Assembly (NCBI RefSeq): GCF_003918875.1 | Contig: NW_025766002.1 | Span: 7,254,001 to 7,318,000, forward strand | Length of the DNA: 64,000 nucleotides | Direction: 5' to 3' | Source: Haliotis rubra | Lineage: Eukaryota | Shown here: one piece after another, positions 1-64,000 of the stretch | Layout: each line of letters opens with the position of its first letter | Numbering within the stretch: position 1 is the first letter of the stretch | Notes under the pieces: model-generated | What the model was told of the DNA's origin: nothing | Database searches by the model: none | Seen by the model: only the letters and a program-made list of their open reading frames with translations | Translations under genes and position numbers: made by a program

Positions 1-902
1 CTCTACTTCAATGTTATTAAAAATCATTATTGGTTCGGCTGAAAGACTTATAGTCACTATGACTATCTGGGGAAACCATACACCCATAAATCCGTTTAAC
101 AAAAATATTCCAACGGTGAGACAGCGAAAAACCCTGAGCAAGTAGTCTGTTTGGGTAGATAAACGTTGTAAAGTCGCACCTCCCTCCAAAAAACCTCTGA
201 TATCTTGGTAAAAGCGAGAAGACCTCTTTCCATAACCCAACAAATTTAAGCCAAAACAATATCGTTTTTGACTCACTATCAAATAGAAACGCCACCATCA
301 GCATTTTACTACCGCTTCTGTTAATGTGTACGCACACATGACGGGAGAGTGGTGTATGTATAACAACTTTATAGATACGAACTTCTTGTTAATTGTATAG
401 TTTCTTGTATTTCGTTGTAGATTCTTACACCTTTATAAAGTTATCACATTTAGCTTGATAACAATCTAAGAATCTACAAGAAAACGTCTATCTATGCAAT
501 AACGTTCTCATCCTAGTTATTGACACACACGCTTCTAGAATGTCGATCAAATAATGACAGGAAATAACTTCCCGTGTGTATAAAATTGATTCTCACCTTT
601 CAGCTGTTGTTCCAATTTCCGCAGCACTGACACAATAAAAGTATACTCTAGTCTGTACTTACACAGTTCAATACACCTGAACCTTGACAAACATTTACCA
701 AAACAACAAACACATGGAACCCTTGAACCTTACCGGAAATTGCTGGCCTCAAAATCCAATTCTGTGTGATATTTAATCTGTTTCTTCTCTTGAATACCAT
801 AATTATCCCGCTATTCTAATCAGGATTAGAACCGAATGCGTATCCGTCAGAATTTTTCAGAAACAAGCTAAAACAGCCCCATTAAGAACATGTCAGGTGA
901 AT

Positions 903-1049
903 GAGTGAGTTGGGTTTTACGACGCTTTTAGCAATATTCCAGCAATATCACAGCGGGGGACAACAGAAACGGGCCCATGTGCCCATGTGTGGAATCGTAC
1001 CTGTGTCTTTGGCGTGACGAGCGAACACTTTAACCACTAGGATACCCCA
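903..1049 (-). mobile_element. tRNA-derived SINE, family A
   Basis: Reverse complement shows A-box/B-box-like head (ggggtatcctagtggttaaag...acgattccac) and the tail gctggaatattgctaaaagcgtcgtaaaac..(actc)n shared with more than 10 copies in the window. Confidence 0.8.
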
Positions 1050-1621
1050 GAACACGTCAAGAGCATTGTGTCTTTTCGTGGTGGTTACTGAATTACGGGA
1101 ATACATACATGTGATATTAATGACGAAAATGAAAACGATGTAGTTATGTTATTGTTTCATAAATCCTGAGTTATTGACAACCAGCTATGACAAATCTCAC
1201 CAATCAAAGCCCATATGCATACGCAGGCATCAATTTGCTTTGGGTTATCGGCCGTGTTGATTTATAATTATCGGTTATTACAGTATCTTGTCAGATGATA
1301 CACCGTCTACGGTTTGTATTGCTGAAGAGGCGCCAGCGAGTCGCTTTTTACCAACTCCAAGCAATTTTGCATTCGAAAGAAATTTCACATTTCGATCTTT
1401 AACATTTACTTTGATGTAATGAACATATTGATATGATCCTAGTTGCTTATAATTCCCCCGTGATGGTTTATTTATCTCAACATTCAATAAGCACAAGCGA
1501 TTTAATTATGTCTATTTACATAACTTTCTCGTCTCTGTGAAATGCGTTTCTGTCATGTCCTGTCAATCAAAGTTGTCTTTCTTGTCTTACACAACGCGTC
1601 GGTGTAAGTCGATCGACCGAG

Positions 1622-1771
1622 AGGGGCGGGTGTGGGTGGTCTAATGGTCAAAGCGTCCTCTCGTCACACTGAAGACCGATTCCCTACATGAATGTACAAT
1701 GTGGTGTCCCCTACCGTGATATTGGTGGAACATTGCTGAAAGCGGTGGGAAACCATACTCACTCACTCACT
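1622..1771 (+). mobile_element. tRNA-derived SINE, family A (diverged)
   Basis: ggtctaatggtcaaagcgtcctctcgtcacactgaagacc...gcggtgggaaaccatactcactcactc. Confidence 0.75.
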
Positions 1772-2454
1772 CGAGCGACTGTGTGAGTGAGTTTTGTCTA
1801 ATGCTTCTTTCAACAGTATTAGCAGCTTCACGTGGACGGACAGTAAGAATTAATGAAGGTGTCAGAAGTATGCTTCTTTGGTGAAACTCACGATCACTGA
1901 CATGATGCTGACCAATTTGTATCATGATGATGAATGAAACACCCAATCGGGTCAACTTGCAGGAACTGCTGTTCACCATATTCCTTAACAACTGCGAAGA
2001 TTATTTGATAGAGAAACCATTACGTTCCCCTAAAAAGTCGAGGGCCTACAAGTATTGTGTCTGCTTCTATCCAAAACACGACTTTAAATATTTTTGCTAT
2101 ATTTACCAAATGCCGCAATTTATTCAAGCATTGTATACGCGACGTTAGTTATTTTAGATGTTAGGAGAAAACATTGAATATTGGCATATATTCGCCTAAT
2201 CTGTAGTTCATACAAAAGAATGATGAATGTGTATTTTATTTCGCATCTTATGATGTACCGAAACGCACAAGAAAAGAATACTAAAGTTACGCATTTTTAT
2301 TTTATTACATACTTGAGCAGGGAAGTTATATGAAGGTTTATAGCAGTTGAAACACATACTTATGATTTAGCCGGAGTCGTACAATGAACTCTTCTTGAGC
2401 AGGGATGGCTTTGATTTGTTCAATGGCAGCGTCAGTTGTGGTGGTGGTGGTGGT

Positions 2455-2617
2455 GGGGCCGTGGGGTAGCCTAGTGGTTAAAACGTTCGCTCGTCACACC
2501 GAAGACACGGTTTCGATTCCCCACATAGGTACAATGTGTGAAGCCCATTTCTTGTGTCCCCCGTGATATTGCTGGAATACTGCTAAAAGCGGCTTAAAAC
2601 CATACTCACTCACTCAC
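2455..2617 (+). mobile_element. tRNA-derived SINE, family A (near-consensus copy)
   Basis: A box tagcctagtgg, B box gtttcgattcc, body gtgtgaagcccatttc, tail aaaccatactcactcactcac. Confidence 0.85.
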
Positions 2618-2836
2618 GCTTTACAATTCCTCGAAAGCGAGGGAACATTGACTTTTCTTCACATTCAGACTTGGTATTATTCATAACGCACCCACTCTCT
2701 ACCACAAGGGTACTTACAAACTGTTCTACGATCAAGTACCCTATGAAGTAACATCATCCACCACACCTACCTCACAAGATGGTAATGTAACCGAATCTTA
2801 GAATAATCGTTTCTCAACCAATTCCCACGAACTAAA

Positions 2837-3072
2837 CCGTGAAGATCCGGGTTAGAATTGATCTTCAGTAACCCATGGTTGTCGTAAGAGGCGACTAACT
2901 GGATCGGGTGGTCAGGCTCGCTGACTTGGTTGACACATGTCATCGGTTCCCAATTGCGGAGATCGATGCTCATACTGTTGATCACTGGATTGTCTGGTCC
3001 AGACTCGATTATTTTCAGACCGCCGCCACATAGCTGGAATATTGCTGAGTGCGGCGTAAAACTCACTCACTC
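2837..3072 (+). mobile_element. SINE-like repeat, family B (no tRNA head, structured 5' end)
   Basis: ccgtgaagatccgggttagaattgatcttcagtaaccc...gtcgtaagaggcgactaa...gctggaatattgctgagtgcggcgtaaaactcactcactc; further copies at 24592-24780(-), 38431-38667(-), ~31713, ~42765, ~53078, ~62748. Confidence 0.75.
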
Positions 3073-3894
3073 CAACAAAGTACCCTTAAAATTGTTTTGA
3101 GTTGGTATATGCTTGAGTCAATGTCGTAATATTGGCTAGTTTCCCTTGCAAAACATTACTGATCAACTGATAATGAAAGTTACATCAACAATTAATTAAA
3201 ATACAGGGCCGAAACCATTTCAACAACATTTTAAATTACACACTGCAAAATTATATGAATCATTACAGGGCACCAGCGTAATCAACCATCTGTTTGCAAA
3301 TAATTAAATGTTAAATTATCAACATTGCCTTTTTTCCTGACACGATGACCGAAAATTCATTGGGGTTACCTCAAACAATTCATTTATTTATATTACATGC
3401 GACCTCCTTATTCAAAGCTCATCCGTATCGGAATGTAAATTATCAGCCATTAGGTTGAAGAGGAGTATAGGGTGACATTTAAACGCTCGTGGTAGAAGTG
3501 TATAATGCGGGCTGTCATTTTTACATTGAGGATAATCTGTGTCCTTGGTGTAGACGGGGAACAAGGCTGTGAAACAGAAAGTGTCATAGTAGCTCTGTAT
3601 TCTATACTTGAGGAGAGGAGAAATAGGGTTTAATGTCGAGTGCAAGAGTATTGCACTTTGATAGCAATATGTATGTATACTACTGGGATATAGCAACTGT
3701 GCATTATTTGATGTTATGCAACTTTTAATGCAAAAAGATAATAACAGGATTTATGGTGTGTTTTTTTATTTGTGGTTTTTTTTTTTTAATCACTGTCTAA
3801 ATTTGACAGGATAACATCGAAATCTGTTTGGTTTGACACAAGGCATCGTGGCACGCCCTTGAAGAGATGTAGTGTCAAAAGTCAGTTCACAAAT

Positions 3895-4787
3895 TCAGTT
3901 TTGGATGCAGGCTTGACAACGACGACGCCTAGGCGACACTAAGCGATTGAAGAAAGATTGGGGAATGTCTGAACCAACGCTTGTCCCCATTCAGCTAACG
4001 TCAACTTTGCTCGATTTCATCCCAAGCGTACTCTATAATCTACAGGTCTGGAGAAACAGCTGGCCAAGGGAGTACCGGAATGTTCTGCTCTCTCAGGAAA
4101 TATGTCATGTGTACAGGTATTAGGTTGCTGAAGAGTGATGCTACGTCTCTGTCCTTGAATGAACGGTTGTACATGTCACCCAATGATCTAATCCCTGTCT
4201 CGAAGAACTGTCAAGTTGCCATTGGCAAGTTGTGTCTGACCATCAGATGTGATACTTTCCATATCATAACGCCTATGCCACCAAACTGTCGACGTTAAAC
4301 AACGCACGAGTCAGCATACCGTTCACCTCGCCGTCTGTACACCCTTGCCCTGCCATCTGAGCTGTCCAGATGCAATCTCGACTCGTCAGTGAACAAAACA
4401 CCATCCCAATCTTGTCTCCTGTACCGTAGATGCTGTTTGCACCAGGCAAGACGTGTCTGTCGGTGACGTTGGAAATTTTTTTGACGTATTGCAGGCCGTC
4501 GGGGCCGGATGTTGTGCTGCCTCAGTCGGTTCCGTACATCTTGGAACTGATTGGAACTGGCAGTCTAGAATCGATTGCTTAGATTGGTCAGCCGAATGTG
4601 ATTGCTTTGCTGACGTGATGTCACGCGTGGACGACCGGTCCGAGGCAAAGCTCTCGTTGAAAACGTCTCTATAGTGATGAGATGGTGTTGCGATGGACAC
4701 CAAAATGTCTCGCCACTTCATTTTGGGTCATTCCAGTCTCCAGCATACCCACGGCGCGGAGACGCTGATTGTCTTAAGCCGTAGCAT
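3895..4787 (-). pseudogene. Degraded Tc1/mariner (Tc1-type DDE) transposase
   Basis: Manual minus-strand translation across frameshifts: QRLRAVGMLETGMTQNEVARHFGVHRNTI (HTH), WDGVLFTDESRLHLDSSDGRARVYRRRGERYADSCVV*RRQFGGIGVMIW, LQQPNTCTH (decayed FQQDNARPH), LPWPAVSPDL*IIEYAWDE, IPQSFFNRLVS..RRRCQAC. Several stops; no clear TIRs found. Confidence 0.9.
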
Positions 4788-6059
4788 GACGTACGCGCAG
4801 TTTAGGTTGAAATTAACGTGTTTTCCACAACATTCAGAGGCTAGAGAATAATCAACCGTTCTGTAATTTTCAATATCAGGTGTGTGAACTTCAGGTGTCA
4901 AAAATCATTAAAAAAGTGAGTAATTTCACTGTGCATAAAGTGCACGTGCCACGCCGATAACTGACATCAAATGTCATGCAAAGTGCTTTGATAATATTTC
5001 TTTTAGAGTTATTTTTATAACTTTCCAAATGTCCTCTATTTTATGCAATGTTTCCTCATTCATGTTCCTCCTGAATGGACCACTTCAGTGGGGCTGCAGA
5101 TAGCACGTCTTCTTAGCGAAAGTCTGCAGTTCGATTCCAAGTCCGCCTTATACCAATAAAAGTGGCAAAGTCTTTTCAACATCTATAAGATATCTGTGCT
5201 CAGAGCAGATTGTAGAATTCCGGCTATATCCTGAGCATGCGTACATCAGTATCAAATAGTGATGGTACTCGTCACGTACAAATGCGAAGGTCGTTCTATT
5301 GTTCGACTGAAAAAAACACCAACACAGGAACATATGGTACAAGTCTAAATAGAGAATTGTATCCCATATACTTCTTATCACTGATGCTTCAAACGTGGAA
5401 ATGTTTTCCACATGTCTGTCTATCACAAAGAACTTGAATGTTGTAATCTTGATCAAACAATTTTTGATGATTTTGATCAGACAAAAAGACACTTTTTGAA
5501 ATCTGATAAAATGAGCATTGTTCGACTTGCAAAAAAGTTATGAAATATGAGTATAAATTGCTGGACCTGCACGAATATTGCACGATATAAAATTGACTAT
5601 ATGAAGGTTGAATCCAAACATATAATTCTGGGGTCCATTTACCACGTCTCGTCGTATTCTCAAGCAAATCTTGAAAGCATAACTTTAAGCCAACTTTCAT
5701 GGGGGGCAACATCCATATGCATTGTACATTACATGTCGTACTGAACACGTTGAATAGACTCTTAAGGCTAATTGTCATACGTACAAACAAAGCATTGTGA
5801 TCAAATGGTTCTCAGCACTATGATTTTGGTAGATATACACAGCGTTAACGCCAGAAACGCCGAAACAAATTCCAAAATAAGAGGCCAAATAGGGTTGAAG
5901 ACAATACGAATGGATCACTACGTGTATGCTAAAGAACAGGTGCTGTTCTAGCTGTAGCCACGTATATAAGTATATAGCTGTTTACGCTTCTAGTACTTAA
6001 CGTGTGCTAACTGGATATCTGTGGAGGAAGCTAGGTGTTGGGAGCGTGGAACAATTCAA

Positions 6060-7939
6060 GTCAGGGGGGACTTCTCGACACTCGATTGTGGGCATGCCAC
6101 CGTAATGTAAGAGTGCTTTCTGGACGGCGTAAAGCAGCAAACACAATCGTCGAGCGACAAACACAATAGTCAAGAGACAATCGTCAAGCGACAAACACAA
6201 TCGTCAAGCGACAAACACAATCGTCAAGAGACAATAACAATCGTCAAGCGACAAACACAATCGCCAAGAGACAATCACAATCGTCAAGCGACAAACACAA
6301 TCGTCAAGAGACAATAACAATGGTCAAGCGACAAATACAATCGTCAAGAGACAATCACAATCGTTAAGTGACAAATACAATCGTCAAGAGACAATAACAA
6401 TCGTCAAGCGACAAACACACCGGTCAATCGCCAACACAGTTGTCAATCAACAAGCACAGTCGTCAAGCTGGATGCACAATCATCAAACAACAAACACAAT
6501 CGCCAAGCAACACACACTCTGGCAATCGACAAACACACCGGTCAATCGACAAACACTCCGGTCAATCCACAAACACAGTCGTCAAGCAACAAAACACACT
6601 GGTCAATTGACAAACACTTCAGTCAATCAACAAACACAATCGTCAAGCAACAAAACACGATCTTCAATCGACAAACACCGATGGTTCCTGTAGTCAACAT
6701 TGATTTTGTAAGACGTTTCTTTCATAATATGTTAGCACTATATTATATATTTCCGCCGAATCTGATTCGTAGGATAATCGAGACTGACTTTTCTTTGGCG
6801 TATGTTTTAAGTTACGCAAAATGTCAGGGGTGACTTCTCAACATTTGATTATGGGCATGCCGCCGTAATGTAAGAGTACTTTCTGGACGGCGTAAAATAG
6901 GAAACACAATCGTCAAGCGACAAACAAAATCGTCAAGCGAAAATACAATCGTCAAGAGACAAATACAATCGTCAAGCAACAAACACAATCATCAAGAGAC
7001 AATCACAGTGGTCAAGAGACAAACACAATCGTCAAGAGACAATCACAATCGTCAAGCGACAGACACAATTGTCAAGAGACAATCAATCGTCAAGCGACAA
7101 TCACACGCGTCAAGAGACAATCACAATCGTCAAGAGACAAACACAATCGTCAAGAGACAATCACAATCGTCAAGCGACAGACACAATTGTCAAGAAACAA
7201 TCAATCGTCAAGCGACAATCACACGCGTCAAGAGACAATCAATCGTCAAGCGACAAACACAATCGTCAAGAGACAAACACAATCGTCAAGAGACAATCAC
7301 AATCGTCAAGCGACAGACACAATCGTCAAGAGACAATCAATCGTCAAGCGACAATCACACGCGTCAAGAGACAATCAATCGTCAAGCGACAAACACAATC
7401 GTCAAGAGACAAACATAATCGTCAAGAGACAATAAAAATCGTCAAGCGACAGACACAATCGTCAAGAGACAATCACACGCGTCAAGAGACAATCAATCGT
7501 CAAGCAACAAACACGATCGTCAAGAGACAATCACAATCGTCAAGTGACAAATACAATCGTCAAGAGGCAATCACAATCGTCAAGCAACAAACACACCGGT
7601 CAATCGCCAACACAGTTGTCAATCAACAAGCACAGTCGTCAAGCTGCATACACAATCATCAAACAACAAACACAATCGTCAAGCAACAATCACAATCACC
7701 ACGCAACAAACACTCTGGAAATCGACAAACACACCGGTCAATCGACAAACACTCCGGTCAATCCACAAACACAATCGTCAATCAATAAACACAATCGTCA
7801 AGCAACGAAACACACAAGATTTTGTAAGACGTTTCTTTCATAACATTTTAGCACTATATTATATTTTTCCGCCGAATCTGATTCGTAAGATAATCGAGAC
7901 TGACCTTTCTTTGGCGTTTGTTTTAATTTACGCAAAATG
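6060..7939. repeat. Two tandem modules (6060-6822, 6823-7939), each with conserved flanks and an internal ~20-bp minisatellite (cacaatcgtcaag[a/c]gacaa[a/t])
   Basis: Shared left flank gtcagggg.gacttctc...ctggacggcgtaaa and right flank gattttgtaagacgtttc...ttacgcaaaatg; arrays at ~6137-6680 and ~6901-7815. Confidence 0.95.
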
Positions 7940-8334
7940 CGATGGGCTGTTTTCATCTAACGCTTCAGAAACGTTTAAACTTTTTGTCCGTATCCGTTAT
8001 TTAGAGAACTATTCGTTGAGATAATAATTATTCACAATATATAATAAGGGCTATTTCTACAATAATCAAATAATAAATAAACTACAAAGAAGTAGAAAAG
8101 GAATATTACTTTCTCTTGATCTGTCTATCATTTGAATTATTAACTTTGTTTCACTTAAGTTCTATGCATGTACATCATTAAATAAATGTAAAAAGCCGTT
8201 AACATCGACAAATGAATATACTCTGAACCAATTAGCTATGTTTAATCATCATTCCATGTTAAAATGAAAACTTCGATGCCTTACAGTCCTGTAATAAACT
8301 GATAGTCAATAGCCAGTTTCTTTGACTGCAGTAG

Positions 8335-8488
8335 TAGACGGGGGAATATACGCATCACACCACACTACCCTTGAAAAATTCTAACAAAAGGTTTCTCAGT
8401 GGTTTTCACTTCTACTTGGTATGGTTATCAACAGAAAAAAAGTCTACCAAAATCCCACTGTGCAAAAGGGGTTAAAATCGGTTATTTC
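8335..8488 (+). repeat. Left TIR of Academ element
   Basis: tagacgggggaatat...aaaaattctaacaaaaggtttct...aacagaaaaaaagtctaccaaaatcc...tatttc matches the reverse complement of 14328-14471. Confidence 0.92.
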
Positions 8489-9639
8489 TATAACATGGTA
8501 TCAAGCAGCAGCCAACTACAAGCGATACAGATGAAGAACAAGTTTTTAGGTGAGTAGTATCCACTGCTTGTTTACATTGGAGACAACATATTTCCCAGCA
8601 TATTTACATGAAGTCTTCTTCCAGCCCATAATGTCAATTTAATGGAAATGGTAATTATTGAGATATGAATTTTGATGAGTTAGAATATACATCAGCTTAA
8701 ACTACTCCAAAAAATGGTGTATGATATTAAATGTATAAGTAAATCCATCTCAATGAATGTGCTGTCTGCTATGATGTCAATATGACCATCAGAAGCATAT
8801 CTACATCGAATAATGGGTAATCCATAATAAAACTTATGATAATAGTTGTTAAATACCAAACAAACAAGATTCACAACAATGTTCATTGAGGAAATTGTAA
8901 TATAAAGCTTAATTTCAAAGAAAAGTGCAGCAAATTTACAACACCTCCAGCCCCGCTGCTTGGAGCCAAGCTCCTCTGCAGTGTGTTTCACTTTCTCTGC
9001 ATGGAGTTTGACCTATAAAAAAAAACTGTTTTCTTGATGCCTTATCATACATTCTTAAATACCCAGATGAATTTTTAAATATGATTTTTTTTTTAAGTAG
9101 TACCTACTTTTTTATCATAATTTCCTATAAAGTTACATGTGAACCATTTTAAACAATTAGTTTTATATTGATTGATATAATTTCCACAAACATAAAACAC
9201 TTAAGTGCCCTGATTAAGAAAATGAATCTGAATTTTAATGTTTTTTCAAATAAAATATAATGCAAAAATCCTATTTTGATCATGATATTTTAGATTTATA
9301 GTAATGAATGAACATGAAATATTTAAGTGCTTTGCCTAATAAAATTCAATTGCATGAATATAAGATCTTGCTATTTAATTTGGATTTTTTGAACAAATAA
9401 CTATCTAAAGCATTGACATATGAATAGGTATGAAAATGTTATTATCTCTCTACATATATTTTTTGGTTATAATAAAACTTAAGTTTAATGTTGTCTTATG
9501 ATGTTCCAATATACTAGTATTAGCAAAAAACTTTGAAATCGAGGAAAAATAAAAATGTTTTATAGGAAATAAATATTACCATCTTTTCTCTATATAAATG
9601 CCAGTGTGAATTGTACCACTGTTTCATCATTTGTTTCAG

Positions 9640-12600
9640 ACCACAGTTGGAGAACACTTATTCAAGTGTCAGTTATGTCTGAAAAGACTTGACAATGGCC
9701 GTGACATTGTGAATATTCGTCAGAAGGGAGCCGATGGTATCAACGCTGCTAGTGCTCAGAGAGGTGATGACATTAGTGTGGAAGCAGGATGCAAGGTGCA
9801 CTTGCACTGTCGCAAACAGTATATCAATCAGCATGATATTGAAAATCAGAAGAAGAAACAAGAGACACAAAAACCCCCTTTGAAGCGAAGTTCTCGTGTT
9901 TTGAAGGATACTTTCAATAGTAATTCCGACTGTATATTTTGTGGTAACACAGTTTCCTTGCGTAGTCCAGATTTCAGCTACGTTAAGACTTTCAACTTCG
10001 CAAAATCAATACTAGATTGTTGCAAAAAAAGATGTGATGATTGGTCTCTTGCAGTGAAAGGACGCATTCAGTACTATGGAGGAGATCTGCATGCAGCCGA
10101 TTGCATCTATCATCATCAGTGCAGTGTACACTTCCGTAATGGCAGTGATGTACCAGTGAAATTCCGTGATGTCCCTAGAACTAAAACACCTGGGCGTCCT
10201 AAAGACAGTGATCAAGAGCAGGCTTTTGCTAAAATGTGTTTGTATCTCGAGGACAATGATGAGGAACAGATGACTATTACATACCTTCGGGAAAGAATGA
10301 GGAAGTATCTGATGGGTGAAAATTCTCTCCCCTACACCAACTCCCATTTGAAGAACAAACTGAAGGAACGCTATGGGGACTCTATCTATATAGCTGACAG
10401 AGAAGGACTAAGTGACATTATCACATTCAGGGAGAAAACATCTAATATCCTCCAAGCATATTACAAAAATGCAGAACGTGAAGGTGACGAGGAAACACAA
10501 AAGAAGGCCATAATTGCGACCGCTGCAAGATTGATCAAGAGTGACATTAAAACAGATGTACCAACTTCTACTGATTGCTATCCAAAGTCAGAAGAACTTG
10601 GACTTGATTCTGCACTGTCATTCCTTCCAGATACACTACAGAACTTGCTCAACTGTCTGTTTGTTGGAAAGAACAAATCAAGAAAAGTTGCTATTATTGG
10701 CCAAGCCATAATACAGGCAGTCAGACCAAGGGCTGTTATTGCACCTCTCCAGATTGGCCTCGGGGTACAAGTGCATCACCTTTATCGCTCAAAATTCCTT
10801 GTGGAAACATTGTCTTGCATGGGGTACAGTTCATCATACAGGGAAGTATTACGCTTTGAAAAAAATGCTGCAAGTTGTGTCACACCCGACTTGCTGCTTG
10901 AAGAGCAGGATGTGCCAGACATATCAGTATTGTTTGCCTGTGACAATGTTGATCACAACACCATTACCATCGATGGGAAAGGTACCTTTCATGGAATGGG
11001 CATGATAGCTGCAATGACTCCAGGTGGAAAATCATGTCATCTGGTAACAAGGCAAAGAACATCAGAACTGAACATTGCAAGAATGTCAAAAAATTGATAT
11101 TAAAGAATACAGATTCACCAGCCATGTTCTTCACAAGGTTAAGTTCAAACACCTCCCTTGTTTTCAGGCCTGTGACAGAATGGTTGATATTTTATGGGAA
11201 CTATCCTTCAGTTTCAAGCAGACAGTTCCGAATTGGCAGGGGATGATGCACATCCTTCATCAAAAACAGAAACATCCCGGTGTGTCCTCTATAGTCTATC
11301 TGCCCATGATTGATATGTATCCAGGTGACAAGTCATGCATTCTGTCAACGTTGGAATACCTGACCAGCCTATCCTTCAGACACAATATCTTTCCAGTGGT
11401 AACATTCGACCAGCCCTTGTATTGGAAAGCATCCGAGGTCATTCAAGCTGCACCAGGGGAATAGCCCTTTGAAGAGTATCATACTTAGGCTAGGTACTTT
11501 CCACATGTTCATGAATCTACTTGGAGCAATAGGCACACTGATGGTTGGGTCAGGTCTGAAAAACATTCTGGAAATAGTGTATGGTGAAAATGCCGTGGTT
11601 CATATGATGTCTGGCAAGGCTGTTCAAAGGGCATTTCGTGGGCACCTTCTAGTAGACAAATGTCTCCACCAAATGATCTTGAAATCGGCAGTGGAAGATA
11701 ACCCAGATCTTGCAAACCATGTGCTTGAAATTGAGAAAGTTTATTCCTCCTTGTTAAAGGGAGACAAACAAATTGAAGAACTCAGACAATCAGTGTCCTT
11801 CATTCAAGTGATCAATGAACTTGACAAAAAGAAGTCCAGACTTAGTGCAGACTCCAAAACAAGCCAGTTGTGGATAGGATATCAGAAGATGCTTGTCACG
11901 GCTCGAGAACTGATCAAAGCTGATCGCACTGGATCCTGGGATGATCATCTCTGTGCTATAGCTAATGCATTGCCAATATTTGCTGCAGCTGGACATTACA
12001 ACTACCTAAAGTCGGCTTACCTCTATAGTCAAGATATGGCTGAGCTGGACACCAGAAACCCAGAAGTTTTTTAAGAAGTTTCAAGATGGTTTCCATGTGA
12101 TCCGAAGAACAAACCAGTTTTGGGCAGGCCTCAGTAGTGATCTAGTCATCGAACAAACACTAATGAGATCAATAAAAAAGCACAGGAGGCTTGACCCATG
12201 GCAGTAAGATGACAGAAGAACAGCGAACACTATGGACAATGTCAGCACCCATTACCTCTGAGTTGAACATTGCCATGCAAGACTTCAATGAACTCACATA
12301 CTCCACAAGTGAGCAACATAAAGAAGCCAGTGTCGCCAGGATTGAGAGAGACGCTTCTGATCTGTTGAAGATACATTCCAAACTCTCTTCTTGCTCTCCT
12401 TTCACCTCAGACCCAGCGTTGAGAAATATCATCAATGGTATCGTTGCAAACGAGGATGCAAATGTTCATGAATATGACTCAATAGGGAAAAATATTATTG
12501 ACAAAATGGTTGGACAGCCTGTATATTCTTTCTCCATCAAAAGGAAAGAGAAAGCCAAGACCTTGGGAAATTCTGCTGCTGTCCAGGTTGCTCCTGACAG

Positions 12601-14052
12601 AACAATGGATCCCAATTTGCTGTTTCAACGATTCCTGGTGGTGTCAAGAACAGGGGATTTGGCATTTGAAGAAGTGCTGAAATATGAGTTAAGTCCATAC
12701 CCACCATCTCTGTTTGAGGACAATAAGATTATGAGAAAGGCAGACAAACCTCAACTAGCCGAAGCTGTCAATGATCACTGTAAAAAGATAGCAAGATGTG
12801 ATCACACATCAGATGTCATCCCACAGACTGAAAAGTATGTGCTAGATGGAGGCTCCTTGCTACACAAGCTAAAGTGGAACAACAGTGACACTTACGGGAA
12901 AATTGCCAAGGGATATGGAGATTTCACAACAAGGCACTATGGGATGGCAACTATTGTTTTTGATGGGTATGGGACTGGCCCTTCAATAAAGGATAACACA
13001 CACCAACGGCGGGGACAAAAAAACAGCTTCCGGACTGTTAACTTTACACATGAAACTGAATTTGAAGGGAAGAAGGAAGAGTTCCTATCCATAGACAAAA
13101 ACAAACAAGGTTTAATCAACTTGATAAGTGGGAAACTTAAGGAAGCTGGATGTAAAGTCATTCAGGCACATGGAGATGCAGATGTTGACATCGCAAAGAC
13201 TGCAGTAAACAGTGCAAAGACCCATTCTACCACACTGATCGGAGAGGACACTGACTTATTGATTCTTGTGCTGCATTACTGTATAGCAGGTGGGAATTCA
13301 CTCTATTTCAGATCAGACAATTCTTCAAAAGTCAGTCTGAAAGTGTACAACATCAACTGGATGAAGCAACTTCTTGGAAATAAGCTGTGCACCCAACTGT
13401 TATTTCTGCACTCATTTACAGGCTGTGATTCCACGTCTCGGATTTATGGCATTGGGAAAAAATCAGTGTTCCAGAAACTTGTCAAAGGTGATCAAGCCCT
13501 CCAGCTGTGTGCAGATACTTTCACTGCAAAAGAGGTAGAACAAGCAAAGATAGAGGAAACCGGTCGCCAGGCCATGGTGATCCTATTTGGTGGGAGAGAA
13601 GATGTTCCCTGGCTGCATTGCGTTACAGTGTATTCGCAAAGAAGGTTGTGGCTGCTAAATCTTTTGTTACACCTGAACGCCTTCCCCCAACGGAATCAGC
13701 CACCAAGTTTCACTGTCTGCGTGCCTATTATCAGGTCATGGTTTGGATGGACATGCAAACTAACCTCGATCCATTGCAATGGGGTTGGAAACTTGAAGAC
13801 AACCACTTTGTTCCCATCATGACATCACTAAATGCTGCTCCAGACAGTCTTATCAAGATCATACATTGTAACTGCACAACTAGTTGCAGTTCCGCACGCT
13901 GCAGCTGCAGAAAGAATGGACTTCAATGCACGACTGCCTGTGGACTGTGCCAAGTGACATGTTGTGACAATCCAGTCAATGAACCCTCAAAAGAAGTGGA
14001 GGATAGTGATGAGGACAATAATGACAATGATGAGGACAAAGATGAGGACTAA
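9640..14052 (+). CDS. Academ transposase polyprotein (~1,470 aa when joined): N-terminal C2HC-like motifs, DDE-type transposase, XPG/FEN1-like nuclease, C-terminal Cys-rich (CXC/Cys8) finger; five 1-nt frameshifts as assembled
   Basis: Joins ORFs 9631-11097, 11075-11464, 11469-12074, an unlisted segment (KKFQDGFHVIRRTNQFWAGLSSDLVIEQTLMRSIK), 12191-13822 and 13507-14052. Motifs: ACDNVD, VTFDQPL, LGTFH, SDLVIEQ; nuclease VLDGG..IVFDGY..GDAD..GEDTDLL..HSFTGCDSTS..GIGKK (H3TH); LPPT..WGW; CNCTTSC..CSC..CTTAC..C..CCDN. Confidence 0.85.
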
Positions 14053-14327
14053 ATAGTGTCCTTGGTAAAAACCTTGTTATGGAACATTATCCTAAAATTG
14101 TTTTTTTAGATGATATTCTTCTACTTAAAATGTATACCAATGGCAACATTCCTATGGATAATACTGACTTTCAGATTTCCACAAGTCAAATCCTACATAT
14201 TTTGTCACCAGTTGTTTGGTCATCCTTCAAAACCATAGATAACAACCAAAAACTATGCTTTGGACTCAATTATTGACAAAGGTATAGTGATTCTGGTGAT
14301 TGGAAAGTCCCAATGGCGGCCATCTTG

Positions 14328-14471
14328 GAAATACCCGTTTTTACCCATAATGCACGGTTGGATTTTGGTAGACTTTTTTTCTGTTATAAAGCATACCTGG
14401 TAGGAGACAACGTCACCAAGAAACCTTTTGTTATAATTTTTTTTAGGTTACCTGCCATATTCACCCGACTA
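14328..14471 (-). repeat. Right TIR of Academ element
   Basis: Reverse complement tagtcgggtgaatat...aaaaattataacaaaaggtttct...aacagaaaaaaagtctaccaaaatcc...tatttc. Confidence 0.92.
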
Positions 14472-15549
14472 TAGTATTTGGCCTTTAATGTACGTTCTAA
14501 GTTATGCAATACTTTGCTAATGTTTTAAGTTTACCGAGAGTTTTCCAGAAGTGTTACAGTTGCTGTCACAGTAAGGCGATCATGCCAATGAGATTGTCAT
14601 TTCAGTTCAATATTAGAATAATGGGTTTACATATTTCAATTATATGGAGAATCGAACCAGGGTTTGAGGTGTAACGAGGAAACCCGGTACCCACCGCCCC
14701 AGTCAGAAGGAAATATACCCTTACCTTGATGTCAGTCGTTTCTACGTGAAGGACAGCAGTAATGTGGAGATAGTTGCTATTTAAACACACTACTTAATTG
14801 ATTAATGAGAATAAAATGTCTTCTAAACATCACACGATTGCCAAATGTAGAGATAACCGCTCTTATAATACGTGCAATTATAAACAACTATCACAATTCT
14901 AGATATTAACTTGTACGAATTCACTCCAATATGTTTTGATATTGCGGACACCACAGCAAGTTATCCATGATAAGCATATGGAATGTGCGAAAAGTTAACT
15001 AATGAATATATGCATACATAATTTAATGATAAAACTGCAGCGTTTGCAAAGTAACACTGGATGAAGAGACCGTGAAGTTATAATTATACTCTTCCACCCC
15101 CCCAACCCCCAAGAAGAAGAATATATTGCGTTAGTTTAAGAGCAATTAGTTCATGTAATTTCGATGGTAAAAAAACAGGGGGGGGGGATTCACACGTCTA
15201 TAGACAAAGAGTTCTCCAACACAACACCAACACCTTTATTGTTGTGTTTCCGTTTACTTGAGTCCACAAGATGGCGTGTAAGTATTTCTTCAAACGCTTC
15301 TAAAACAAGCGAAAAAGTTAAAATTGCCGCGCTTTGGCTGTTTACAATCAAACATAGATGACGTTTTAAAAAGAAATAGTATACTTGTATTGTTTTTGCC
15401 GCAGCTACATGAGTCCAAGATTCTCAAAATCATCTATGCGTTTCTTTTTTTTAAGAGCGTAACTGTTAGATGCGATATGGAAGTACTTTATCACAAGTAT
15501 GAATACTGTAAATGTTTGTAGCTTAACGACTCGCTATTATCTATTTCCG

Positions 15550-15684
15550 CTGCGGTCGGGTAGCCTAATGGTTAAAGCGTTCGCTCGTCACGCCGAACAC
15601 ACGGGTTCGATTCCACACATGGGTACAATGTGCGAAACCCTTTTCTTCTGTTCGTCGTCATGAGTAAAACTAAACTCACTCACT
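15550..15684 (+). mobile_element. tRNA-derived SINE, family A (internally deleted)
   Basis: gggtagcctaatggttaaagcgttcgctcgtcacgccgaacacacgggttcgattcc...aaactcactcactc. Confidence 0.75.
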
Positions 15685-16395
15685 CTTCCATATTCCAGCT
15701 TCACGACGGCAGTCTGAAAATAATCGTGTCTGGACCTGACAATCCAATGATTGACATTATGAGTCTCAACAAAAAGGGTATTTTGTAAATGGTGGAGTTA
15801 AATTCAGTGGCATATGTTTTTGTTTTCATCATAAAGTCGACTTGGGTCACATTCCACACGGCCATTTTAGGTTACGACTGCGTCGAGGCCCAGGACGTTG
15901 ACATCAACATTAACATCCATGCTTGGAAAATTACTCTCATCTTATATATCATCAAAAACTGGAACACCTGTTTTAGCAGACCAGCCAAGCTAGGATTAAA
16001 CACAGGATTAACTACAGCTCTTCTCAGACATATAACTGTCACTTGCTTGGGCAGCTAGACGAGAGTTTGGGAGAATTCCTGTTGTGGTCCCATATGTTGA
16101 TGTTTCTGACGAGCGGCGCCCTGTTGATTCGCTATATGTTTCCGTGAAGGGTGTTTAGAATGTATTGACACACAGCTAATTATCGCTCATGTTAATGAGA
16201 GGGGACACATATTTCTTCAACGTACGTTACAGCGACAACTCTCTCCATTCATCGCGTATAATATATAAATATCACACGAAATATGTTCAGACTCTGTGAT
16301 CACATATATAAAATATAAAATGAATTTGAAATAAGTGTGGCAAACGTTTTCAGTAGTTACATTCTGTACCTGCTTCTTCATGTCGTCTAATGCAG

Positions 16396-17045
16396 TGAAA
16401 CTAGTGAATTGTCGGATTGTTTTGGCGTACGATACTGCAGCAAGACAATAAGTGCTTGCCGACACTCTGCGGAAGGGACTCACTCTCTATTTCAAGTGAG
16501 AGAGGATGGTTTTACGCCGTTTTCAACAATATCACGGTTTGGGGACGCCATAAAAGGGCTTCACACATTGAACCCGGGCCTTCAACGTGACGAACTAGCG
16601 CTTTAACCATTGGGCAACCCTTCCGCCCCTTACTGCATCAAGAGGTCCATCACATTCTGAATCTTACCAAGGCAAAACTGTTGATTTATTCGTTGTGTGC
16701 ATGTCCGTAGACACTTAAACATTGAAACATGGAAAGAAATAATTAAATTACACACATACACTACAACACACAACATAAAACACTCTCCATACATTGTGTT
16801 CCTCTGCTGCTTCTTCAGGCCGTTTAATGCCATAACTGACACACTCTGAAGCAATTTGACACCACACATAAACCTATGGGTCATGATGCGTATAGCAACA
16901 ATAGCATAGAATCATGTACACAAAATCATGTTTGGCCATTCAAATTTGGCGCATATTTATGAATAAAACATGCTTCTTTCAAGAGTAAAACATTTTCTTG
17001 CTGCAGTATCGTACGCCAAGACAGTCCGACAATTCAAAAGTTTCA
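16396..17045. repeat. 54-bp inverted repeat pair (16396-16449 / 16992-17045), MITE/foldback candidate containing a decayed family A SINE (~16495-16629)
   Basis: tgaaactagtgaattgtcggattgttttggcgtacgatactgcagcaagacaat versus reverse complement tgaaacttttgaattgtcggactgtcttggcgtacgatactgcagcaagaaaat. Confidence 0.7.
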
Positions 17046-17079
17046 TATGAACACTTCATTTGTCGAGATCAGGAGTGCT

Positions 17080-17123
17080 GAGTGAGTGAGTGAGTGAGTG
17101 AGTGAGTGAGTGAGTGAGTGAGT
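17080..17123. repeat. (GAGT)n microsatellite
   Basis: About 11 perfect units; same motif as the SINE tails. Confidence 0.95.
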
Positions 17124-17640
17124 TTGGTTCAATTCCGCTTTGAATGCTAGTATTACATCAGCATAGTCTAAGAGGAAAGTGATGCCGGTATTAGACATTT
17201 ACCTCTTTGATGCCACCCATGATCACAGGTACTGTGATGACAAACCTGGAAACATAATCGGCTCGAACTTGGATTCGAACCAATTATTGGACAGTCATAG
17301 GTTGACCAAGGGGCGCAACTCTGTACAGGGGCCAAACGTGCCCCAGAGTACGTGAATGGTTTGAAAATGTTTCCCTTATATTAGCTTGGTGTGAGAGATA
17401 CCCGGACAATAAGGAGTGGTATCATGGCTGCAGATTCACGGCGGCAGGAAACTAGTGTTGTAGGCAACTAACTAGCAACTAACTAAACTGACCACGCCAC
17501 AAAACCATTTCAACCCTGGTTCAGATAACATAAAACAGAGTCGGCATTGTTTGTGTTTGCTAATTTTGCAATCACTTTGCTTTATTTAAACACTTCGAAC
17601 AGGCAACATCCAGTCAAAAGTCGTCCATCGTACGAAGCCT

Positions 17641-20600
17641 CTATTTCGCTGTAAATAAAACAAACAAACAAACATCAAACGATGCCTGAAACACCTTGTA
17701 AATAAAGACGAATTACTTAATTTTCGATAGCACCCTGAATACACATACACACACGCACGCACGCACACACATAGATTTCTATCTAACTATGTTATATAAA
17801 TTGTGAACATAAGTGTTATTTTTAAAGAAAAATATAAGGTCGGTTTCGTACCAATTACAGGTGGAATGCAATAAATAATCACATCACATCAAGGGTTGGG
17901 GGTCAAAATAGACAGAAGCATGATGTCTACACATTATTCTTTTTGATGTGCCAAATGCTATGTTTTCCTCATTTGTGGATGAACAGATATTTAACGAGGA
18001 AAGTATTCAACCACCTTGTATAGTCAAGAGGCGTTCGAGATTTCAACACGCCTTTCGACCAGCATGAAATGTATAATAATTGCAGTGACGACTTGTATCA
18101 AAATTTACTTTAGTAAAGACAACCCAGTTGTTGAATTTCAAAATGTTGGCATTTACCTGGTTCGTAAGCTTCCTCTCCCATCCAGTTACCCCTGGAACAT
18201 GAAGTAAAATATTTTATGTCTTAGACGGGATTTTGTTGTTGTGACAGAATGTATCATTGAAGGGCACTGCACGTGAATACACCAAAGGCATGAAATAAAA
18301 GGAACTAATAATATGAATGTCGCTATTGTTTAGGAGGACGTTCACAATACAATGGCGTTGCATCTGAATGCAAGATCTAATATTTCACATCACACAACAC
18401 AGTGCGTATTACACGTTTAGAAAAGAATCCAAGTGTGTGTACTTCCACCATCGAAATCATGTCATCAGTTTCAATCTGAGGGTAGTACATGTATTCTGAT
18501 TATCAGACATTGACCATTTTTAATGAAAACATGATCTCGAGTTACATGACCCAGTCACTTTCTGTAGGCTGAAACGTTGAACTCACTATTTTGTCATGGT
18601 TACCCAATGAGTCGCTGCTTGCAAAACACCAACACTGGAATCTGTGGGTCGTGAATGACCACACACGGACAGGCAGATTAAAGTGTAAATACTTACCTGG
18701 GCTCATAGTAACACACCAGGAACCGTACGTCATTGTAACCTTGGAACTGAGACATATAGGGGCAGTTATTCATTGCACAGCCAAATTCCCGAGTATCCTC
18801 CCAGTTGACCTAGATGAGACATCCATTATTTAGACGTTGCACTGATAAGAATATCGAAAATGATAACGACAACGCCACGTTCAATATTGAGCATTTTGTT
18901 TTTAAATGACCATCAAGTAGTGATGATACCAACTGTAAGTAAAAAGGTGGGTAAATCCTGGTATCCGGGGTGAACACATGCAAAGGCAAGGTAATTATTC
19001 ACCTGAAAATAAGATCCACAGAGATACACAGGGCCAATCACTAAAGGGGTTTGAACTACAAGGTGGTGTCCAATCTGAAATATCCTCCATATTTCTATTG
19101 TTTACAAAACTATTCTGAAGCTTTTCATCGAACGACATGTGCACAAGAGTGGCATGACTCTCTTTGAACTCATCATGCAAAGAGCATGCGCCCTCGGACA
19201 TCAAGAGTTGTGACATCAATGACTGGAACTGGGATTCTGAGCAACAAAAAAGGGAATCCTGACCATTGAAATTTTGAACTCCCTCCTCTTTTTTGAAACA
19301 TTTTGTCAGCCTAAAATTTTATGCCTAGAACTAAATTCTAATTTCTAATGTGTTTCGAAACCTATCTTTCTTAAATTTAGTTTTTAAATTTTAAATTTTA
19401 AAAAGAAAACGAACGTCAATGAACCGACTTAGATGAAATGCATGTCCTGGTTGAGAAATAGCTGAATAACGTTGTTATTCGACGTATCCTCCACTTGTCA
19501 GTATTGGAGCACGTGTCCGACAGATAATGATTTTTATGCTCTACCCACGGTGTCACGATTACAGGTAATCATTCAGACAACACTTTGTTACCATTTGTGA
19601 CTCGGCATACTGGGTCTTTGAATAGGGGACAACAGGGAGACGGTTAAGGAAAGCCACGTGAAATATGAAGGCGCTTGATTTTGTTTCAGGGTGATAAAAA
19701 AGGTGAAGCGACTTCCACTTTGAGTGAGTGAGTGAGTATGGTTTTACTCCGCTTTTAGCAATATTCCAGCAATATCACAGCGGTGAACGACAGAAATGGG
19801 CTTCAAACATGTACCCATGTTGGGAATCCAACGCGGATCTTCGGCGCGACGAACGAACGCTTTATATTAACCACTACTTCCACTTTGAAGGCACATGATC
19901 CTAAATAGTTGGAACAAGATATTTAGTACGCATTTCACTGCAATATTTACACCATGTCAGATTTGTATTAGAAAACAGCTGCTGGAAGTCGATCATGGAA
20001 CATGGAAATACCTGATAAAATGTATCTATGAGGGGTCATTGTGTGAAACCAATGTTTTTGGTACAATGTCTGACATATGTCCGCCTCCGTGGTGTAGTTG
20101 TTAGAGCGTCCGCCCGGAGAGCGGAAGGTCGCGGGTTCGATGCCCGACCGCGTCATACCAAAAGACGTTAAAATATGGTACTTGTTGGTCCCTGCCTGGC
20201 GCTCGGCATTAATGGATACAACAAGGACTGGTCGGCTCGGAGTCAGTATAATGTGTCTGAGTGGGGTATTCATGCTTCACTGCGGCATGGTATCTCAGTG
20301 GGCTAGCGCTATAAAACCAGCTTAAGTCTGGGCTAGTACAAGCAGCCGCACATACACATACACACGCACGCACGTCGTCATATGAGCGAAATATTCTCAA
20401 GCACGACGTAAAACCCAATTTCACCTCACCTCACCTGACATATATTTTCAGGATCTGCTATTTGGAATTTGGCGAGAATATATACAGTGCAAAAGTATTC
20501 GCAATGTTTCAAGATACACTGATCGCATAACTATACTGACATCTGAAAATGGATAACTACGACGATCTAGAACGGCTTTGTACTGAGTCTGCCATACCGT

Positions 20601-21903
20601 GTGATGCTGTCTCATGCATATTAATGTCAACATGTGTATACCTCTTATTCGCACAACAAAATAAACAAACTATGCGTTGATAAACCAAAACGAAATGCTC
20701 TGAGAAAAATATATAAGTAGACATCTTTGTAAAACCTATACGATAAACATGAATGCATGTACCTTCAATCATCACAGATGTAGAAAGGGGTTGTAAGAAC
20801 CCAAAAAATCAATCTGAAATCTGTTTAGCCAGATTTGTGAACATCAGACAGTGTTTACACCAAGTGTTCACAAATAACTTAAAGTTACCTGTGAGTAATA
20901 GCAGCTCTGGGAAGGAGAGCATTGTCTGTCATTGTAGCGGAATGAGTCGACCCCGTTCCTCCAAGCGTTAAAGCCTCTATTCATGAACTCTTCCTCCGAT
21001 CGGGACGACTGCTCAATGTAGAGGTTCTCGCCGAAGTCAGGTCTTGATGAATATCTGAACTCACATCTGTTTGCATATCTCTGGGCTTCTCTTGCTAATT
21101 CTTCGTTCCATCTCTGCAACAAACAGTATTTAAGCTTAAGAAGCAATTTGATTTATCTACGAGACCAATGCCAATATGTCTAAATGCTTACAAGATTGTA
21201 GTTGGGCTTATAATTTCGTACAACAGTATACATTTGATAATTGACTTGAAATATAACAAATGCGAAAAGAATGCACAGCAAGTAATATGTTCTTGTATTG
21301 ACAAAATTAAAAAACTGCTATTTTGTTTGACAACATGTCTCCAAATGTTTCCGTTGTGGTAATTGGTACAGTTCATTAATTTCCTTTCAGGAAGTGCATG
21401 GAAATTCCATCTCATTGTTTAATGCAGACATTCAGTTTGTGTCTACTTAACATAAAGGGAACACTATAACCTCTTATCTCTCCGTCCAACACTCTGTTAG
21501 TTCAAGCAGCATCCACATNNNNNNNNNNNNNNNNNNNNNNNNNNNNNNNNNNNNNNNNNNNNNNNNNNNNNNNNNNNNNNNNNNNNNNNNNNNNNNNNNN
21601 NNNNNNNNNNNNNNNNNNNNNNNNNNNNNNNNNNNNNNNNNNNNNNNNNNNNNNNNNNNNNNNNNNNNNNNNNNNNNNNNNNNNNNNNNNNNNNNNNNNN
21701 NNNNNNNNNNNNNNNNNNNNNNAGTTTCAACTACTCACGAGAAAGGGATAGCTTTCCTCTCCGTACTCATTAGGGAACTCTCCCTCATCCATCATCTGGC
21801 GTCCCTCGTTGTGAAGTTGAAGCATGATGTTCTGATATTCTGGCATCATTACATTCGCCATGGAGACGCCCAAGACGCCCAGAAAAAGTACGGTCCACAT
21901 CAT
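17641..21903 (-). CDS. Secreted CAP (SCP/PR-1/CRISP-domain) protein, copy 1, 181 aa
   Basis: Exons 21903-21739, 21113-20889, 18809-18697, 18191-18157, 17648-17641, all GT-AG with compatible phases 0,0,2,1. MMWTVLFLGVLGVSMA signal; HNEGR; LRWNEELAREAQRYANRC; GENLY; CYYSQVNWEDTREFGCA; FLVCYYEPRGNW; ends EAYEPAK*. AATAAA at 17586-17581. Confidence 0.9.
19721..19875 (-). mobile_element. tRNA-derived SINE, family A, in CAP copy 1 intron
   Basis: (gagt)n tail plus gcttttagcaatattccagcaatatcac...; flanked on both sides by acttccactttga (candidate TSD). Confidence 0.8.
20079..20434 (+). mobile_element. Young tRNA-derived SINE, family C (Meta/MESC-like core), 9-bp TSD
   Basis: A/B boxes tggtgtagttgttagagc / gggttcgatgccc; core gtcataccaaaagacgttaaaatatggtac..ccctgcctggcgctcggcatta; (tcacc)n tail; TSD ctgacatat at 20070-20078 and 20435-20443; empty site in copy 2 near 34158. 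Confidence 0.85.
21519..21722. other. Assembly gap (N run) in CAP copy 1 intron
   Basis: Run of n. Confidence 1.
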
Positions 21904-23664
21904 TGTGATATTGGAAGATCTGTCAACGTCATAAAAATAGATTTCTTAACTTTTACTGTTCCTGTAATATTTGTAATTATCAGCTTTACGCGAACCCCTC
22001 CTCTCACTAATCTTTGCTACTGATATACACATGCTTATGCACTAATCGTAATCGGTTACATCTGTATATTTTATCTGACGTGAAACATTGAAATATGAAG
22101 TCCTCCATGGAGATAAACTGTTATCATTCTGTACCATAAACATCTCAGTATACAAGTATGTTGTATGCTCATTAAATATAACGTATCTATACAGATATTT
22201 ATGTAATGTAGGGATCTTTTTAGAAATACCAGGAAAACTCTTACTTACAATTTCATTTTGAAAACAAAATGAGTGTAGGCTATTCCGTGTGTAAAACCAT
22301 CATGCGTCCAAAATTATGTTATGAATAAAACTACACAAATTTATACACGTTTTCTATCATAATAATGCTCCAGGTAGGTACATATGAATCTCTACGCCCC
22401 AAAATAGTATAGACTGAAGTAATCATGCAAACGTTATATAAATGTACTTAATAAATTATAATCAGTGTTTTAGAATGCGAGAAAATAAAATTGTGTTAGC
22501 TGAAGGAAAGTAAGACGAAGCCATACAGTTATCAAGGCTGAAACTACTAGTGTTGGTTGCCTGGGTCTGTATACATATAAATGTCACAATATGAAACTGT
22601 ATATAGGAAATCAAAATATATATTGGAACTGGATATAAAAGTCACAAAACGAAACTGTACATAAGGAATCAAAATATATATTGGAACTGCATGTTTACAT
22701 AAATACAGATGTAAACAGTAAACACTGAATTAAACTGAATATTGAACAACCCTGCCTCTGATATCACTTTCCGCCTATTACGGCTTAGATTGAATGTTTC
22801 GTCAGAAGGTCCATTTCAACATTTCCAAACTATGTATATTAGTTATTGTATGAAAATCTTCAAACATATCCAGTTTGTATTTAGTGAAAAGATCAATCTT
22901 TGATAATTTATCTCCAAATGTCTAAATTGAAAGACAAAGGATTATTTCATTGTATGAAAAACTTGTATTCATGCGAATAGTCACACTATTTTTCTCGTTG
23001 TCTTGTACAAATCAGGAAACTACAGGAATTGACATTTTGGGACATGGCAGTCTGTCTTGTCATTTAATCTCTTAGCCGTCACATATTATTATTATCTATG
23101 GTTCTATGAGAAATATCATACATATGAAAATTGAATAAACAATAAAATACCAAAAATTGGAAACAGTGAGGTATTGTATTCTGTCATTTGTTATAATAAA
23201 ATTTCTGAAATGATTTGCCTCTGTAATGTCATACTTTTACTTTTACTGTTTTTGAAGGACGTTCAATCTATTGCTTACACAATTGGGCTACTTTTGCACT
23301 ACGTTAAATCATGAATTATTGAATTATTTAGAGAATATCCATTATATCAAACTGCACAAATGAATTTTGAGGTTGTCCCTGTTAAGTTAGTTTTACAAAA
23401 TTTGGAGCTCCCATCTCAACTGAACGAAAATGTTCAATTGTTACATTGCCCATAGGTAGGTGTATCAACCAGATTGATCTAAAAACGATTTACATATATT
23501 TACAATAAATTACCTCTGACGGTTATTTAGTACAGATGTCAATTGTTATGTTAGATAATTCTAATACTGTTAATATTTTGTGAGAGGGCTAAAAGTTGCC
23601 AAATATGTGCCCAGTCCCAATAAACAATGTCAAAATGAAAGTCGGACATCATACATGTTCTTAC

Positions 23665-23731
23665 CTCAAGGGAGCTGATTCCACTGTTTGAAGACTTGAG
23701 TGGGCCTGCCTGTTGAAGCCCTTCTTATATA
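23665..23731 (-). promoter_or_regulatory. TATA box and short non-coding leader exon of CAP copy 1
   Basis: Minus strand TATATAAG (23731-23724) ... CCCTTGAG|GTAAGA donor (exon end 23665); matching acceptor ttgacag| 16 nt before the ATG; spacing identical in four copies. Confidence 0.75.
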
Positions 23732-24591
23732 TTTGTGCCATTAATTAAAATGTATTCACGTCCTTTAACTATATACAGATATTACTGATAAACACTTGAT
23801 CATATTATGACATGCTTTGATATTTAGGGAGCTGATTATTATAATATTACGTATTAAGTGCATATATATCTTATCAGAGAGCATTACCGCCAATCACTTT
23901 CAGTGTTTAAATCATTATAGTGATGTTCAGTTAGTACATTGATCATTTCACAGAACTGTAAACATTATGGTATAATGAACTAATTTTGCGGTATCGAAAA
24001 AAATTAATCCTTCAAAGAGAATTTCGGACGAGCCTTGCACAATCTGTACTGGCTTGCCTCATCATCAGCAGGTTAGGGAAGAAATTAAAATTATTATTTC
24101 ATAATTAATCAGAATAACAATGTGATGTACATTCTAGAGAAAGCATGCTTGAAAACGGTATAAGCATCTATACCGAAACGTCGCAATTGTACAATAAAGA
24201 AGCTGACCATCCATAAACACTTGTCATCCTATTGCTTTCAACTTCTATAATGCCTCTCAAACAGTACTGTTTCAGAATGGAGCAGCATATGATACCCTGA
24301 TTCTCCATGTGATGGCTTGTGAAACAATCAAAGTCACCAAGCCTTATCACCTTATCCGTTTAGCTGTCTTACAACAAGCACATATCGCCTATTCTGATGT
24401 GGAATCGACAGAGGATATCCCCAAATACTACATACGATCAAACCATTGCTCAGAACACGTTGCAAAAGCAAGCACATTACACTCCGAGACTTGTTTAAGG
24501 CGCACCATTGCATTTTGGAGTGAACAAGATACAGAAAACCCCTTTTATGTGTCAACTGTTGCTTCATTTCAAACAGTTAGGGAATAAAGAC

Positions 24592-24780
24592 GAGTGAGTG
24601 AGTTTAATTTTACGCAGCAGACAATCCAGTGATCAACAGCTTCAGTATCGATCTATGCAAATGGGATACCCTGACATGTGTCAAACAAGTCAGCTTGCCT
24701 GACCACCCGATCCCGTTAGTCGCCTCTTATGACAAGTATGGGTTACTGAAGGCCAATTCTACCCCGGATCTTCACGGGTC
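24592..24780 (-). mobile_element. SINE-like repeat, family B (internally deleted)
   Basis: Reverse complement gacccgtgaagatccggggtagaattggccttcagtaaccc...gaggcgactaacggg; paralogous to 38431-38667. Confidence 0.75.
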
Positions 24781-24925
24781 GAATAAAGACGGTTTACTAT
24801 ACACTAATGTGCATTAAACAACTATCATGACAAAAAGATCAAGGCGACAAAAACACTCTGTCAGTCATATATAAATTGACAGTAAACATTTCAATATTTA
24901 TTGAAAATCACTACTACAAGCAGAA

Positions 24926-25066
24926 TGGGGCGTTGGGGTAGCCTAGTGGTTACAGCATCCGCTCGGGTTTAATTCCCCACATGGGTAAAATGTGTGAACC
25001 CATTTCTAGTGCCCCTGTCATGATATTGCTGTAATATTGCTACAAGCGGCGTAAAACGTAACTCAC
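24926..25066 (+). mobile_element. tRNA-derived SINE, family A (duplicated with the array units; paralogs ~38795-38950, ~48322-48485, ~58663-58810)
   Basis: ggggtagcctagtggttacagcatccgctc...caagcggcgtaaaac at the same position in each unit. Confidence 0.75.
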
Positions 25067-25943
25067 ACAACCCATTTTACGATTCTGACTGTTGTGTTTG
25101 TGAATCACGATCAAATAGTAATAATGCTGATGGCGCTGTAGTAAACACACGCAAAGGAAAGGAAATAGTTTACTTCGGAAAACAAAAATATGGGAAAATA
25201 CTATCCTGAATGTGAAAATTCATCGGATATAAATTTGACCAGTAAAATCTGGGTTAACCTTTAATGTATCATGTGAAACGAATACTGACTCTGTAATAAC
25301 ACATGCAAAGGCAAAGAAATATTTTACATCGAAAATATAAAACATAGGAAAAATATATACGATCTGTAAACATTCATTGGACATAATGTTGACCTGTGAT
25401 GCCTAAAAGTGTGTTAACCTTTATGTATCATGTGAAACGAATACTTTGACATCCTTGTGAGTTTGTATAAAACGAGATTTGTATTATATTTGTTTACAAA
25501 AGGTTTCGACATAATGAAAGGATGGAAGTCCCATGGGGAAATCAACATCAGTGCATTTAAGAAATGACAACTCTGAGTAGGGGGAGCATTTCTTGTCACT
25601 GAAGTGGAACGTATCTACCTTGTTTAAATATGCGGTAAAATGTCGGCTTTCAAACTTTCGATCGAGAAGAGGTTATGATAACAATATAGAGGTTCTGAAC
25701 GCACTTATGTTTTGCTTTAACACATAGCAACTTCCGTGTGAGAATCTCATAGCAAATGAAATAACTAGTCGGCTCAGATCTGATGCAAATGAAATAACCA
25801 GTTGGCGAAAGTCTTATGACTCCTCGTTTAAAAACATATCTCATAGTTGTGAAATAGTTACACTCCAAAGACCGAAGCTCAAGAAATATTACTCAACTTG
25901 AATTAAAGGTTATACTATCACTCGTGCCATACTGTAATATTAG

Positions 25944-28900
25944 GGATTATTTTATCACTATGAATTATTACGTAAAGATGTAAATTTAGGTTGTTTCACT
26001 GGTTTCTCAGGTGGGTCAGTTATTGGAAGTCTCTAAAATCATTGGAAATGACGATTTCACCAAGCGACGTAAGAGCGTAAGTGAAAAAGACCCATGCCAG
26101 GCACGATAAAGTTATTGAGATGAGAGCTTTTATTTACATCAATGTGATACAGTTATGCTAACATCATTGGGAAAAAATGATTATTCAGAAATCCTGTCAG
26201 TTGGAAAGACGAACGTGTAATACATACTTGCGTACCTGGGTGGGTGATGTTGGATGTTTAAGGGTGCATAATTGTGAAGCCAATACATGATTATACATTA
26301 GGATGTCGATTAATTTTCGTGAATATCTCTTGATAATCTGCAATAGTGTCGTGTAATATTATTTAATTTCAGGGTTCATTCAGTTCAGTTTCTCATTCAA
26401 AGGCATAAATGATCTGTGTGATCTCACACAATTATTCATCTGGCTCTTATTTCATACCTGATGAAACTGGTGATCATTGGGCTTCAGACCCGCAAACCAC
26501 ATTGCAGAGATTCCAAGGATCTACTAATCGAGGGGTTCGAATGCCCAGTTTCCGATTACCCACAAGCACTAGACCAATTGGTCATATACCCACCATGGTT
26601 GTTCCAAAATGTAGCTGACATGCCGTAATGAAACACGTTTACACTTACATGGTGTTTAACCCAACGAACTCAGTTAATGAACTGTTTCTATTTGATCCAA
26701 TTATTTGTCAGATAATGGTACGTGTACTCGTTGGATGACTGTTCAGTGACGTATTAGATTACAAGAAGCGCAGATTGTAGTAGAGAGATCGAATGTTAAC
26801 CTGATGTATCCTCGTAAGTGGAGGCAGGCACCGTCATCATTAAACGAATGCCTCTTCTTAAATTCAAAATTGTTTAGAGAGAGAAATTAAACGACACCAG
26901 GACCGTTTTTTTTTAAATGAGGAAAATGGACTTCAATAAACCGCCAATAATGTGTTTGATAGTTTTAATGGATTTGGGTTCGTATGACTGCATTATCAAT
27001 GCATACTCTTTAAGTCAACTTTTCCTTTACGTCGAACCTTTGGTGTCAACATTTCTCAACTTTTGAGGTGCGATTGTGCATGCTCTTTCTACGGAGATTT
27101 CAAACAGCGACGAGCAACTTTGAAGCTTTTAGTACAACTCTAAACGTGTTAAGGTTTGCCAGTTTGCCAGTTTGCAAACTAGTTTCCGATTCGAGTTCCA
27201 AGTTGGACTTTCACCATGCAAACTATTATTCAGTGTTTCATCAACAATTGACGTGTTTTGTTTCAGTCTGCTTTTAGGGCGAGTGCTGCAAATGAGGGAA
27301 AAATACACTCACTTATTACTTAATGACTGGTATCATGCTTTAGATCTACAGTGAATTCTGCTGTTAATATGTATTTCAGATCATAATGGAATAGTGTTTA
27401 TCGCTTGATTTACTTTGTAATATCTGCAGCGCAAGGTAGTAAAAGTTCTTGGTCTAGACATGGTTAATGTGTGTCTGGGACATTGCCAATTAGAGTTAAC
27501 AGTATTCCACACCCACTGTCTGTCATAAGAGGGGACTGATGAGTTCGGGAGGTCAGCCTGGCCGACTTAGTTAAGGCACATTATCGTGTTCAGATGTTGT
27601 AGGTAGATGCTAGTCACAATTGTGTCTGGTCCAGACTGTATTATTTACAGAGTTGTTCAACAAGAGTAGAGTATGTTTATTGGAAAGTATATATAGACAA
27701 GAGGACAAATATAAATAAAATGTTTGGTACCTGAACATTTCTATTAAACTTTTTTATTCTCACTTTCCTACTAATGTCTATAACTTGGATGTATTTATGG
27801 ATGTAAATTGCACTTATTAGTGTATCATTCCGATCTTCAATAAAACAATTATAATTCGTGACTCAACGTATTTCCATGAACTAAGTTTTATCTCCAGCAT
27901 GAACTAACTCCTTTCTCAATAAATATTATGCCAATGGGGGACCTTGGTGGAGCATGTGTACCCAATGTGGTATGTTCATTCTGAACACTAAGAAATGGAT
28001 ACGTCGGCTCCATGATATCATGCCCTGACGATGTGGATCCTCGTCCATGATTTCAGTTGCTGCTGTTGCTTTATCAGTTATGTAGAGGTCGCATTGATAT
28101 TGATAGAGAAATTGTGTCCGTAGCGTGAACCGACCGTCGCTCACTCACTCAGTAGCATATATTGTTCAGCCTCGTGTGTAGCATAGGGAGTCGGATTACA
28201 CCTGTATGCTATTTGTACTGTCGGGACATATGTTTTCCTGTGTAAAGCAAAAACACAAACACGACAGGTTAACTGATTTAATAATGAACGAAATTATGTC
28301 ATAAGGATACATGAGCGTAGTTCTTTTGTTCAATGTATACGTTAATGTCGAGGTTTTAGTTTTGTTTGGACTGTTGTAATAAACAATTAACCGGCTCACG
28401 TCGTCAGAGACAACCGCTGGCGTCATCTGCTCTGTCTCTTTTGGGAGTTTTTGCAATGGTATTTGGCATGTTCAAAGCTTCAAAATACTCAGGCTATTTC
28501 AGTCAACATGCGGTGATGACATAAGTAAATAGATATTGCTCACATAAGACAGGGTTTGAATTTGGACAGCAAAGTGAATGATAATCGGAATCCGGTTATG
28601 ATCATACGCTATATAGTTCCGCCATCACGGTATAACATTGGTACAAATTAAAATCCTCATATATACATGATTTAAATCTACAGTATTGCAGTTTAGATAC
28701 GGTGTTTATAACTACTTATGTATATCGGAACTACACATGTTCGTGAACAATGAATCTAATTCTCCAAAGCTCTCTTTGTATCCCTCAGCTGGATTATTTT
28801 ATCACTATGAATTATTACGCAAAGATGTAAATTTAGGATGTTTCACTGGTTTCTCAGGTGGGTCAGTTAGTGGAAGTCTCTAAAATCATTGGAAATGACG

Positions 28901-31629
28901 ATTTCACCAAGCGACGTAAGAGCGTAAGTGAAAAGAGCCATACCAGTCACGAGAAAGTAATTGAGATGAGAGCTTTTATTTACATCAATGTGATACATTT
29001 ATGCTAACATCGTTGGGAAAAATGATTATTCAGAAATCCTGTCAGTTGGAAAGACGAACGTGTAATACATACTTGCGTACCTGGGTGGGTGATGTTGGAT
29101 GTTTAAGGGTGCATAATTGTGAAGCCAATACATGATTATACATTAGGATGTCGATTAATTTTCGTGAATATCTCTTGATAATCTGCAATAGTGTCGTGTA
29201 ATATTATTTAATTACAGGGTTCTCTCACTCAAAGACATAAATGATCTGTGTGATCTCACATAATTATTCATCTGGCTCTTATTTCATACCTGATGAAACT
29301 GGTAATCATTGGGCTTCAGACCCGCAAACCACATTGCAGAGATGCTAAGGATCTACAAATCGAGGGGTTCGAATCCCCAGTTTCCGATTATCCACAAGCA
29401 CTAGACCAATTGGTCATATACCCACTATGGTTGTTCCAAAATGTAGCTGACATGCCGTAATGAAACACGTTTACACTTACATGGTGTTTAACCCAACGAA
29501 CTCAGTTAATGAACTGTTTCTATTTGATCCAATTATTTGTCAGATAATGGTACGTGTACTCGTTGGATGACTGTTCAGTGACGTATTAGATTACAAGAAG
29601 CGCAGATTGTAGTAGAGAGATCGAATGTTAACCTGATGTATCCTCGTAAGTGGAGGCAGGCACCGTCATCATTAAACGAATGCCTCTTCTTAAATTCAAA
29701 ATTGTTTAGAGAGAGAAATTAAACGACACCAGGACCGTTTTTTTTTAAATGAGGAAAATGGACTTCAATAAACCGCCAATAATGTGTTTGATAGTTTTAA
29801 TGGATTTGGGTTCGTATGACTGCATTATCAATGCATACTCTTTAAGTCAACTTTTCCTTTACGTCGAACCTTTGGTGTCAACATTTCTCAACTTTTGAGG
29901 TGCGATTGTGCATGCTCTTTCTACGGAGATTTCAAACAGCGACGAGCAACTTTGAAGCTTTTAGTACAACTCTAAACGTGTTAAGGTTTGCCAGTTTGCC
30001 AGTTTGCAAACTAGTTTCCGATTCGAGTTCCAAGTTGGACTTTCACCATGCAAACTATTATTCAGTGTTTCATCAACAATTGACGTGTTTTTGTTTCAGT
30101 CTGCTTTTTAGGGCGAGTGCTGCAAATGAGGAAACATACACTCACTTATTACTTAATGACTGGTATCATGCTTTAGATCTACAGTGAATTCTGCTGTTAA
30201 TATGTATTTCAGATCATAATGGAATAGTGTTTATCGCTTGATTTACTTTGTAATATCTGCAGCGCAAGGTAGTAAAAGTTCTTGGTCTAGACATGGTTAA
30301 TGTGTGTCTGGGACATTGCCAATTAGAGTTAACAGTATTCCACCCCCACTGTCTGTCATAAGAGGGGACTGATGAGTTCGGGAGGTCAGCCTGGCCGACT
30401 TAGTTAAGGCACATTATCGTGTTCAGATGTTGTAGGTAGATGCTAGTCACAATTGTGTCTGGTCCAGACTGTATTATTTACAGAGTTGTTCAACAAGAGT
30501 AGAGTATGTTTATTGGAAAGTATATATAGACAAGAGGACAAATATAAATAAAATGTTTGGTACCTGAACATTTCTATTAAACTTTTTTATTCTTACTTTC
30601 CTACTAATGTCTATAACGTGGATGTATTTATGGATGTATTAATTGCACTTATTAGTGTATCATTCCGATCTTCAATAAAACAATTATAATTTGTGACTCA
30701 ACGTATTTCCATGAACTAAGTTTTATCTCCAGCATGAACTAACTCCTTTCTCAATAAATATTATGCCAATGGGGGACCTTGGTGGAGCATGTGTACCCAA
30801 TGTGGTATGTTCATTCTGAACACTAAGAAATGGATACGTCGGCTCCATGATATCATGCCCTGACGATGTGGATCCTCGTCCATGATTTCAGTTGCTGCTG
30901 TTGCTTTATCAGTTATGTAGATGCCGCATTGATATTGATAGAGAAATTGTGTTCGCAGCGTAAACCGACCGTCGCTCACTCACTCACTCAGTTGTATATA
31001 TTGTTCAGCCTCGTGTGTAGCATAGGGAGTCGGATTACACCTGTACGCTATTTGTACTGTCGGGACATATGTTTTCCTGTGTAAAGCAAAAACACAAACA
31101 CGACAGGTTAACTGATTTAATAATGAACGAAATTATGTCATAAGGATACATGAGCGTAGTTCTTTTGTTCAATGTATACGTTAATGTCGAGGTTTTAGTT
31201 TTGTTTGGACTGTTGTAATAAACAATTAACCGGCTCACGTCGTCAGAGACAACCGCTGGCGTCATCTGCTCTGTCTCTTTTGGGAGTTTTTGCAATGGTA
31301 TTTGGCATGTTCAAAGCTTCAAAATACTCAGGCTATTTCAGTCAACATGCGGTGATGACATAAGTAAATAGATATTGCTCACATAAGACAGGGTTTGAAT
31401 TTGGACAGCAAAGTGAATGATAATCGGAATCCGGTTATGATCACACGCTATATAGTTCCGCCATCACGGTATAACATTGGTACAAATTAAAATGCTCATA
31501 TATACATGATTTACATCTACAGTATTGCAGTTTAGATACGGTGTTTATAACTACTTATGTATATCGGAACTACACATGTTCGTGAACAATGAATCTAATT
31601 CTCCAAAGCTCTCTTTGTATCCCTCAGCT
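25944..31629. repeat. Direct tandem duplication of ~2.84 kb (25944-28790 / 28791-31629)
   Basis: Both copies begin ggattattttatcactatgaattattacg and end tttgtatccctcagct; only one copy in the next unit (~39820-42679). Confidence 0.95.
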
Positions 31630-32184
31630 GGCTCAGCCTCGATTCTGCAAACCCCATAACCATTGGGTTAATATATTTCGTTTAAACTAAGCATCTTTGA
31701 CCTGTAATTTCTCGACCCATGAAGATCCGGGTTAGAAGCGAGTAATGGGATCGGGTGGTCAGGCTCGCCTACTTGGTTGATGCAGGCCATCGAATCTCAT
31801 TTGCGTAGATTGATGCTCATTATTTTTATCACTAGACAGACAGGTGGAGACAGATTATTTACAGACCGTCGTCATGTAGATGGAAAACTTGTGAATGCAG
31901 TGTTCCGCATAGTAAAAACTAACAAACACAAAACGTGCAAGAGATCTAGAGAGTATTTCGAACATGAAGTGGCATCACGGGCGTCCGATTCACGGCTGCA
32001 GGAGTGTTGTAAGCAACTAACTAGGGCTAAACTGACCTGGGCACAAACCCTGGTTCAGATAACATAAAACAGAGTCGGCATTGTTTGTGTTTGCTTCTTT
32101 TGCAATCACTTTGCTTTATTTAAACACTTCGAACAGTCAACATCCGGTCGAAAGTCGTCCATTAGTATCCATCCTACGAAGCCT

Positions 32185-35100
32185 CTATTTCGCTGTAAAT
32201 AAAACAAACAAACAAACATCAAACGATGCCTGAAAGACCTTGTAAATAAAGACAATTTTCTTAATTTTCGATAGCACCCTGAATACACATACACACACGC
32301 ACGCACGCACTCACATAGGTTTCTATCTGTCTATGTTTTATAAATTGTGAACATATGTGTTATTATTAAAGAATAAAATGAGGTCGGTTTCGTACCATTT
32401 GCAGGTGGGATGTAATAACAAATCACATCACATCAATCACATCAAGGGTTGGGGATCAAAATAGAAAGAAGCATGATGTCGATACATTATTCTTTTTGCT
32501 GTGTCAAATGCTATGTTTTCTCATTTGTGGACGAACAAATATTTAACGAGGAAAGTATTCAACCAGTTTTTATAGTCAAGAGGCGTTAGAGATTTCAACA
32601 CGCCTTTCGACCAGCAGTGAAATGTATAATAATTGCAGTGACGACTTGTGTCACAAATTTACTTTAGTAAAGACAACCCAGTTGTTGAATTTCAAAATGT
32701 AGGCATTTACCTGGTTCGTAAGCATCCTCTCCCATCCAGTTAGCCCTGGAACATGAAGTAAAATATATTATGTCTTGGACGGGATTTTGTTGTTGTGACG
32801 GAAAGTATTGATGGTCACTGGAAGTGGAATACACCAACGGCATGAAATAAAAGGAACTAATAATATGAATGTCGCTATTTTTTAGGAGGACGTTCACAAT
32901 ACCATGGCGTTGCATCTGAATGCAATATCTAATATTTCACATCACACAACACAGTGCGTATTACACATGCAGAAAAGACTGTGTACTTCCACCATCGAGA
33001 TCATTCCATCAGTTCCCTTCTGAGGGTTGTACAATGTACATGTATTCTGATTATCAGACACGGACCATTATTAATGAAAACATGATCTCGAGTTACATGA
33101 TCCAGTCACTTTCTGTGGGCTGTAACATTGAACTCACTATTTTGTCATGCTTACCCAATGAGTCGCTGCTTGCAAAACACAAGCACTGGAATCTGTGGGC
33201 CGTGAATGACCACACACGGGCAGGCAGATTAAAGTACAAATACTTACCTGGGCTCATAGTAACACACCAGGAACCGTACGTCATTGTAACCTCGGAACTG
33301 AGACATATAGTTGCAGTTATTCATTGCACAGCCAAATTCCCTAGTGTCCTCCCAGTTAACCTAGATGAGACATCCATTATTTAGAAGTTGCACTGATAAG
33401 AATATCGAAAATCATAACGACAACACCACGTTCAATCTTGAGCATTTTGTTCTTAAATGACCATCAAGTAGTGATGATACCAACTGTAAGTAAAAAGATC
33501 AAACTCCTGCCACTGCGATGGTATCTGGGTTGAACACATGCAAAGGCAAGGTAATTATTCACCTGAAAACAAATTCACAAAGATACAGAGGGCCAATCAA
33601 TAAAGGGGTTTGAACTACATGGTGGTGTCAAATCTGAAATATCCTCCATATCTATTGTTTACAAAACTATTTTGAAGCTTTTCATCGAACGACATGTTCG
33701 CAAGAGTGGCATGACGCTCTTTGAATTTATAATGCAAGGAGCATGCACCCTCGTACATCAAGAGTTGTGACATCAAGGACTGGAACTGGGATGCTGAGCA
33801 ACAAAAAGGGAAACCTGACAATTGAAATTTTGAACTCACTCCTCTTTTTTGAAACATTTTGTCAGCCTAAAATGTTATGCCTAGAACTAAATTCTAATTT
33901 CTTATATGTTTCGAAACCTATCTTTCTTAAATTTAGTTTTTAAATTAAAAATTTAAAAAAGAGAACGAACGCCAATGAACCGACTTAGAGGAGATGCATG
34001 TCCTGGTTGAGAAGTAGCTGAATAACGTTGTTATTCGACGTATCATCCACTTGTCAGTATTGGAACACGTGTCCGTCGATCACGGAACATGGAAATACCT
34101 GATAAAATATTATCTATTAGGGGTCATTGTGTGAAACCAATGTTTCAGGTACAATGTCTGACATATATTTTCAGAAACTGCTACTCGGAGTTTGGCGAGA
34201 ACATATACAATGCAAACGTATTCACAAATGTTTCAAGATACACTGATCGCATAGCTATACTGATAGCTGTAAATGATAACTACGTCGATCTCGAACCATG
34301 ACATGTGTTGCTGTTTCGTGTGTATTAATGACAACGTGTATACCTCTTATTCGCACAACAAAATAAACAAACTATTCGTTGATAAACCAAAACGATATGC
34401 TCTGAGAAAAATATATAAGTAGACATCTTTGTAAAGCCTATACGATAAACATGAATGCATGTACCTTCAATCAACAAAGATGTAGAAAGGGGTTGTAAGA
34501 ACCAAACAAATCAATCTGAAATCTGTTTTGCATGAGTTGTGAACATCAGACACTGTTAACACCAAGTGTTCACAAATAACTTAAAGTTACCTGTGAGTAA
34601 TAGCAGCTCTGGGAAGGAGAGCATCCCCTGTCATCAAAGCGGAATGAGTCGTCCCCGTTCCTCCAAGCGTTAAAGCCTCTATTCATGAACTCTTCTTCCG
34701 ATCGGGACGACTGCTCAATGTAGAGGTTCTCGCCGAAGTCAGGTCTTGATGAGTAACTGAACTGACATCTGTTTGCATATCTCTGGGCTTCTCTTGCTAA
34801 GTCTTCGTTCCATCTCTGCAACAAACAGTATTTAAGCTTAAGAAGCAATTTGATTTATCTACGAGACCAGTGCCAAAATGTCTAAATGCTTACAAGACTG
34901 TACTTGGGCTTACAATTTCGTACAACAATATACATTTGATAATTGACTTGAAATATAACAAATGCGAAAAGAATGCACAGCAAGTAATATGTTCTTGTTT
35001 TGACAAAAATAAAAAAAACTGCTATTTTGTTTGACAACATGTCTCCAAATGTTTCCGTTGTGTGTGTTTTATGCGTGAAACATTGTGAATAGGAGGTCTT

Positions 35101-35245
35101 CTAATCCAATGTAAACCTTCGAATTGGTACAGTTCATTAATTTCATTTTCATTAATTTTAAGTGCATGGAAATTCCATTTCATTGTATAATGCAGACATT
35201 CAGTTTGTGTCTACTTAACATAAAGCGAATGCTATAACCACACAC

Positions 35246-35279
<34 letters not shown>

Positions 35280-35549
35280 GTAAAGCTGCGAGTAATAATG
35301 GTTAAAATAGAAAGAAAATATATACATATACGTCATCCAATTAGCATCATTTTGAAATAATTTTTATATTGACATGAATACTCACGAGAAAGGGATAATT
35401 GTCTTCTCCGTACTGATTAGGGAAATCTCCCTCACCCATCATCTGGCGTCCCCGTTGTGTAGTTGAAGCATGATGTTCTGATATTCTGGCATCATTACAT
35501 TCGCCATGGAGACGCCCAAGACGCCCAGAAAAACTACGGTCCACATCAT
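32185..35549 (-). CDS. Secreted CAP protein, copy 2 (1-nt frameshift in first coding exon: pseudogene or sequencing error)
   Basis: Exons 35549-35386 (164 nt versus 165 in copy 1; base missing at the c-run 35450-35453), 34815-34591, 33360-33248, 32745-32711, 32192-32185; all other exons and splice sites intact. Confidence 0.8.
35239..35278. repeat. (CA)n microsatellite
   Basis: About 20 units with one interruption. Confidence 0.9.
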
Positions 35550-37487
35550 TTTGATATTGAAAGATCTGTCAACGTCATGAAACCAGATTTCTTAATTTTT
35601 ACTGTTCCTGAACTACAGTCAAATAATGGGGTCAGTTCAACCTGGATCTTCACGTATATTTTGAGAAATAGGAACTACAGTTATCGAAACAAGCACAAAT
35701 ACTTGTAATTATCAGCTTTACGCGAACCCCTCCTCTCACTAATCTTTGCTACTGATATACACATGCTTATGCACTAATCGTAATCGGTTACATCTGTATA
35801 TTTTATCTGACGTGAAACATTGAAATATGAAGTCCGCCATGGAGATAAACTGTTATCATTCTGTACCATAAACATCTCAGTATACAAGTTAAATATAACG
35901 TATCTATACAGATATTTATGTAATGTAGGGATCTTTTTAGAAATACCAGGAAAACTCTTACTTACAATTTCATTTTGAAAACAAAATGAGTGTAGGCTAT
36001 TCCGTGTGTAAAACCATCATGCGTCCAAAATTATTTCAGGAATAAAACTACACAAACTTCTACACATTTTCTATCATAATAATGCTCCAGGTAGGTACAT
36101 ATCAATCTCTACGCCCCAAAACAGTATAGACTGAAGTAATCATGCAAACGTTATATAAATGTACTATTATAAATTATAATCAGTGTTTTAGAATGAGAGA
36201 AAATGAAAATGAAAGCAACGTTTATCAAATGAAGAGAGAACAAAATAGTGTCAGCTGAAGGAAAGTAAGACGAAGTCATACAATTATCAAGGCCGAAACT
36301 ATTATTGTTGTTGCCTGGGTCTGTATACATATAAATGTCACAAAATGAAACTGTATATAGGAAATCAAAATATATATTGGAACTGGATATAAAAGTCACA
36401 AAACGAAACTGTACATAAGGAATCAAAATATATATTGGAACTGCATGTTTAAATTGAATATTGAACAACACTGCCTCTGATATCACTTCCGCCTATTAAG
36501 GCTTAAATTGAATGTTTCCTCGGAAAGTCCATTTCGACATTTCAAAAGTATGTATATTAGTCATTGTATGAAAATCTTCAAACATATCCAGTTTGTATTT
36601 AGGGAAACGATCAATCTTTGATAATTTATCTCCAAACGCCTAAACTGAAAGACAAAGGATTATTTCATTGCATTAAAATCGTTAAAAATATCAAACTTGT
36701 ATTCAGGCAAATAGTCACAGTTGTTATTTTTCTCGTTGTCTTGTACAATTCAGGAAAGAACTGGAATTGACATTTTGGGACATGACAGTCTGTCTTGTCT
36801 CTCTTAGCCGTCACTCATCAATTATATTTCTGGCCCTAGAAGAAATATCATACATGTGAAAATTGAAAAAATAATAAAATACCGAAAATTGGAAACAGTG
36901 AGATGATATATGTAAACAGTGAGATGATATATGTAAAACGATTTACATATATTTACATAAATTACTTCTGACGGTTATTTAGTACAGATGTCAATTGTTA
37001 TGTTAGATAATTCTAATACTGTTAATATTTTGTGAGAGGGCTAAAAGTTGCCAAAAATGAGCCCACTCCCAATATACTGTGGTTTACTGTGGTCTATTGC
37101 TTACACAATTACGCTACCTTTGCACTAAGTTAAATCATGAATTATTTAGAGAATATCCATTATATCAAACTGCACAAATGAATTTTGAGAAAACGAAGGT
37201 GCAACTGTTAAGTCGGTTTTACAAAATGGGAGCTCCCATCTCAACTGAACGAAATTTTCAACTGTTACACTGTCCATACGTAGGTGTATCAACCAGATTG
37301 ATCCAAAACGATTTACATATATTTATATTAAATTACCTCCGATGGTTATTTTGTACAGATTTCAATTGTTATGTTAAATAATGTTAATACTGTTAATATT
37401 TTGTGAGAGGGCTAAAAGTTGCCAAATATGAGCCCAGTCCCAATATACAATGTCAATATGAAAGTCGGACATCATACATGTTCTTAC

Positions 37488-37554
37488 CTCAAGGGAGCTG
37501 ATTCCACTGTTTGAAGACTTGAGTGGGCCTGCCTATTGAAGCCCTTCTTATATA
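37488..37554 (-). promoter_or_regulatory. TATA box and leader exon of CAP copy 2
   Basis: TATATAAG at 37554-37547; GAG|GTAAGA donor at 37488. Confidence 0.75.
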
Positions 37555-38430
37555 TTTGTACAATTAATTAAAATGTATGCACGTCCTTTAACTATATACA
37601 GATATTACTGATAAACACTTGATCATATTATGACATGCTTTGATATTTAGGGTGCTGATTATTATCATATTACGTATTCAGTGCATATGTATCTTATCAG
37701 AGAACATTACCGCCAATCACTTTCAGTGTTTAAATCATTATAGCGATGTTCAGTTAGTACATTGATCATTTCACAGAAATGTAAACATTATGGTATAATG
37801 AACTAATTTTGCGGTATCGAAAAAAATTAAATGCATCAAAGAGAATTTCGGACGAGCCTTGCACAATCTGTACTGGCTTGCCTCATCATCAGGTTAGGGA
37901 AGAAATTATAATTATTATTACATAATTAATTAGAATGACCATGTGATGTACATTCTAGAGAAAGCATGCTTGAAAACGGTATAACCATCAATACCGAAAC
38001 GTCGCAATTGTAGAATAAAGAAGCTGATCATCCATAAACACTTGTCATCCTATAAAATATTGCTTTCAACTTCTGGAATGCCTCTCAAACAGTGCTGTTT
38101 CAGAATGGAGCACCATATCATACCCTGATTTTCTATGTGATGGCTTGTGCAACAATCAAAGTCACCAAGCCTTATCCGTTATCCTTATCACCTTATCCGT
38201 TTACCTGCCTTACAAGAAGCACATATCGCCTATTCTGGGGTGGAATAGACAGAGGATATCCCCCAATACTACATACGCTCAAGCCATTGCTCAGAACACG
38301 TTACAACCAAGCACATTACATTCCGAGACTTGTTTAAGATGCACCCACGGCATTTTGGAGTGAAAAAGAAACAGAAAACCCCTTTTATGTGTAAACTGTT
38401 GCTGCATATCAAACACTTAGGGAATAAAGA

Positions 38431-38667
38431 CGAGTGAGTGAGTTTAGTTTCACGCCGCAATATTCCAGTGATATGGCTGCGGCCTGTAAATGATCGAGTC
38501 TGGACCAGACAATCCAGTGATCAACAGCTTGAGCATCGATCTATGCAATTGGGATACGATGACATCTGTCAACCAAGTCAGCTTGCCTGACCACCCGATC
38601 CCGTTAGTCGCCTCTTATGACAAGCATGGTTACTAAAGGCCAATTCTAACCCGGATATTCACGGGTC
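38431..38667 (-). mobile_element. SINE-like repeat, family B
   Basis: Full-length reverse match to 2837-3072 including the (gagt)n tail. Confidence 0.8.
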
Positions 38668-41600
38668 GAATAAAGAAACGCTAATGTGCATCAAACAACG
38701 ATCATGACAAAACAAGACGACAAAAACATTCTGTCAGTCATATATAAATTGACAGTAAACATTTCAATATTAAAAATCACTACTACAAGCAGAATGGGGC
38801 GCTGGGGGGTAGCCTAGTGGTTACAGCGTCCGCCCGTCACGCCGAAGACCCGGGTTCGATTTCCCAAATGGGTAAAATGTGTGAACCCATTTCTGGTGCC
38901 CCTGCCATGATATTGCTGTAATTTTGCTACAATCGGCGTAAAACGTAACTTATTCAATCTATTTTACGACACTGACTGTTGTGTTTGTGAATCACGATCA
39001 AATAGTGATCATACCGATGGCGCTGTAGTAAACACACGCTAAGGAGCGGAGATATTTTACTTCGAAAAACAAAAACATGGGAAAATAATAGAAATGTGAA
39101 ATATCATCGGATATAAATTTGACCAGTAACATTGTGTTAACCTTAAACGTATCCTGTGAAATGAATACTGACGCTGTAATAACACATCCAAAGGCAAGGA
39201 ACTATTTTACCTCGAAAACCCAAACATAGGAAAGATATATACGATCTGTAAAAATTCATTGGACATAATTTTGACCTGTGATGCCTGTGTTAACCCTTAT
39301 GTCTCATGTGAAACGAATACTTTGACATCCCTTTGAGGTAGTATAAAACGAGATTTGTATTATATTTGTTTACAAAAGGTGTCGACATAATGAAAGGATG
39401 GAAGTCCCATGGGGAAATCAACTCAGAGCATGTAAGAAATGGCAACTCTGAGTAAGGGGAGCATTTCTTGTCACTGAAGTGGAACGTATCTACTTTGTTT
39501 AAATATGCGGTAAAATCTCGCCTTTCAAACTTTCGATCGAGAAGAGGTTATGATAACAATATAGAGGTTCTGAACGCACTTATGTTTTGCTTTAACACAT
39601 AGCAACTTCCGTGTGAGAATCTCATAGCAAGTGAAATAACTAGTCGGCTCAGATCTGATGCCAATGAAATAATCAGTCAGCGAAAGTCTTATGACTCCTC
39701 GTTTAAAAACATATCTCATAGTTGTGAAATAATTACACTCCAGAGACCCAAGCTCAAGAAATTTTACTCAACTTGAATTAAAGATTACACCATCACTTTG
39801 CCATACTGTAATATTAGGGAATATTTTATCACTATGAATTATTACGTAAAGATGTAAATTTAGGTTGTTTCACTGGTTTCAGGTGGGTCAGTTAGTGGAA
39901 GTCTCTAAAATCATTGGAAATGACGATTTCACCAATTAATGCAAAAGACGTAAGAGCGTAAGTGAAAAGACCCATGCCAGGCACGATAAAGTAATTGAGA
40001 TGAGAGCTTTTATTTACATCAATGTGATACAGTTATGCTAACATCATTGGGAAAAAATGATTATTCAGAAATCCTGTCAGTTGGAAAGACGAACGTGTAA
40101 TACATACTTGCGTACCTGGGTGGGTGATGTTGGATGTTTAAGGGTGCATAATTGTGAAGCCAATACATGAATATACATTAGGATGTCGATTAATTTTCGT
40201 GAATATCTCTTGATAATCTGCAATAGTGTCGTGTAATATTATTTAATTTCAGGGTTCATTCAGTTCAGTTTCTCATTCAAAGGCATAAATGATCTTTGTG
40301 ATCTCACACAATTATTCATCTGGCTCTTATTTCATACCTGATGAAACTGGTGATCATTGGGCTTCAGACCCGCAAACCACATTGCAGAAATTCCAAGGAT
40401 CTACTAATCGAGGGGTTCGAATGCCCAGTTTCCGATTACCCACAAGCACTAGACCAATTGGTCATATACCCACCATGGTTGTTCCAAAATGTAGCTGACA
40501 TGCCGTAATGAAACACGTTTACACTTACATGGTGTTTAACCCAACGAACTCAGTTAATGAACTGTTTCTATTTGATCCAATTATTTGTCAGATAATGGTA
40601 CGTGTACTCGTTGGATGACTGTTCAGTGACGTATTAGATTACAAGAAGCGCAGATTGTAGTAGAGAGATCGAATGTTAACCTGATGTATCCTCGTAAGTG
40701 GAGACAGGCACCGTCATCATTAAACGAATGCCTCTTCTTAAATTCAAAATTGTTTAGAGAGAGAAATTAAAACGACACCAGGACCGTTTTTATTTAAGTG
40801 AGGAAAATGGACTTCAATAAACCGCCAATAATGTGTTTGATAGTTTTAATGGATTTGGGTTCGTATGACTGCATTATCAATGCATACACTTTAAGTCAAC
40901 TTTTCCTTTACGTCGAACCTTTGGTGTCAACATTTCTCAACTTTTGAGGTGCGATTGTGCATGCTCTTTCTACGGAGATTTCAAACAGCGACGTGCAACT
41001 TTGAAGCTTTTAGTACAACTCTAAACGTGTTAAGGTTTGCCAGTTTGCCAGTTTGCAAACTAGTTTCCGATTCGAGTTCCAAGTTGGACTTTCACCATGC
41101 AAACTATTATTCAGTGTTTCATCAACAATTGACGTGTTTTTGTTTCAGTCTGCTTTTTAGGGCGAGTGCTGCAAATGAGGAAAAATACACTCACTTATTA
41201 CTTAATGACTGGTATCATGCTTTAGATCTACAGTGAATTCTGCTGTTAATATGTATTTCAGATCATAATGGAATAGTGTTTATCGCTTGATTTACTTTGT
41301 AATATCTGCAGCGCAAGGTAGTAAAAGTTCTTGGTCTAGACATGGTTAATGTGTGTCTGGGACATTGCCAATTAGAGTTAACAGTATTCCACCCCCACTG
41401 TCTGTCATAAGAGGGGACTGATGAGTTCGGGAGGTCAGCCTGGCCGACTTAGTTAAGGCACATTATCGTGTTCAGATGTTGTAGGTAGATGCTAGTCACA
41501 ATTGTGTCTGGTCCAGACTGTATTATTTACAGAGTTGTTCAACAAGAGTAGAGTATGTTTATTGGAAAGTATATATAGACAAGAGGACAAATATCAATAA

Positions 41601-43259
41601 AATGTTTGGTACCTGAACATTTCTATTCAACTGTGTGATTCTTTTTCCCTACTAATGTCTATAACGTGGATGTATTTATGGATGTATTAATTGCACTTAT
41701 TAGTGCATCATTTCGATCTTCAATAAAACAATTAATACTTGTGACTCAGCGTATTTCCATGAACTAAGTTTTATCTCCAGCATGAACTAACGCCTTTCTC
41801 AATAAATATTATGTCAATGGGGGACCTTGGTGGAGCATGTGTACCCAATGTGGTATGTTCATTGTGAACACCAAGAAATGAATGCGTCGGCTCCATGATA
41901 TCATTCCCTGACGATGTGGATCCTCGTCCATGATTTCAGTTGCTGCTGTTGCTTTATCAGTTATGTAGATGCCGCATTGATATTGATAGAGAAATTGTGT
42001 CCTTAGCGTGAACCGACCATCGCTCACTCACTCAGTAGCATATATTGTTCAGCCTCGTGTGTAGCATAGGGGGTCGGATTACACCTGTACGCTATTTGTA
42101 CTGTCGGGACATATGTTTTCCTGTGTAAAGCAAAAACACAAACACGACAGGTTAACTGATTTAATAATGAACGAAATTATGTCATAAAGATTCATGAGCG
42201 TAGTTCTTTTGTTCAATGTATACGTTAATGTCGAGGTTTTAGTTTGTTTGGACTATTGTTGCAAACAATAAACATGCTCATGTCTTCAGAGAAAACTGCT
42301 GTCGTCACTCACAGTCGTCTGCTCTGTCTCTTTTTGGAGTTCTTGAAATGGTATTTGATATGTTCAAAGCTTCAAAATACTCACGCTATTTCAGGGAACA
42401 TGCGGTGATGACATAAGTAAATAGATATTGCTCACATAAGACAGGGTTTGAATTTGGGCGGCAAAGTGTATGATAATCGGAATCCGGTTATGATCATACG
42501 CTATATAGTTCCGCCATCACGGTATAACATTGTTACAAATTAAAATCCTCATATATACATGATTTAAATCTACAGTATTGCAGTTTAGATACGGTGTTTA
42601 TAACTACTTGTATATCGGAACTACACATGTTCGTGAACAATGAATCTAATTCTCCAAAGCTCTCTTTGTATCCATCAGCTGGCTCAGCCTCGATTCTGCA
42701 AACCCCATAACCATTGGGTTAATATATTTCGTGTAAGATAAGCATCTTTGACCTCTAATTTCTCGACCCATGAAGATCCGGGTTAGAATAGGCCTTCATG
42801 CTTGCAAGAAGCCACTAATGAGATCGTGTGGTCAGACTCGTCTCCTTGGTTGATGCAGGCCATCGTATCTCATTTGCGTAGACTGATGCTCATTAATTGT
42901 ATCACTAGACAGTCTGGTGGAGACAGATTATTTACAGACCGTCGTCATGTAGATGGAAAACTGGTGAATGCAGTATTCTGTATAGTAAAAACTAACAAAC
43001 ACAAACGTGCAAGGGATCCAAAGAGAACATGAGGTGACATCCCCGGCGTCCGATTCACGGCTACAGGAACGTTGTAAGCAACTAACTACAGCTAAAATGA
43101 CCTGGGCACAAACCCATTTCAACCTTGGTTCAGATAACATAAAACAGAGTCGGCATTGTTTGTGTTTGCTTCTTTTGCAATCACTTTGCTTTATTTAAAC
43201 ACTTCGAACAGTCAACATCCAGTCGAAAGTCGTCCATTAGTATCCATCCTACGAAGGCT

Positions 43260-46122
43260 CTATTTCGCTGTAAATACAACAAACAAACATAAAACGATGC
43301 CTGAAAGACCTTGTAAATAAGACAATTTTTGTTAATATTCGATAGCACCCTGAATACACGTAGACACACGCACGCACGCACACATATTTTTATATATCTA
43401 TCTGTATATCTAGATCGCAATTTGTTACGTTTAACCATATATATATATAATGTATGCTTTTCGACCAGCATTGAAATACAAAATAATTACAGTGACGACT
43501 TGTATCAAAATCTACTTCACAGTTGTTGAACTTTAAAATGTTGTCATTTACCAGGTTCGTAAGCTTCCTCTCCCATCCAATTACTCCTGGAACATGAAGT
43601 AAAATACATAATTTCTTAGACGGGATTTTTTGTTGTGATGGAATGTATCATTGAAGGGCCCTACAATTGAAATACACCAAAGGCATGAAATTAAAGGAAC
43701 TAAAACTATGAATGTCGATATTTTTTAGGAGGACGTTTATAATATCATTGCGTTGCATCCGAATTTATATATTTCACATCACATAACACAATATGTACTT
43801 CCACCTTCGAAATCATTTCATCAGTTCCCTTCTGAAGGTAGTACGTGTACTCCGATTGACAAGATCAGACATGGACCATTATTAATGAAAACGTAATCTC
43901 GAATGACATGATCCAATCACTTTCTGGGTGTAGGCTGTGGCGTTAAGCTCAATATTTTGTCATGTTATGGTTACCCAATGAGTCAAACACAAGCACAAAC
44001 ACAAGCACTGGAATCTGTGGAACGCGAATGCCCACACACGGGTAGGCAGATTAAAGTACAAATACTTACCTGGGCTCATAGTAACACACCAGGAACCGTA
44101 CGTCATTGTAACCTTGGAACTGAGACATATAGGGGCAGTTATTCATTGCACAGCCAAATTCCCGAGTCTCCTCCCAGTTGACCTGGATGATAAATCCATT
44201 ATTTAGAAGCTACACCGATAAGAATATCATAAATAAAAACGACAAAACCACTTTCAATCTTGAGCATTTTATTTCTAAATGACCATCAAGTAGTGATGAT
44301 ACCAACTGTAAGTAAAAAGATCAAACTCCTGCCACTGCGATGGTATCCGGGGTGAACACATGCAAAGGCAAGGTAATTATTCACCTGAAAACAAATTCAC
44401 AAAGTCGAAATCACTACCCGTTAGTTTAGATGGTGGTGTCTGATCTGACAAAGGCATCCATACTTCTTTCATGAAGCTGTTCATGAAACAACATGTTCGC
44501 AAGAGTGGCATGAAGCTCTTTGAACTCATCATGCAAAGAACATGCGCCCTCGTACATCAAAAGCTGTGACATCAAAGACTGGAACTGGGTTGCTGCGCAA
44601 CATAAACGAAATGCTGAAAATTGAAATGTTGATTTCATCCTTCTTTATACACAGTCTTGTGGGAACATTACATACTGATAACTGTAAATTGATAATGACG
44701 ACGATCTGGAACGACTTTGTACTCAGTCAGCCATGCCGTATGATGCTGTTTCATGTGTATTAATGTCAACATGCGTATTCCTCTTATTCGCTGAACAAAA
44801 TAAACAAACTAAGCGCCATAACATGTATAAACGACAGCAAATGCTCTGAGGAAAGTTATACAATTATACATCTTTGTAACACCTATGCGATAAACTTGAA
44901 AACCTTCAACCATCAAAGATGCAGAAAGGGAATGTAAGTATAAAAAAAATCAATCTGAAATCTGTTTAGCCAGATTGTGTTTATGAATCAACATCAGACA
45001 GCGTTAACATAAAGTGTTCGCAAAACACGTATCGTCAGTCCTGCCGCACGTGTAATGTAAGATAAGTTTGTATGCAACATAATGAAGCGTAAGAAGGAAC
45101 CTTGGATTCCCAACAATACCTGTGAGTAATAGCAGCTCTGGGAAGGAGAGCATCCCCTGTCATTGTAGCGGAATGAGTCGACCCCGTTCCTCCAAGCGTT
45201 AAAGCCTCTATTCATGAACTCTTCCTCCGATCGGGACGACTGCTCAATGTAGAGGTTCTCGCCGAACTCAGGTCTTGATGAGTATCTGAACTGACATCTG
45301 TTTGCATATCTCTGGGCTTGTCTTGCTAATTCTTCGTTCCATCTCTGCAACAAACAGTATTTAAGCTTAAGAATCAATTTGATTTATTCATGAGACCAAT
45401 GCCAATTTGTCTAAATGCTTACTAGACTGTGATAGGGCCTACATTTCGTACAACAATATACATTTGATTTGGACTTGAAGAATAACAAATGCGAAAATGC
45501 TGGGAGGTAACATGTTGGCTGACAAAACAATAACTTATATTTTCTTAAACAACATTTTATCAATTTCCTTTCAGGAAGCGCATGAAAATTTCATCTCATT
45601 GTTTAATGTATTCAGCAAAACATGTATGTGTCTCCTTAACTTAACGAGAAAGCTACAACCTCTTACCTACCCGACCGACACTCTGTTCGTTCAAGCAGCA
45701 TCCACATCAAACCATCCACGCACGCTCACACGCATACACGCAATCAAGCATACATGACTACATTCATACATCTTGAAAGCTGCCGTAAGCTCCATTACTC
45801 TTCATGTGAAATACATGTATTTCAATGATTCAATGCTGCAGATTGTTGACAGATTCGTAAAGCTGCGAGTGATAACGGTTAAAGAAAAAAAGAAACTATA
45901 AACAGATACGTCACTCAATCAGCATTATTTTGAAATGATTTGTATAAAGACATGCATACACACGAGATAGTTTTCCTCTCCGAACCCATTAGGGAAATCT
46001 CCCTCGTTCATCATCTGGCGTCCATCGTTGTGTAGTTGAAGCACGATGTTCTGATATTCTGGCATCATTACATTCGCCATGGAGACGCCCAAGACGCCCA
46101 GAAAAACTACGGTCCACATCAT
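43260..46122 (-). CDS. Secreted CAP protein, copy 3, 179 aa
   Basis: Exons 46122-45964 (2-codon deletion; weak donor gtgtgt), 45344-45120, 44182-44070, 43586-43552, 43267-43260; frame open throughout. Confidence 0.88.
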
Positions 46123-47381
46123 TGTGATATTGGAAGATCTGTCAACGTTATGAAAATATATATTTCTTAACATTTACTGTGCCTGTATTGCAGTCGAATA
46201 AGTGAATTAATCCTTCAGTTATCATTATTTTAATTAGCTCGGACACACCATGCAATTACTTAACATTGTTTACACAGGATCCTCGTAAATCGGTTCATAG
46301 CAAAAAACGTGTGAGTGCAACTCATCACTGTATAGTTGAAATTTCGCCGAATCAACGTGAAATGTTACCCTATTCACATGAAACGGAGAGCGAATTTGGT
46401 TATCTGAATAATACCAATCAAACGCCTTACCCCATTAATTTGATCGATGGCAGCCATTTGCGAAGTCAAAACTTCTATATGGTACTTGCCTTATTATTCA
46501 TCAAATTCTAAAATGCCAGTCAAACAGATGACTGCTGAGCTTAACATTATGCCATCTATGCAGTTACATACATATATGGACAGCATCTACACAGTATCCC
46601 CACAGAAGAGACAACCATTCCGATTTATTCCGCTTTAGACCCGTATAACGTCGGATTCTTGAGAAAAACCGTGATGTTTGACATTTAACACTAAATTCGG
46701 AAATATTCTAGGTAGGCATGAACACGAACTGAGGTTTTGAGCAACGCATGTTAAGGCTTTTGAACCTACAAACTCTTTGTCTACATTTCATTATGACACA
46801 CATACCAGTGAAAACCTCCGTTACTTCTGCATGTATACTGAGGGGAACAAATAAGGGAACACCACTTGTTATCTCTCCCGTTGTTCTCTCCCGAAACTAC
46901 TGGAATTGACATTTTGGGACATGGCAATCTGTCTGGTCACTTAATCTCTCAAAAATTATTTATGGCCCTATAAGAAATATCATACATATGAAAACTGAAT
47001 AAACAATAATACACCGAAAACTGAAAAGCTCATATTTTTTTAGTGTGGTTGAAGGAAGTTCAGTTTATTGCTTACAAAAATACGTTACTTTTGCACTATG
47101 TTAAATCATGAATTATATAGAGAATATTCATGAAACTGCACAAATGAATTTTGAGAATCCTTTTCTTTCTTCTTGAATTGAATAAAATCTGTTTAAACCA
47201 CATATATTTATATTAAATTACCTGTGGTGGTTATTTTGTACAAATTTCAATTGTTATGTTAAATAATGCTAATACTGCTAATAGTGTTAATATTTTGTGA
47301 GAGAGCTAACACTTGCCAAATATGTGCCCAGTCCTCAGAAACAATGTCAAAATGAAAGTTGGACATCAAACATGCTCTTAC

Positions 47382-47448
47382 CTCAAGGGAGCTGATTCCA
47401 CTGTTGGAAGACGTTCGTGGGCCCGCCCGGTGAAGCCCTTCTTATATA
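47382..47448 (-). promoter_or_regulatory. TATA box and leader exon of CAP copy 3
   Basis: TATATAAG at 47448-47441; GAG|GTAAGA donor at 47382. Confidence 0.75.
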
Positions 47449-50420
47449 ATTGTGCCATTAATTAAAATGCAATCCCGTCTTTTAACTACTATACAGATGT
47501 TACTGATTAACAGTTGATCATATTATTACATGCTTTGATGTTTAGGGTGCTGATTATTATAATATTACGAATTAGGTGCATATGTATCTTATCACAGAAT
47601 ATTATCGGGCAATCACTTCAGTGTTTAAATCATTATAGTAATGTTCAGTTGTACATTGATCATTTCACAGAACTGTGAACATAATTGTACACTGAATGAA
47701 TTTCATTGTATCTAGAAAAAAAATATACAAAATGCACTAAAGAGAGCTCGGACGATCCTTGCACTGTCTGTACTGGCTTGCCCTATTATGAACAGTTTAT
47801 ATTAGCCATTCAGAAACGAAATTATAATTATTATTACATATGTTTCTTATAATAATAATGTGATTTATATTCTTGAGAAAGTGAGTATTGTCTCAGAATG
47901 GAGCACCATATTATACCCTGAGTTTCCATGTCATGTCTTGTGACACAATCAAAGTCACCAAGCCTTATCACCTTATCCGTTTACCTGCCTTATAACAAGC
48001 ACATATTGCCTGTCCTAGGTGGAATCGACAGAGGATATCCCCAAATACTACATACGATCAAGTCATTGCTCAGAACACGTTACAACTAAGCACATTATAT
48101 TCTGAGAATCGTTTAAGATATCCATGTCATTTTGGAGTAAAAAAGAAACAGAAAACTCCTTTTATGTGAAAACTGTTGCTGCATATCAAACAGTTCGGAA
48201 ACAATTTACTATGCACTTATATGTATTAAACAACGATCATGATAAAAACTGCCATATATAAGTCGACACTAAACATTTTAATAGTCATTAAAAATCACAA
48301 CTACAGTGCGTAAAGGCAGACTGGGACGGCAGGGTAGCCTAGTGGTTAGAGCGTCCGCTCATCAGGCCGAAGACCCGGTTTTGATTCTCCACGTAGGTAC
48401 AATGTGAGAAGTGAAATGTGTCCCCCGTCTTGGTGTTTCTGTCATATTTAAAAAAGCGGCGTTAAACTAAACTCACCTACTCACTAAAACAGAAATCGAT
48501 TTACGATTCAGAGTATTGTGTTTGGGAATCACGATCAAATAATTATTATCCCAGATGTTTGTGTAAAGTGCACATATTGTGCCCGGCCGATGACGTTGTA
48601 ATAACACATGCAAAGGTAAGGAAATATTTACCTCGAGAAACAAAAACATGGGAAAGCAATATGCTACATGTATATGAAAAAAATAAACATAATTTTGACC
48701 AGTGATGCGTAAAACCGTGCATCATGTGAATCGAATGCTATGAGATGCCTTTGAGGTAGTATGAAGCTGGTTTTGTATTATATTTGTTTTTCAAACGTTT
48801 GGACAAAAGAAAGTTTGGAAGTCCCATGGTGAAATCAACATCAGTACATGTAAGAAATTTCAACTCGGAGTAGGGGGAGCATTCCTCGTCACTGAAGTGG
48901 GATGTATCTTCCTTGTATTAATAAGAAAGGTCGTTTTGGCAATATTATATCACTATGAATCTGTATGCAAAGATGTAAATATTGAGACAGATGAGGTTGT
49001 TTCACTTGTTTCTCAGGTTTGCCAATCAGTAGAAATCTCTAAAATCACAGGAAATGACATTGTACGGTTTCACCTAACGACTTTAGAGCATAAGTGAAAA
49101 GATCCAAGCCAGGCACGATAAAGTAATTGAGATGAGAGCCTTTAATTACATTCATGTGATACAATTATGATAAAATCATTAGGAAAAATTGATTACTTAG
49201 AAATCCTGCCAGTACGAAAGAAGAACGTATGTCACATACTTGTGTACTGGCTGGGCACTGTTTGATGTTTAATGGTGCATTTATGATTATAGGATTTCAG
49301 GGAACGGAAACTACATTGCAGAGATGCTAAAAGCTACTGATCGTGGGTTCGAACCCTAGTTTCCGATTATATCATAAGCACCATGCCACTGCTCGTGTAT
49401 CGACCAGCATTGTTCCAAAATTTAGCTAACATGCTGTTGTGAAGCATGGTTACACTGACATGGTGTTGAACCCAACAAACCAATTTAGGAACTGTTTCTA
49501 TCTGATGCCATTGTCAGGTAATGGAACGTGTGTACTGGTTAGATGACTGTTCAGTGACGTATTAGATTACATGAAGCGCATATTGGAGTGGAGAGAACGA
49601 ATAACCTGATGTATCCTCGTAAGTGGAAACAGGTTCCGTCATCATTATACGAATATATCTCTTCTTAAATTCAAAATTGTTTCGAGGAAGAGGTTATGAC
49701 GAAACCACTGCCCTCTTTATTTAATTGAGGAAAATGGACTTCAACAAACTTTCAATAATCTGTTTGATAGTTTTAATCTATTTGTGTTCGTATGACTGCA
49801 TTATCAATGCATACACTTTAAGTCAACTTTTCCTTTACGTCGAACCTTTGGTGTCAACATTTCTCAACTTTTGAGGTACAATTGATCAACTCTTGCTACG
49901 GAGATTTCAACTAGCGACTTACAACAATGAAGGCTTTAGTACAACTTCTAAACATGTTAAAGTAGACATGTACAAGAACATGAACATGACAGTTATCAAA
50001 ATAGGTTCCGATTCGAGTTTCAAGTTGGACTTTCACCATACTTATTTAGTGTTTCATCAGGTGAACAATTGACTTGTTTTTTTTTCATTTTTCGGACGCG
50101 TGCTTCTGATGGGGAAAGATACACTCACGTATTACTTAACCACTGGTATCGTGCTATAGATACCAGTAATAGTAATAGATATTTCAGATGATTATGGAAG
50201 AGTGTTATCACTTTATTTAATTTGTAATATCTGTAGTGCAAGGTAGTAAACAATAAAGGTCTAGACGTGGTTAATGTGTGTGTGATATTGCCAATTTGAG
50301 TTAACAGTATTGCACACACACCTTGACTGTCATAAGAGGGGGTCTAATGAGTTCTTTTTTTCTTATTTTTTTTATTCATTTCCTTAGTTACAAAGATACA
50401 TACATGTTGTTATCACAGAT

Positions 50421-50585
50421 GTGAGTGGGTGAATATGGTTTAACGCCTCTTTTAGGAACACTCCAGCAATATCATGGAGGTGGACACCAGAAATGGGTTC
50501 CACACAGATTAACCGTGTGGGGAATAGAACCCGGGTCTCCGTCGTGACGAGCCAAAGCCTCAACCACTGGGCTACTCTGCCGCCT
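50421..50585 (-). mobile_element. tRNA-derived SINE, family A, nested in the LINE fragment
   Basis: gtgagtgggtgaatatggtttaacgcc...caaccactgggctac; paralog at 60223-60388(+). Confidence 0.8.
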
Positions 50586-50894
50586 CAGTAACAGAAGCAA
50601 TATACAAGTAAAAAAAGTTGAACAGCTTCTATAGGGTGGTTGAATATAGTCTATTATTGAGATATGTAATGAAATGAAACCATTTTGTTCAAAATTTTCC
50701 ACGTCATTGTCTCTTTTGAAAATACTTTTTTTCTGCAAGAAAGATGGATTTTAAGGTTTTCAGATACTTGATTAATTTGTGAATTGTTTCTTATTTAATA
50801 TTACATAAACAGATATGTCTCTTTGCAGAGAAAAGGATATGGTTTAGTATTTTGTTGGCTTGTGAAGTACCAACCAAACTAGATATTTTGTTAT

Positions 50895-51098
50895 GAAATA
50901 CACAATGCCATTTAGAAAGTGGTCAAATGTAACATATGCTATATTTGGGATTACACTTTCTTAGTAAAGTACAGATTCTAACACTTTTTTGTGGCTTGAG
51001 TCCCGTCCGGGATTCAAACCCACACCCTCAGAGTCAGGCACCTAATCGCCAGCACACAAAGTCAGACGCCTAGACCGCTCAGCCACCGCGGCTTCCAC
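50895..51098 (-). mobile_element. tRNA(Leu/Ser-like)-headed insertion with 14-bp TSD
   Basis: Reverse complement gccgcggtggctgagcggtctaggcgtctgac...gtgggtttgaatccc; TSD agatattttgttat at 50881-50894 and 51099-51112; empty site at ~60133-60147. Confidence 0.85.
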
Positions 51099-52239
51099 AG
51101 ATATTTTGTTATTTTGATTGTTTTGTTAAGGTATGTATTGATCAAGATCTCAATCCCATTCCAAAATGTCTTGGTTTCATTACAATTCCAGCATACATGA
51201 CAGATTGTTTCCTCTAGGTTATTAAAAATACCCTGCATGTGCCAGAATATATTAGTTTCATTTTCAAAAGCTCCCCTTTGGAATGTATTGTTCCATGTGA
51301 GAATGTAAACTGAAAATCAAGAGTCTGGCCGACTTAGTTGATGAATATTTTCGTGTTCAGATTTTGTAGGTAGATGATTGTCACCCGTTTGTCTGGGTTA
51401 CGGAGTTATTCAACAAAAGTAGAGAATGTTTATTGGAAATTAAGACAAAAGATTATCAATAAAACGTTGGAGCCTTGACATTTCTATATTCAAATTTGTG
51501 ATTCTTATATTCCTACCAATGTCTACAACGTGGATGTGTTTATGAATGTATTATTTGCACTTATCAGCTTATCGTTCTGATCTTCAATAAACAATTGTTA
51601 CTTGTGACACAGCGTATTTCCATGAATTAGGTTTTATCTCAACCACTTGGGCCAATGTGCCTTGTTCATTGTGAACACCAAGGAAGGGATGCGTCGGCTC
51701 GATGACATTATACCCTGACGATGTTGATCCTCGTCAATGGCTTTAGCTGATGGTGCTTTGTCTGCATCAGTTATGTAGATGCCGCCTCAATATTGATGGA
51801 GAAATTGTGTCCGAAGCGTTAGACAACCGTCACTCACTCACTCAGTAGTAAATATCGTTCACTCTCATGTATAGCATAGGGGTCAGATTACTCCTCTTTG
51901 TACGCTATTTGTACTGTCAGGACATTTGTATTCCTGTGTAGAGCAATACAACAGGACATGTACAGGTTAACTGATCTAATATTGAACATAAATATGACAA
52001 TATAGTTCTTTTGTACAATATATACGTTAGTTCCGAGGTTTTCGTTTGTTTGAACTGTTGTTGTAAACAATTAATCAGCTCATGCCGTCTGAGAATAATG
52101 CTGTCTTCACTCACTCTTCTCTGCTCTGTCTGTTTCGGGAGTTCTTGCAGTGGTGTTTGACATGTTCAAGGCTTCAAAATTTTGACGCCATTTCAGTCAA
52201 CATGCGACAATCAGTAAATAGATCTTACTCACTAGTACT

Positions 52240-52395
52240 GTGAATGAGTGAGTATGCAATACGTCGCTTTTAGCATTATTCCAGCAATATCACGGCGGGG
52301 GACACCAGAAATGGGCTCACACATTTTATCCATGTCGGGATTCGAACTCGTGTCTTCGTCGTAACGAGTTGACGCTTTAACCACTAGGCTACTAT
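52240..52395 (-). mobile_element. tRNA-derived SINE, family A (paralog at ~62317-62465)
   Basis: gagtgagtatg...gcttttagcattattccagcaatatcacggcgggggacacc...aaccactaggctac. Confidence 0.8.
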
Positions 52396-52465
52396 GGACA
52401 TGCGCTGTATAGTTCCGCCATCAGGGTATATCGTTGTTACCAATTCAAATCCTCATATTGCAGTA

Positions 52466-52678
52466 CACTTGGACAAAGTACTGTGACTATGTGTCCCAGT
52501 CCACCCAGCTGTGAATGGGTACCTCGAAAGGATGAGAAAATTGCAATAACTCGGTGCGCCTAGTGGCAGCAAGAGTTGTATGATCCCCAGGGAGTTGAGC
52601 TTGATAATACGACGTTCCGTTGAGAATGACATCCAGTGATCGAGGGAAAAAAACAAAGCGCATTTGAGCAGCTGAGCT
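52466..52678 (+). mobile_element. 5'-truncated CORE-type SINE fragment running into a gap
   Basis: cttggacaaagtact...cagtccacccagctgtgaatgggtacc...ccccagggagttgag...aaagcgcatttgagc; interrupts attgcag|tttagatacgg, which is contiguous in other units. Confidence 0.55.
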
Positions 52679-52878
52679 NNNNNNNNNNNNNNNNNNNNNN
52701 NNNNNNNNNNNNNNNNNNNNNNNNNNNNNNNNNNNNNNNNNNNNNNNNNNNNNNNNNNNNNNNNNNNNNNNNNNNNNNNNNNNNNNNNNNNNNNNNNNNN
52801 NNNNNNNNNNNNNNNNNNNNNNNNNNNNNNNNNNNNNNNNNNNNNNNNNNNNNNNNNNNNNNNNNNNNNNNNNNNNNN
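52679..52878. other. Assembly gap (N run)
   Basis: Run of n. Confidence 1.
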
Positions 52879-53616
52879 CAGTTTAGATACGGTGCTTATG
52901 ACTACTTATGTATATCGGAATTACACATGTTCGTGAGCAAGAAATCTAATTCTCCAAAGCTCTCACTGTATCCCTCAGCTGGCTGTTTCGATTCTCCAAA
53001 CTCATAACCACAGGCTAGGATTAATATATTTTGTGTGAAATAAGCATCTTTGACCTGTATCTCTTTGTAATTTTCTCGACCTGTGACGATCCGGGATGGA
53101 ATTGGCCTTAATGCTTGTCGTAAGAAGCGATTAATGGGATCGGGTGGTCAGACTCGCTTACTTGGTTGATGCAAGCCATCGAATCCCATTTGCGTAGATC
53201 GATGCTCATTATTTCTATCACTAGATAGTCTGACGGATACAGATTATTTACAGACCGTAGTTATGTATTCTGAATTGTACAAACTAACAAACAAAAAACG
53301 CGCACAAGAGATCCAGACAAGAACTTGAAGTGGTATCACCGGCCTCCGATTCACGGCTATAGGAGTGTTGTAAGCAACTAACTAGAACTGGACACCTGGG
53401 CACGAAATAACCTGACCTTGGCACGCACTAAACTGACCGTGCCACGAACTAGACTGATCATGCCACAAACTCGATTCAACCCTGGTTCAGATGACATAAA
53501 ACAGAGTTGGCATTGTTTGTGGTTGCTACTTTTGCAATCACTTTGCTTTATTTAAACACTTCGAACAGGCAGCATCCGGTCGAAAGTCGTCCATTATTAT
53601 CCATCCTACGATGCCT

Positions 53617-56119
53617 CTATTTCGCTGTAAATAAAACAAACAAACATAAAACGATGCTTGATAGAGCTTGTAAATGAAGACGAATTCCTTAATTTTTGAT
53701 AGTATCCTGCCACATTGTATAGTCAAGAGGCGTTCCAGATTTCATCACGCCTTTCGACCTGCAGTGAGATACATAATAATTGCAGTGACGACTTGTATTA
53801 AAACTTACTTATGTAAAGACAACAGTTGTTGAATTTCAAAATGTTGACATTTACCTGGTTCGTAAGCATCCTCTCCCATCCAGTTACCCCTGAAACATGA
53901 AGTAAAATACATTATGTCTTGGACGGAATTCTGTTGTTGTGATGGAATGTATCACTGAAGGGGGCTGCAAGTGAAATAAACCAAAGGCATGAAATAAAAG
54001 GAACTAATGATATTAATGTCGTTATTATTGAGGAGTACGTTCACAATACAATGGCACTGAATCTGAATGCAAGATCTAATATTTCACATCACATAACACA
54101 GTGACGTATTACACATGCAGAAAAGAAGCCGAAGTTTATGTACATCCACCATCAAAATCATTTCTTCAGTTCCCTTCTGAGGGTAGTACATGTATTCTGA
54201 TTATCGGACATGGACCACTACTAATGAACAAACAATCTCGAATTACTTGATCCAGTCAATTTCTGTAGGATGTGGCGTTAAACTCACTTTTTTGTTATGG
54301 TCACCCAGTGAGTCGCTGCATGCAAAACACCAACACTGGAATCTGTGGGCCGTGAATGACCACACACGGACAGGCAGATTAAAGTACAAATACTTACCTG
54401 GGCTCATAGTAACACACCAGGAACCGTACGTCATTGTACCCTCGGAACTGAGACATATAGGGGCAGTTATTCATTGCACAGCCAAATTCCCGAGTCTCCT
54501 CCCAGTTGACCTAGATGAGACATCCATTTTAAGACGTTACACTGATTAGAATATCGTAAATGATAACGACAAATAGCCGTTTTGTCCACTGGAATCTTGA
54601 TCTTGTTTCCGGTACAATGTCTGACATCTATTTTCAGAAACTGCTACTCGGAGTTTGGCGAGAAAATATACAATGCAAATGTATTCACAATGTTTCAAGA
54701 TACACTTATCGCATAGCTATACTGATAGCTGTAAATGATAATTACGACGATCTCGAACCATGACATGTGTTGCTGTTTCGTGTGTATTAATGTCAACATC
54801 TGTATACCTCCTAGTCGCAGAACAAAACAAACAAACAAACTTTTTGCCTAAACTTGTATGAACCACAACAACTGCTCTGAGGAAATGTCAAAGAAATATA
54901 TAATTAGACATCTTTGTAAAACCTATACGATAAACATGAATACCTTTAACCATCAAAGGGGTTGTAAGTACAAGAAAAAAATCAGTATGAAATCTGTTTT
55001 GTATGATTGTGTTTATGAATCAACATCAGCCAGTGTTAACACCCAGTGTTCGCAAAACACTTAAAGTCAGTCTTGCCCCACGTGTAATGTAAGATAATTT
55101 TGCATTAGATGTTATAATATAGTTTCCACAAAATATGAAACGTTAGAAGGAACCTTGGATTCCCAACAATACCTGTGAGTAATAGCAGCTCTGGGAAGGA
55201 GAGCATTGTCTGTCATCGAAGCGGAATGAGTCGACCCCGTTCCTCCAAGCGTTAAAGCCTCTACTCATGAACTCTTCCTCCGATCGGGACGACTGCTCAA
55301 TGTAGAGGTTCTCGCCGAACTCAGGTCTTGATGAGTAACTGAACTCACATCTGTTTGCATATCTCTCGGCTTGTCTTGCTAATTCTTCATTCCATCTCTG
55401 GACAAACAGTATTTAAGCTTAAGAATCAATTTGATTTATTCATGAGACCAGTACCAATATGTCTACATGCTTACTGGACAGAACTTGGGGATACAATTTC
55501 GTACAACAATATACATTTGGTTTTGACTTGAAGTATAAGAAATGCGAAAATGCTGGGAAGTAATATGTTGGCTGACAAAAAATAAACTTTTTTTTTTCTT
55601 AAAAAACATTTTATTAATTTCCTTTCAGGAAGTGCATGAAAATTTCGGTATGTGCCTCCTTATCATAGCGCGAACGCTATAACTTCTTATCTACCCGACC
55701 GACACTCTGTTCGTTCAAGCAGCATCCACACCATTCCATCCATGCACACCCACACGCATACATGCATACATTCGACCTTAAACTCCATTACTCTTCATGT
55801 AAAATATTTGAATGATTCAATGCTGCAGATTGTTGAAAGATTTGTAAAGCTATGAGTGATAATCGTTAAAGAAAGAAAAAAAGAAAATATAAACATATAA
55901 GTAATCCAATAAGCATTATTTTGAAATGCTTTGTGTACTGTCATGAATACTCACAACAAAGGCATAGTTTTCCTCTCCGTACTCATTAGGGAAATCTCCC
56001 TCGTTCATCATCTGGCGTCCCTCGTTGTGAAGTTGAAGCATGATGTTCTGATATTCTGGCATCAATACATTCGCCATGGAGACGCCAAAGACGCCCAGAA
56101 AAACTACGGTCCACATCAT
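53617..56119 (-). CDS. Secreted CAP protein, copy 4, 181 aa
   Basis: Exons 56119-55955, 55397-55173 (not in the ORF track: RWNEELARQAERYANRCEFSYSSRPEFGENLY...FDDRQCSPSQSCYYSQ), 54510-54398, 53889-53855, 53624-53617; canonical splice sites. Confidence 0.9.
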
Positions 56120-57883
56120 TGTGATATTGAAAGATCTGTCAACGTCATGAAACCAGATTACTTAGATTTGTTTATTTTTGGCATCACTTCACACCGTTGG
56201 CGTACGATACCACACAATTACCAAACATTGTTAGCACAGGATCCTCGTAAACCGGCTCACAAGAAAAACGTGTGCCTGTCTGAATCAAATCACCACTGTA
56301 TAGTTGAAATTTCGTCGAAGCGACGTGAAATTATACCCTATTCACATGAAACGGAGAGCGATTTTGGTTATGTGAATAATACCAAAATCAGTCGCCTTAC
56401 ACCGTTAATTTGATCTATGGCAGCCATCTGCGAATTTAAAAGAACCCTAAACAAAATCTAGTCACACCATACGGTTATATGACGGCTTTCTTTAAATGAC
56501 CGAGTCTAGACCAGGCACTGCTGAGCTGATGACAAGTACGATACTTTATGGATGGCAACTTCTTTATTTTATTATGATGCTTGATACCGCTGTCAGGCAC
56601 CAAAATAGTATAGACTGAAGTAATGATGCACAGGTGATGGCAATGCACTATTATAATTATAATCAATGTTTTAGAATGCGGGAAAATGAAAAGGAAAGGA
56701 ACGTTTATCGAATAAACAGACAATAAAATTGTGGCAACAAAAGGAAAGTGAGACGAAGGTATCAAGGTAGAAGCTACAAGTGTTGGTTGCCTGGGTCTAT
56801 ATACATGTAAACGTCACAAAATGAAACTGTATATAGGAAATCAAAATATATATTGGAACTGTATATCTACTTAAATACACAGTAAGAACTAAATTAAATT
56901 GAATATTGAGCTGCCCTGCCTCTGATATCACTTTCCGCCTATTAAGGTTTAAGTTGAATGTTTTTCTCAGAAAGTCCATTTCGACATTTCAAATGTATGT
57001 ATATTAGCTATTGTATGAAAATCTTCAAACACACCATGTTTGTATTTAGAGAAATGTTAATTTGTTGATAATGTATCTTCAATACTAACGTCTAAATCGT
57101 CAAACAAAGGATTACATTTCGTTGTATAAAAATAGTTAAAATATCAAACTTGTATTCAGGCAAATAGTCAAACTTGTTATCTTTCCCGTTGTCATGCCTA
57201 ACTTGTACAAACCAGGAAACTACTGGAATTGACATTTTGGGACATGGCAGTCTCTCTTGTCATTTAATCTCATAGCCGCCACACATTAATTATTATTTAT
57301 GGCCCTATAAGAAATATCATGCAAATGACAATTGAATAAACAATAATATACCGAAAATTGAAAACAGTGAAATATCGCATTCAGTCATTTTTTCTTTTGA
57401 AATAAAATTTCTGAAATGATTTCCCCTGTAAATCAGGGAATCCAGTACGTTAAGCTCATATACTAACTTTTAATGTTGTTGAAGGAAGTTCAGCGGATTG
57501 CGTACAAAGGAATGCTACTTTTGCACTAAGTTAAATCATGAATTATTTTGAGAATATCCATTAAACTGCACAAATGAATTTCGAGAAAACGAAGGTGCCC
57601 CTCTTAAGTCGGTTTTACAAAATGGGAGCTCCCATCTCAACTAAACCAAAATGTTCAATTGTCACACTGTCTATGGGTAGATGTATTAACCAGATTGATC
57701 TAAAAAGATCTAAATATATTTACAATAAATTACCTGTGATGGTTATTTTGTGCAGATGTCAATTGTTATGTTTAAATAATGCTAATACTGTTAACGGTTT
57801 GTGAGGGGGCTAAACGTTGCCAAATATGTGCCCAGTCCTAACAAACGATGTGAAAATGAAAGTCCGACATCACACGTTCTTAC

Positions 57884-57950
57884 CTCAAGGGAGCTGATTC
57901 CACTGTTCGAAGACGTTCGTGTGCCTGCCTATTGAAGCCCTTCTTATATA
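57884..57950 (-). promoter_or_regulatory. TATA box and leader exon of CAP copy 4
   Basis: TATATAAG at 57950-57943; GAG|GTAAGA donor at 57884. Confidence 0.75.
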
Positions 57951-59928
57951 AATGTACCATTAATTAAAATGCAATCATGTCTTTTAACCATAAAGATGTT
58001 ACTAATAAACACTTGATCATATTATAACATGCTTTGATGTTCAGGGTTCTGATTATCATAATATTACGTATTACGTGCATACGTATCTCATCAGAGAATA
58101 CTATCGGGCAATCACTTTCAGTGTTTAAATCATTATAGCGATGTTCAGTTAGTACATTCATCATTTCACAGAACTGCAAACATAATTGTACAATTAATTA
58201 ATTTCATTGTATCGAGAAAACAAATACAAAATGGACCAAAGACCTTTTGTTTCGGACGATCCAGCACAATCTGTACTGGCTTACCTTAGATCAGGTGATA
58301 TTAGCCCTTCAAGGAAGAAATTATAATTATTATTACATAAGTTTAATTATAATAACAATGTGATTTATATTCTAGAGAAAGTGAGTATTGTTTCAGAATG
58401 GAGCACCTTATTGTACCCTGACCCTTATCCTCTTATCCGTTTACCTGCCTTACAACAAGCACATATTGCCTATCCTGAGGTGGAATCGACAGAGGATATC
58501 CCCAAACACTACATACGATCAAGTCATTTCTCAGAACACGTTATAAACTAAGCACATTGTATTCTGAGAATCGTTTAAGATATCCATGCCATTTTGGAGT
58601 ACAAAAGAAACAGAAAACTCCTTTTATGTGAAAACTGATCATGATAACAACTGCCATAACTTCCTAGTGGTTAGAGCGTCCGCTCGTCAGGTCATAGACC
58701 CGGGTTTGATTCCCCACATGGGTATAATGTGAGAAGCGCAATGTGTCCCCCGTTTTGGTGTTTCTGTAATATTTAAAAAGCGGCGTTAAACTAAACTCAC
58801 CTCCTCACTAAAACAGAACCCATTTACGATTCAGAGTATTGTGTTTGGGAATCACGATCAAATAATGATTATGCCAGATGTTTGTGTAAAGTGCACATAT
58901 TGTGCCCGGTCGATGGCGTTGTAATAACACATGCAAAGGCAAGGAAATATTTACCTCGAGAAACGAAAACATGGGAAAACAATATTCTACATGTATATGA
59001 AAAAATAAACATAATTTTGACCAGTGATACGTAAAACCGTGTTAACCCTCATGCATCATGTGAATCGAATACTATGAGATGCCTTTGAGGCAGTATGAAG
59101 CTGCTTTGTATTATATTTGTTTTCTAAACGTTTAGACAAAAGAAAGTTTGGAAGTCCCATGGTGAAATCAACATCAGTACATGTAAGTAATTTCAACTCT
59201 GAGTAGGGGGAGCATTCCTTGTCACTGAAGCGGAATGTATCTTCCTTGTATAAATAAGAAAGGTCGTTTTGGCAATATTATATCAATATGAATCTGTATG
59301 CAAAAATGTAAATGTTGAGACAGATGAGGTTGTTTCACTTGTTTCTCAGGGGGGAAGCATTCCTTGTAACACAAGTGGGATGTATCTTCCTTGTAATAAT
59401 AAGAAAGATGACACAATCCCTCTTGTCGTTTGGGCAATATTATATCCCTATGCATCTGTATGCAAAGAGGTTGTTTCAGCAGCATCAGCTAAAGTCATTG
59501 ACGAGGATCCACATCGTCAGGACATAATGTCATCGAGCCGACGCATCCCTTCCTTGGTGTGAACATGGCACATTGGCCCACATGGTTGAGATAAAACTTA
59601 ATTCATGGAAATACGCTGTGTCACAAGTTATAATTGTTTATTGAAGATCAGAACGATAAGCTGATAAGCGCAAATATTACATTCATAAACACATCCACGT
59701 TGTAGACATTGGTAGGAATATAAGAATCACAAATTTGAATATAGAAATGTCAAGGCTCCAACGTTTTATTGATAATCTTCCTATTGTCTATAAGACACTT
59801 TTGTCTTACTTTCCAATAAACATTCTCTACTTTTGTTGAATAACTCCGTAACACAGACAAACTGGTGACTATCATCTACCTAAAAAACCTGAACACAAAA
59901 ATATTCATCAACTGAGTCGGCCAGACTC

Positions 59929-60458
59929 TTGATTTTCAGTTTACATTCTCACATGGAACAATACATTCCAAAGGGGAGCTTGAAAATGAAACTAGTAGAT
60001 TCTGACACATGCAGTTTTTGCAATGACCTACAGGAAACAATCTGTCATGTATACTGGAATTGTAATGAAACCAAGACATTTTGGAATGAGCTTGAGATCT
60101 GGATCAATAAATACCTTAACAAAGAAATCAAAATAACAAAAATATCTAGTTTGGTTTGGTACTTCACAAGCCAACAAAATACTAAACCATATCATTTTCT
60201 CTGCAAAGAGACATATCTGTTACTGAGGCGGCAGTGTAGCCTAGTGGTTGAGGCTTTGGCTCGTGACGCCGGGGACCTGGTTCTATTCCCCACACGAGTA
60301 ATCTGTGTGGGACCCATTTCTGGTGTTACCTCCATGATATTGCTGGAGTGTTCCTAAAAGCGGCGTTAAACCGTATTCACTCACTCACATCTGTGGTAAT
60401 AATATGTATGTATGAATGTAACTATGGAAATGAATAAAAAAGAAAAAGAAAAAAAAAG
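59929..60458 (+). mobile_element. LINE 3' fragment (zf-RVT; paralog of 50355-51320, flipped by the inversion)
   Basis: DTCSFCNDLQETICHVYWNCNETKTFWNELEIWI (CxxC..H...C knuckle); A-rich tail at ~60436-60458. Confidence 0.8.
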
Positions 60459-60507
60459 AACTCATTAGACCCCTCTTATGACAGTCAAGGTGTGTGGAAT
60501 ACTGCTA

Positions 60508-60636
60508 NNNNNNNNNNNNNNNNNNNNNNNNNNNNNNNNNNNNNNNNNNNNNNNNNNNNNNNNNNNNNNNNNNNNNNNNNNNNNNNNNNNNNNNNNNNNN
60601 NNNNNNNNNNNNNNNNNNNNNNNNNNNNNNNNNNNN
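60508..60636. other. Assembly gap (N run)
   Basis: Run of n. Confidence 1.
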
Positions 60637-63059
60637 ATTGTTTACTACCTTGCACTACAGATATTACAATTTAAATAAGGTGATAACACTCTACCATAAT
60701 CATCTGAAATATCTATTACTATTACTGGTATCTACAGCACGATACCAATGGTTAAGTAATACGTGATTGTATCTTTCCCCATCAGAAGCATGAAAGTTTT
60801 TTCACCTGATTAAACACTGAATAAGTATGGTGAAAGTCCAACTTGAAACTCGAATCGGAAACTTTTTTGATAACTGTCATGTCCATTTTGCAAAGGTTCT
60901 TGTACATGCCACTGTTTGAAATCTCCGTAGAAAGAGTTGATCAATTGTACCTCAAAAGTTGAGAAATGTTGACACCAAAGGTTCGACGTAAAGGAAAAAG
61001 TTGACTTAAAGTGTGAGCATTGATAATGCAGTCATACGAACACAAATCCATTAAAACTATCAAACAGATTATTGGAGGTTTCTTGAAGTCCATTTTCCTC
61101 AATTAAATAAAGAGGGCAGTGGTTTCGTCATAATATCTCCCTCGAAACAATTTTGAATTTAAGAAGAGATATATTCGTATAACGATGACTGAGTGTGTCT
61201 CCATTTACGATGATCCATCAGGTTAAGATTCGATCTCTCTACTCCAATCTGCGCTTCATGTAATCTAATACGTCACTGAACTGCCATCCAATGGGTACAC
61301 GTACCATTACCTGACAATGACATCAAATAGAAACAGTTCCTAAATTGGTTCGTTGGGTTCAACACCATGTCAGTGTAACCGTGCTTTACAACAGCATGTT
61401 AGCTAGATTTTGAAACAATGCTGGTCGATACACGAGCAGTGGCATGGTGCTTGTGATATAATCAGAAACTAGGGTTCGAACCCACGATCAGTAGATCATT
61501 AGCATCTCTGCTATGCAGTTTCCGGTCCCTGAAATCCTATAATCACCAGTTCCCCCGGGTATGAAGTAAGAGTCAGATGATTAATTATGTGAGATCAAAT
61601 CGATCATATATGTCTTTGAATGAGGTGACCCTGAAATTCAAAACATCACACGGCAGTATTTAGAATTGTCAAGAGATACTCACGATAGTTAATCATCATC
61701 CTAGCATATGTAATAAGTATGGATTATATGTTCTTCTTGCCAACTACCAGGATTTCAAATGAATTAATTTTTTCAAATGATTTTATAATTGCGTCACATT
61801 AATGTAATTAACAGCTCACATCTAAATACTTCATCGTGCCTGGCATGGATCTTTTCACTAATGCTCTTATGGAGAAATTGTGTCCGAAGTGTTAAACAAC
61901 TGTCACTCACTGACTCAGTAGTAAATATCATTCACTCTCATGTATAGCATAGTGGTCAGATTACTCCTCTTTGTACGCTATGTAACTGTCAGGACTTTTG
62001 TATTCCTGTGTAGAGCAAACACAACAGGACAGGTTAACTGATCTAATAATGAACATAAATATGACAATGTGTGTGTAGTTCTTTGTACAATATATACGTT
62101 AGTTACGAGGTTTTCGTTTGTTTGAACTGTTGCTGTAAACAATTAACCAGCTCACGCCGTCAGAGAATAGTGCTATCTTCACTCACTGTTCTCTGCTCTG
62201 TCTCTTTCGGGAGTTCTTACAATGGTGTTTGACATGTTCAAAGCTTCAAACTTTTGACGCCATTTCAGTCAACACGCAGCAGTGACATCATTATATAGAT
62301 ATCACTCACTACTACAGTGAGTGGGTGAGTAAGTATAGCTTTACGCCGTTTTTGCAGCAATATCATGGCGGGGTACACCAGAAATGGGTTCACACATTTT
62401 ATCTATGTGGGATTCGAACTCGTGTCTTCGTCGTGACGAGTTGACGCTTAAACCACTAGGCTACTATGGTCATGCGCTGTATAGTTCCGCCATCACGGTA
62501 TATCGTTGTTAAGAAATTCAAATCCTCATATGTACTTTTAAAGTTACATTATTGCAGTTTAGATACGGTGCTTATGACTACTTATGTATATCGGAATTTA
62601 CATGTTCGTGAGCAAGAAATCTAATTCTCCAAAGCTCTCATTGTATCCCTCAGCTGGCTGTTTCGATTCTCCAAACTCATAACCACAGGATTAATATATT
62701 TTGTGTGAAAGAAGCATCTGTGACCTGTATCTCTTTGTAATTTTCTCGACCTGTGACGATCCGGGTTGGAATTGGCCTTAATGCTTGTCGTAAGAACCAA
62801 ATAATGGGATCGGGTGGTTAGACTCGCTTACTTGGTTGATGTAGGCCATCGAATCCCATTTGCGTAGATCGATGCTCATTATTCTATCACTAGATAGTCT
62901 GACAGATACAGATTATTTACAGACCGTCGTTATGTATTCTGAATTGTACAAACTAACAAACAAAAACGTGCACAAGAGATCCAGACAGAACTTGAAGTGG
63001 TATCACCGGCCTCCGATTCACGGCTATAGGAGTGTTGTAAGCAACTAACTAGAACTGGA

Positions 63060-63220
63060 CACCTGGGCACGAACTAAACTGACCTTGGCACGCACTAAAC
63101 TGACCTTTGCACGCACTAAAACAGACATGGCACGAACTAAACTGACCTTGGCACGAACTAGACTGACCTTGACACGCACTAAACTGAACTTAGGACGGAC
63201 TAGGCTGACCATGCCACAAA
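63060..63220. repeat. 21-bp minisatellite (gcacgaactaaactgaccttg), about 7 units
   Basis: Period-21 repeat; 3-4 units at ~53395-53470 and about one unit in copies 1-3. Confidence 0.85.
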
Positions 63221-63367
63221 CTCAATTCAACTTTGGTTCAGATAACATAAAACAGAGTTGGCATTATTTGTGTTTGCTACTTTTGCAATCACTTTGCTTT
63301 ATTTAAACACTTCGAACAGGCAACATCCGGTTGAAAGTCATCCATTATTATCCATCCTACGAAGGCT

Positions 63368-63938
63368 CTATTTCGCTGTAAATAAAACAAACAAACATAA
63401 AACGATGCTTGATAGACCTTTGTTAATGAAGAAGAATTCCTTAATTTTTGATAGTATCCTGCATATACATACACACACGCAGGCACACGCATATGTTACT
63501 ATGTATCTATATGTCTATCTATCCATCCATCTACATCTATAGCTTCTTTATATGAATGTGAACATATGTGTTATTCCTAATGAATAAAAATGAGGCACGG
63601 GACACTGTCGGTTTCCTACCAATTGCAGGTGGGATGCAGAGAAAAAAATCACATCACATCAATCACATCAAGCGTTGGGGGTCAAATTAGAAAGATGTCT
63701 ATACATTATTCTTTTTGCTGTGCCAAATGCTATGTGTTCCTCACTTGTGGACGAACAGATATTTAACGAGGAAAGTATTCAACCGCCTTGTATAGTCAAG
63801 AGACGTTCCAGATTTCATCACGCCTTTCGACCAGTGAAATACATGATAATTGCAGTGACGACTTGTATCAAAACTTGTTGAATTTCAAAATGTTGATATT
63901 TACCTGGTTCGTAAGCATCCTCTCCCATCCAATTACCC
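63368..63938 (-). CDS. Secreted CAP protein, copy 5 (last two exons only; gene continues beyond the window)
   Basis: Exons 63938-63904 (GNWMGEDAYEP; acceptor aag) and 63375-63368 (AK*). Confidence 0.8.
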
Positions 63939-64000
63939 CTTAAACATGAAGTAAAATACATTATGTCTTAGACGGAATTTTTTGTTGTGATGGAATGTAT

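What the first reader, a model, noticed from the sequence alone, without database searches (positions are those of the whole stretch)
8335..14471. Apparently intact AcademX transposon whose only lesions are single-base indels in homopolymer runs
Both TIRs, the TAG TSD and ~4.4 kb of coding sequence are present with no in-frame stop once five 1-nt shifts are corrected: +1 in A6 (11088-11093), G4 (11456-11459), T6 (12067-12072) and A6 (12174-12179), and -1 near 13592-13606. Homopolymer indels without nonsense changes are typical of sequencing error, so this may be a functional autonomous element. Academ is a poorly studied superfamily, and to my knowledge the role of the fused XPG/FEN1-like nuclease (acidic motifs DGG, FDGY, DAD, EDTD, GCD all retained here) is unresolved.
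Basis: partly seen in the sequence, partly recalled or inferred. Interest (0 to 1): 0.7.

Follow-up and report, generated by a model that had tools for sequence, protein, structure and literature searches.

The report
Young AcademX-type DNA transposon copy
This is one copy of a small, recently active family of cut-and-paste DNA transposons. Its large protein joins a DDE transposase to a FEN1/XPG-like nuclease, and most of its five reading-frame breaks look like assembly errors, though that cannot be proven for this copy.

Summary
Window 8335-14471 is a complete 6,137-bp transposon, delimited by six full-length copies elsewhere in the genome. It has imperfect ~150-bp TIRs. The 3-bp TAG duplication lies just outside the stated coordinates (8332-8334, 14472-14474). 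Six stop-free ORF pieces separated by the five stated 1-nt shifts map colinearly onto an intact 1,445-aa homologue.

Structure prediction supports a DDE transposase core (closest: P element transposase, Z 13.5) and a C-terminal FEN1/XPG-fold nuclease (Z ~12). All candidate catalytic residues are invariant across homologues. This architecture plus 3-bp TSDs fits AcademX, but no Repbase comparison was possible.

The "sequencing error" reading is partly supported.
- **For:** at all five sites the window differs from most copies. Copies differ by 20-75 small indels, most in homopolymer runs, often recurring at the same runs. Short-read contigs carry only the frame-preserving state.
- **Against:** those contigs collapse the family, so they say nothing about this copy. 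The G4 insertion at 11456 is shared with the sister copy and may be real.

Shared substitutions show purifying selection (p=2e-6), so the family was autonomous recently.

Verdict: new member of a known kind, moderate interest.

The parts
8332..8334 (.). Left target-site duplication TAG
   Evidence: Direct repeat of 14472-14474. Other copies carry ATA, CTT, AAT, ATT, TAT and TAG at the same position.
8335..14471 (+). Whole transposon copy, 6,137 bp
   Evidence: Boundaries are shared by six full-length copies at 0.8-1.5% substitutions, each with unrelated flanks.
8335..8482 (+). Left terminal inverted repeat (terminal 15 bp plus subterminal arm)
14333..14471 (-). Right terminal inverted repeat
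   Evidence: A run X1 contig spans the right junction 14444-14650 without any difference.
8374..8394 (+). Conserved TIR block 1 (AAATT..AACAAAAGGTTT); mirrored at 14421-14441. Candidate transposase-binding site.
   Evidence: Identical in both ends of this element and in both ends of a homologous element from another sample, L061. The binding role is inferred.
8438..8454 (+). Conserved TIR block 2 (AAAAGTyTACCrAAATC); mirrored at 14361-14377
   Evidence: The binding role is inferred.
8495..8549 (+). Predicted exon 1 (MVSSSSQLQAIQMKNKFL plus 1 nt)
   Evidence: ATG followed by the donor TAG|GTGAGT. Inferred; no RNA data.
8550..9646 (+). Predicted intron (GT..AG, AT-rich)
   Evidence: Only the acceptor at 9646 restores the frame of the long ORF. 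Inferred. The joined exons were not searched.
9647..14052 (+). Predicted exon 2: the rest of a ~1,485-codon ORF, broken by five 1-nt shifts; stop codon at 14050-14052
11088..11093 (+). Frameshift 1: A6 (other copies A5 or A4)
   Evidence: All short-read contigs are one base shorter here.
11456..11459 (+). Frameshift 2: G4 (other copies G3, except sister copy L007)
   Evidence: Possibly inherited and real.
12067..12072 (+). Frameshift 3: T6 (other copies T5; the non-sister copy L002 also has T6)
12174..12179 (+). Frameshift 4: A6 (other copies A5; L002 also has A6)
13593..13594 (+). Frameshift 5: one A is missing between these bases; not a homopolymer
   Evidence: Contigs in all four runs carry the A: as an insertion in X1, X3 and X4, and as loose ends in all four.
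10942..10953 (+). DNVD: first catalytic Asp candidates (codons 10942-10944 and 10951-10953) on strand beta-1 of the RNase H-like core
   Evidence: Invariant in 35 homologues, kept in the window, and located in the first strand of the model.
11408..11410 (+). Second catalytic Asp candidate (FDQ)
12151..12153 (+). Catalytic Glu candidate (IEQ)
   Evidence: Nearly invariant. Lies on the helix after the all-helical insertion domain. Kept in the window.
12743..13591 (+). FEN1/XPG-fold 5' nuclease domain. Acidic codons at 12845, 12962, 13175, 13181, 13247, 13253 and 13427.
   Evidence: Model residues 188-470 align to FEN1/Exo1/XRN1/GEN1/XPG with Z 10-12. Foldseek's top 50 hits are all from this superfamily. 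The acidic residues are invariant.
13867..13965 (+). C-terminal Cys-rich CXC-like motif
   Evidence: Conserved Cys pattern. Homologues give only sub-threshold TCR / preSET_CXC hits. Weak.
14472..14474 (.). Right target-site duplication TAG

Best explanation
Window 8335-14471 is one insertion of a small (about 17 ends of each kind), young family of cut-and-paste DNA transposons of the AcademX type. One gene (a short first exon, a ~1.1-kb intron, then a 4.4-kb exon) encodes a protein of about 1,485 aa. It has N-terminal Cys/His-rich regions, an RNase H-like DDE transposase core with an all-helical insertion domain, a FEN1/XPG-fold metal-dependent 5' nuclease, and a C-terminal CXC-like Cys cluster.

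Inferred mechanism: the transposase binds the two conserved sequence blocks in each ~150-bp TIR, cleaves and transfers the 3' ends, and inserts with a 3-bp stagger. The fused structure-specific nuclease probably processes the other (5') strand or flap at the ends or at the target.

The family was autonomous until very recently. In this copy, most of the five 1-nt frameshifts are consensus errors of a long-read assembly. One or two may be real; the prime suspect is the G4 at 11456.
For: Mobile element:
- Copies are identical in extent but have different flanks and different 3-bp TSDs.
- Two TIR blocks are conserved in an element from another sample whose protein is only ~45% identical.

Protein:
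- The six pieces are colinear with the intact 1,445-aa P0249.
- The family has 3,867 representative clusters at E<=1e-3, including many proteins of 1,418-1,565 aa.
- Core model: pLDDT 88.8, pTM 0.89. In an exhaustive search the best match is P element transposase 6p5a (Z 13.5, 289 residues), then Hermes (Z 9.2), then Tn5, integrases and RAG1.
- Nuclease model: Z 10-12 to FEN1/Exo1/XPG/GEN1/XRN1; best Foldseek hit Rad2, E 2e-5.
- Candidate catalytic residues are invariant and kept in the window: 20/20 invariant and 42/45 near-invariant positions.

Recent autonomy:
- Substitutions shared by two or more copies are 56% nonsynonymous against 79% expected (p=2e-6). Private substitutions are 78% nonsynonymous, which is neutral.

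Errors:
- At each of the five sites the window deviates from most copies.
- Pairs of copies differ by 48-93 substitutions but by 20-75 small indels. Most are in homopolymers and many recur at the same runs.
- Private indel load (1-25 per copy) is decoupled from private substitutions: L007 has 23 substitutions and 25 indels, L010 has 43 and 4.
- T6 and A6 are shared with a non-sister copy, which points to homoplasy.
- In four short-read runs the contigs show only the frame-preserving state at four of the five sites. At 12174 part of the depth in X3, X4 and X5 is unaccounted for or two bases shorter. No contig was reported with the window's A6.
Against: - The read evidence is not copy-specific. 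The Logan contigs are collapsed over about 16 copies (depth ~1,900 against ~120 in the flank). They also lack substitutions shared by L001, L005 and L007.
- G4 at 11456 is shared with L007, which shares three exclusive substitutions with the window copy, so inheritance is the simpler explanation.
- The lesion at 13593/4 is not in a homopolymer.
- Real slippage mutations also favour homopolymers. From 7 private and 7 lineage-shared substitutions, about one real indel is expected.
- No copy in the assembly has an uninterrupted ORF.
- No Pfam model, not even XPG_N or XPG_I, hits the protein, and no PDB sequence does.
- No RNA evidence exists for the gene model.
- No reference Academ sequence was available for direct comparison.
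Confidence: 0.68

Rival explanations
1. All five frameshifts are real mutations. The copy is a dead relic that could move only in trans, and the open frame after five corrections merely reflects its youth.
For: - G4 is shared with sister copy L007.
- L001 lies in a relatively clean part of the assembly, with only 2 strictly private indels.
- Every assembled copy is frameshifted, and several carry true nonsense substitutions.
- The contigs cannot exclude rare copy-specific states.
Against: - Five 1-nt indels against ~14 derived substitutions is about 3.5 times the ratio seen in the natural-looking copy L010 (43:4).
- Two of the five are shared with a non-sister copy.
- The same runs vary as A4/A5/A6 among copies.
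- Other copies reach a 1:1 indel-to-substitution ratio, which is not biological.
- There is no nonsense codon, and all invariant residues are kept.
Confidence: 0.12
2. The element is not Academ. It belongs to, or is an offshoot of, another DDE superfamily (for example P-like, given the structural match) or an undescribed one that independently acquired a FEN-like nuclease.
For: - The best structural match of the core is the P element transposase (Z 13.5).
- No sequence comparison with reference Academ proteins could be run.
- Kojima 2020 and Yuan & Wessler 2011 are not held.
- The only Pfam hint is a sub-threshold DUF6589 hit.
Against: - 3-bp TSDs fit AcademX, for which PMC10045372 states 3-4 bp and a nuclease. 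They do not fit P (8 bp by established knowledge).
- No THAP or Tnp_P_element Pfam hit.
- A transposase fused to an XPG-like nuclease is, from my own knowledge of Repbase descriptions, the defining architecture of AcademX.
Confidence: 0.1
3. It is a domesticated, host-co-opted transposase-nuclease gene rather than a mobile element.
For: There is purifying selection on shared substitutions, and homologues are annotated as host hypothetical proteins in many animals.
Against: - There are at least 12 near-identical copies at unrelated loci, each with TIRs and its own TSD.
- Private substitutions are neutral.
- Internal-deletion derivatives exist.
Confidence: 0.01

Closest known systems
AcademX lineage of the Academ superfamily (Kapitonov & Jurka 2010, Repbase Reports; Kojima 2020, Mob DNA 11:15)
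   Same: A large single protein combines a DDD/E transposase with a nuclease, and the element has TIRs and 3-4-bp TSDs. PMC10045372 states that AcademX makes 3-4-bp TSDs and encodes a nuclease. Here 7 of 9 copies have 3-bp TSDs and the nuclease has the FEN1/XPG fold.
   Different: It is a new family in this genome; the best database protein is only 73% identical over the nuclease half. Two copies have 5-bp and 10-bp TSDs. Sequence similarity to reference Academ entries could not be tested.
AcademH lineage (helicase-encoding Academ)
   Same: It is presumably the same transposase superfamily. Its 9-10-bp TSDs resemble the single 10-bp TSD of copy L005.
   Different: AcademH carries a helicase instead of the nuclease. 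No helicase domain is found here.
Drosophila P element transposase (PDB 6p5a) and hAT Hermes (8edg)
   Same: The RNase H-like DDE core is interrupted by a large helical insertion domain before the catalytic Glu. Z is 13.5 over 289 residues for P and 9.2 for Hermes.
   Different: There is no detectable sequence similarity or shared Pfam domain. The TSD is 3 bp rather than 8 bp. No THAP or BED finger was detected, and GTP binding was not examined.
FEN1 / XPG (Rad2) / Exo1 / GEN1 structure-specific 5' nucleases
   Same: The fold matches (Z 10-12, ~225 aligned residues). There are seven invariant acidic residues whose spacing (39, 71, 2, 22, 2, 58) is close to that of human FEN1 D34, D86, E158, E160, D179, D181, D233 (the FEN1 numbering is from established knowledge).
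   Different: The domain is fused to a transposase, falls below the detection limit of the Pfam XPG_N/XPG_I models and of a PDB profile search, and its substrate is unknown.
Tn7 TnsA/TnsB (functional analogy only)
   Same: A DDE enzyme for the 3' ends is paired with a second, unrelated nuclease that could cut the 5' strand. This is the inferred division of labour here.
   Different: TnsA is a restriction-enzyme-fold protein encoded separately. The two systems are not homologous, and the analogy is untested.

Membership tests
Academ superfamily, AcademX lineage | DDD/E transposase with an RNase H-like catalytic core | tested here: met
   AF2 model of the homologous core: pLDDT 88.8. It matches DDE transposases and integrases, Z up to 13.5. 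D, D and E are invariant or nearly so and are kept in the window.
Academ superfamily, AcademX lineage | XPG-like nuclease encoded in the same protein | tested here: met
   Met by fold only: Foldseek's top 50 hits are all FEN/XPG/Exo1/T5-exonuclease family and Z is 10-12. The acidic residues are invariant. The Pfam XPG models do not hit.
Academ superfamily, AcademX lineage | TSD of 3-4 bp (PMC10045372) | tested here: met
   Seven copies have 3-bp TSDs. The exceptions are 5 bp (L002) and 10 bp (L005).
Academ superfamily, AcademX lineage | Significant sequence similarity of the transposase to reference Academ transposases (Repbase; Yuan & Wessler alignment) | not testable with these tools
   No Repbase or Dfam library is available, and the key papers are not held.
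Academ superfamily, AcademX lineage | Terminal inverted repeats | tested here: met
P element superfamily | 8-bp TSD, THAP DNA-binding domain, Tnp_P_element Pfam domains | tested here: not met
   TSD is 3 bp. No Pfam hit at E<=1 on the pieces or on six full-length homologues. Only the fold of the core resembles P.
PIF/Harbinger (another superfamily with 3-bp TSDs) | DDE_Tnp_4 transposase of ~400 aa, a second Myb-like ORF, TWA target | tested here: not met
   No DDE_Tnp_4 hit. There is a single ~1,485-aa ORF. The TSDs are TAG, ATA, CTT, AAT, ATT and TAT.
FEN1/XPG (Rad2) protein family proper | Match to the XPG_N and XPG_I sequence models | tested here: not met
   No hit at E<=1 and no PDB profile hit at E<=10. 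The relationship is at fold and active-site-pattern level only.

The most novel reading that the evidence does not exclude
One AcademX family makes mostly 3-bp TSDs but also 5-bp and 10-bp ones. The 10-bp length is the one reported for helicase-encoding AcademH. So the DDE core itself may be able to attack the target with a ~10-bp stagger, and the fused FEN-like nuclease (by flap or 5'-strand processing) may set the final 3-bp outcome. If a naturally uninterrupted copy exists here, this would be a directly testable system for the unresolved role of the Academ accessory enzyme.
Probability: 0.12. Interest if true: 0.7.

Novelty: new member of a known kind. Interest (0 to 1): 0.38.

Why it matters
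To my knowledge, no Academ transposase has been characterised biochemically or structurally, and the job of its fused XPG-like nuclease is unknown.

A family with about 1% divergence, selection on its ORF and all catalytic residues kept is a realistic source of an active element. The models give concrete residues to mutate: D/D/E in a P-element-like core and seven acidic residues in a FEN-fold domain.

On the practical side, the finding illustrates that this assembly carries many homopolymer-length errors inside repeats. Frameshifted transposon genes in it should therefore not be scored as dead without accurate reads.

Tried and rejected
- **Pfam:** nothing for the five long ORF pieces at E<=1 except chance-level hits. 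Six full-length homologues gave only sub-threshold DUF6589 and CXC hits.
- **PDB profile search** with the 36-sequence nuclease alignment found nothing at E<=10.
- **Foldseek on the transposase core** gave no hit at E<=0.001. The exhaustive VIA search was needed.
- **Literature:** Kojima 2020 and Yuan & Wessler 2011 are not held. No held paper contains both 'Academ' and 'XPG'.
- **Reads:** no raw reads and no RNA holders were available, only Logan contigs. These cannot resolve single copies. I first took the 100% frame-preserving state in the contigs as strong support. I downgraded it after seeing that they also lack three-copy substitutions.
- **Gene conversion** between L001 and L002 around 12067-12174 has no haplotype support either way.
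- **TSD of the homologous element in L061** is not clean (ACC against TCC). This may be a chimeric contig.
- **Earlier findings** look-ups returned only this finding itself and an unrelated note.
- **Not attempted:** the read-through protein and the joined exon 1 + exon 2 product were never assembled or searched. The pieces were searched apart, and a natural intact homologue was folded instead.
Full report
**1. Observation**

- A search of the window's own genome (1.38 Gb, 2,855 contigs) with 8320-14490 found six full-length copies. It also found about a dozen truncated, internally deleted or older ones.
- BLAST of the loci shows that similarity starts at window 8335 and ends at 14471 in every full-length copy. 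The flanks are unrelated.
- The two ends are inverted repeats. The terminal 15 bp match at 13 of 15 positions. After a 9-nt indel, arms 8374-8482 and 14333-14441 are 79% complementary.

The TSD needs a small correction.
- TAG at 8335-8337 and CTA at 14469-14471 are inverted, not direct, and occur in all copies. They are therefore the element's own termini.
- The duplicated target is the TAG at 8332-8334 and 14472-14474.
- Other copies are flanked by ATA, CTT, AAT, ATT, TAT and TAG. One has a 5-bp repeat (CTTTG, L002) and one a 10-bp repeat (TGTGTCAACC, L005).

**2. Coding region**

- Translation gives six stop-free pieces in frames 1, 2, 0, 1, 2, 1.
- The pieces align in order and without overlap to a single uninterrupted 1,445-aa protein from another sample (P0249, 44-73% identity per piece). 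They are therefore parts of one gene.
- The long ORF has no in-frame ATG near its start.
- An ATG at 8495 followed by a strong donor (TAG|GTGAGT at 8549|8550) and the acceptor at 9646 would supply 18 codons and keep the frame.
- This splice is inferred.

**3. What the protein is**

No Pfam family hits any piece. Relatives are very numerous:
- 547 and 246 proteins in the two word-based searches.
- 3,867 representative clusters in the exhaustive search.
- Of the few that carry a name, all are unnamed or 'hypothetical'. They come from arthropods, molluscs, cnidarians, echinoderms, a hagfish, an eel and a frog.
- Many are 1,418-1,565 aa long.

Transposase core (folded from the intact homologue P0249:400-860 with 35 sequences):
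- Model quality is pLDDT 88.8 and pTM 0.89.
- The topology is beta1-beta2, helices, beta3-alpha-beta4-alpha-beta5, a ~190-residue all-helical insertion, and then a helix carrying the Glu.
- In an exhaustive comparison with 48,161 PDB chains, the best match is the Drosophila P element transposase (Z 13.5, 289 residues, 4.6 Å). Next come Hermes (Z 9.2), ISCth4, Tn5, retroviral integrases, RAG1 and Transib.
- DNVD and FDQ are invariant, and the Glu of IEQ is nearly invariant.
- The window keeps all 20 invariant and 42 of 45 near-invariant positions.

Nuclease half (folded from the window's own piece 12182-13591 with 36 sequences):
- Residues 190-470 are confident.
- All of Foldseek's top 50 hits are Rad2/XPG, FEN1, Exo1, GEN1, XRN1, T5 exonuclease or a plastid 5' exonuclease (best E 2e-5).
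- VIA-align gives Z 10-12 over about 225 residues, covering FEN1 residues 3-269.
Their spacing is that of FEN1.
It lies beyond the reach of the Pfam XPG models and of a PDB profile search.

C-terminal Cys cluster (13867-13965): it looks CXC-like, but homologues give only sub-threshold TCR/preSET_CXC hits.

**4. The five frameshifts**

Aligned to 13 other copies, the window deviates from the majority at each site.

| Site | Window | Other copies |
|---|---|---|
| 11088 | A6 | A5 in eight, A4 in four |
| 11456 | G4 | G3 (L007 also G4) |
| 12067 | T6 | T5 (L002 also T6, L005 T4) |
| 12174 | A6 | A5 (L002 also A6, two copies A4) |
| 13593/4 | A missing | A present in all others |

Evidence that the assembly is indel-noisy inside this repeat:
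- Pairs of copies differ by 48-93 substitutions but by 20-75 indel events. Nearly all are 1-2 nt, most are in homopolymers, and many recur at the same runs.
- The number of private indels per copy (1-25) does not follow the number of private substitutions. L006 has 24 substitutions and 21 indels, L007 has 23 and 25. L010 has a natural-looking 43 and 4.
- Every assembled copy is frameshifted.
- This is the signature of long-read consensus error in repeats that short reads could not polish.

The read data need care.
- Only Logan contigs of four short-read runs were available.
- At four of the five sites every contig in every run carries the frame-preserving state. At 12174 part of the depth in X3, X4 and X5 is unaccounted for or two bases shorter, but no contig was reported with the window's A6.
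- The contigs are collapsed over the family: depth is about 1,900 against about 120 for the flank in X1.
- They also lack substitutions that the window shares with L005 and L007 (9999, 10158, 11833, 11839, 13378 and 13537 are all 100% 'other').
- They therefore report the family majority, not this copy. What they do show is that the majority sequence, read by accurate chemistry, differs from the window by indels at these five sites, at one in-frame 3-nt site (13990), and at a few minor or unlisted ones. The dominant form of the family is therefore most likely open.

Copy genealogy adds nuance.
- The window copy's sisters are L007 (three exclusive shared substitutions) and then L005 (four more).
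- G4 at 11456 is shared with L007 only, so it may have been inherited from a frameshifted progenitor.
- T6 and A6 are shared with L002, which shares no exclusive substitution with the window. That fits recurrent error.

My estimates:
- About 85% that at least three of the five lesions are artefacts.
- About 45% that all five are, i.e. that this copy is truly uninterrupted.

**5. Was the family autonomous?**

- Among 12 young copies, substitutions carried by two or more copies are 56% nonsynonymous, against 79% expected from codon composition (p = 2e-6). These arose in lineages that went on to transpose.
- Private substitutions are 78% nonsynonymous, which is neutral.
- This is the classic pattern of a family whose propagating lineages needed a working protein.
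- With 0.8-1.5% pairwise substitutions (an upper bound, given the error) and distinct TSDs, activity was recent.
- Older copies (6-14% diverged) and internal-deletion derivatives also exist.
- Only about 17 left ends and 17 right ends were found, and no abundant MITE-like derivative.

**6. Mechanism**

Shown:
- TIRs.
- 3-bp TSDs.
- A DDE core and a FEN-fold domain with complete acidic sites.
- Two short TIR blocks (AACAAAAGGTTT and AAAAGTyTACCrAAATC, about 50 bp apart). They are identical in both ends of this element and in both ends of a related element from another sample.

Inferred:
- The blocks are transposase-binding sites.
- The DDE core cuts and joins the 3' ends with a 3-bp stagger.
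- The structure-specific nuclease handles the non-transferred 5' strand or flaps at the ends or the target. This is analogous in logic to TnsA beside TnsB.
- PMC10045372 notes that the TSD difference between AcademX (3-4 bp) and AcademH (9-10 bp) seems tied to their different accessory enzymes. The single 10-bp and single 5-bp TSDs in this nuclease-encoding family are therefore worth following up.

**7. Classification and novelty**

- Architecture, TSD length and TIRs match what is described for AcademX.
- The defining sequence comparison with reference Academ transposases could not be run. Repbase and Dfam are not available and the key papers are not held.
- P, hAT, PIF/Harbinger and CACTA memberships fail on TSD and/or domain tests.
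- I file it as a new family of a known kind.

The points of interest are practical:
- It is a candidate source of an active Academ element.
- There are confident structural models linking the core to the P/hAT-like group of DDE enzymes.
- There is TSD-length heterogeneity within the family.
- It is a cautionary example of homopolymer errors mimicking pseudogenisation.

Noticed in passing
L005 (G000:C2089:180750-186878) and L002 (G000:C2300:3240315-3246439): Two otherwise ordinary full-length copies are flanked by a perfect 10-bp direct repeat (TGTGTCAACC) and a 5-bp one (CTTTG) instead of the usual 3 bp. Ten bp is the TSD length reported for helicase-encoding AcademH.
   Followed up: partly
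window 6138-7814: There is a 20-bp minisatellite (unit CAAACACAATCGTCAAGCGA, about 83 copies, with 78- and 118-bp higher-order periods) about 520 bp upstream of the insertion. It explains the strong AT/GC skew of 6001-8000 and the spurious 239-aa ORF at 7069-7788.
   Followed up: partly
L008, L009, L011 (C2301, C532, C2157): These three copies form a subfamily. They share 14 exclusive substitutions, a 19-bp deletion at window-equivalent 11527-11545 (inside the transposase) and a ~76-80-bp insertion in the intron near 9024. The deletion is real and disabling, and it spread by transposition, so these copies were mobilised in trans.
   Followed up: partly
L018/L020 (G000:C2709:17019-19517): This is an internal-deletion derivative joining element positions ~1463 and ~4772 (about 3.3 kb of coding sequence lost). 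It is a non-autonomous copy. Other rearranged or older copies lie on C264, C557 and C2744.
   Followed up: no
window 10530-10628 and 12695-12782 (runs X4, X5): Contigs of the runs labelled organism B hold the family at 95-99% identity. They include forms that skip 97 bp (with CTA filler) and 86 bp (with AAGATAAC filler), so deletion variants exist in that sample. The single-copy flank 14501-14650 is not covered in those runs.
   Followed up: no
L061:466-5890 (Logan contig of SRR25760728): This is a homologous 5.4-kb element from another sample with an intact, intron-less 1,445-aa ORF. Its TIRs start with TAGAAG and share two sequence blocks with the window element. Its flanks (ACC / TCC) do not form a clean 3-bp TSD.
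   Followed up: partly
window 13990-13991: The window copy lacks 3 nt (one codon) in the acidic C-terminal tail, relative to nine of the eleven other young copies and to short-read contigs in three of the four runs. The difference is in frame.
   Followed up: yes
window 21519-21722, 52679-52878, 60508-60636: Three runs of N (204, 200 and 129 bases) are present. They were left untouched.
   Followed up: no

What the first reader, a model, noticed from the sequence alone, without database searches (positions are those of the whole stretch)
17412..64000. Tandem array of at least 5 secreted CAP genes that have lost the canonical His-Glu-Glu-His tetrad
Seen: five units (stop-to-stop spacing 14.5, 11.1, 10.4 and 9.8 kb), each encoding a signal peptide plus one CAP domain with six Cys and no CRISP C-terminal domain. 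The usual C-x-F-x-H-S reads C[EQ]F[RS]YSS, C-G-H-Y-T-Q reads CYYSQ, and W-x-x-E reads WRNG; only the GENL Glu survives. Known: these residues form the metal-binding cleft of PR-1/GAPR-1/CRISP proteins. Inference: an amplified, metal-independent CAP subfamily with a Tyr-lined cleft, needed at high dosage, for ligand binding or a structural role in a secretion.
Basis: partly seen in the sequence, partly recalled or inferred. Interest (0 to 1): 0.72.

Follow-up and report, generated by a model that had tools for sequence, protein, structure and literature searches.

The report
Abalone tandem array of tetrad-less CAP genes
This stretch of blacklip abalone DNA holds part of a ten-unit tandem array of small, secreted, abundantly transcribed CAP (PR-1-like) genes that lost the family's metal-binding His/Glu residues after copying from a normal neighbour gene; it is a real, young gene family of unknown function, not a new kind of system.

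Summary
The window is Haliotis rubra DNA. On the minus strand lie four complete genes and the last two exons of a fifth. Each has a 5'UTR exon plus five coding exons and encodes a 181-aa protein: signal peptide, one CAP domain, six Cys, no CRISP tail. Stop-to-stop spacings are 14.5, 11.1, 10.4 and 9.8 kb, as reported. RNA contigs support every splice junction of unit D, with very high depth. RefSeq already models these genes under generic CAP names.

The whole array has ten units over about 110 kb, at least seven intact. All read Tyr-Glu-Gly-Tyr where the flanking paralogues and 55 of 56 nearest outside relatives keep both His. H. asinina has a sister array that lost the fourth residue too.

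The tetrad loss is part of a wider shift: Lys 8-10 to 1, His 5-6 to 1, Tyr and Met up. dN/dS is 0.6-0.8 against 0.16 for the parent gene.

Metal-independence is well supported by sequence. High dosage is plausible. The actual role is untested: ligand binding is my preferred reading, with matrix and recognition roles as rivals. Tetrad-less CAPs are known in helminths. Interest is moderate.

The parts
23665..23715 (-). Unit A, 5'UTR leader exon (5' end approximate)
   Evidence: Same sequence as the RNA loose end in unit D. The donor is AG|GTAAGA, and TATATAAG lies about 59 nt upstream of the donor.
21739..21919 (-). Unit A exon 1: 16 nt of 5'UTR, ATG at 21903, signal peptide, start of the CAP domain (HNEGR)
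   Evidence: Equals residues 1-55 of P0005.
21519..21722 (.). Assembly gap inside intron 1 of unit A
   Evidence: Not filled.
20889..21113 (-). Unit A exon 2: CEFRYSS, GENL, AWRNG, CYYSQ
18697..18809 (-). Unit A exon 3: FGCAMNNC, aromatic loop, LVCYYEP
18157..18191 (-). Unit A exon 4 (GNWMGEEAYEP)
17550..17648 (-). Unit A exon 5: last 2 codons, TAG at 17643-17641, 3'UTR with AATAAA at 17586-17581 (3' end by homology to unit D)
37488..37538 (-). Unit B leader exon (5' end approximate)
35386..35565 (-). Unit B exon 1. One base is missing after LHN as assembled, which causes a frameshift.
   Evidence: An RNA contig with 5 G is, table 7.
34591..34815 (-). Unit B exon 2
33248..33360 (-). Unit B exon 3
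32711..32745 (-). Unit B exon 4
32084..32192 (-). Unit B exon 5, stop at 32187-32185
47382..47432 (-). Unit C leader exon (5' end approximate)
45964..46138 (-). Unit C exon 1 (in-frame 6-base deletion at its 3' end, GTGTGT donor)
45120..45344 (-). Unit C exon 2
44070..44182 (-). Unit C exon 3
43552..43586 (-). Unit C exon 4
43159..43267 (-). Unit C exon 5, stop at 43262-43260
57884..57934 (-). Unit D leader exon (5' end approximate)
   Evidence: The RNA loose end at 56137 matches 57886-57903.
55955..56135 (-). Unit D exon 1
   Evidence: RNA joint 55397>55958. Equals P0008.
55173..55397 (-). Unit D exon 2
   Evidence: RNA joints.
54398..54510 (-). Unit D exon 3
   Evidence: RNA joints 54508>55171 and 53888>54397.
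53855..53889 (-). Unit D exon 4
   Evidence: RNA joints.
53516..53624 (-). Unit D exon 5: stop at 53619-53617, AATAAA at 53552-53547, poly(A) site near 53516
   Evidence: Joint 53624>53855 and a T-run loose end before 53516.
63904..63938 (-). Unit E exon 4. Exons 1-3 lie beyond the window, and exons 1-2 are broken there.
63267..63375 (-). Unit E exon 5, stop at 63370-63368
25517..25663 (-). Decayed relic of an exon 2 of the canonical (L-type) paralogue in the spacer upstream of unit A. Similar relics lie at 39419-39538, 48873-48908 and 59206-59259.
   Evidence: tblastn, 39-67% identity.
52679..52878 (.). Assembly gap in the C-D spacer
60508..60636 (.). Assembly gap in the D-E spacer

Best explanation
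Shown: this is a real, transcribed tandem array of a Haliotis-specific secreted CAP subfamily. Each gene has a short 5'UTR exon plus five coding exons on the minus strand. It encodes a 181-aa precursor: a 16-aa signal peptide and a 165-aa acidic single CAP domain with six Cys. The window holds four complete units and the 3' end of a fifth. The whole array has ten units, at least seven of them intact.

Shown or strongly inferred: the subfamily arose by duplication of a canonical CAP gene that still sits at the end of the array (unit L, tetrad His-Glu-Glu-His, under strong purifying selection). Before amplification the founder replaced the cleft residues by Tyr-Glu-Gly-Tyr. In H. asinina all four are gone (Tyr-Trp/Ser-Gly-Tyr). 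Nearly all Lys and His were lost across the protein, and Tyr and Met were gained.

Inferred: the protein keeps the CAP fold but cannot coordinate divalent cations through the two cavity histidines that canonical CAPs use. I take it to work as an abundant, non-enzymatic extracellular binding protein. The most likely ligands are small hydrophobic molecules (sterols or lipids), bound through the tetrad-independent sites known from SmVAL4 and HpVAL-4 and/or the now aromatic cleft. On this reading copy number was raised for output.

Confidence by step: identity and gene model about 0.95; no canonical metal site about 0.8; ligand-binding role about 0.35.
For: Gene model. RefSeq proteins are identical to the exon translations. 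RNA contigs cover only the exons, and GT..AG joints fit all four coding introns plus the leader-exon splice. Splice sites are conserved in all units.

CAP identity. Pfam PF00188 matches 1-117/117 at 43-48 bits against a cut-off of 21.1. The AF2 model has pLDDT 78 and pTM 0.76. Foldseek gives TM 0.72 to GLIPR1, with PR-1, SmVAL4 and BmVAL-1 as further top hits.

Tetrad loss. A gap-free 181-column alignment with L-type paralogues shows Y/E/G/Y against H/E/E/H at columns 76, 84, 109 and 127. HMMER alignments to GLIPR1, Sol i 3, Ves v 5 and BmVAL-1 place Tyr opposite both cavity His and Gly opposite Glu. BmVAL-1 H86 and H150 are the metal ligands (PMC5893361). Of the 56 nearest non-Haliotis CAP domains, 55 keep both His.

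Single origin next to the parent. Units K and L and an upstream paralogue keep the tetrad. The tetrad-less clade has 100/100 support. H. asinina shows the same layout.

Directional change. Five of six Lys columns invariant in the L-type are replaced (p=0.002) and three of four His columns (p=0.035). Twelve to thirteen of the 28 fixed replacements are to Tyr or Met.

Constraint. Reading frames, six Cys and splice sites are kept in at least seven copies and in two species. dN is about 0.3 of intron divergence.

Expression. Summed word depth on the exons is 2,000-53,000 in three small RNA-like runs, and about zero in the introns. A-, B- and H/I/J-type variants are all present.

Precedent. Tetrad-less CAPs that bind sterol and palmitate are SmVAL4 (PMC4118828) and HpVAL-4 (PMC5893428).
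Against: No binding or metal assay exists.

The tissue of the RNA runs is not disclosed, so the secretion is unknown.

Contig depth is a poor measure of expression.

dN/dS of 0.6-0.8 is also what relaxed constraint or a recognition or defence role would give.

The Lys/His purge and Tyr/Met gain are not explained by sterol binding.

The sterol-binding loop was judged only by eye (aromatic residues in CPYMSQFQGYNDVRF). Model coordinates could not be inspected, so 'Tyr-lined cleft' rests on positional homology.

Copy number comes from a 30x Nanopore hybrid meta-assembly (PMC6774278). Pairs E/F and H/I have almost identical intron 3 (distance 0.006), so each pair is either a very recent duplication or an assembly duplicate of one copy.
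Confidence: 0.5

Rival explanations
1. Matrix or structural protein. On this reading the family is an abundant Tyr-rich acidic component of a secreted matrix (shell organic matrix, periostracum, mucus or egg coat). The CAP domain serves as a building block, and Tyr serves for mineral contact or dityrosine/DOPA chemistry.
For: Composition is 8-13% Tyr with pI 4.6-4.9. The mRNA is very abundant. Fast evolution and tandem amplification would fit secreted matrix proteins (my own knowledge). CAP-domain proteins SCP1 and SCP2 are quantified constituents of the Lottia gigantea shell matrix (PMC4094399). RefSeq names unit B 'SCP domain-containing protein 1-like'.
Against: The Lottia SCP proteins are basic (pI 9.2-9.6) and carry long disordered N-terminal extensions, unlike these compact acidic proteins. 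From my own knowledge, quinone tanning relies on Lys and His nucleophiles, which are purged here. There are no repeats or low-complexity regions. I found no abalone paper reporting such a protein.
Confidence: 0.2
2. Recognition or defence protein under diversifying selection. On this reading the family acts through protein-protein contacts (gamete interaction, immunity, or a deterrent), as CRISPs and venom allergens do. Amplification serves diversity rather than dosage.
For: dN/dS is 0.6-0.8 between species against 0.16 for the parent gene. Paralogue pairs reach 1.0-1.5. Species-specific clades imply repeated turnover or homogenisation. Several paralogue types are co-expressed.
Against: Paralogues within a species are 90-93% identical, which offers little diversity. 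The changes are compositional and shared by all copies rather than copy-specific. There is no ion-channel-regulating Cys-rich tail. No site-specific test of positive selection was run.
Confidence: 0.15
3. Functionless drift. On this reading the tetrad loss marks loss of function, and the array is a set of redundant, decaying duplicates.
For: dN/dS is elevated. Unit E is a clear pseudogene, and one unit has lost exons 2-5 (orphan exon 1). Relic exon fragments lie in every spacer.
Against: At least seven copies in H. rubra and eleven annotated proteins in H. asinina keep open frames, six Cys, the signal peptide and splice sites. Replacement is directional towards Tyr and Met, not random. RNA depth is very high. 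dN is well below intron divergence.
Confidence: 0.06
4. Assembly inflation. On this reading most 'units' are uncollapsed haplotypes or mis-assembled repeats, and fewer than five real genes exist.
For: The genome is a 30x Nanopore hybrid meta-assembly with haplotig purging and RNA-guided scaffolding (PMC6774278). Three N gaps lie in the region. Pairs E/F and H/I have intron distance 0.006.
Against: Most unit pairs differ by 12-17% in intron 3, and by indels of hundreds of bases in intron 2 (662-2079 bases), which is far more than I would expect between alleles. RNA contigs carry at least three paralogue-specific letter combinations. H. asinina, assembled independently to chromosome level, has a comparable array.
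Confidence: 0.04

Closest known systems
Canonical neighbour gene, 'L-type' CAP (H. rubra XP_046566973.1 = unit L; orthologues in H. asinina, H. rufescens and H. cracherodii)
   Same: Same locus and strand, same exon structure, same length (181 aa, gap-free alignment), same six Cys and signal peptide; 59-71% identity.
   Different: It keeps His-Glu-Glu-His. It has normal composition (Lys 8-10, His 5-6, Tyr 6-7, Met 1-2), appears once per species among the proteins retrieved, and has dN/dS 0.16.
SmVAL4 (PDB 4P27) and HpVAL-4 (PDB 5WEE), helminth CAP proteins without the tetrad
   Same: Secreted single CAP domains that lack the cavity histidines. Both are structural matches to the model. They show that a tetrad-less CAP can still bind sterol and palmitate (PMC4118828, PMC5893428).
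   Different: Only 16-22% identical, with independent loss of the tetrad. They come from parasites. No Lys/His purge is reported for them. Lipid binding is untested for the abalone proteins.
GLIPR1 (3Q2R), plant PR-1 and GAPR-1, prototypical single-domain CAPs
   Same: Best sequence and fold matches. The CAP3 (HNEGR) and CAP4 (GENL) motifs are present in H. rubra.
   Different: These bind Zn2+ or Mg2+ through the two His that are Tyr here. The PROSITE CAP1 pattern is not met.
Lottia gigantea shell-matrix SCP domain-containing proteins 1 and 2
   Same: Gastropod secreted CAP-domain proteins, and the source of the RefSeq name for unit B.
   Different: Basic pI and a long disordered N-terminal region. 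Their tetrad status was not examined here. They were not among the close relatives (the next representative outside Haliotis is at most 38% identical).

Membership tests
CAP superfamily (Pfam PF00188) | Match to the CAP domain profile above the gathering score | tested here: met
   P0005 scores 45.4 bits, P0008 43.3 and P0009 48.5 against a cut-off of 21.1, over profile positions 1-117/117. The L-type scores 69-71 bits. Exon 2 alone reaches only 21-22 bits.
CAP superfamily (Pfam PF00188) | Alpha-beta-alpha sandwich fold | tested here: met
   The AF2 model has pLDDT 78.3 and pTM 0.76. Foldseek gives probability 1.00 and TM 0.72-0.74 to GLIPR1; 54 PDB matches have E<=0.001, and all those listed are CAP proteins.
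CAP superfamily (Pfam PF00188) | CAP3 (HNxxR) and CAP4 (G[EQ]N[ILV]) motifs | tested here: met
   HNEGR and GENL are present in all H. rubra units. CAP4 reads GWNF or GSNF in H. asinina.
CAP superfamily (Pfam PF00188) | [quoted passage not shown] | tested here: not met
   The sequence reads C-Y-Y-S-Q-V-N-W-E-D-T and fails at positions 1, 2 and 7. The pattern is as quoted in PMC5893361.
CAP superfamily (Pfam PF00188) | [quoted passage not shown] | tested here: not met
   The sequence reads F-L-V-C-Y-Y-E-P-R-G-N-W and fails only at position 5 (Tyr). The L-type paralogues share this Tyr.
Prototypical metal-binding CAP (PR-1 / GAPR-1 / CRISP cavity) | His-Glu-Glu-His tetrad in the central cavity | tested here: not met
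   Y76, E84, G109 and Y127 in H. rubra; Y, W/S, G and Y in H. asinina. The only His in the mature protein is in HNEGR.
Prototypical metal-binding CAP (PR-1 / GAPR-1 / CRISP cavity) | Binding of Zn2+ or Mg2+ | not testable with these tools
   This needs recombinant protein.
CRISP subfamily | C-terminal hinge plus Cys-rich (ion-channel-regulating) domain | tested here: not met
   The protein ends 14 residues after CAP2. It has six Cys in total, and the stop codon is confirmed by RefSeq models and RNA joints.
Tetrad-less lipid-binding CAPs (SmVAL4 / HpVAL-4 type) | Absence of the cavity histidines with the CAP fold retained | tested here: met
Tetrad-less lipid-binding CAPs (SmVAL4 / HpVAL-4 type) | Aromatic caveolin-binding-motif loop and sterol or palmitate binding | tested here: inconclusive
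   The loop CPYMSQFQGYNDVRF carries four aromatic residues and is conserved between the two species. No motif scan or binding assay was possible.
Secreted protein | N-terminal signal peptide | tested here: inconclusive
   MMWTV[LV]FLGVLGVSMA|N has a hydrophobic core and small residues at -3 and -1, judged by eye. No predictor was available. A TATA-like box upstream of the leader exon argues that the upstream in-frame ATG of some RefSeq models is not transcribed.

The most novel reading that the evidence does not exclude
The loss of the two cavity His may be a by-product of a protein-wide removal of nucleophilic side chains: Lys falls from 8-10 to 1 and His from 5-6 to 1, while Tyr and Met rise. 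On this reading the CAP scaffold has been rebuilt into an 'electrophile- and oxidant-proof' secreted protein. Such a protein could work at very high concentration in a chemically aggressive milieu, for example oxidised algal phenolics, halogenating oxidants, or a tanning secretion. It would act either as a scavenger or binder of reactive small molecules or as a Tyr/Met redox buffer. It would be a natural case of composition-level adaptation within one locus, with the unmodified parent gene next door as a control.
Probability: 0.12. Interest if true: 0.75.

Novelty: new member of a known kind. Interest (0 to 1): 0.5.

Why it matters
The biochemical role of the conserved CAP cavity is still debated. 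This locus offers a natural before-and-after pair. A canonical, slowly evolving CAP gene sits beside about ten recent descendants that replaced the tetrad, in two abalone species, and are transcribed at very high level. Comparing the two proteins for metal binding, sterol or lipid binding and structure would show directly what a CAP domain does without its tetrad. Finding the secreting tissue would assign a function to one of the most abundant transcripts in those samples. The Lys/His purge is an unexplained and testable compositional signal. For genome annotation, the locus shows that several RefSeq models carry a doubtful N-terminal extension and that one apparent frameshift is probably an assembly error.

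Tried and rejected
Last-exon model. I first took an ORF conserved in units B-E and disrupted in unit A (RNRGFVGW...CSKCLNKAK, e.g. 32109-32192) for the last coding exon. RefSeq proteins and RNA joints show that the real exon 4 is the 35-base GNWMGEEAYEP exon. Exon 5 contributes only two codons before TAG, so that ORF is 3'UTR.

First structure prediction. AlphaFold2 with 13 close homologues gave pLDDT 36 and was discarded. A 69-sequence alignment gave a usable model.

Literature. Eight searches and targeted reading of abalone genome, mantle and proteome papers found no description of this family.

Tissue. The tissue of the RNA runs is coded and could not be learnt.

Earlier scan notes. A word search of them gave nothing.

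Joined spliced model. I built no joined spliced model of my own for any search. Exons were searched by reference, and the full-length queries were RefSeq proteins returned by the tools. dN/dS was summed exon by exon. Unit C, unit K and the upstream paralogue therefore do not appear in the protein tree.

N gaps. They were not filled or looked up.

Not run. The third word search and a protein-atlas search were not run because they would not change the verdict.

Full report
**What is in the sequence**

A self-comparison shows that 17.4-64 kb is a head-to-tail segmental duplication with units of 10-14.5 kb, 74-98% identical in long blocks. Minus-strand ORFs carry a signal-peptide exon (MMWTV...), an exon with C[EQ]F[RS]YSS ... 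GENL ... AWRNG ... CYYSQ, and an exon with FGCAMNNC ... LVCYYEP. These occur at four places in the window.

The word search returned eight Haliotis rubra RefSeq proteins in one 90% cluster, all from one 9.43 Mb contig. P0005 (XP_046566977.1, 181 aa) is identical to the exons of unit A. P0008 is identical to unit D. P0004 matches unit B from an internal Met. The window is therefore blacklip abalone, contig position 7,254,001-7,318,000. Assembly size and contig count match the published Nanopore hybrid assembly (PMC6774278).

I built no joined spliced model of my own. Exons were searched by reference, and the full-length queries were these RefSeq proteins.

**Gene model**

There are five coding exons. 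In unit A they are 21903-21739, 21113-20889, 18809-18697, 18191-18157 and 17648-17641 (ending in TAG). A short 5'UTR exon lies 1.3-1.8 kb upstream.

Contigs of three RNA-like runs were laid on unit D. They cover only the exons and show GT..AG joints at 53624>53855, 53888>54397, 54508>55171 and 55397>55958. They also show a splice from 56137 to the leader exon, and a T-run marking a poly(A) site near 53516. Summed word depth is 2,000-53,000 on exons and about zero in introns. A DNA run covers every bin.

**State of the units in the window**

- Units A and D are intact.
- Unit C has an in-frame 6-base deletion and a weaker donor in exon 1.
- Unit B lacks one base in a G run of exon 1. One RNA contig carries the 5-G, in-frame version (table 7), and a B-specific letter is abundant in the RNA. 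I therefore take the frameshift for a homopolymer undercall, but cannot prove it.
- Unit E has only exons 4-5 in the window. Its exons 1-2, outside the window, are broken.

**The assembly gaps**

The gap at 21519-21722 lies in intron 1 of unit A, 10 bases after the donor. The flanks are colinear with the other units, and the estimated size fits their introns. Continuity across the gap itself is not known. The other two gaps are intergenic.

**The whole array**

A search of the genome and of 188 kb around the window finds ten tetrad-less units, A-J, over about 110 kb, all on the minus strand. Seven are intact as assembled: A, C, D, F, H, I and J. Unit B is probably intact as well. Unit F uses an exon 1 that lies 17 kb upstream, apparently the orphan of a unit that lost its other exons.

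Beyond unit J lie two paralogues that keep the canonical residues. Unit K reads CQFKHTS, GENL, WWDEV and CHYSQ. Unit L reads CQFKHSS, GENL, AWWNEV and CHYSQ, and equals XP_046566973.1. A third canonical paralogue lies about 18 kb upstream of the window. No match at E<=0.001 lies on any other contig.

**Is the tetrad really lost?**

Tetrad-less and L-type proteins align over 181 columns without a gap. At columns 76, 84, 109 and 127 the L-type has H, E, E and H, while the array has Y, E, G and Y.

HMMER alignments to GLIPR1, Sol i 3, Ves v 5 and BmVAL-1 put the two Tyr opposite the cavity His and the Gly opposite the Glu of W-x-x-E. BmVAL-1's H86 and H150 are the published metal ligands (PMC5893361).

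The mature protein has one His, in HNEGR.

Among the 56 nearest non-Haliotis CAP domains, 55 keep both His (43 HEEH, 11 HQEH, 1 HQQH) and one has lost the first His.

The domain is still a CAP domain. Pfam gives a full-length match at 43-48 bits. The AF2 model has pLDDT 78, and its Foldseek top hits are GLIPR1, PR-1, SmVAL4 and BmVAL-1.

**Origin and evolution**

H. asinina has eleven annotated proteins of the same type, with at least two of the genes adjacent in tandem, about 94 kb from its own L-type gene. There the last Glu is gone too (G[WS]NF).

L-type orthologues appear once per species in H. rubra, H. asinina, H. rufescens and H. cracherodii among the proteins retrieved. The word search found no tetrad-less type in the last two species. 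That is absence from annotated proteomes, not proof of absence.

In the protein tree the tetrad-less clade has 100/100 support. The H. asinina subclade also has 100/100 and the H. rubra subclade 83/47. So the loss happened once, before the two species split. Amplification or homogenisation continued separately in each species.

The next relative outside Haliotis is at most 38% identical.

Over the same species split, dN/dS is 0.16 for the L-type and 0.6-0.8 for the tetrad-less type. Among H. rubra paralogues it averages 0.59. Intron 3 divergence (0.12-0.17) exceeds exon dS (0.04-0.12) and is about three times dN. The proteins are therefore constrained, but weakly.

**A wider compositional shift**

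Mature tetrad-less proteins have Lys 1, His 1, Tyr 13-21 and Met 8-11, with pI 4.6-4.9. The L-type has Lys 8-10, His 5-6, Tyr 6-7 and Met 1-2.

Of the 125 columns invariant in the L-type, 28 are replaced in every tetrad-less sequence. These include five of six Lys columns (p=0.002) and three of four His columns (p=0.035). Twelve to thirteen of the 28 became Tyr or Met.

**How it most likely works**

Shown: a secreted-type precursor, a CAP fold, no canonical His pair, abundant transcripts of several paralogues, and moderate constraint.

Inferred: no cation binding in the cavity. I favour an abundant non-enzymatic binding protein for small hydrophobic ligands. This is by analogy with SmVAL4 and HpVAL-4, which lack the tetrad and still bind sterol and palmitate (PMC4118828; PMC5893428). 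It also fits the aromatic loop conserved between the two species.

Rivals are a matrix role, a fast-evolving recognition or defence role, functionless drift, and assembly inflation. CAP proteins do occur in the Lottia shell matrix (PMC4094399), but those are basic and have long extensions.

None of these readings explains the Lys/His purge. I record the purge as the most interesting open point.

**Comparison with what is known**

This is a member of the CAP superfamily by profile and by fold. It fails the PROSITE CAP1 pattern and the tetrad test, so it is not a prototypical metal-binding CAP, and it is not a CRISP.

Tetrad-less CAPs are known, and the genes are already annotated under generic names. 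I found no paper on them.

Verdict: a new member of a known kind, of moderate interest.

Noticed in passing
window 25517-25663, 39419-39538, 48873-48908, 59206-59259 (also outside the window, about 72.4 kb on the window scale): Every spacer carries a decayed minus-strand fragment resembling exon 2 of the canonical L-type paralogue (for example DTFRFSDKECSP). The amplified unit therefore seems to have contained the remains of a second, older CAP gene.
   Followed up: partly
window 23665-23741, 37488-37564, 47382-47458, 57884-57960, and units H, I, J and L outside the window: RefSeq's 212-aa models start at an in-frame ATG in the leader-exon region. The codons 'LYKK' of that extension are TTATATAAGAAG, a TATA-like box about 59 nt upstream of the leader-exon donor. 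RNA contigs reach only about 33-49 nt into this exon. The 31-residue N-terminal extension therefore looks like an annotation artefact. Unit B has no ATG there.
   Followed up: partly
window 35454-35460 (unit B exon 1): The assembly has AACGGGGAC (4 G, out of frame). One RNA contig reads AACGGGGGAC (5 G, in frame, Glu to Gly).
   Followed up: partly
outside the window: G000:C1112:7333232-7350922: Unit F has no exon 1 of its own. The nearest exon 1 with a leader exon lies 17 kb upstream and is used by the RefSeq model P0007. It looks like a deletion that fused two units.
   Followed up: partly
units L, A (this genome) and loci L044, L045 (H. asinina): At synonymous sites the H. rubra L-type gene is closer to the tetrad-less genes (dS 0.22-0.27) than to its H. 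asinina orthologue (0.30). The H. asinina L-type is far from everything (0.53-0.57). Gene conversion within the H. rubra locus or rate differences could explain this, so the dating of the duplication is uncertain.
   Followed up: no
window 17575-17640, 32109-32192, 43184-43267, 53541-53624, 63292-63375: The 3'UTR holds an ORF (RNRGFVGW...CSKCLNKAK) that stays open in units B-E and is disrupted in unit A. It misled my first gene model. It lies after the TAG stop in another frame.
   Followed up: yes
window 6060-7939: A block of internally repeated DNA: many overlapping self-matches at 77-84% identity, with offsets of tens to hundreds of bases. It lies outside the finding.
   Followed up: no
window 26070-27443, 28917-30276 and 39951-41325 versus 60641-61869 (inverted); 25944-28792 versus 28791-31631 (98% direct): The spacers contain a repeated element that is inverted in the D-E spacer. 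A 2.85 kb local tandem duplication in the A-B spacer explains why that unit is 14.5 kb long.
   Followed up: no
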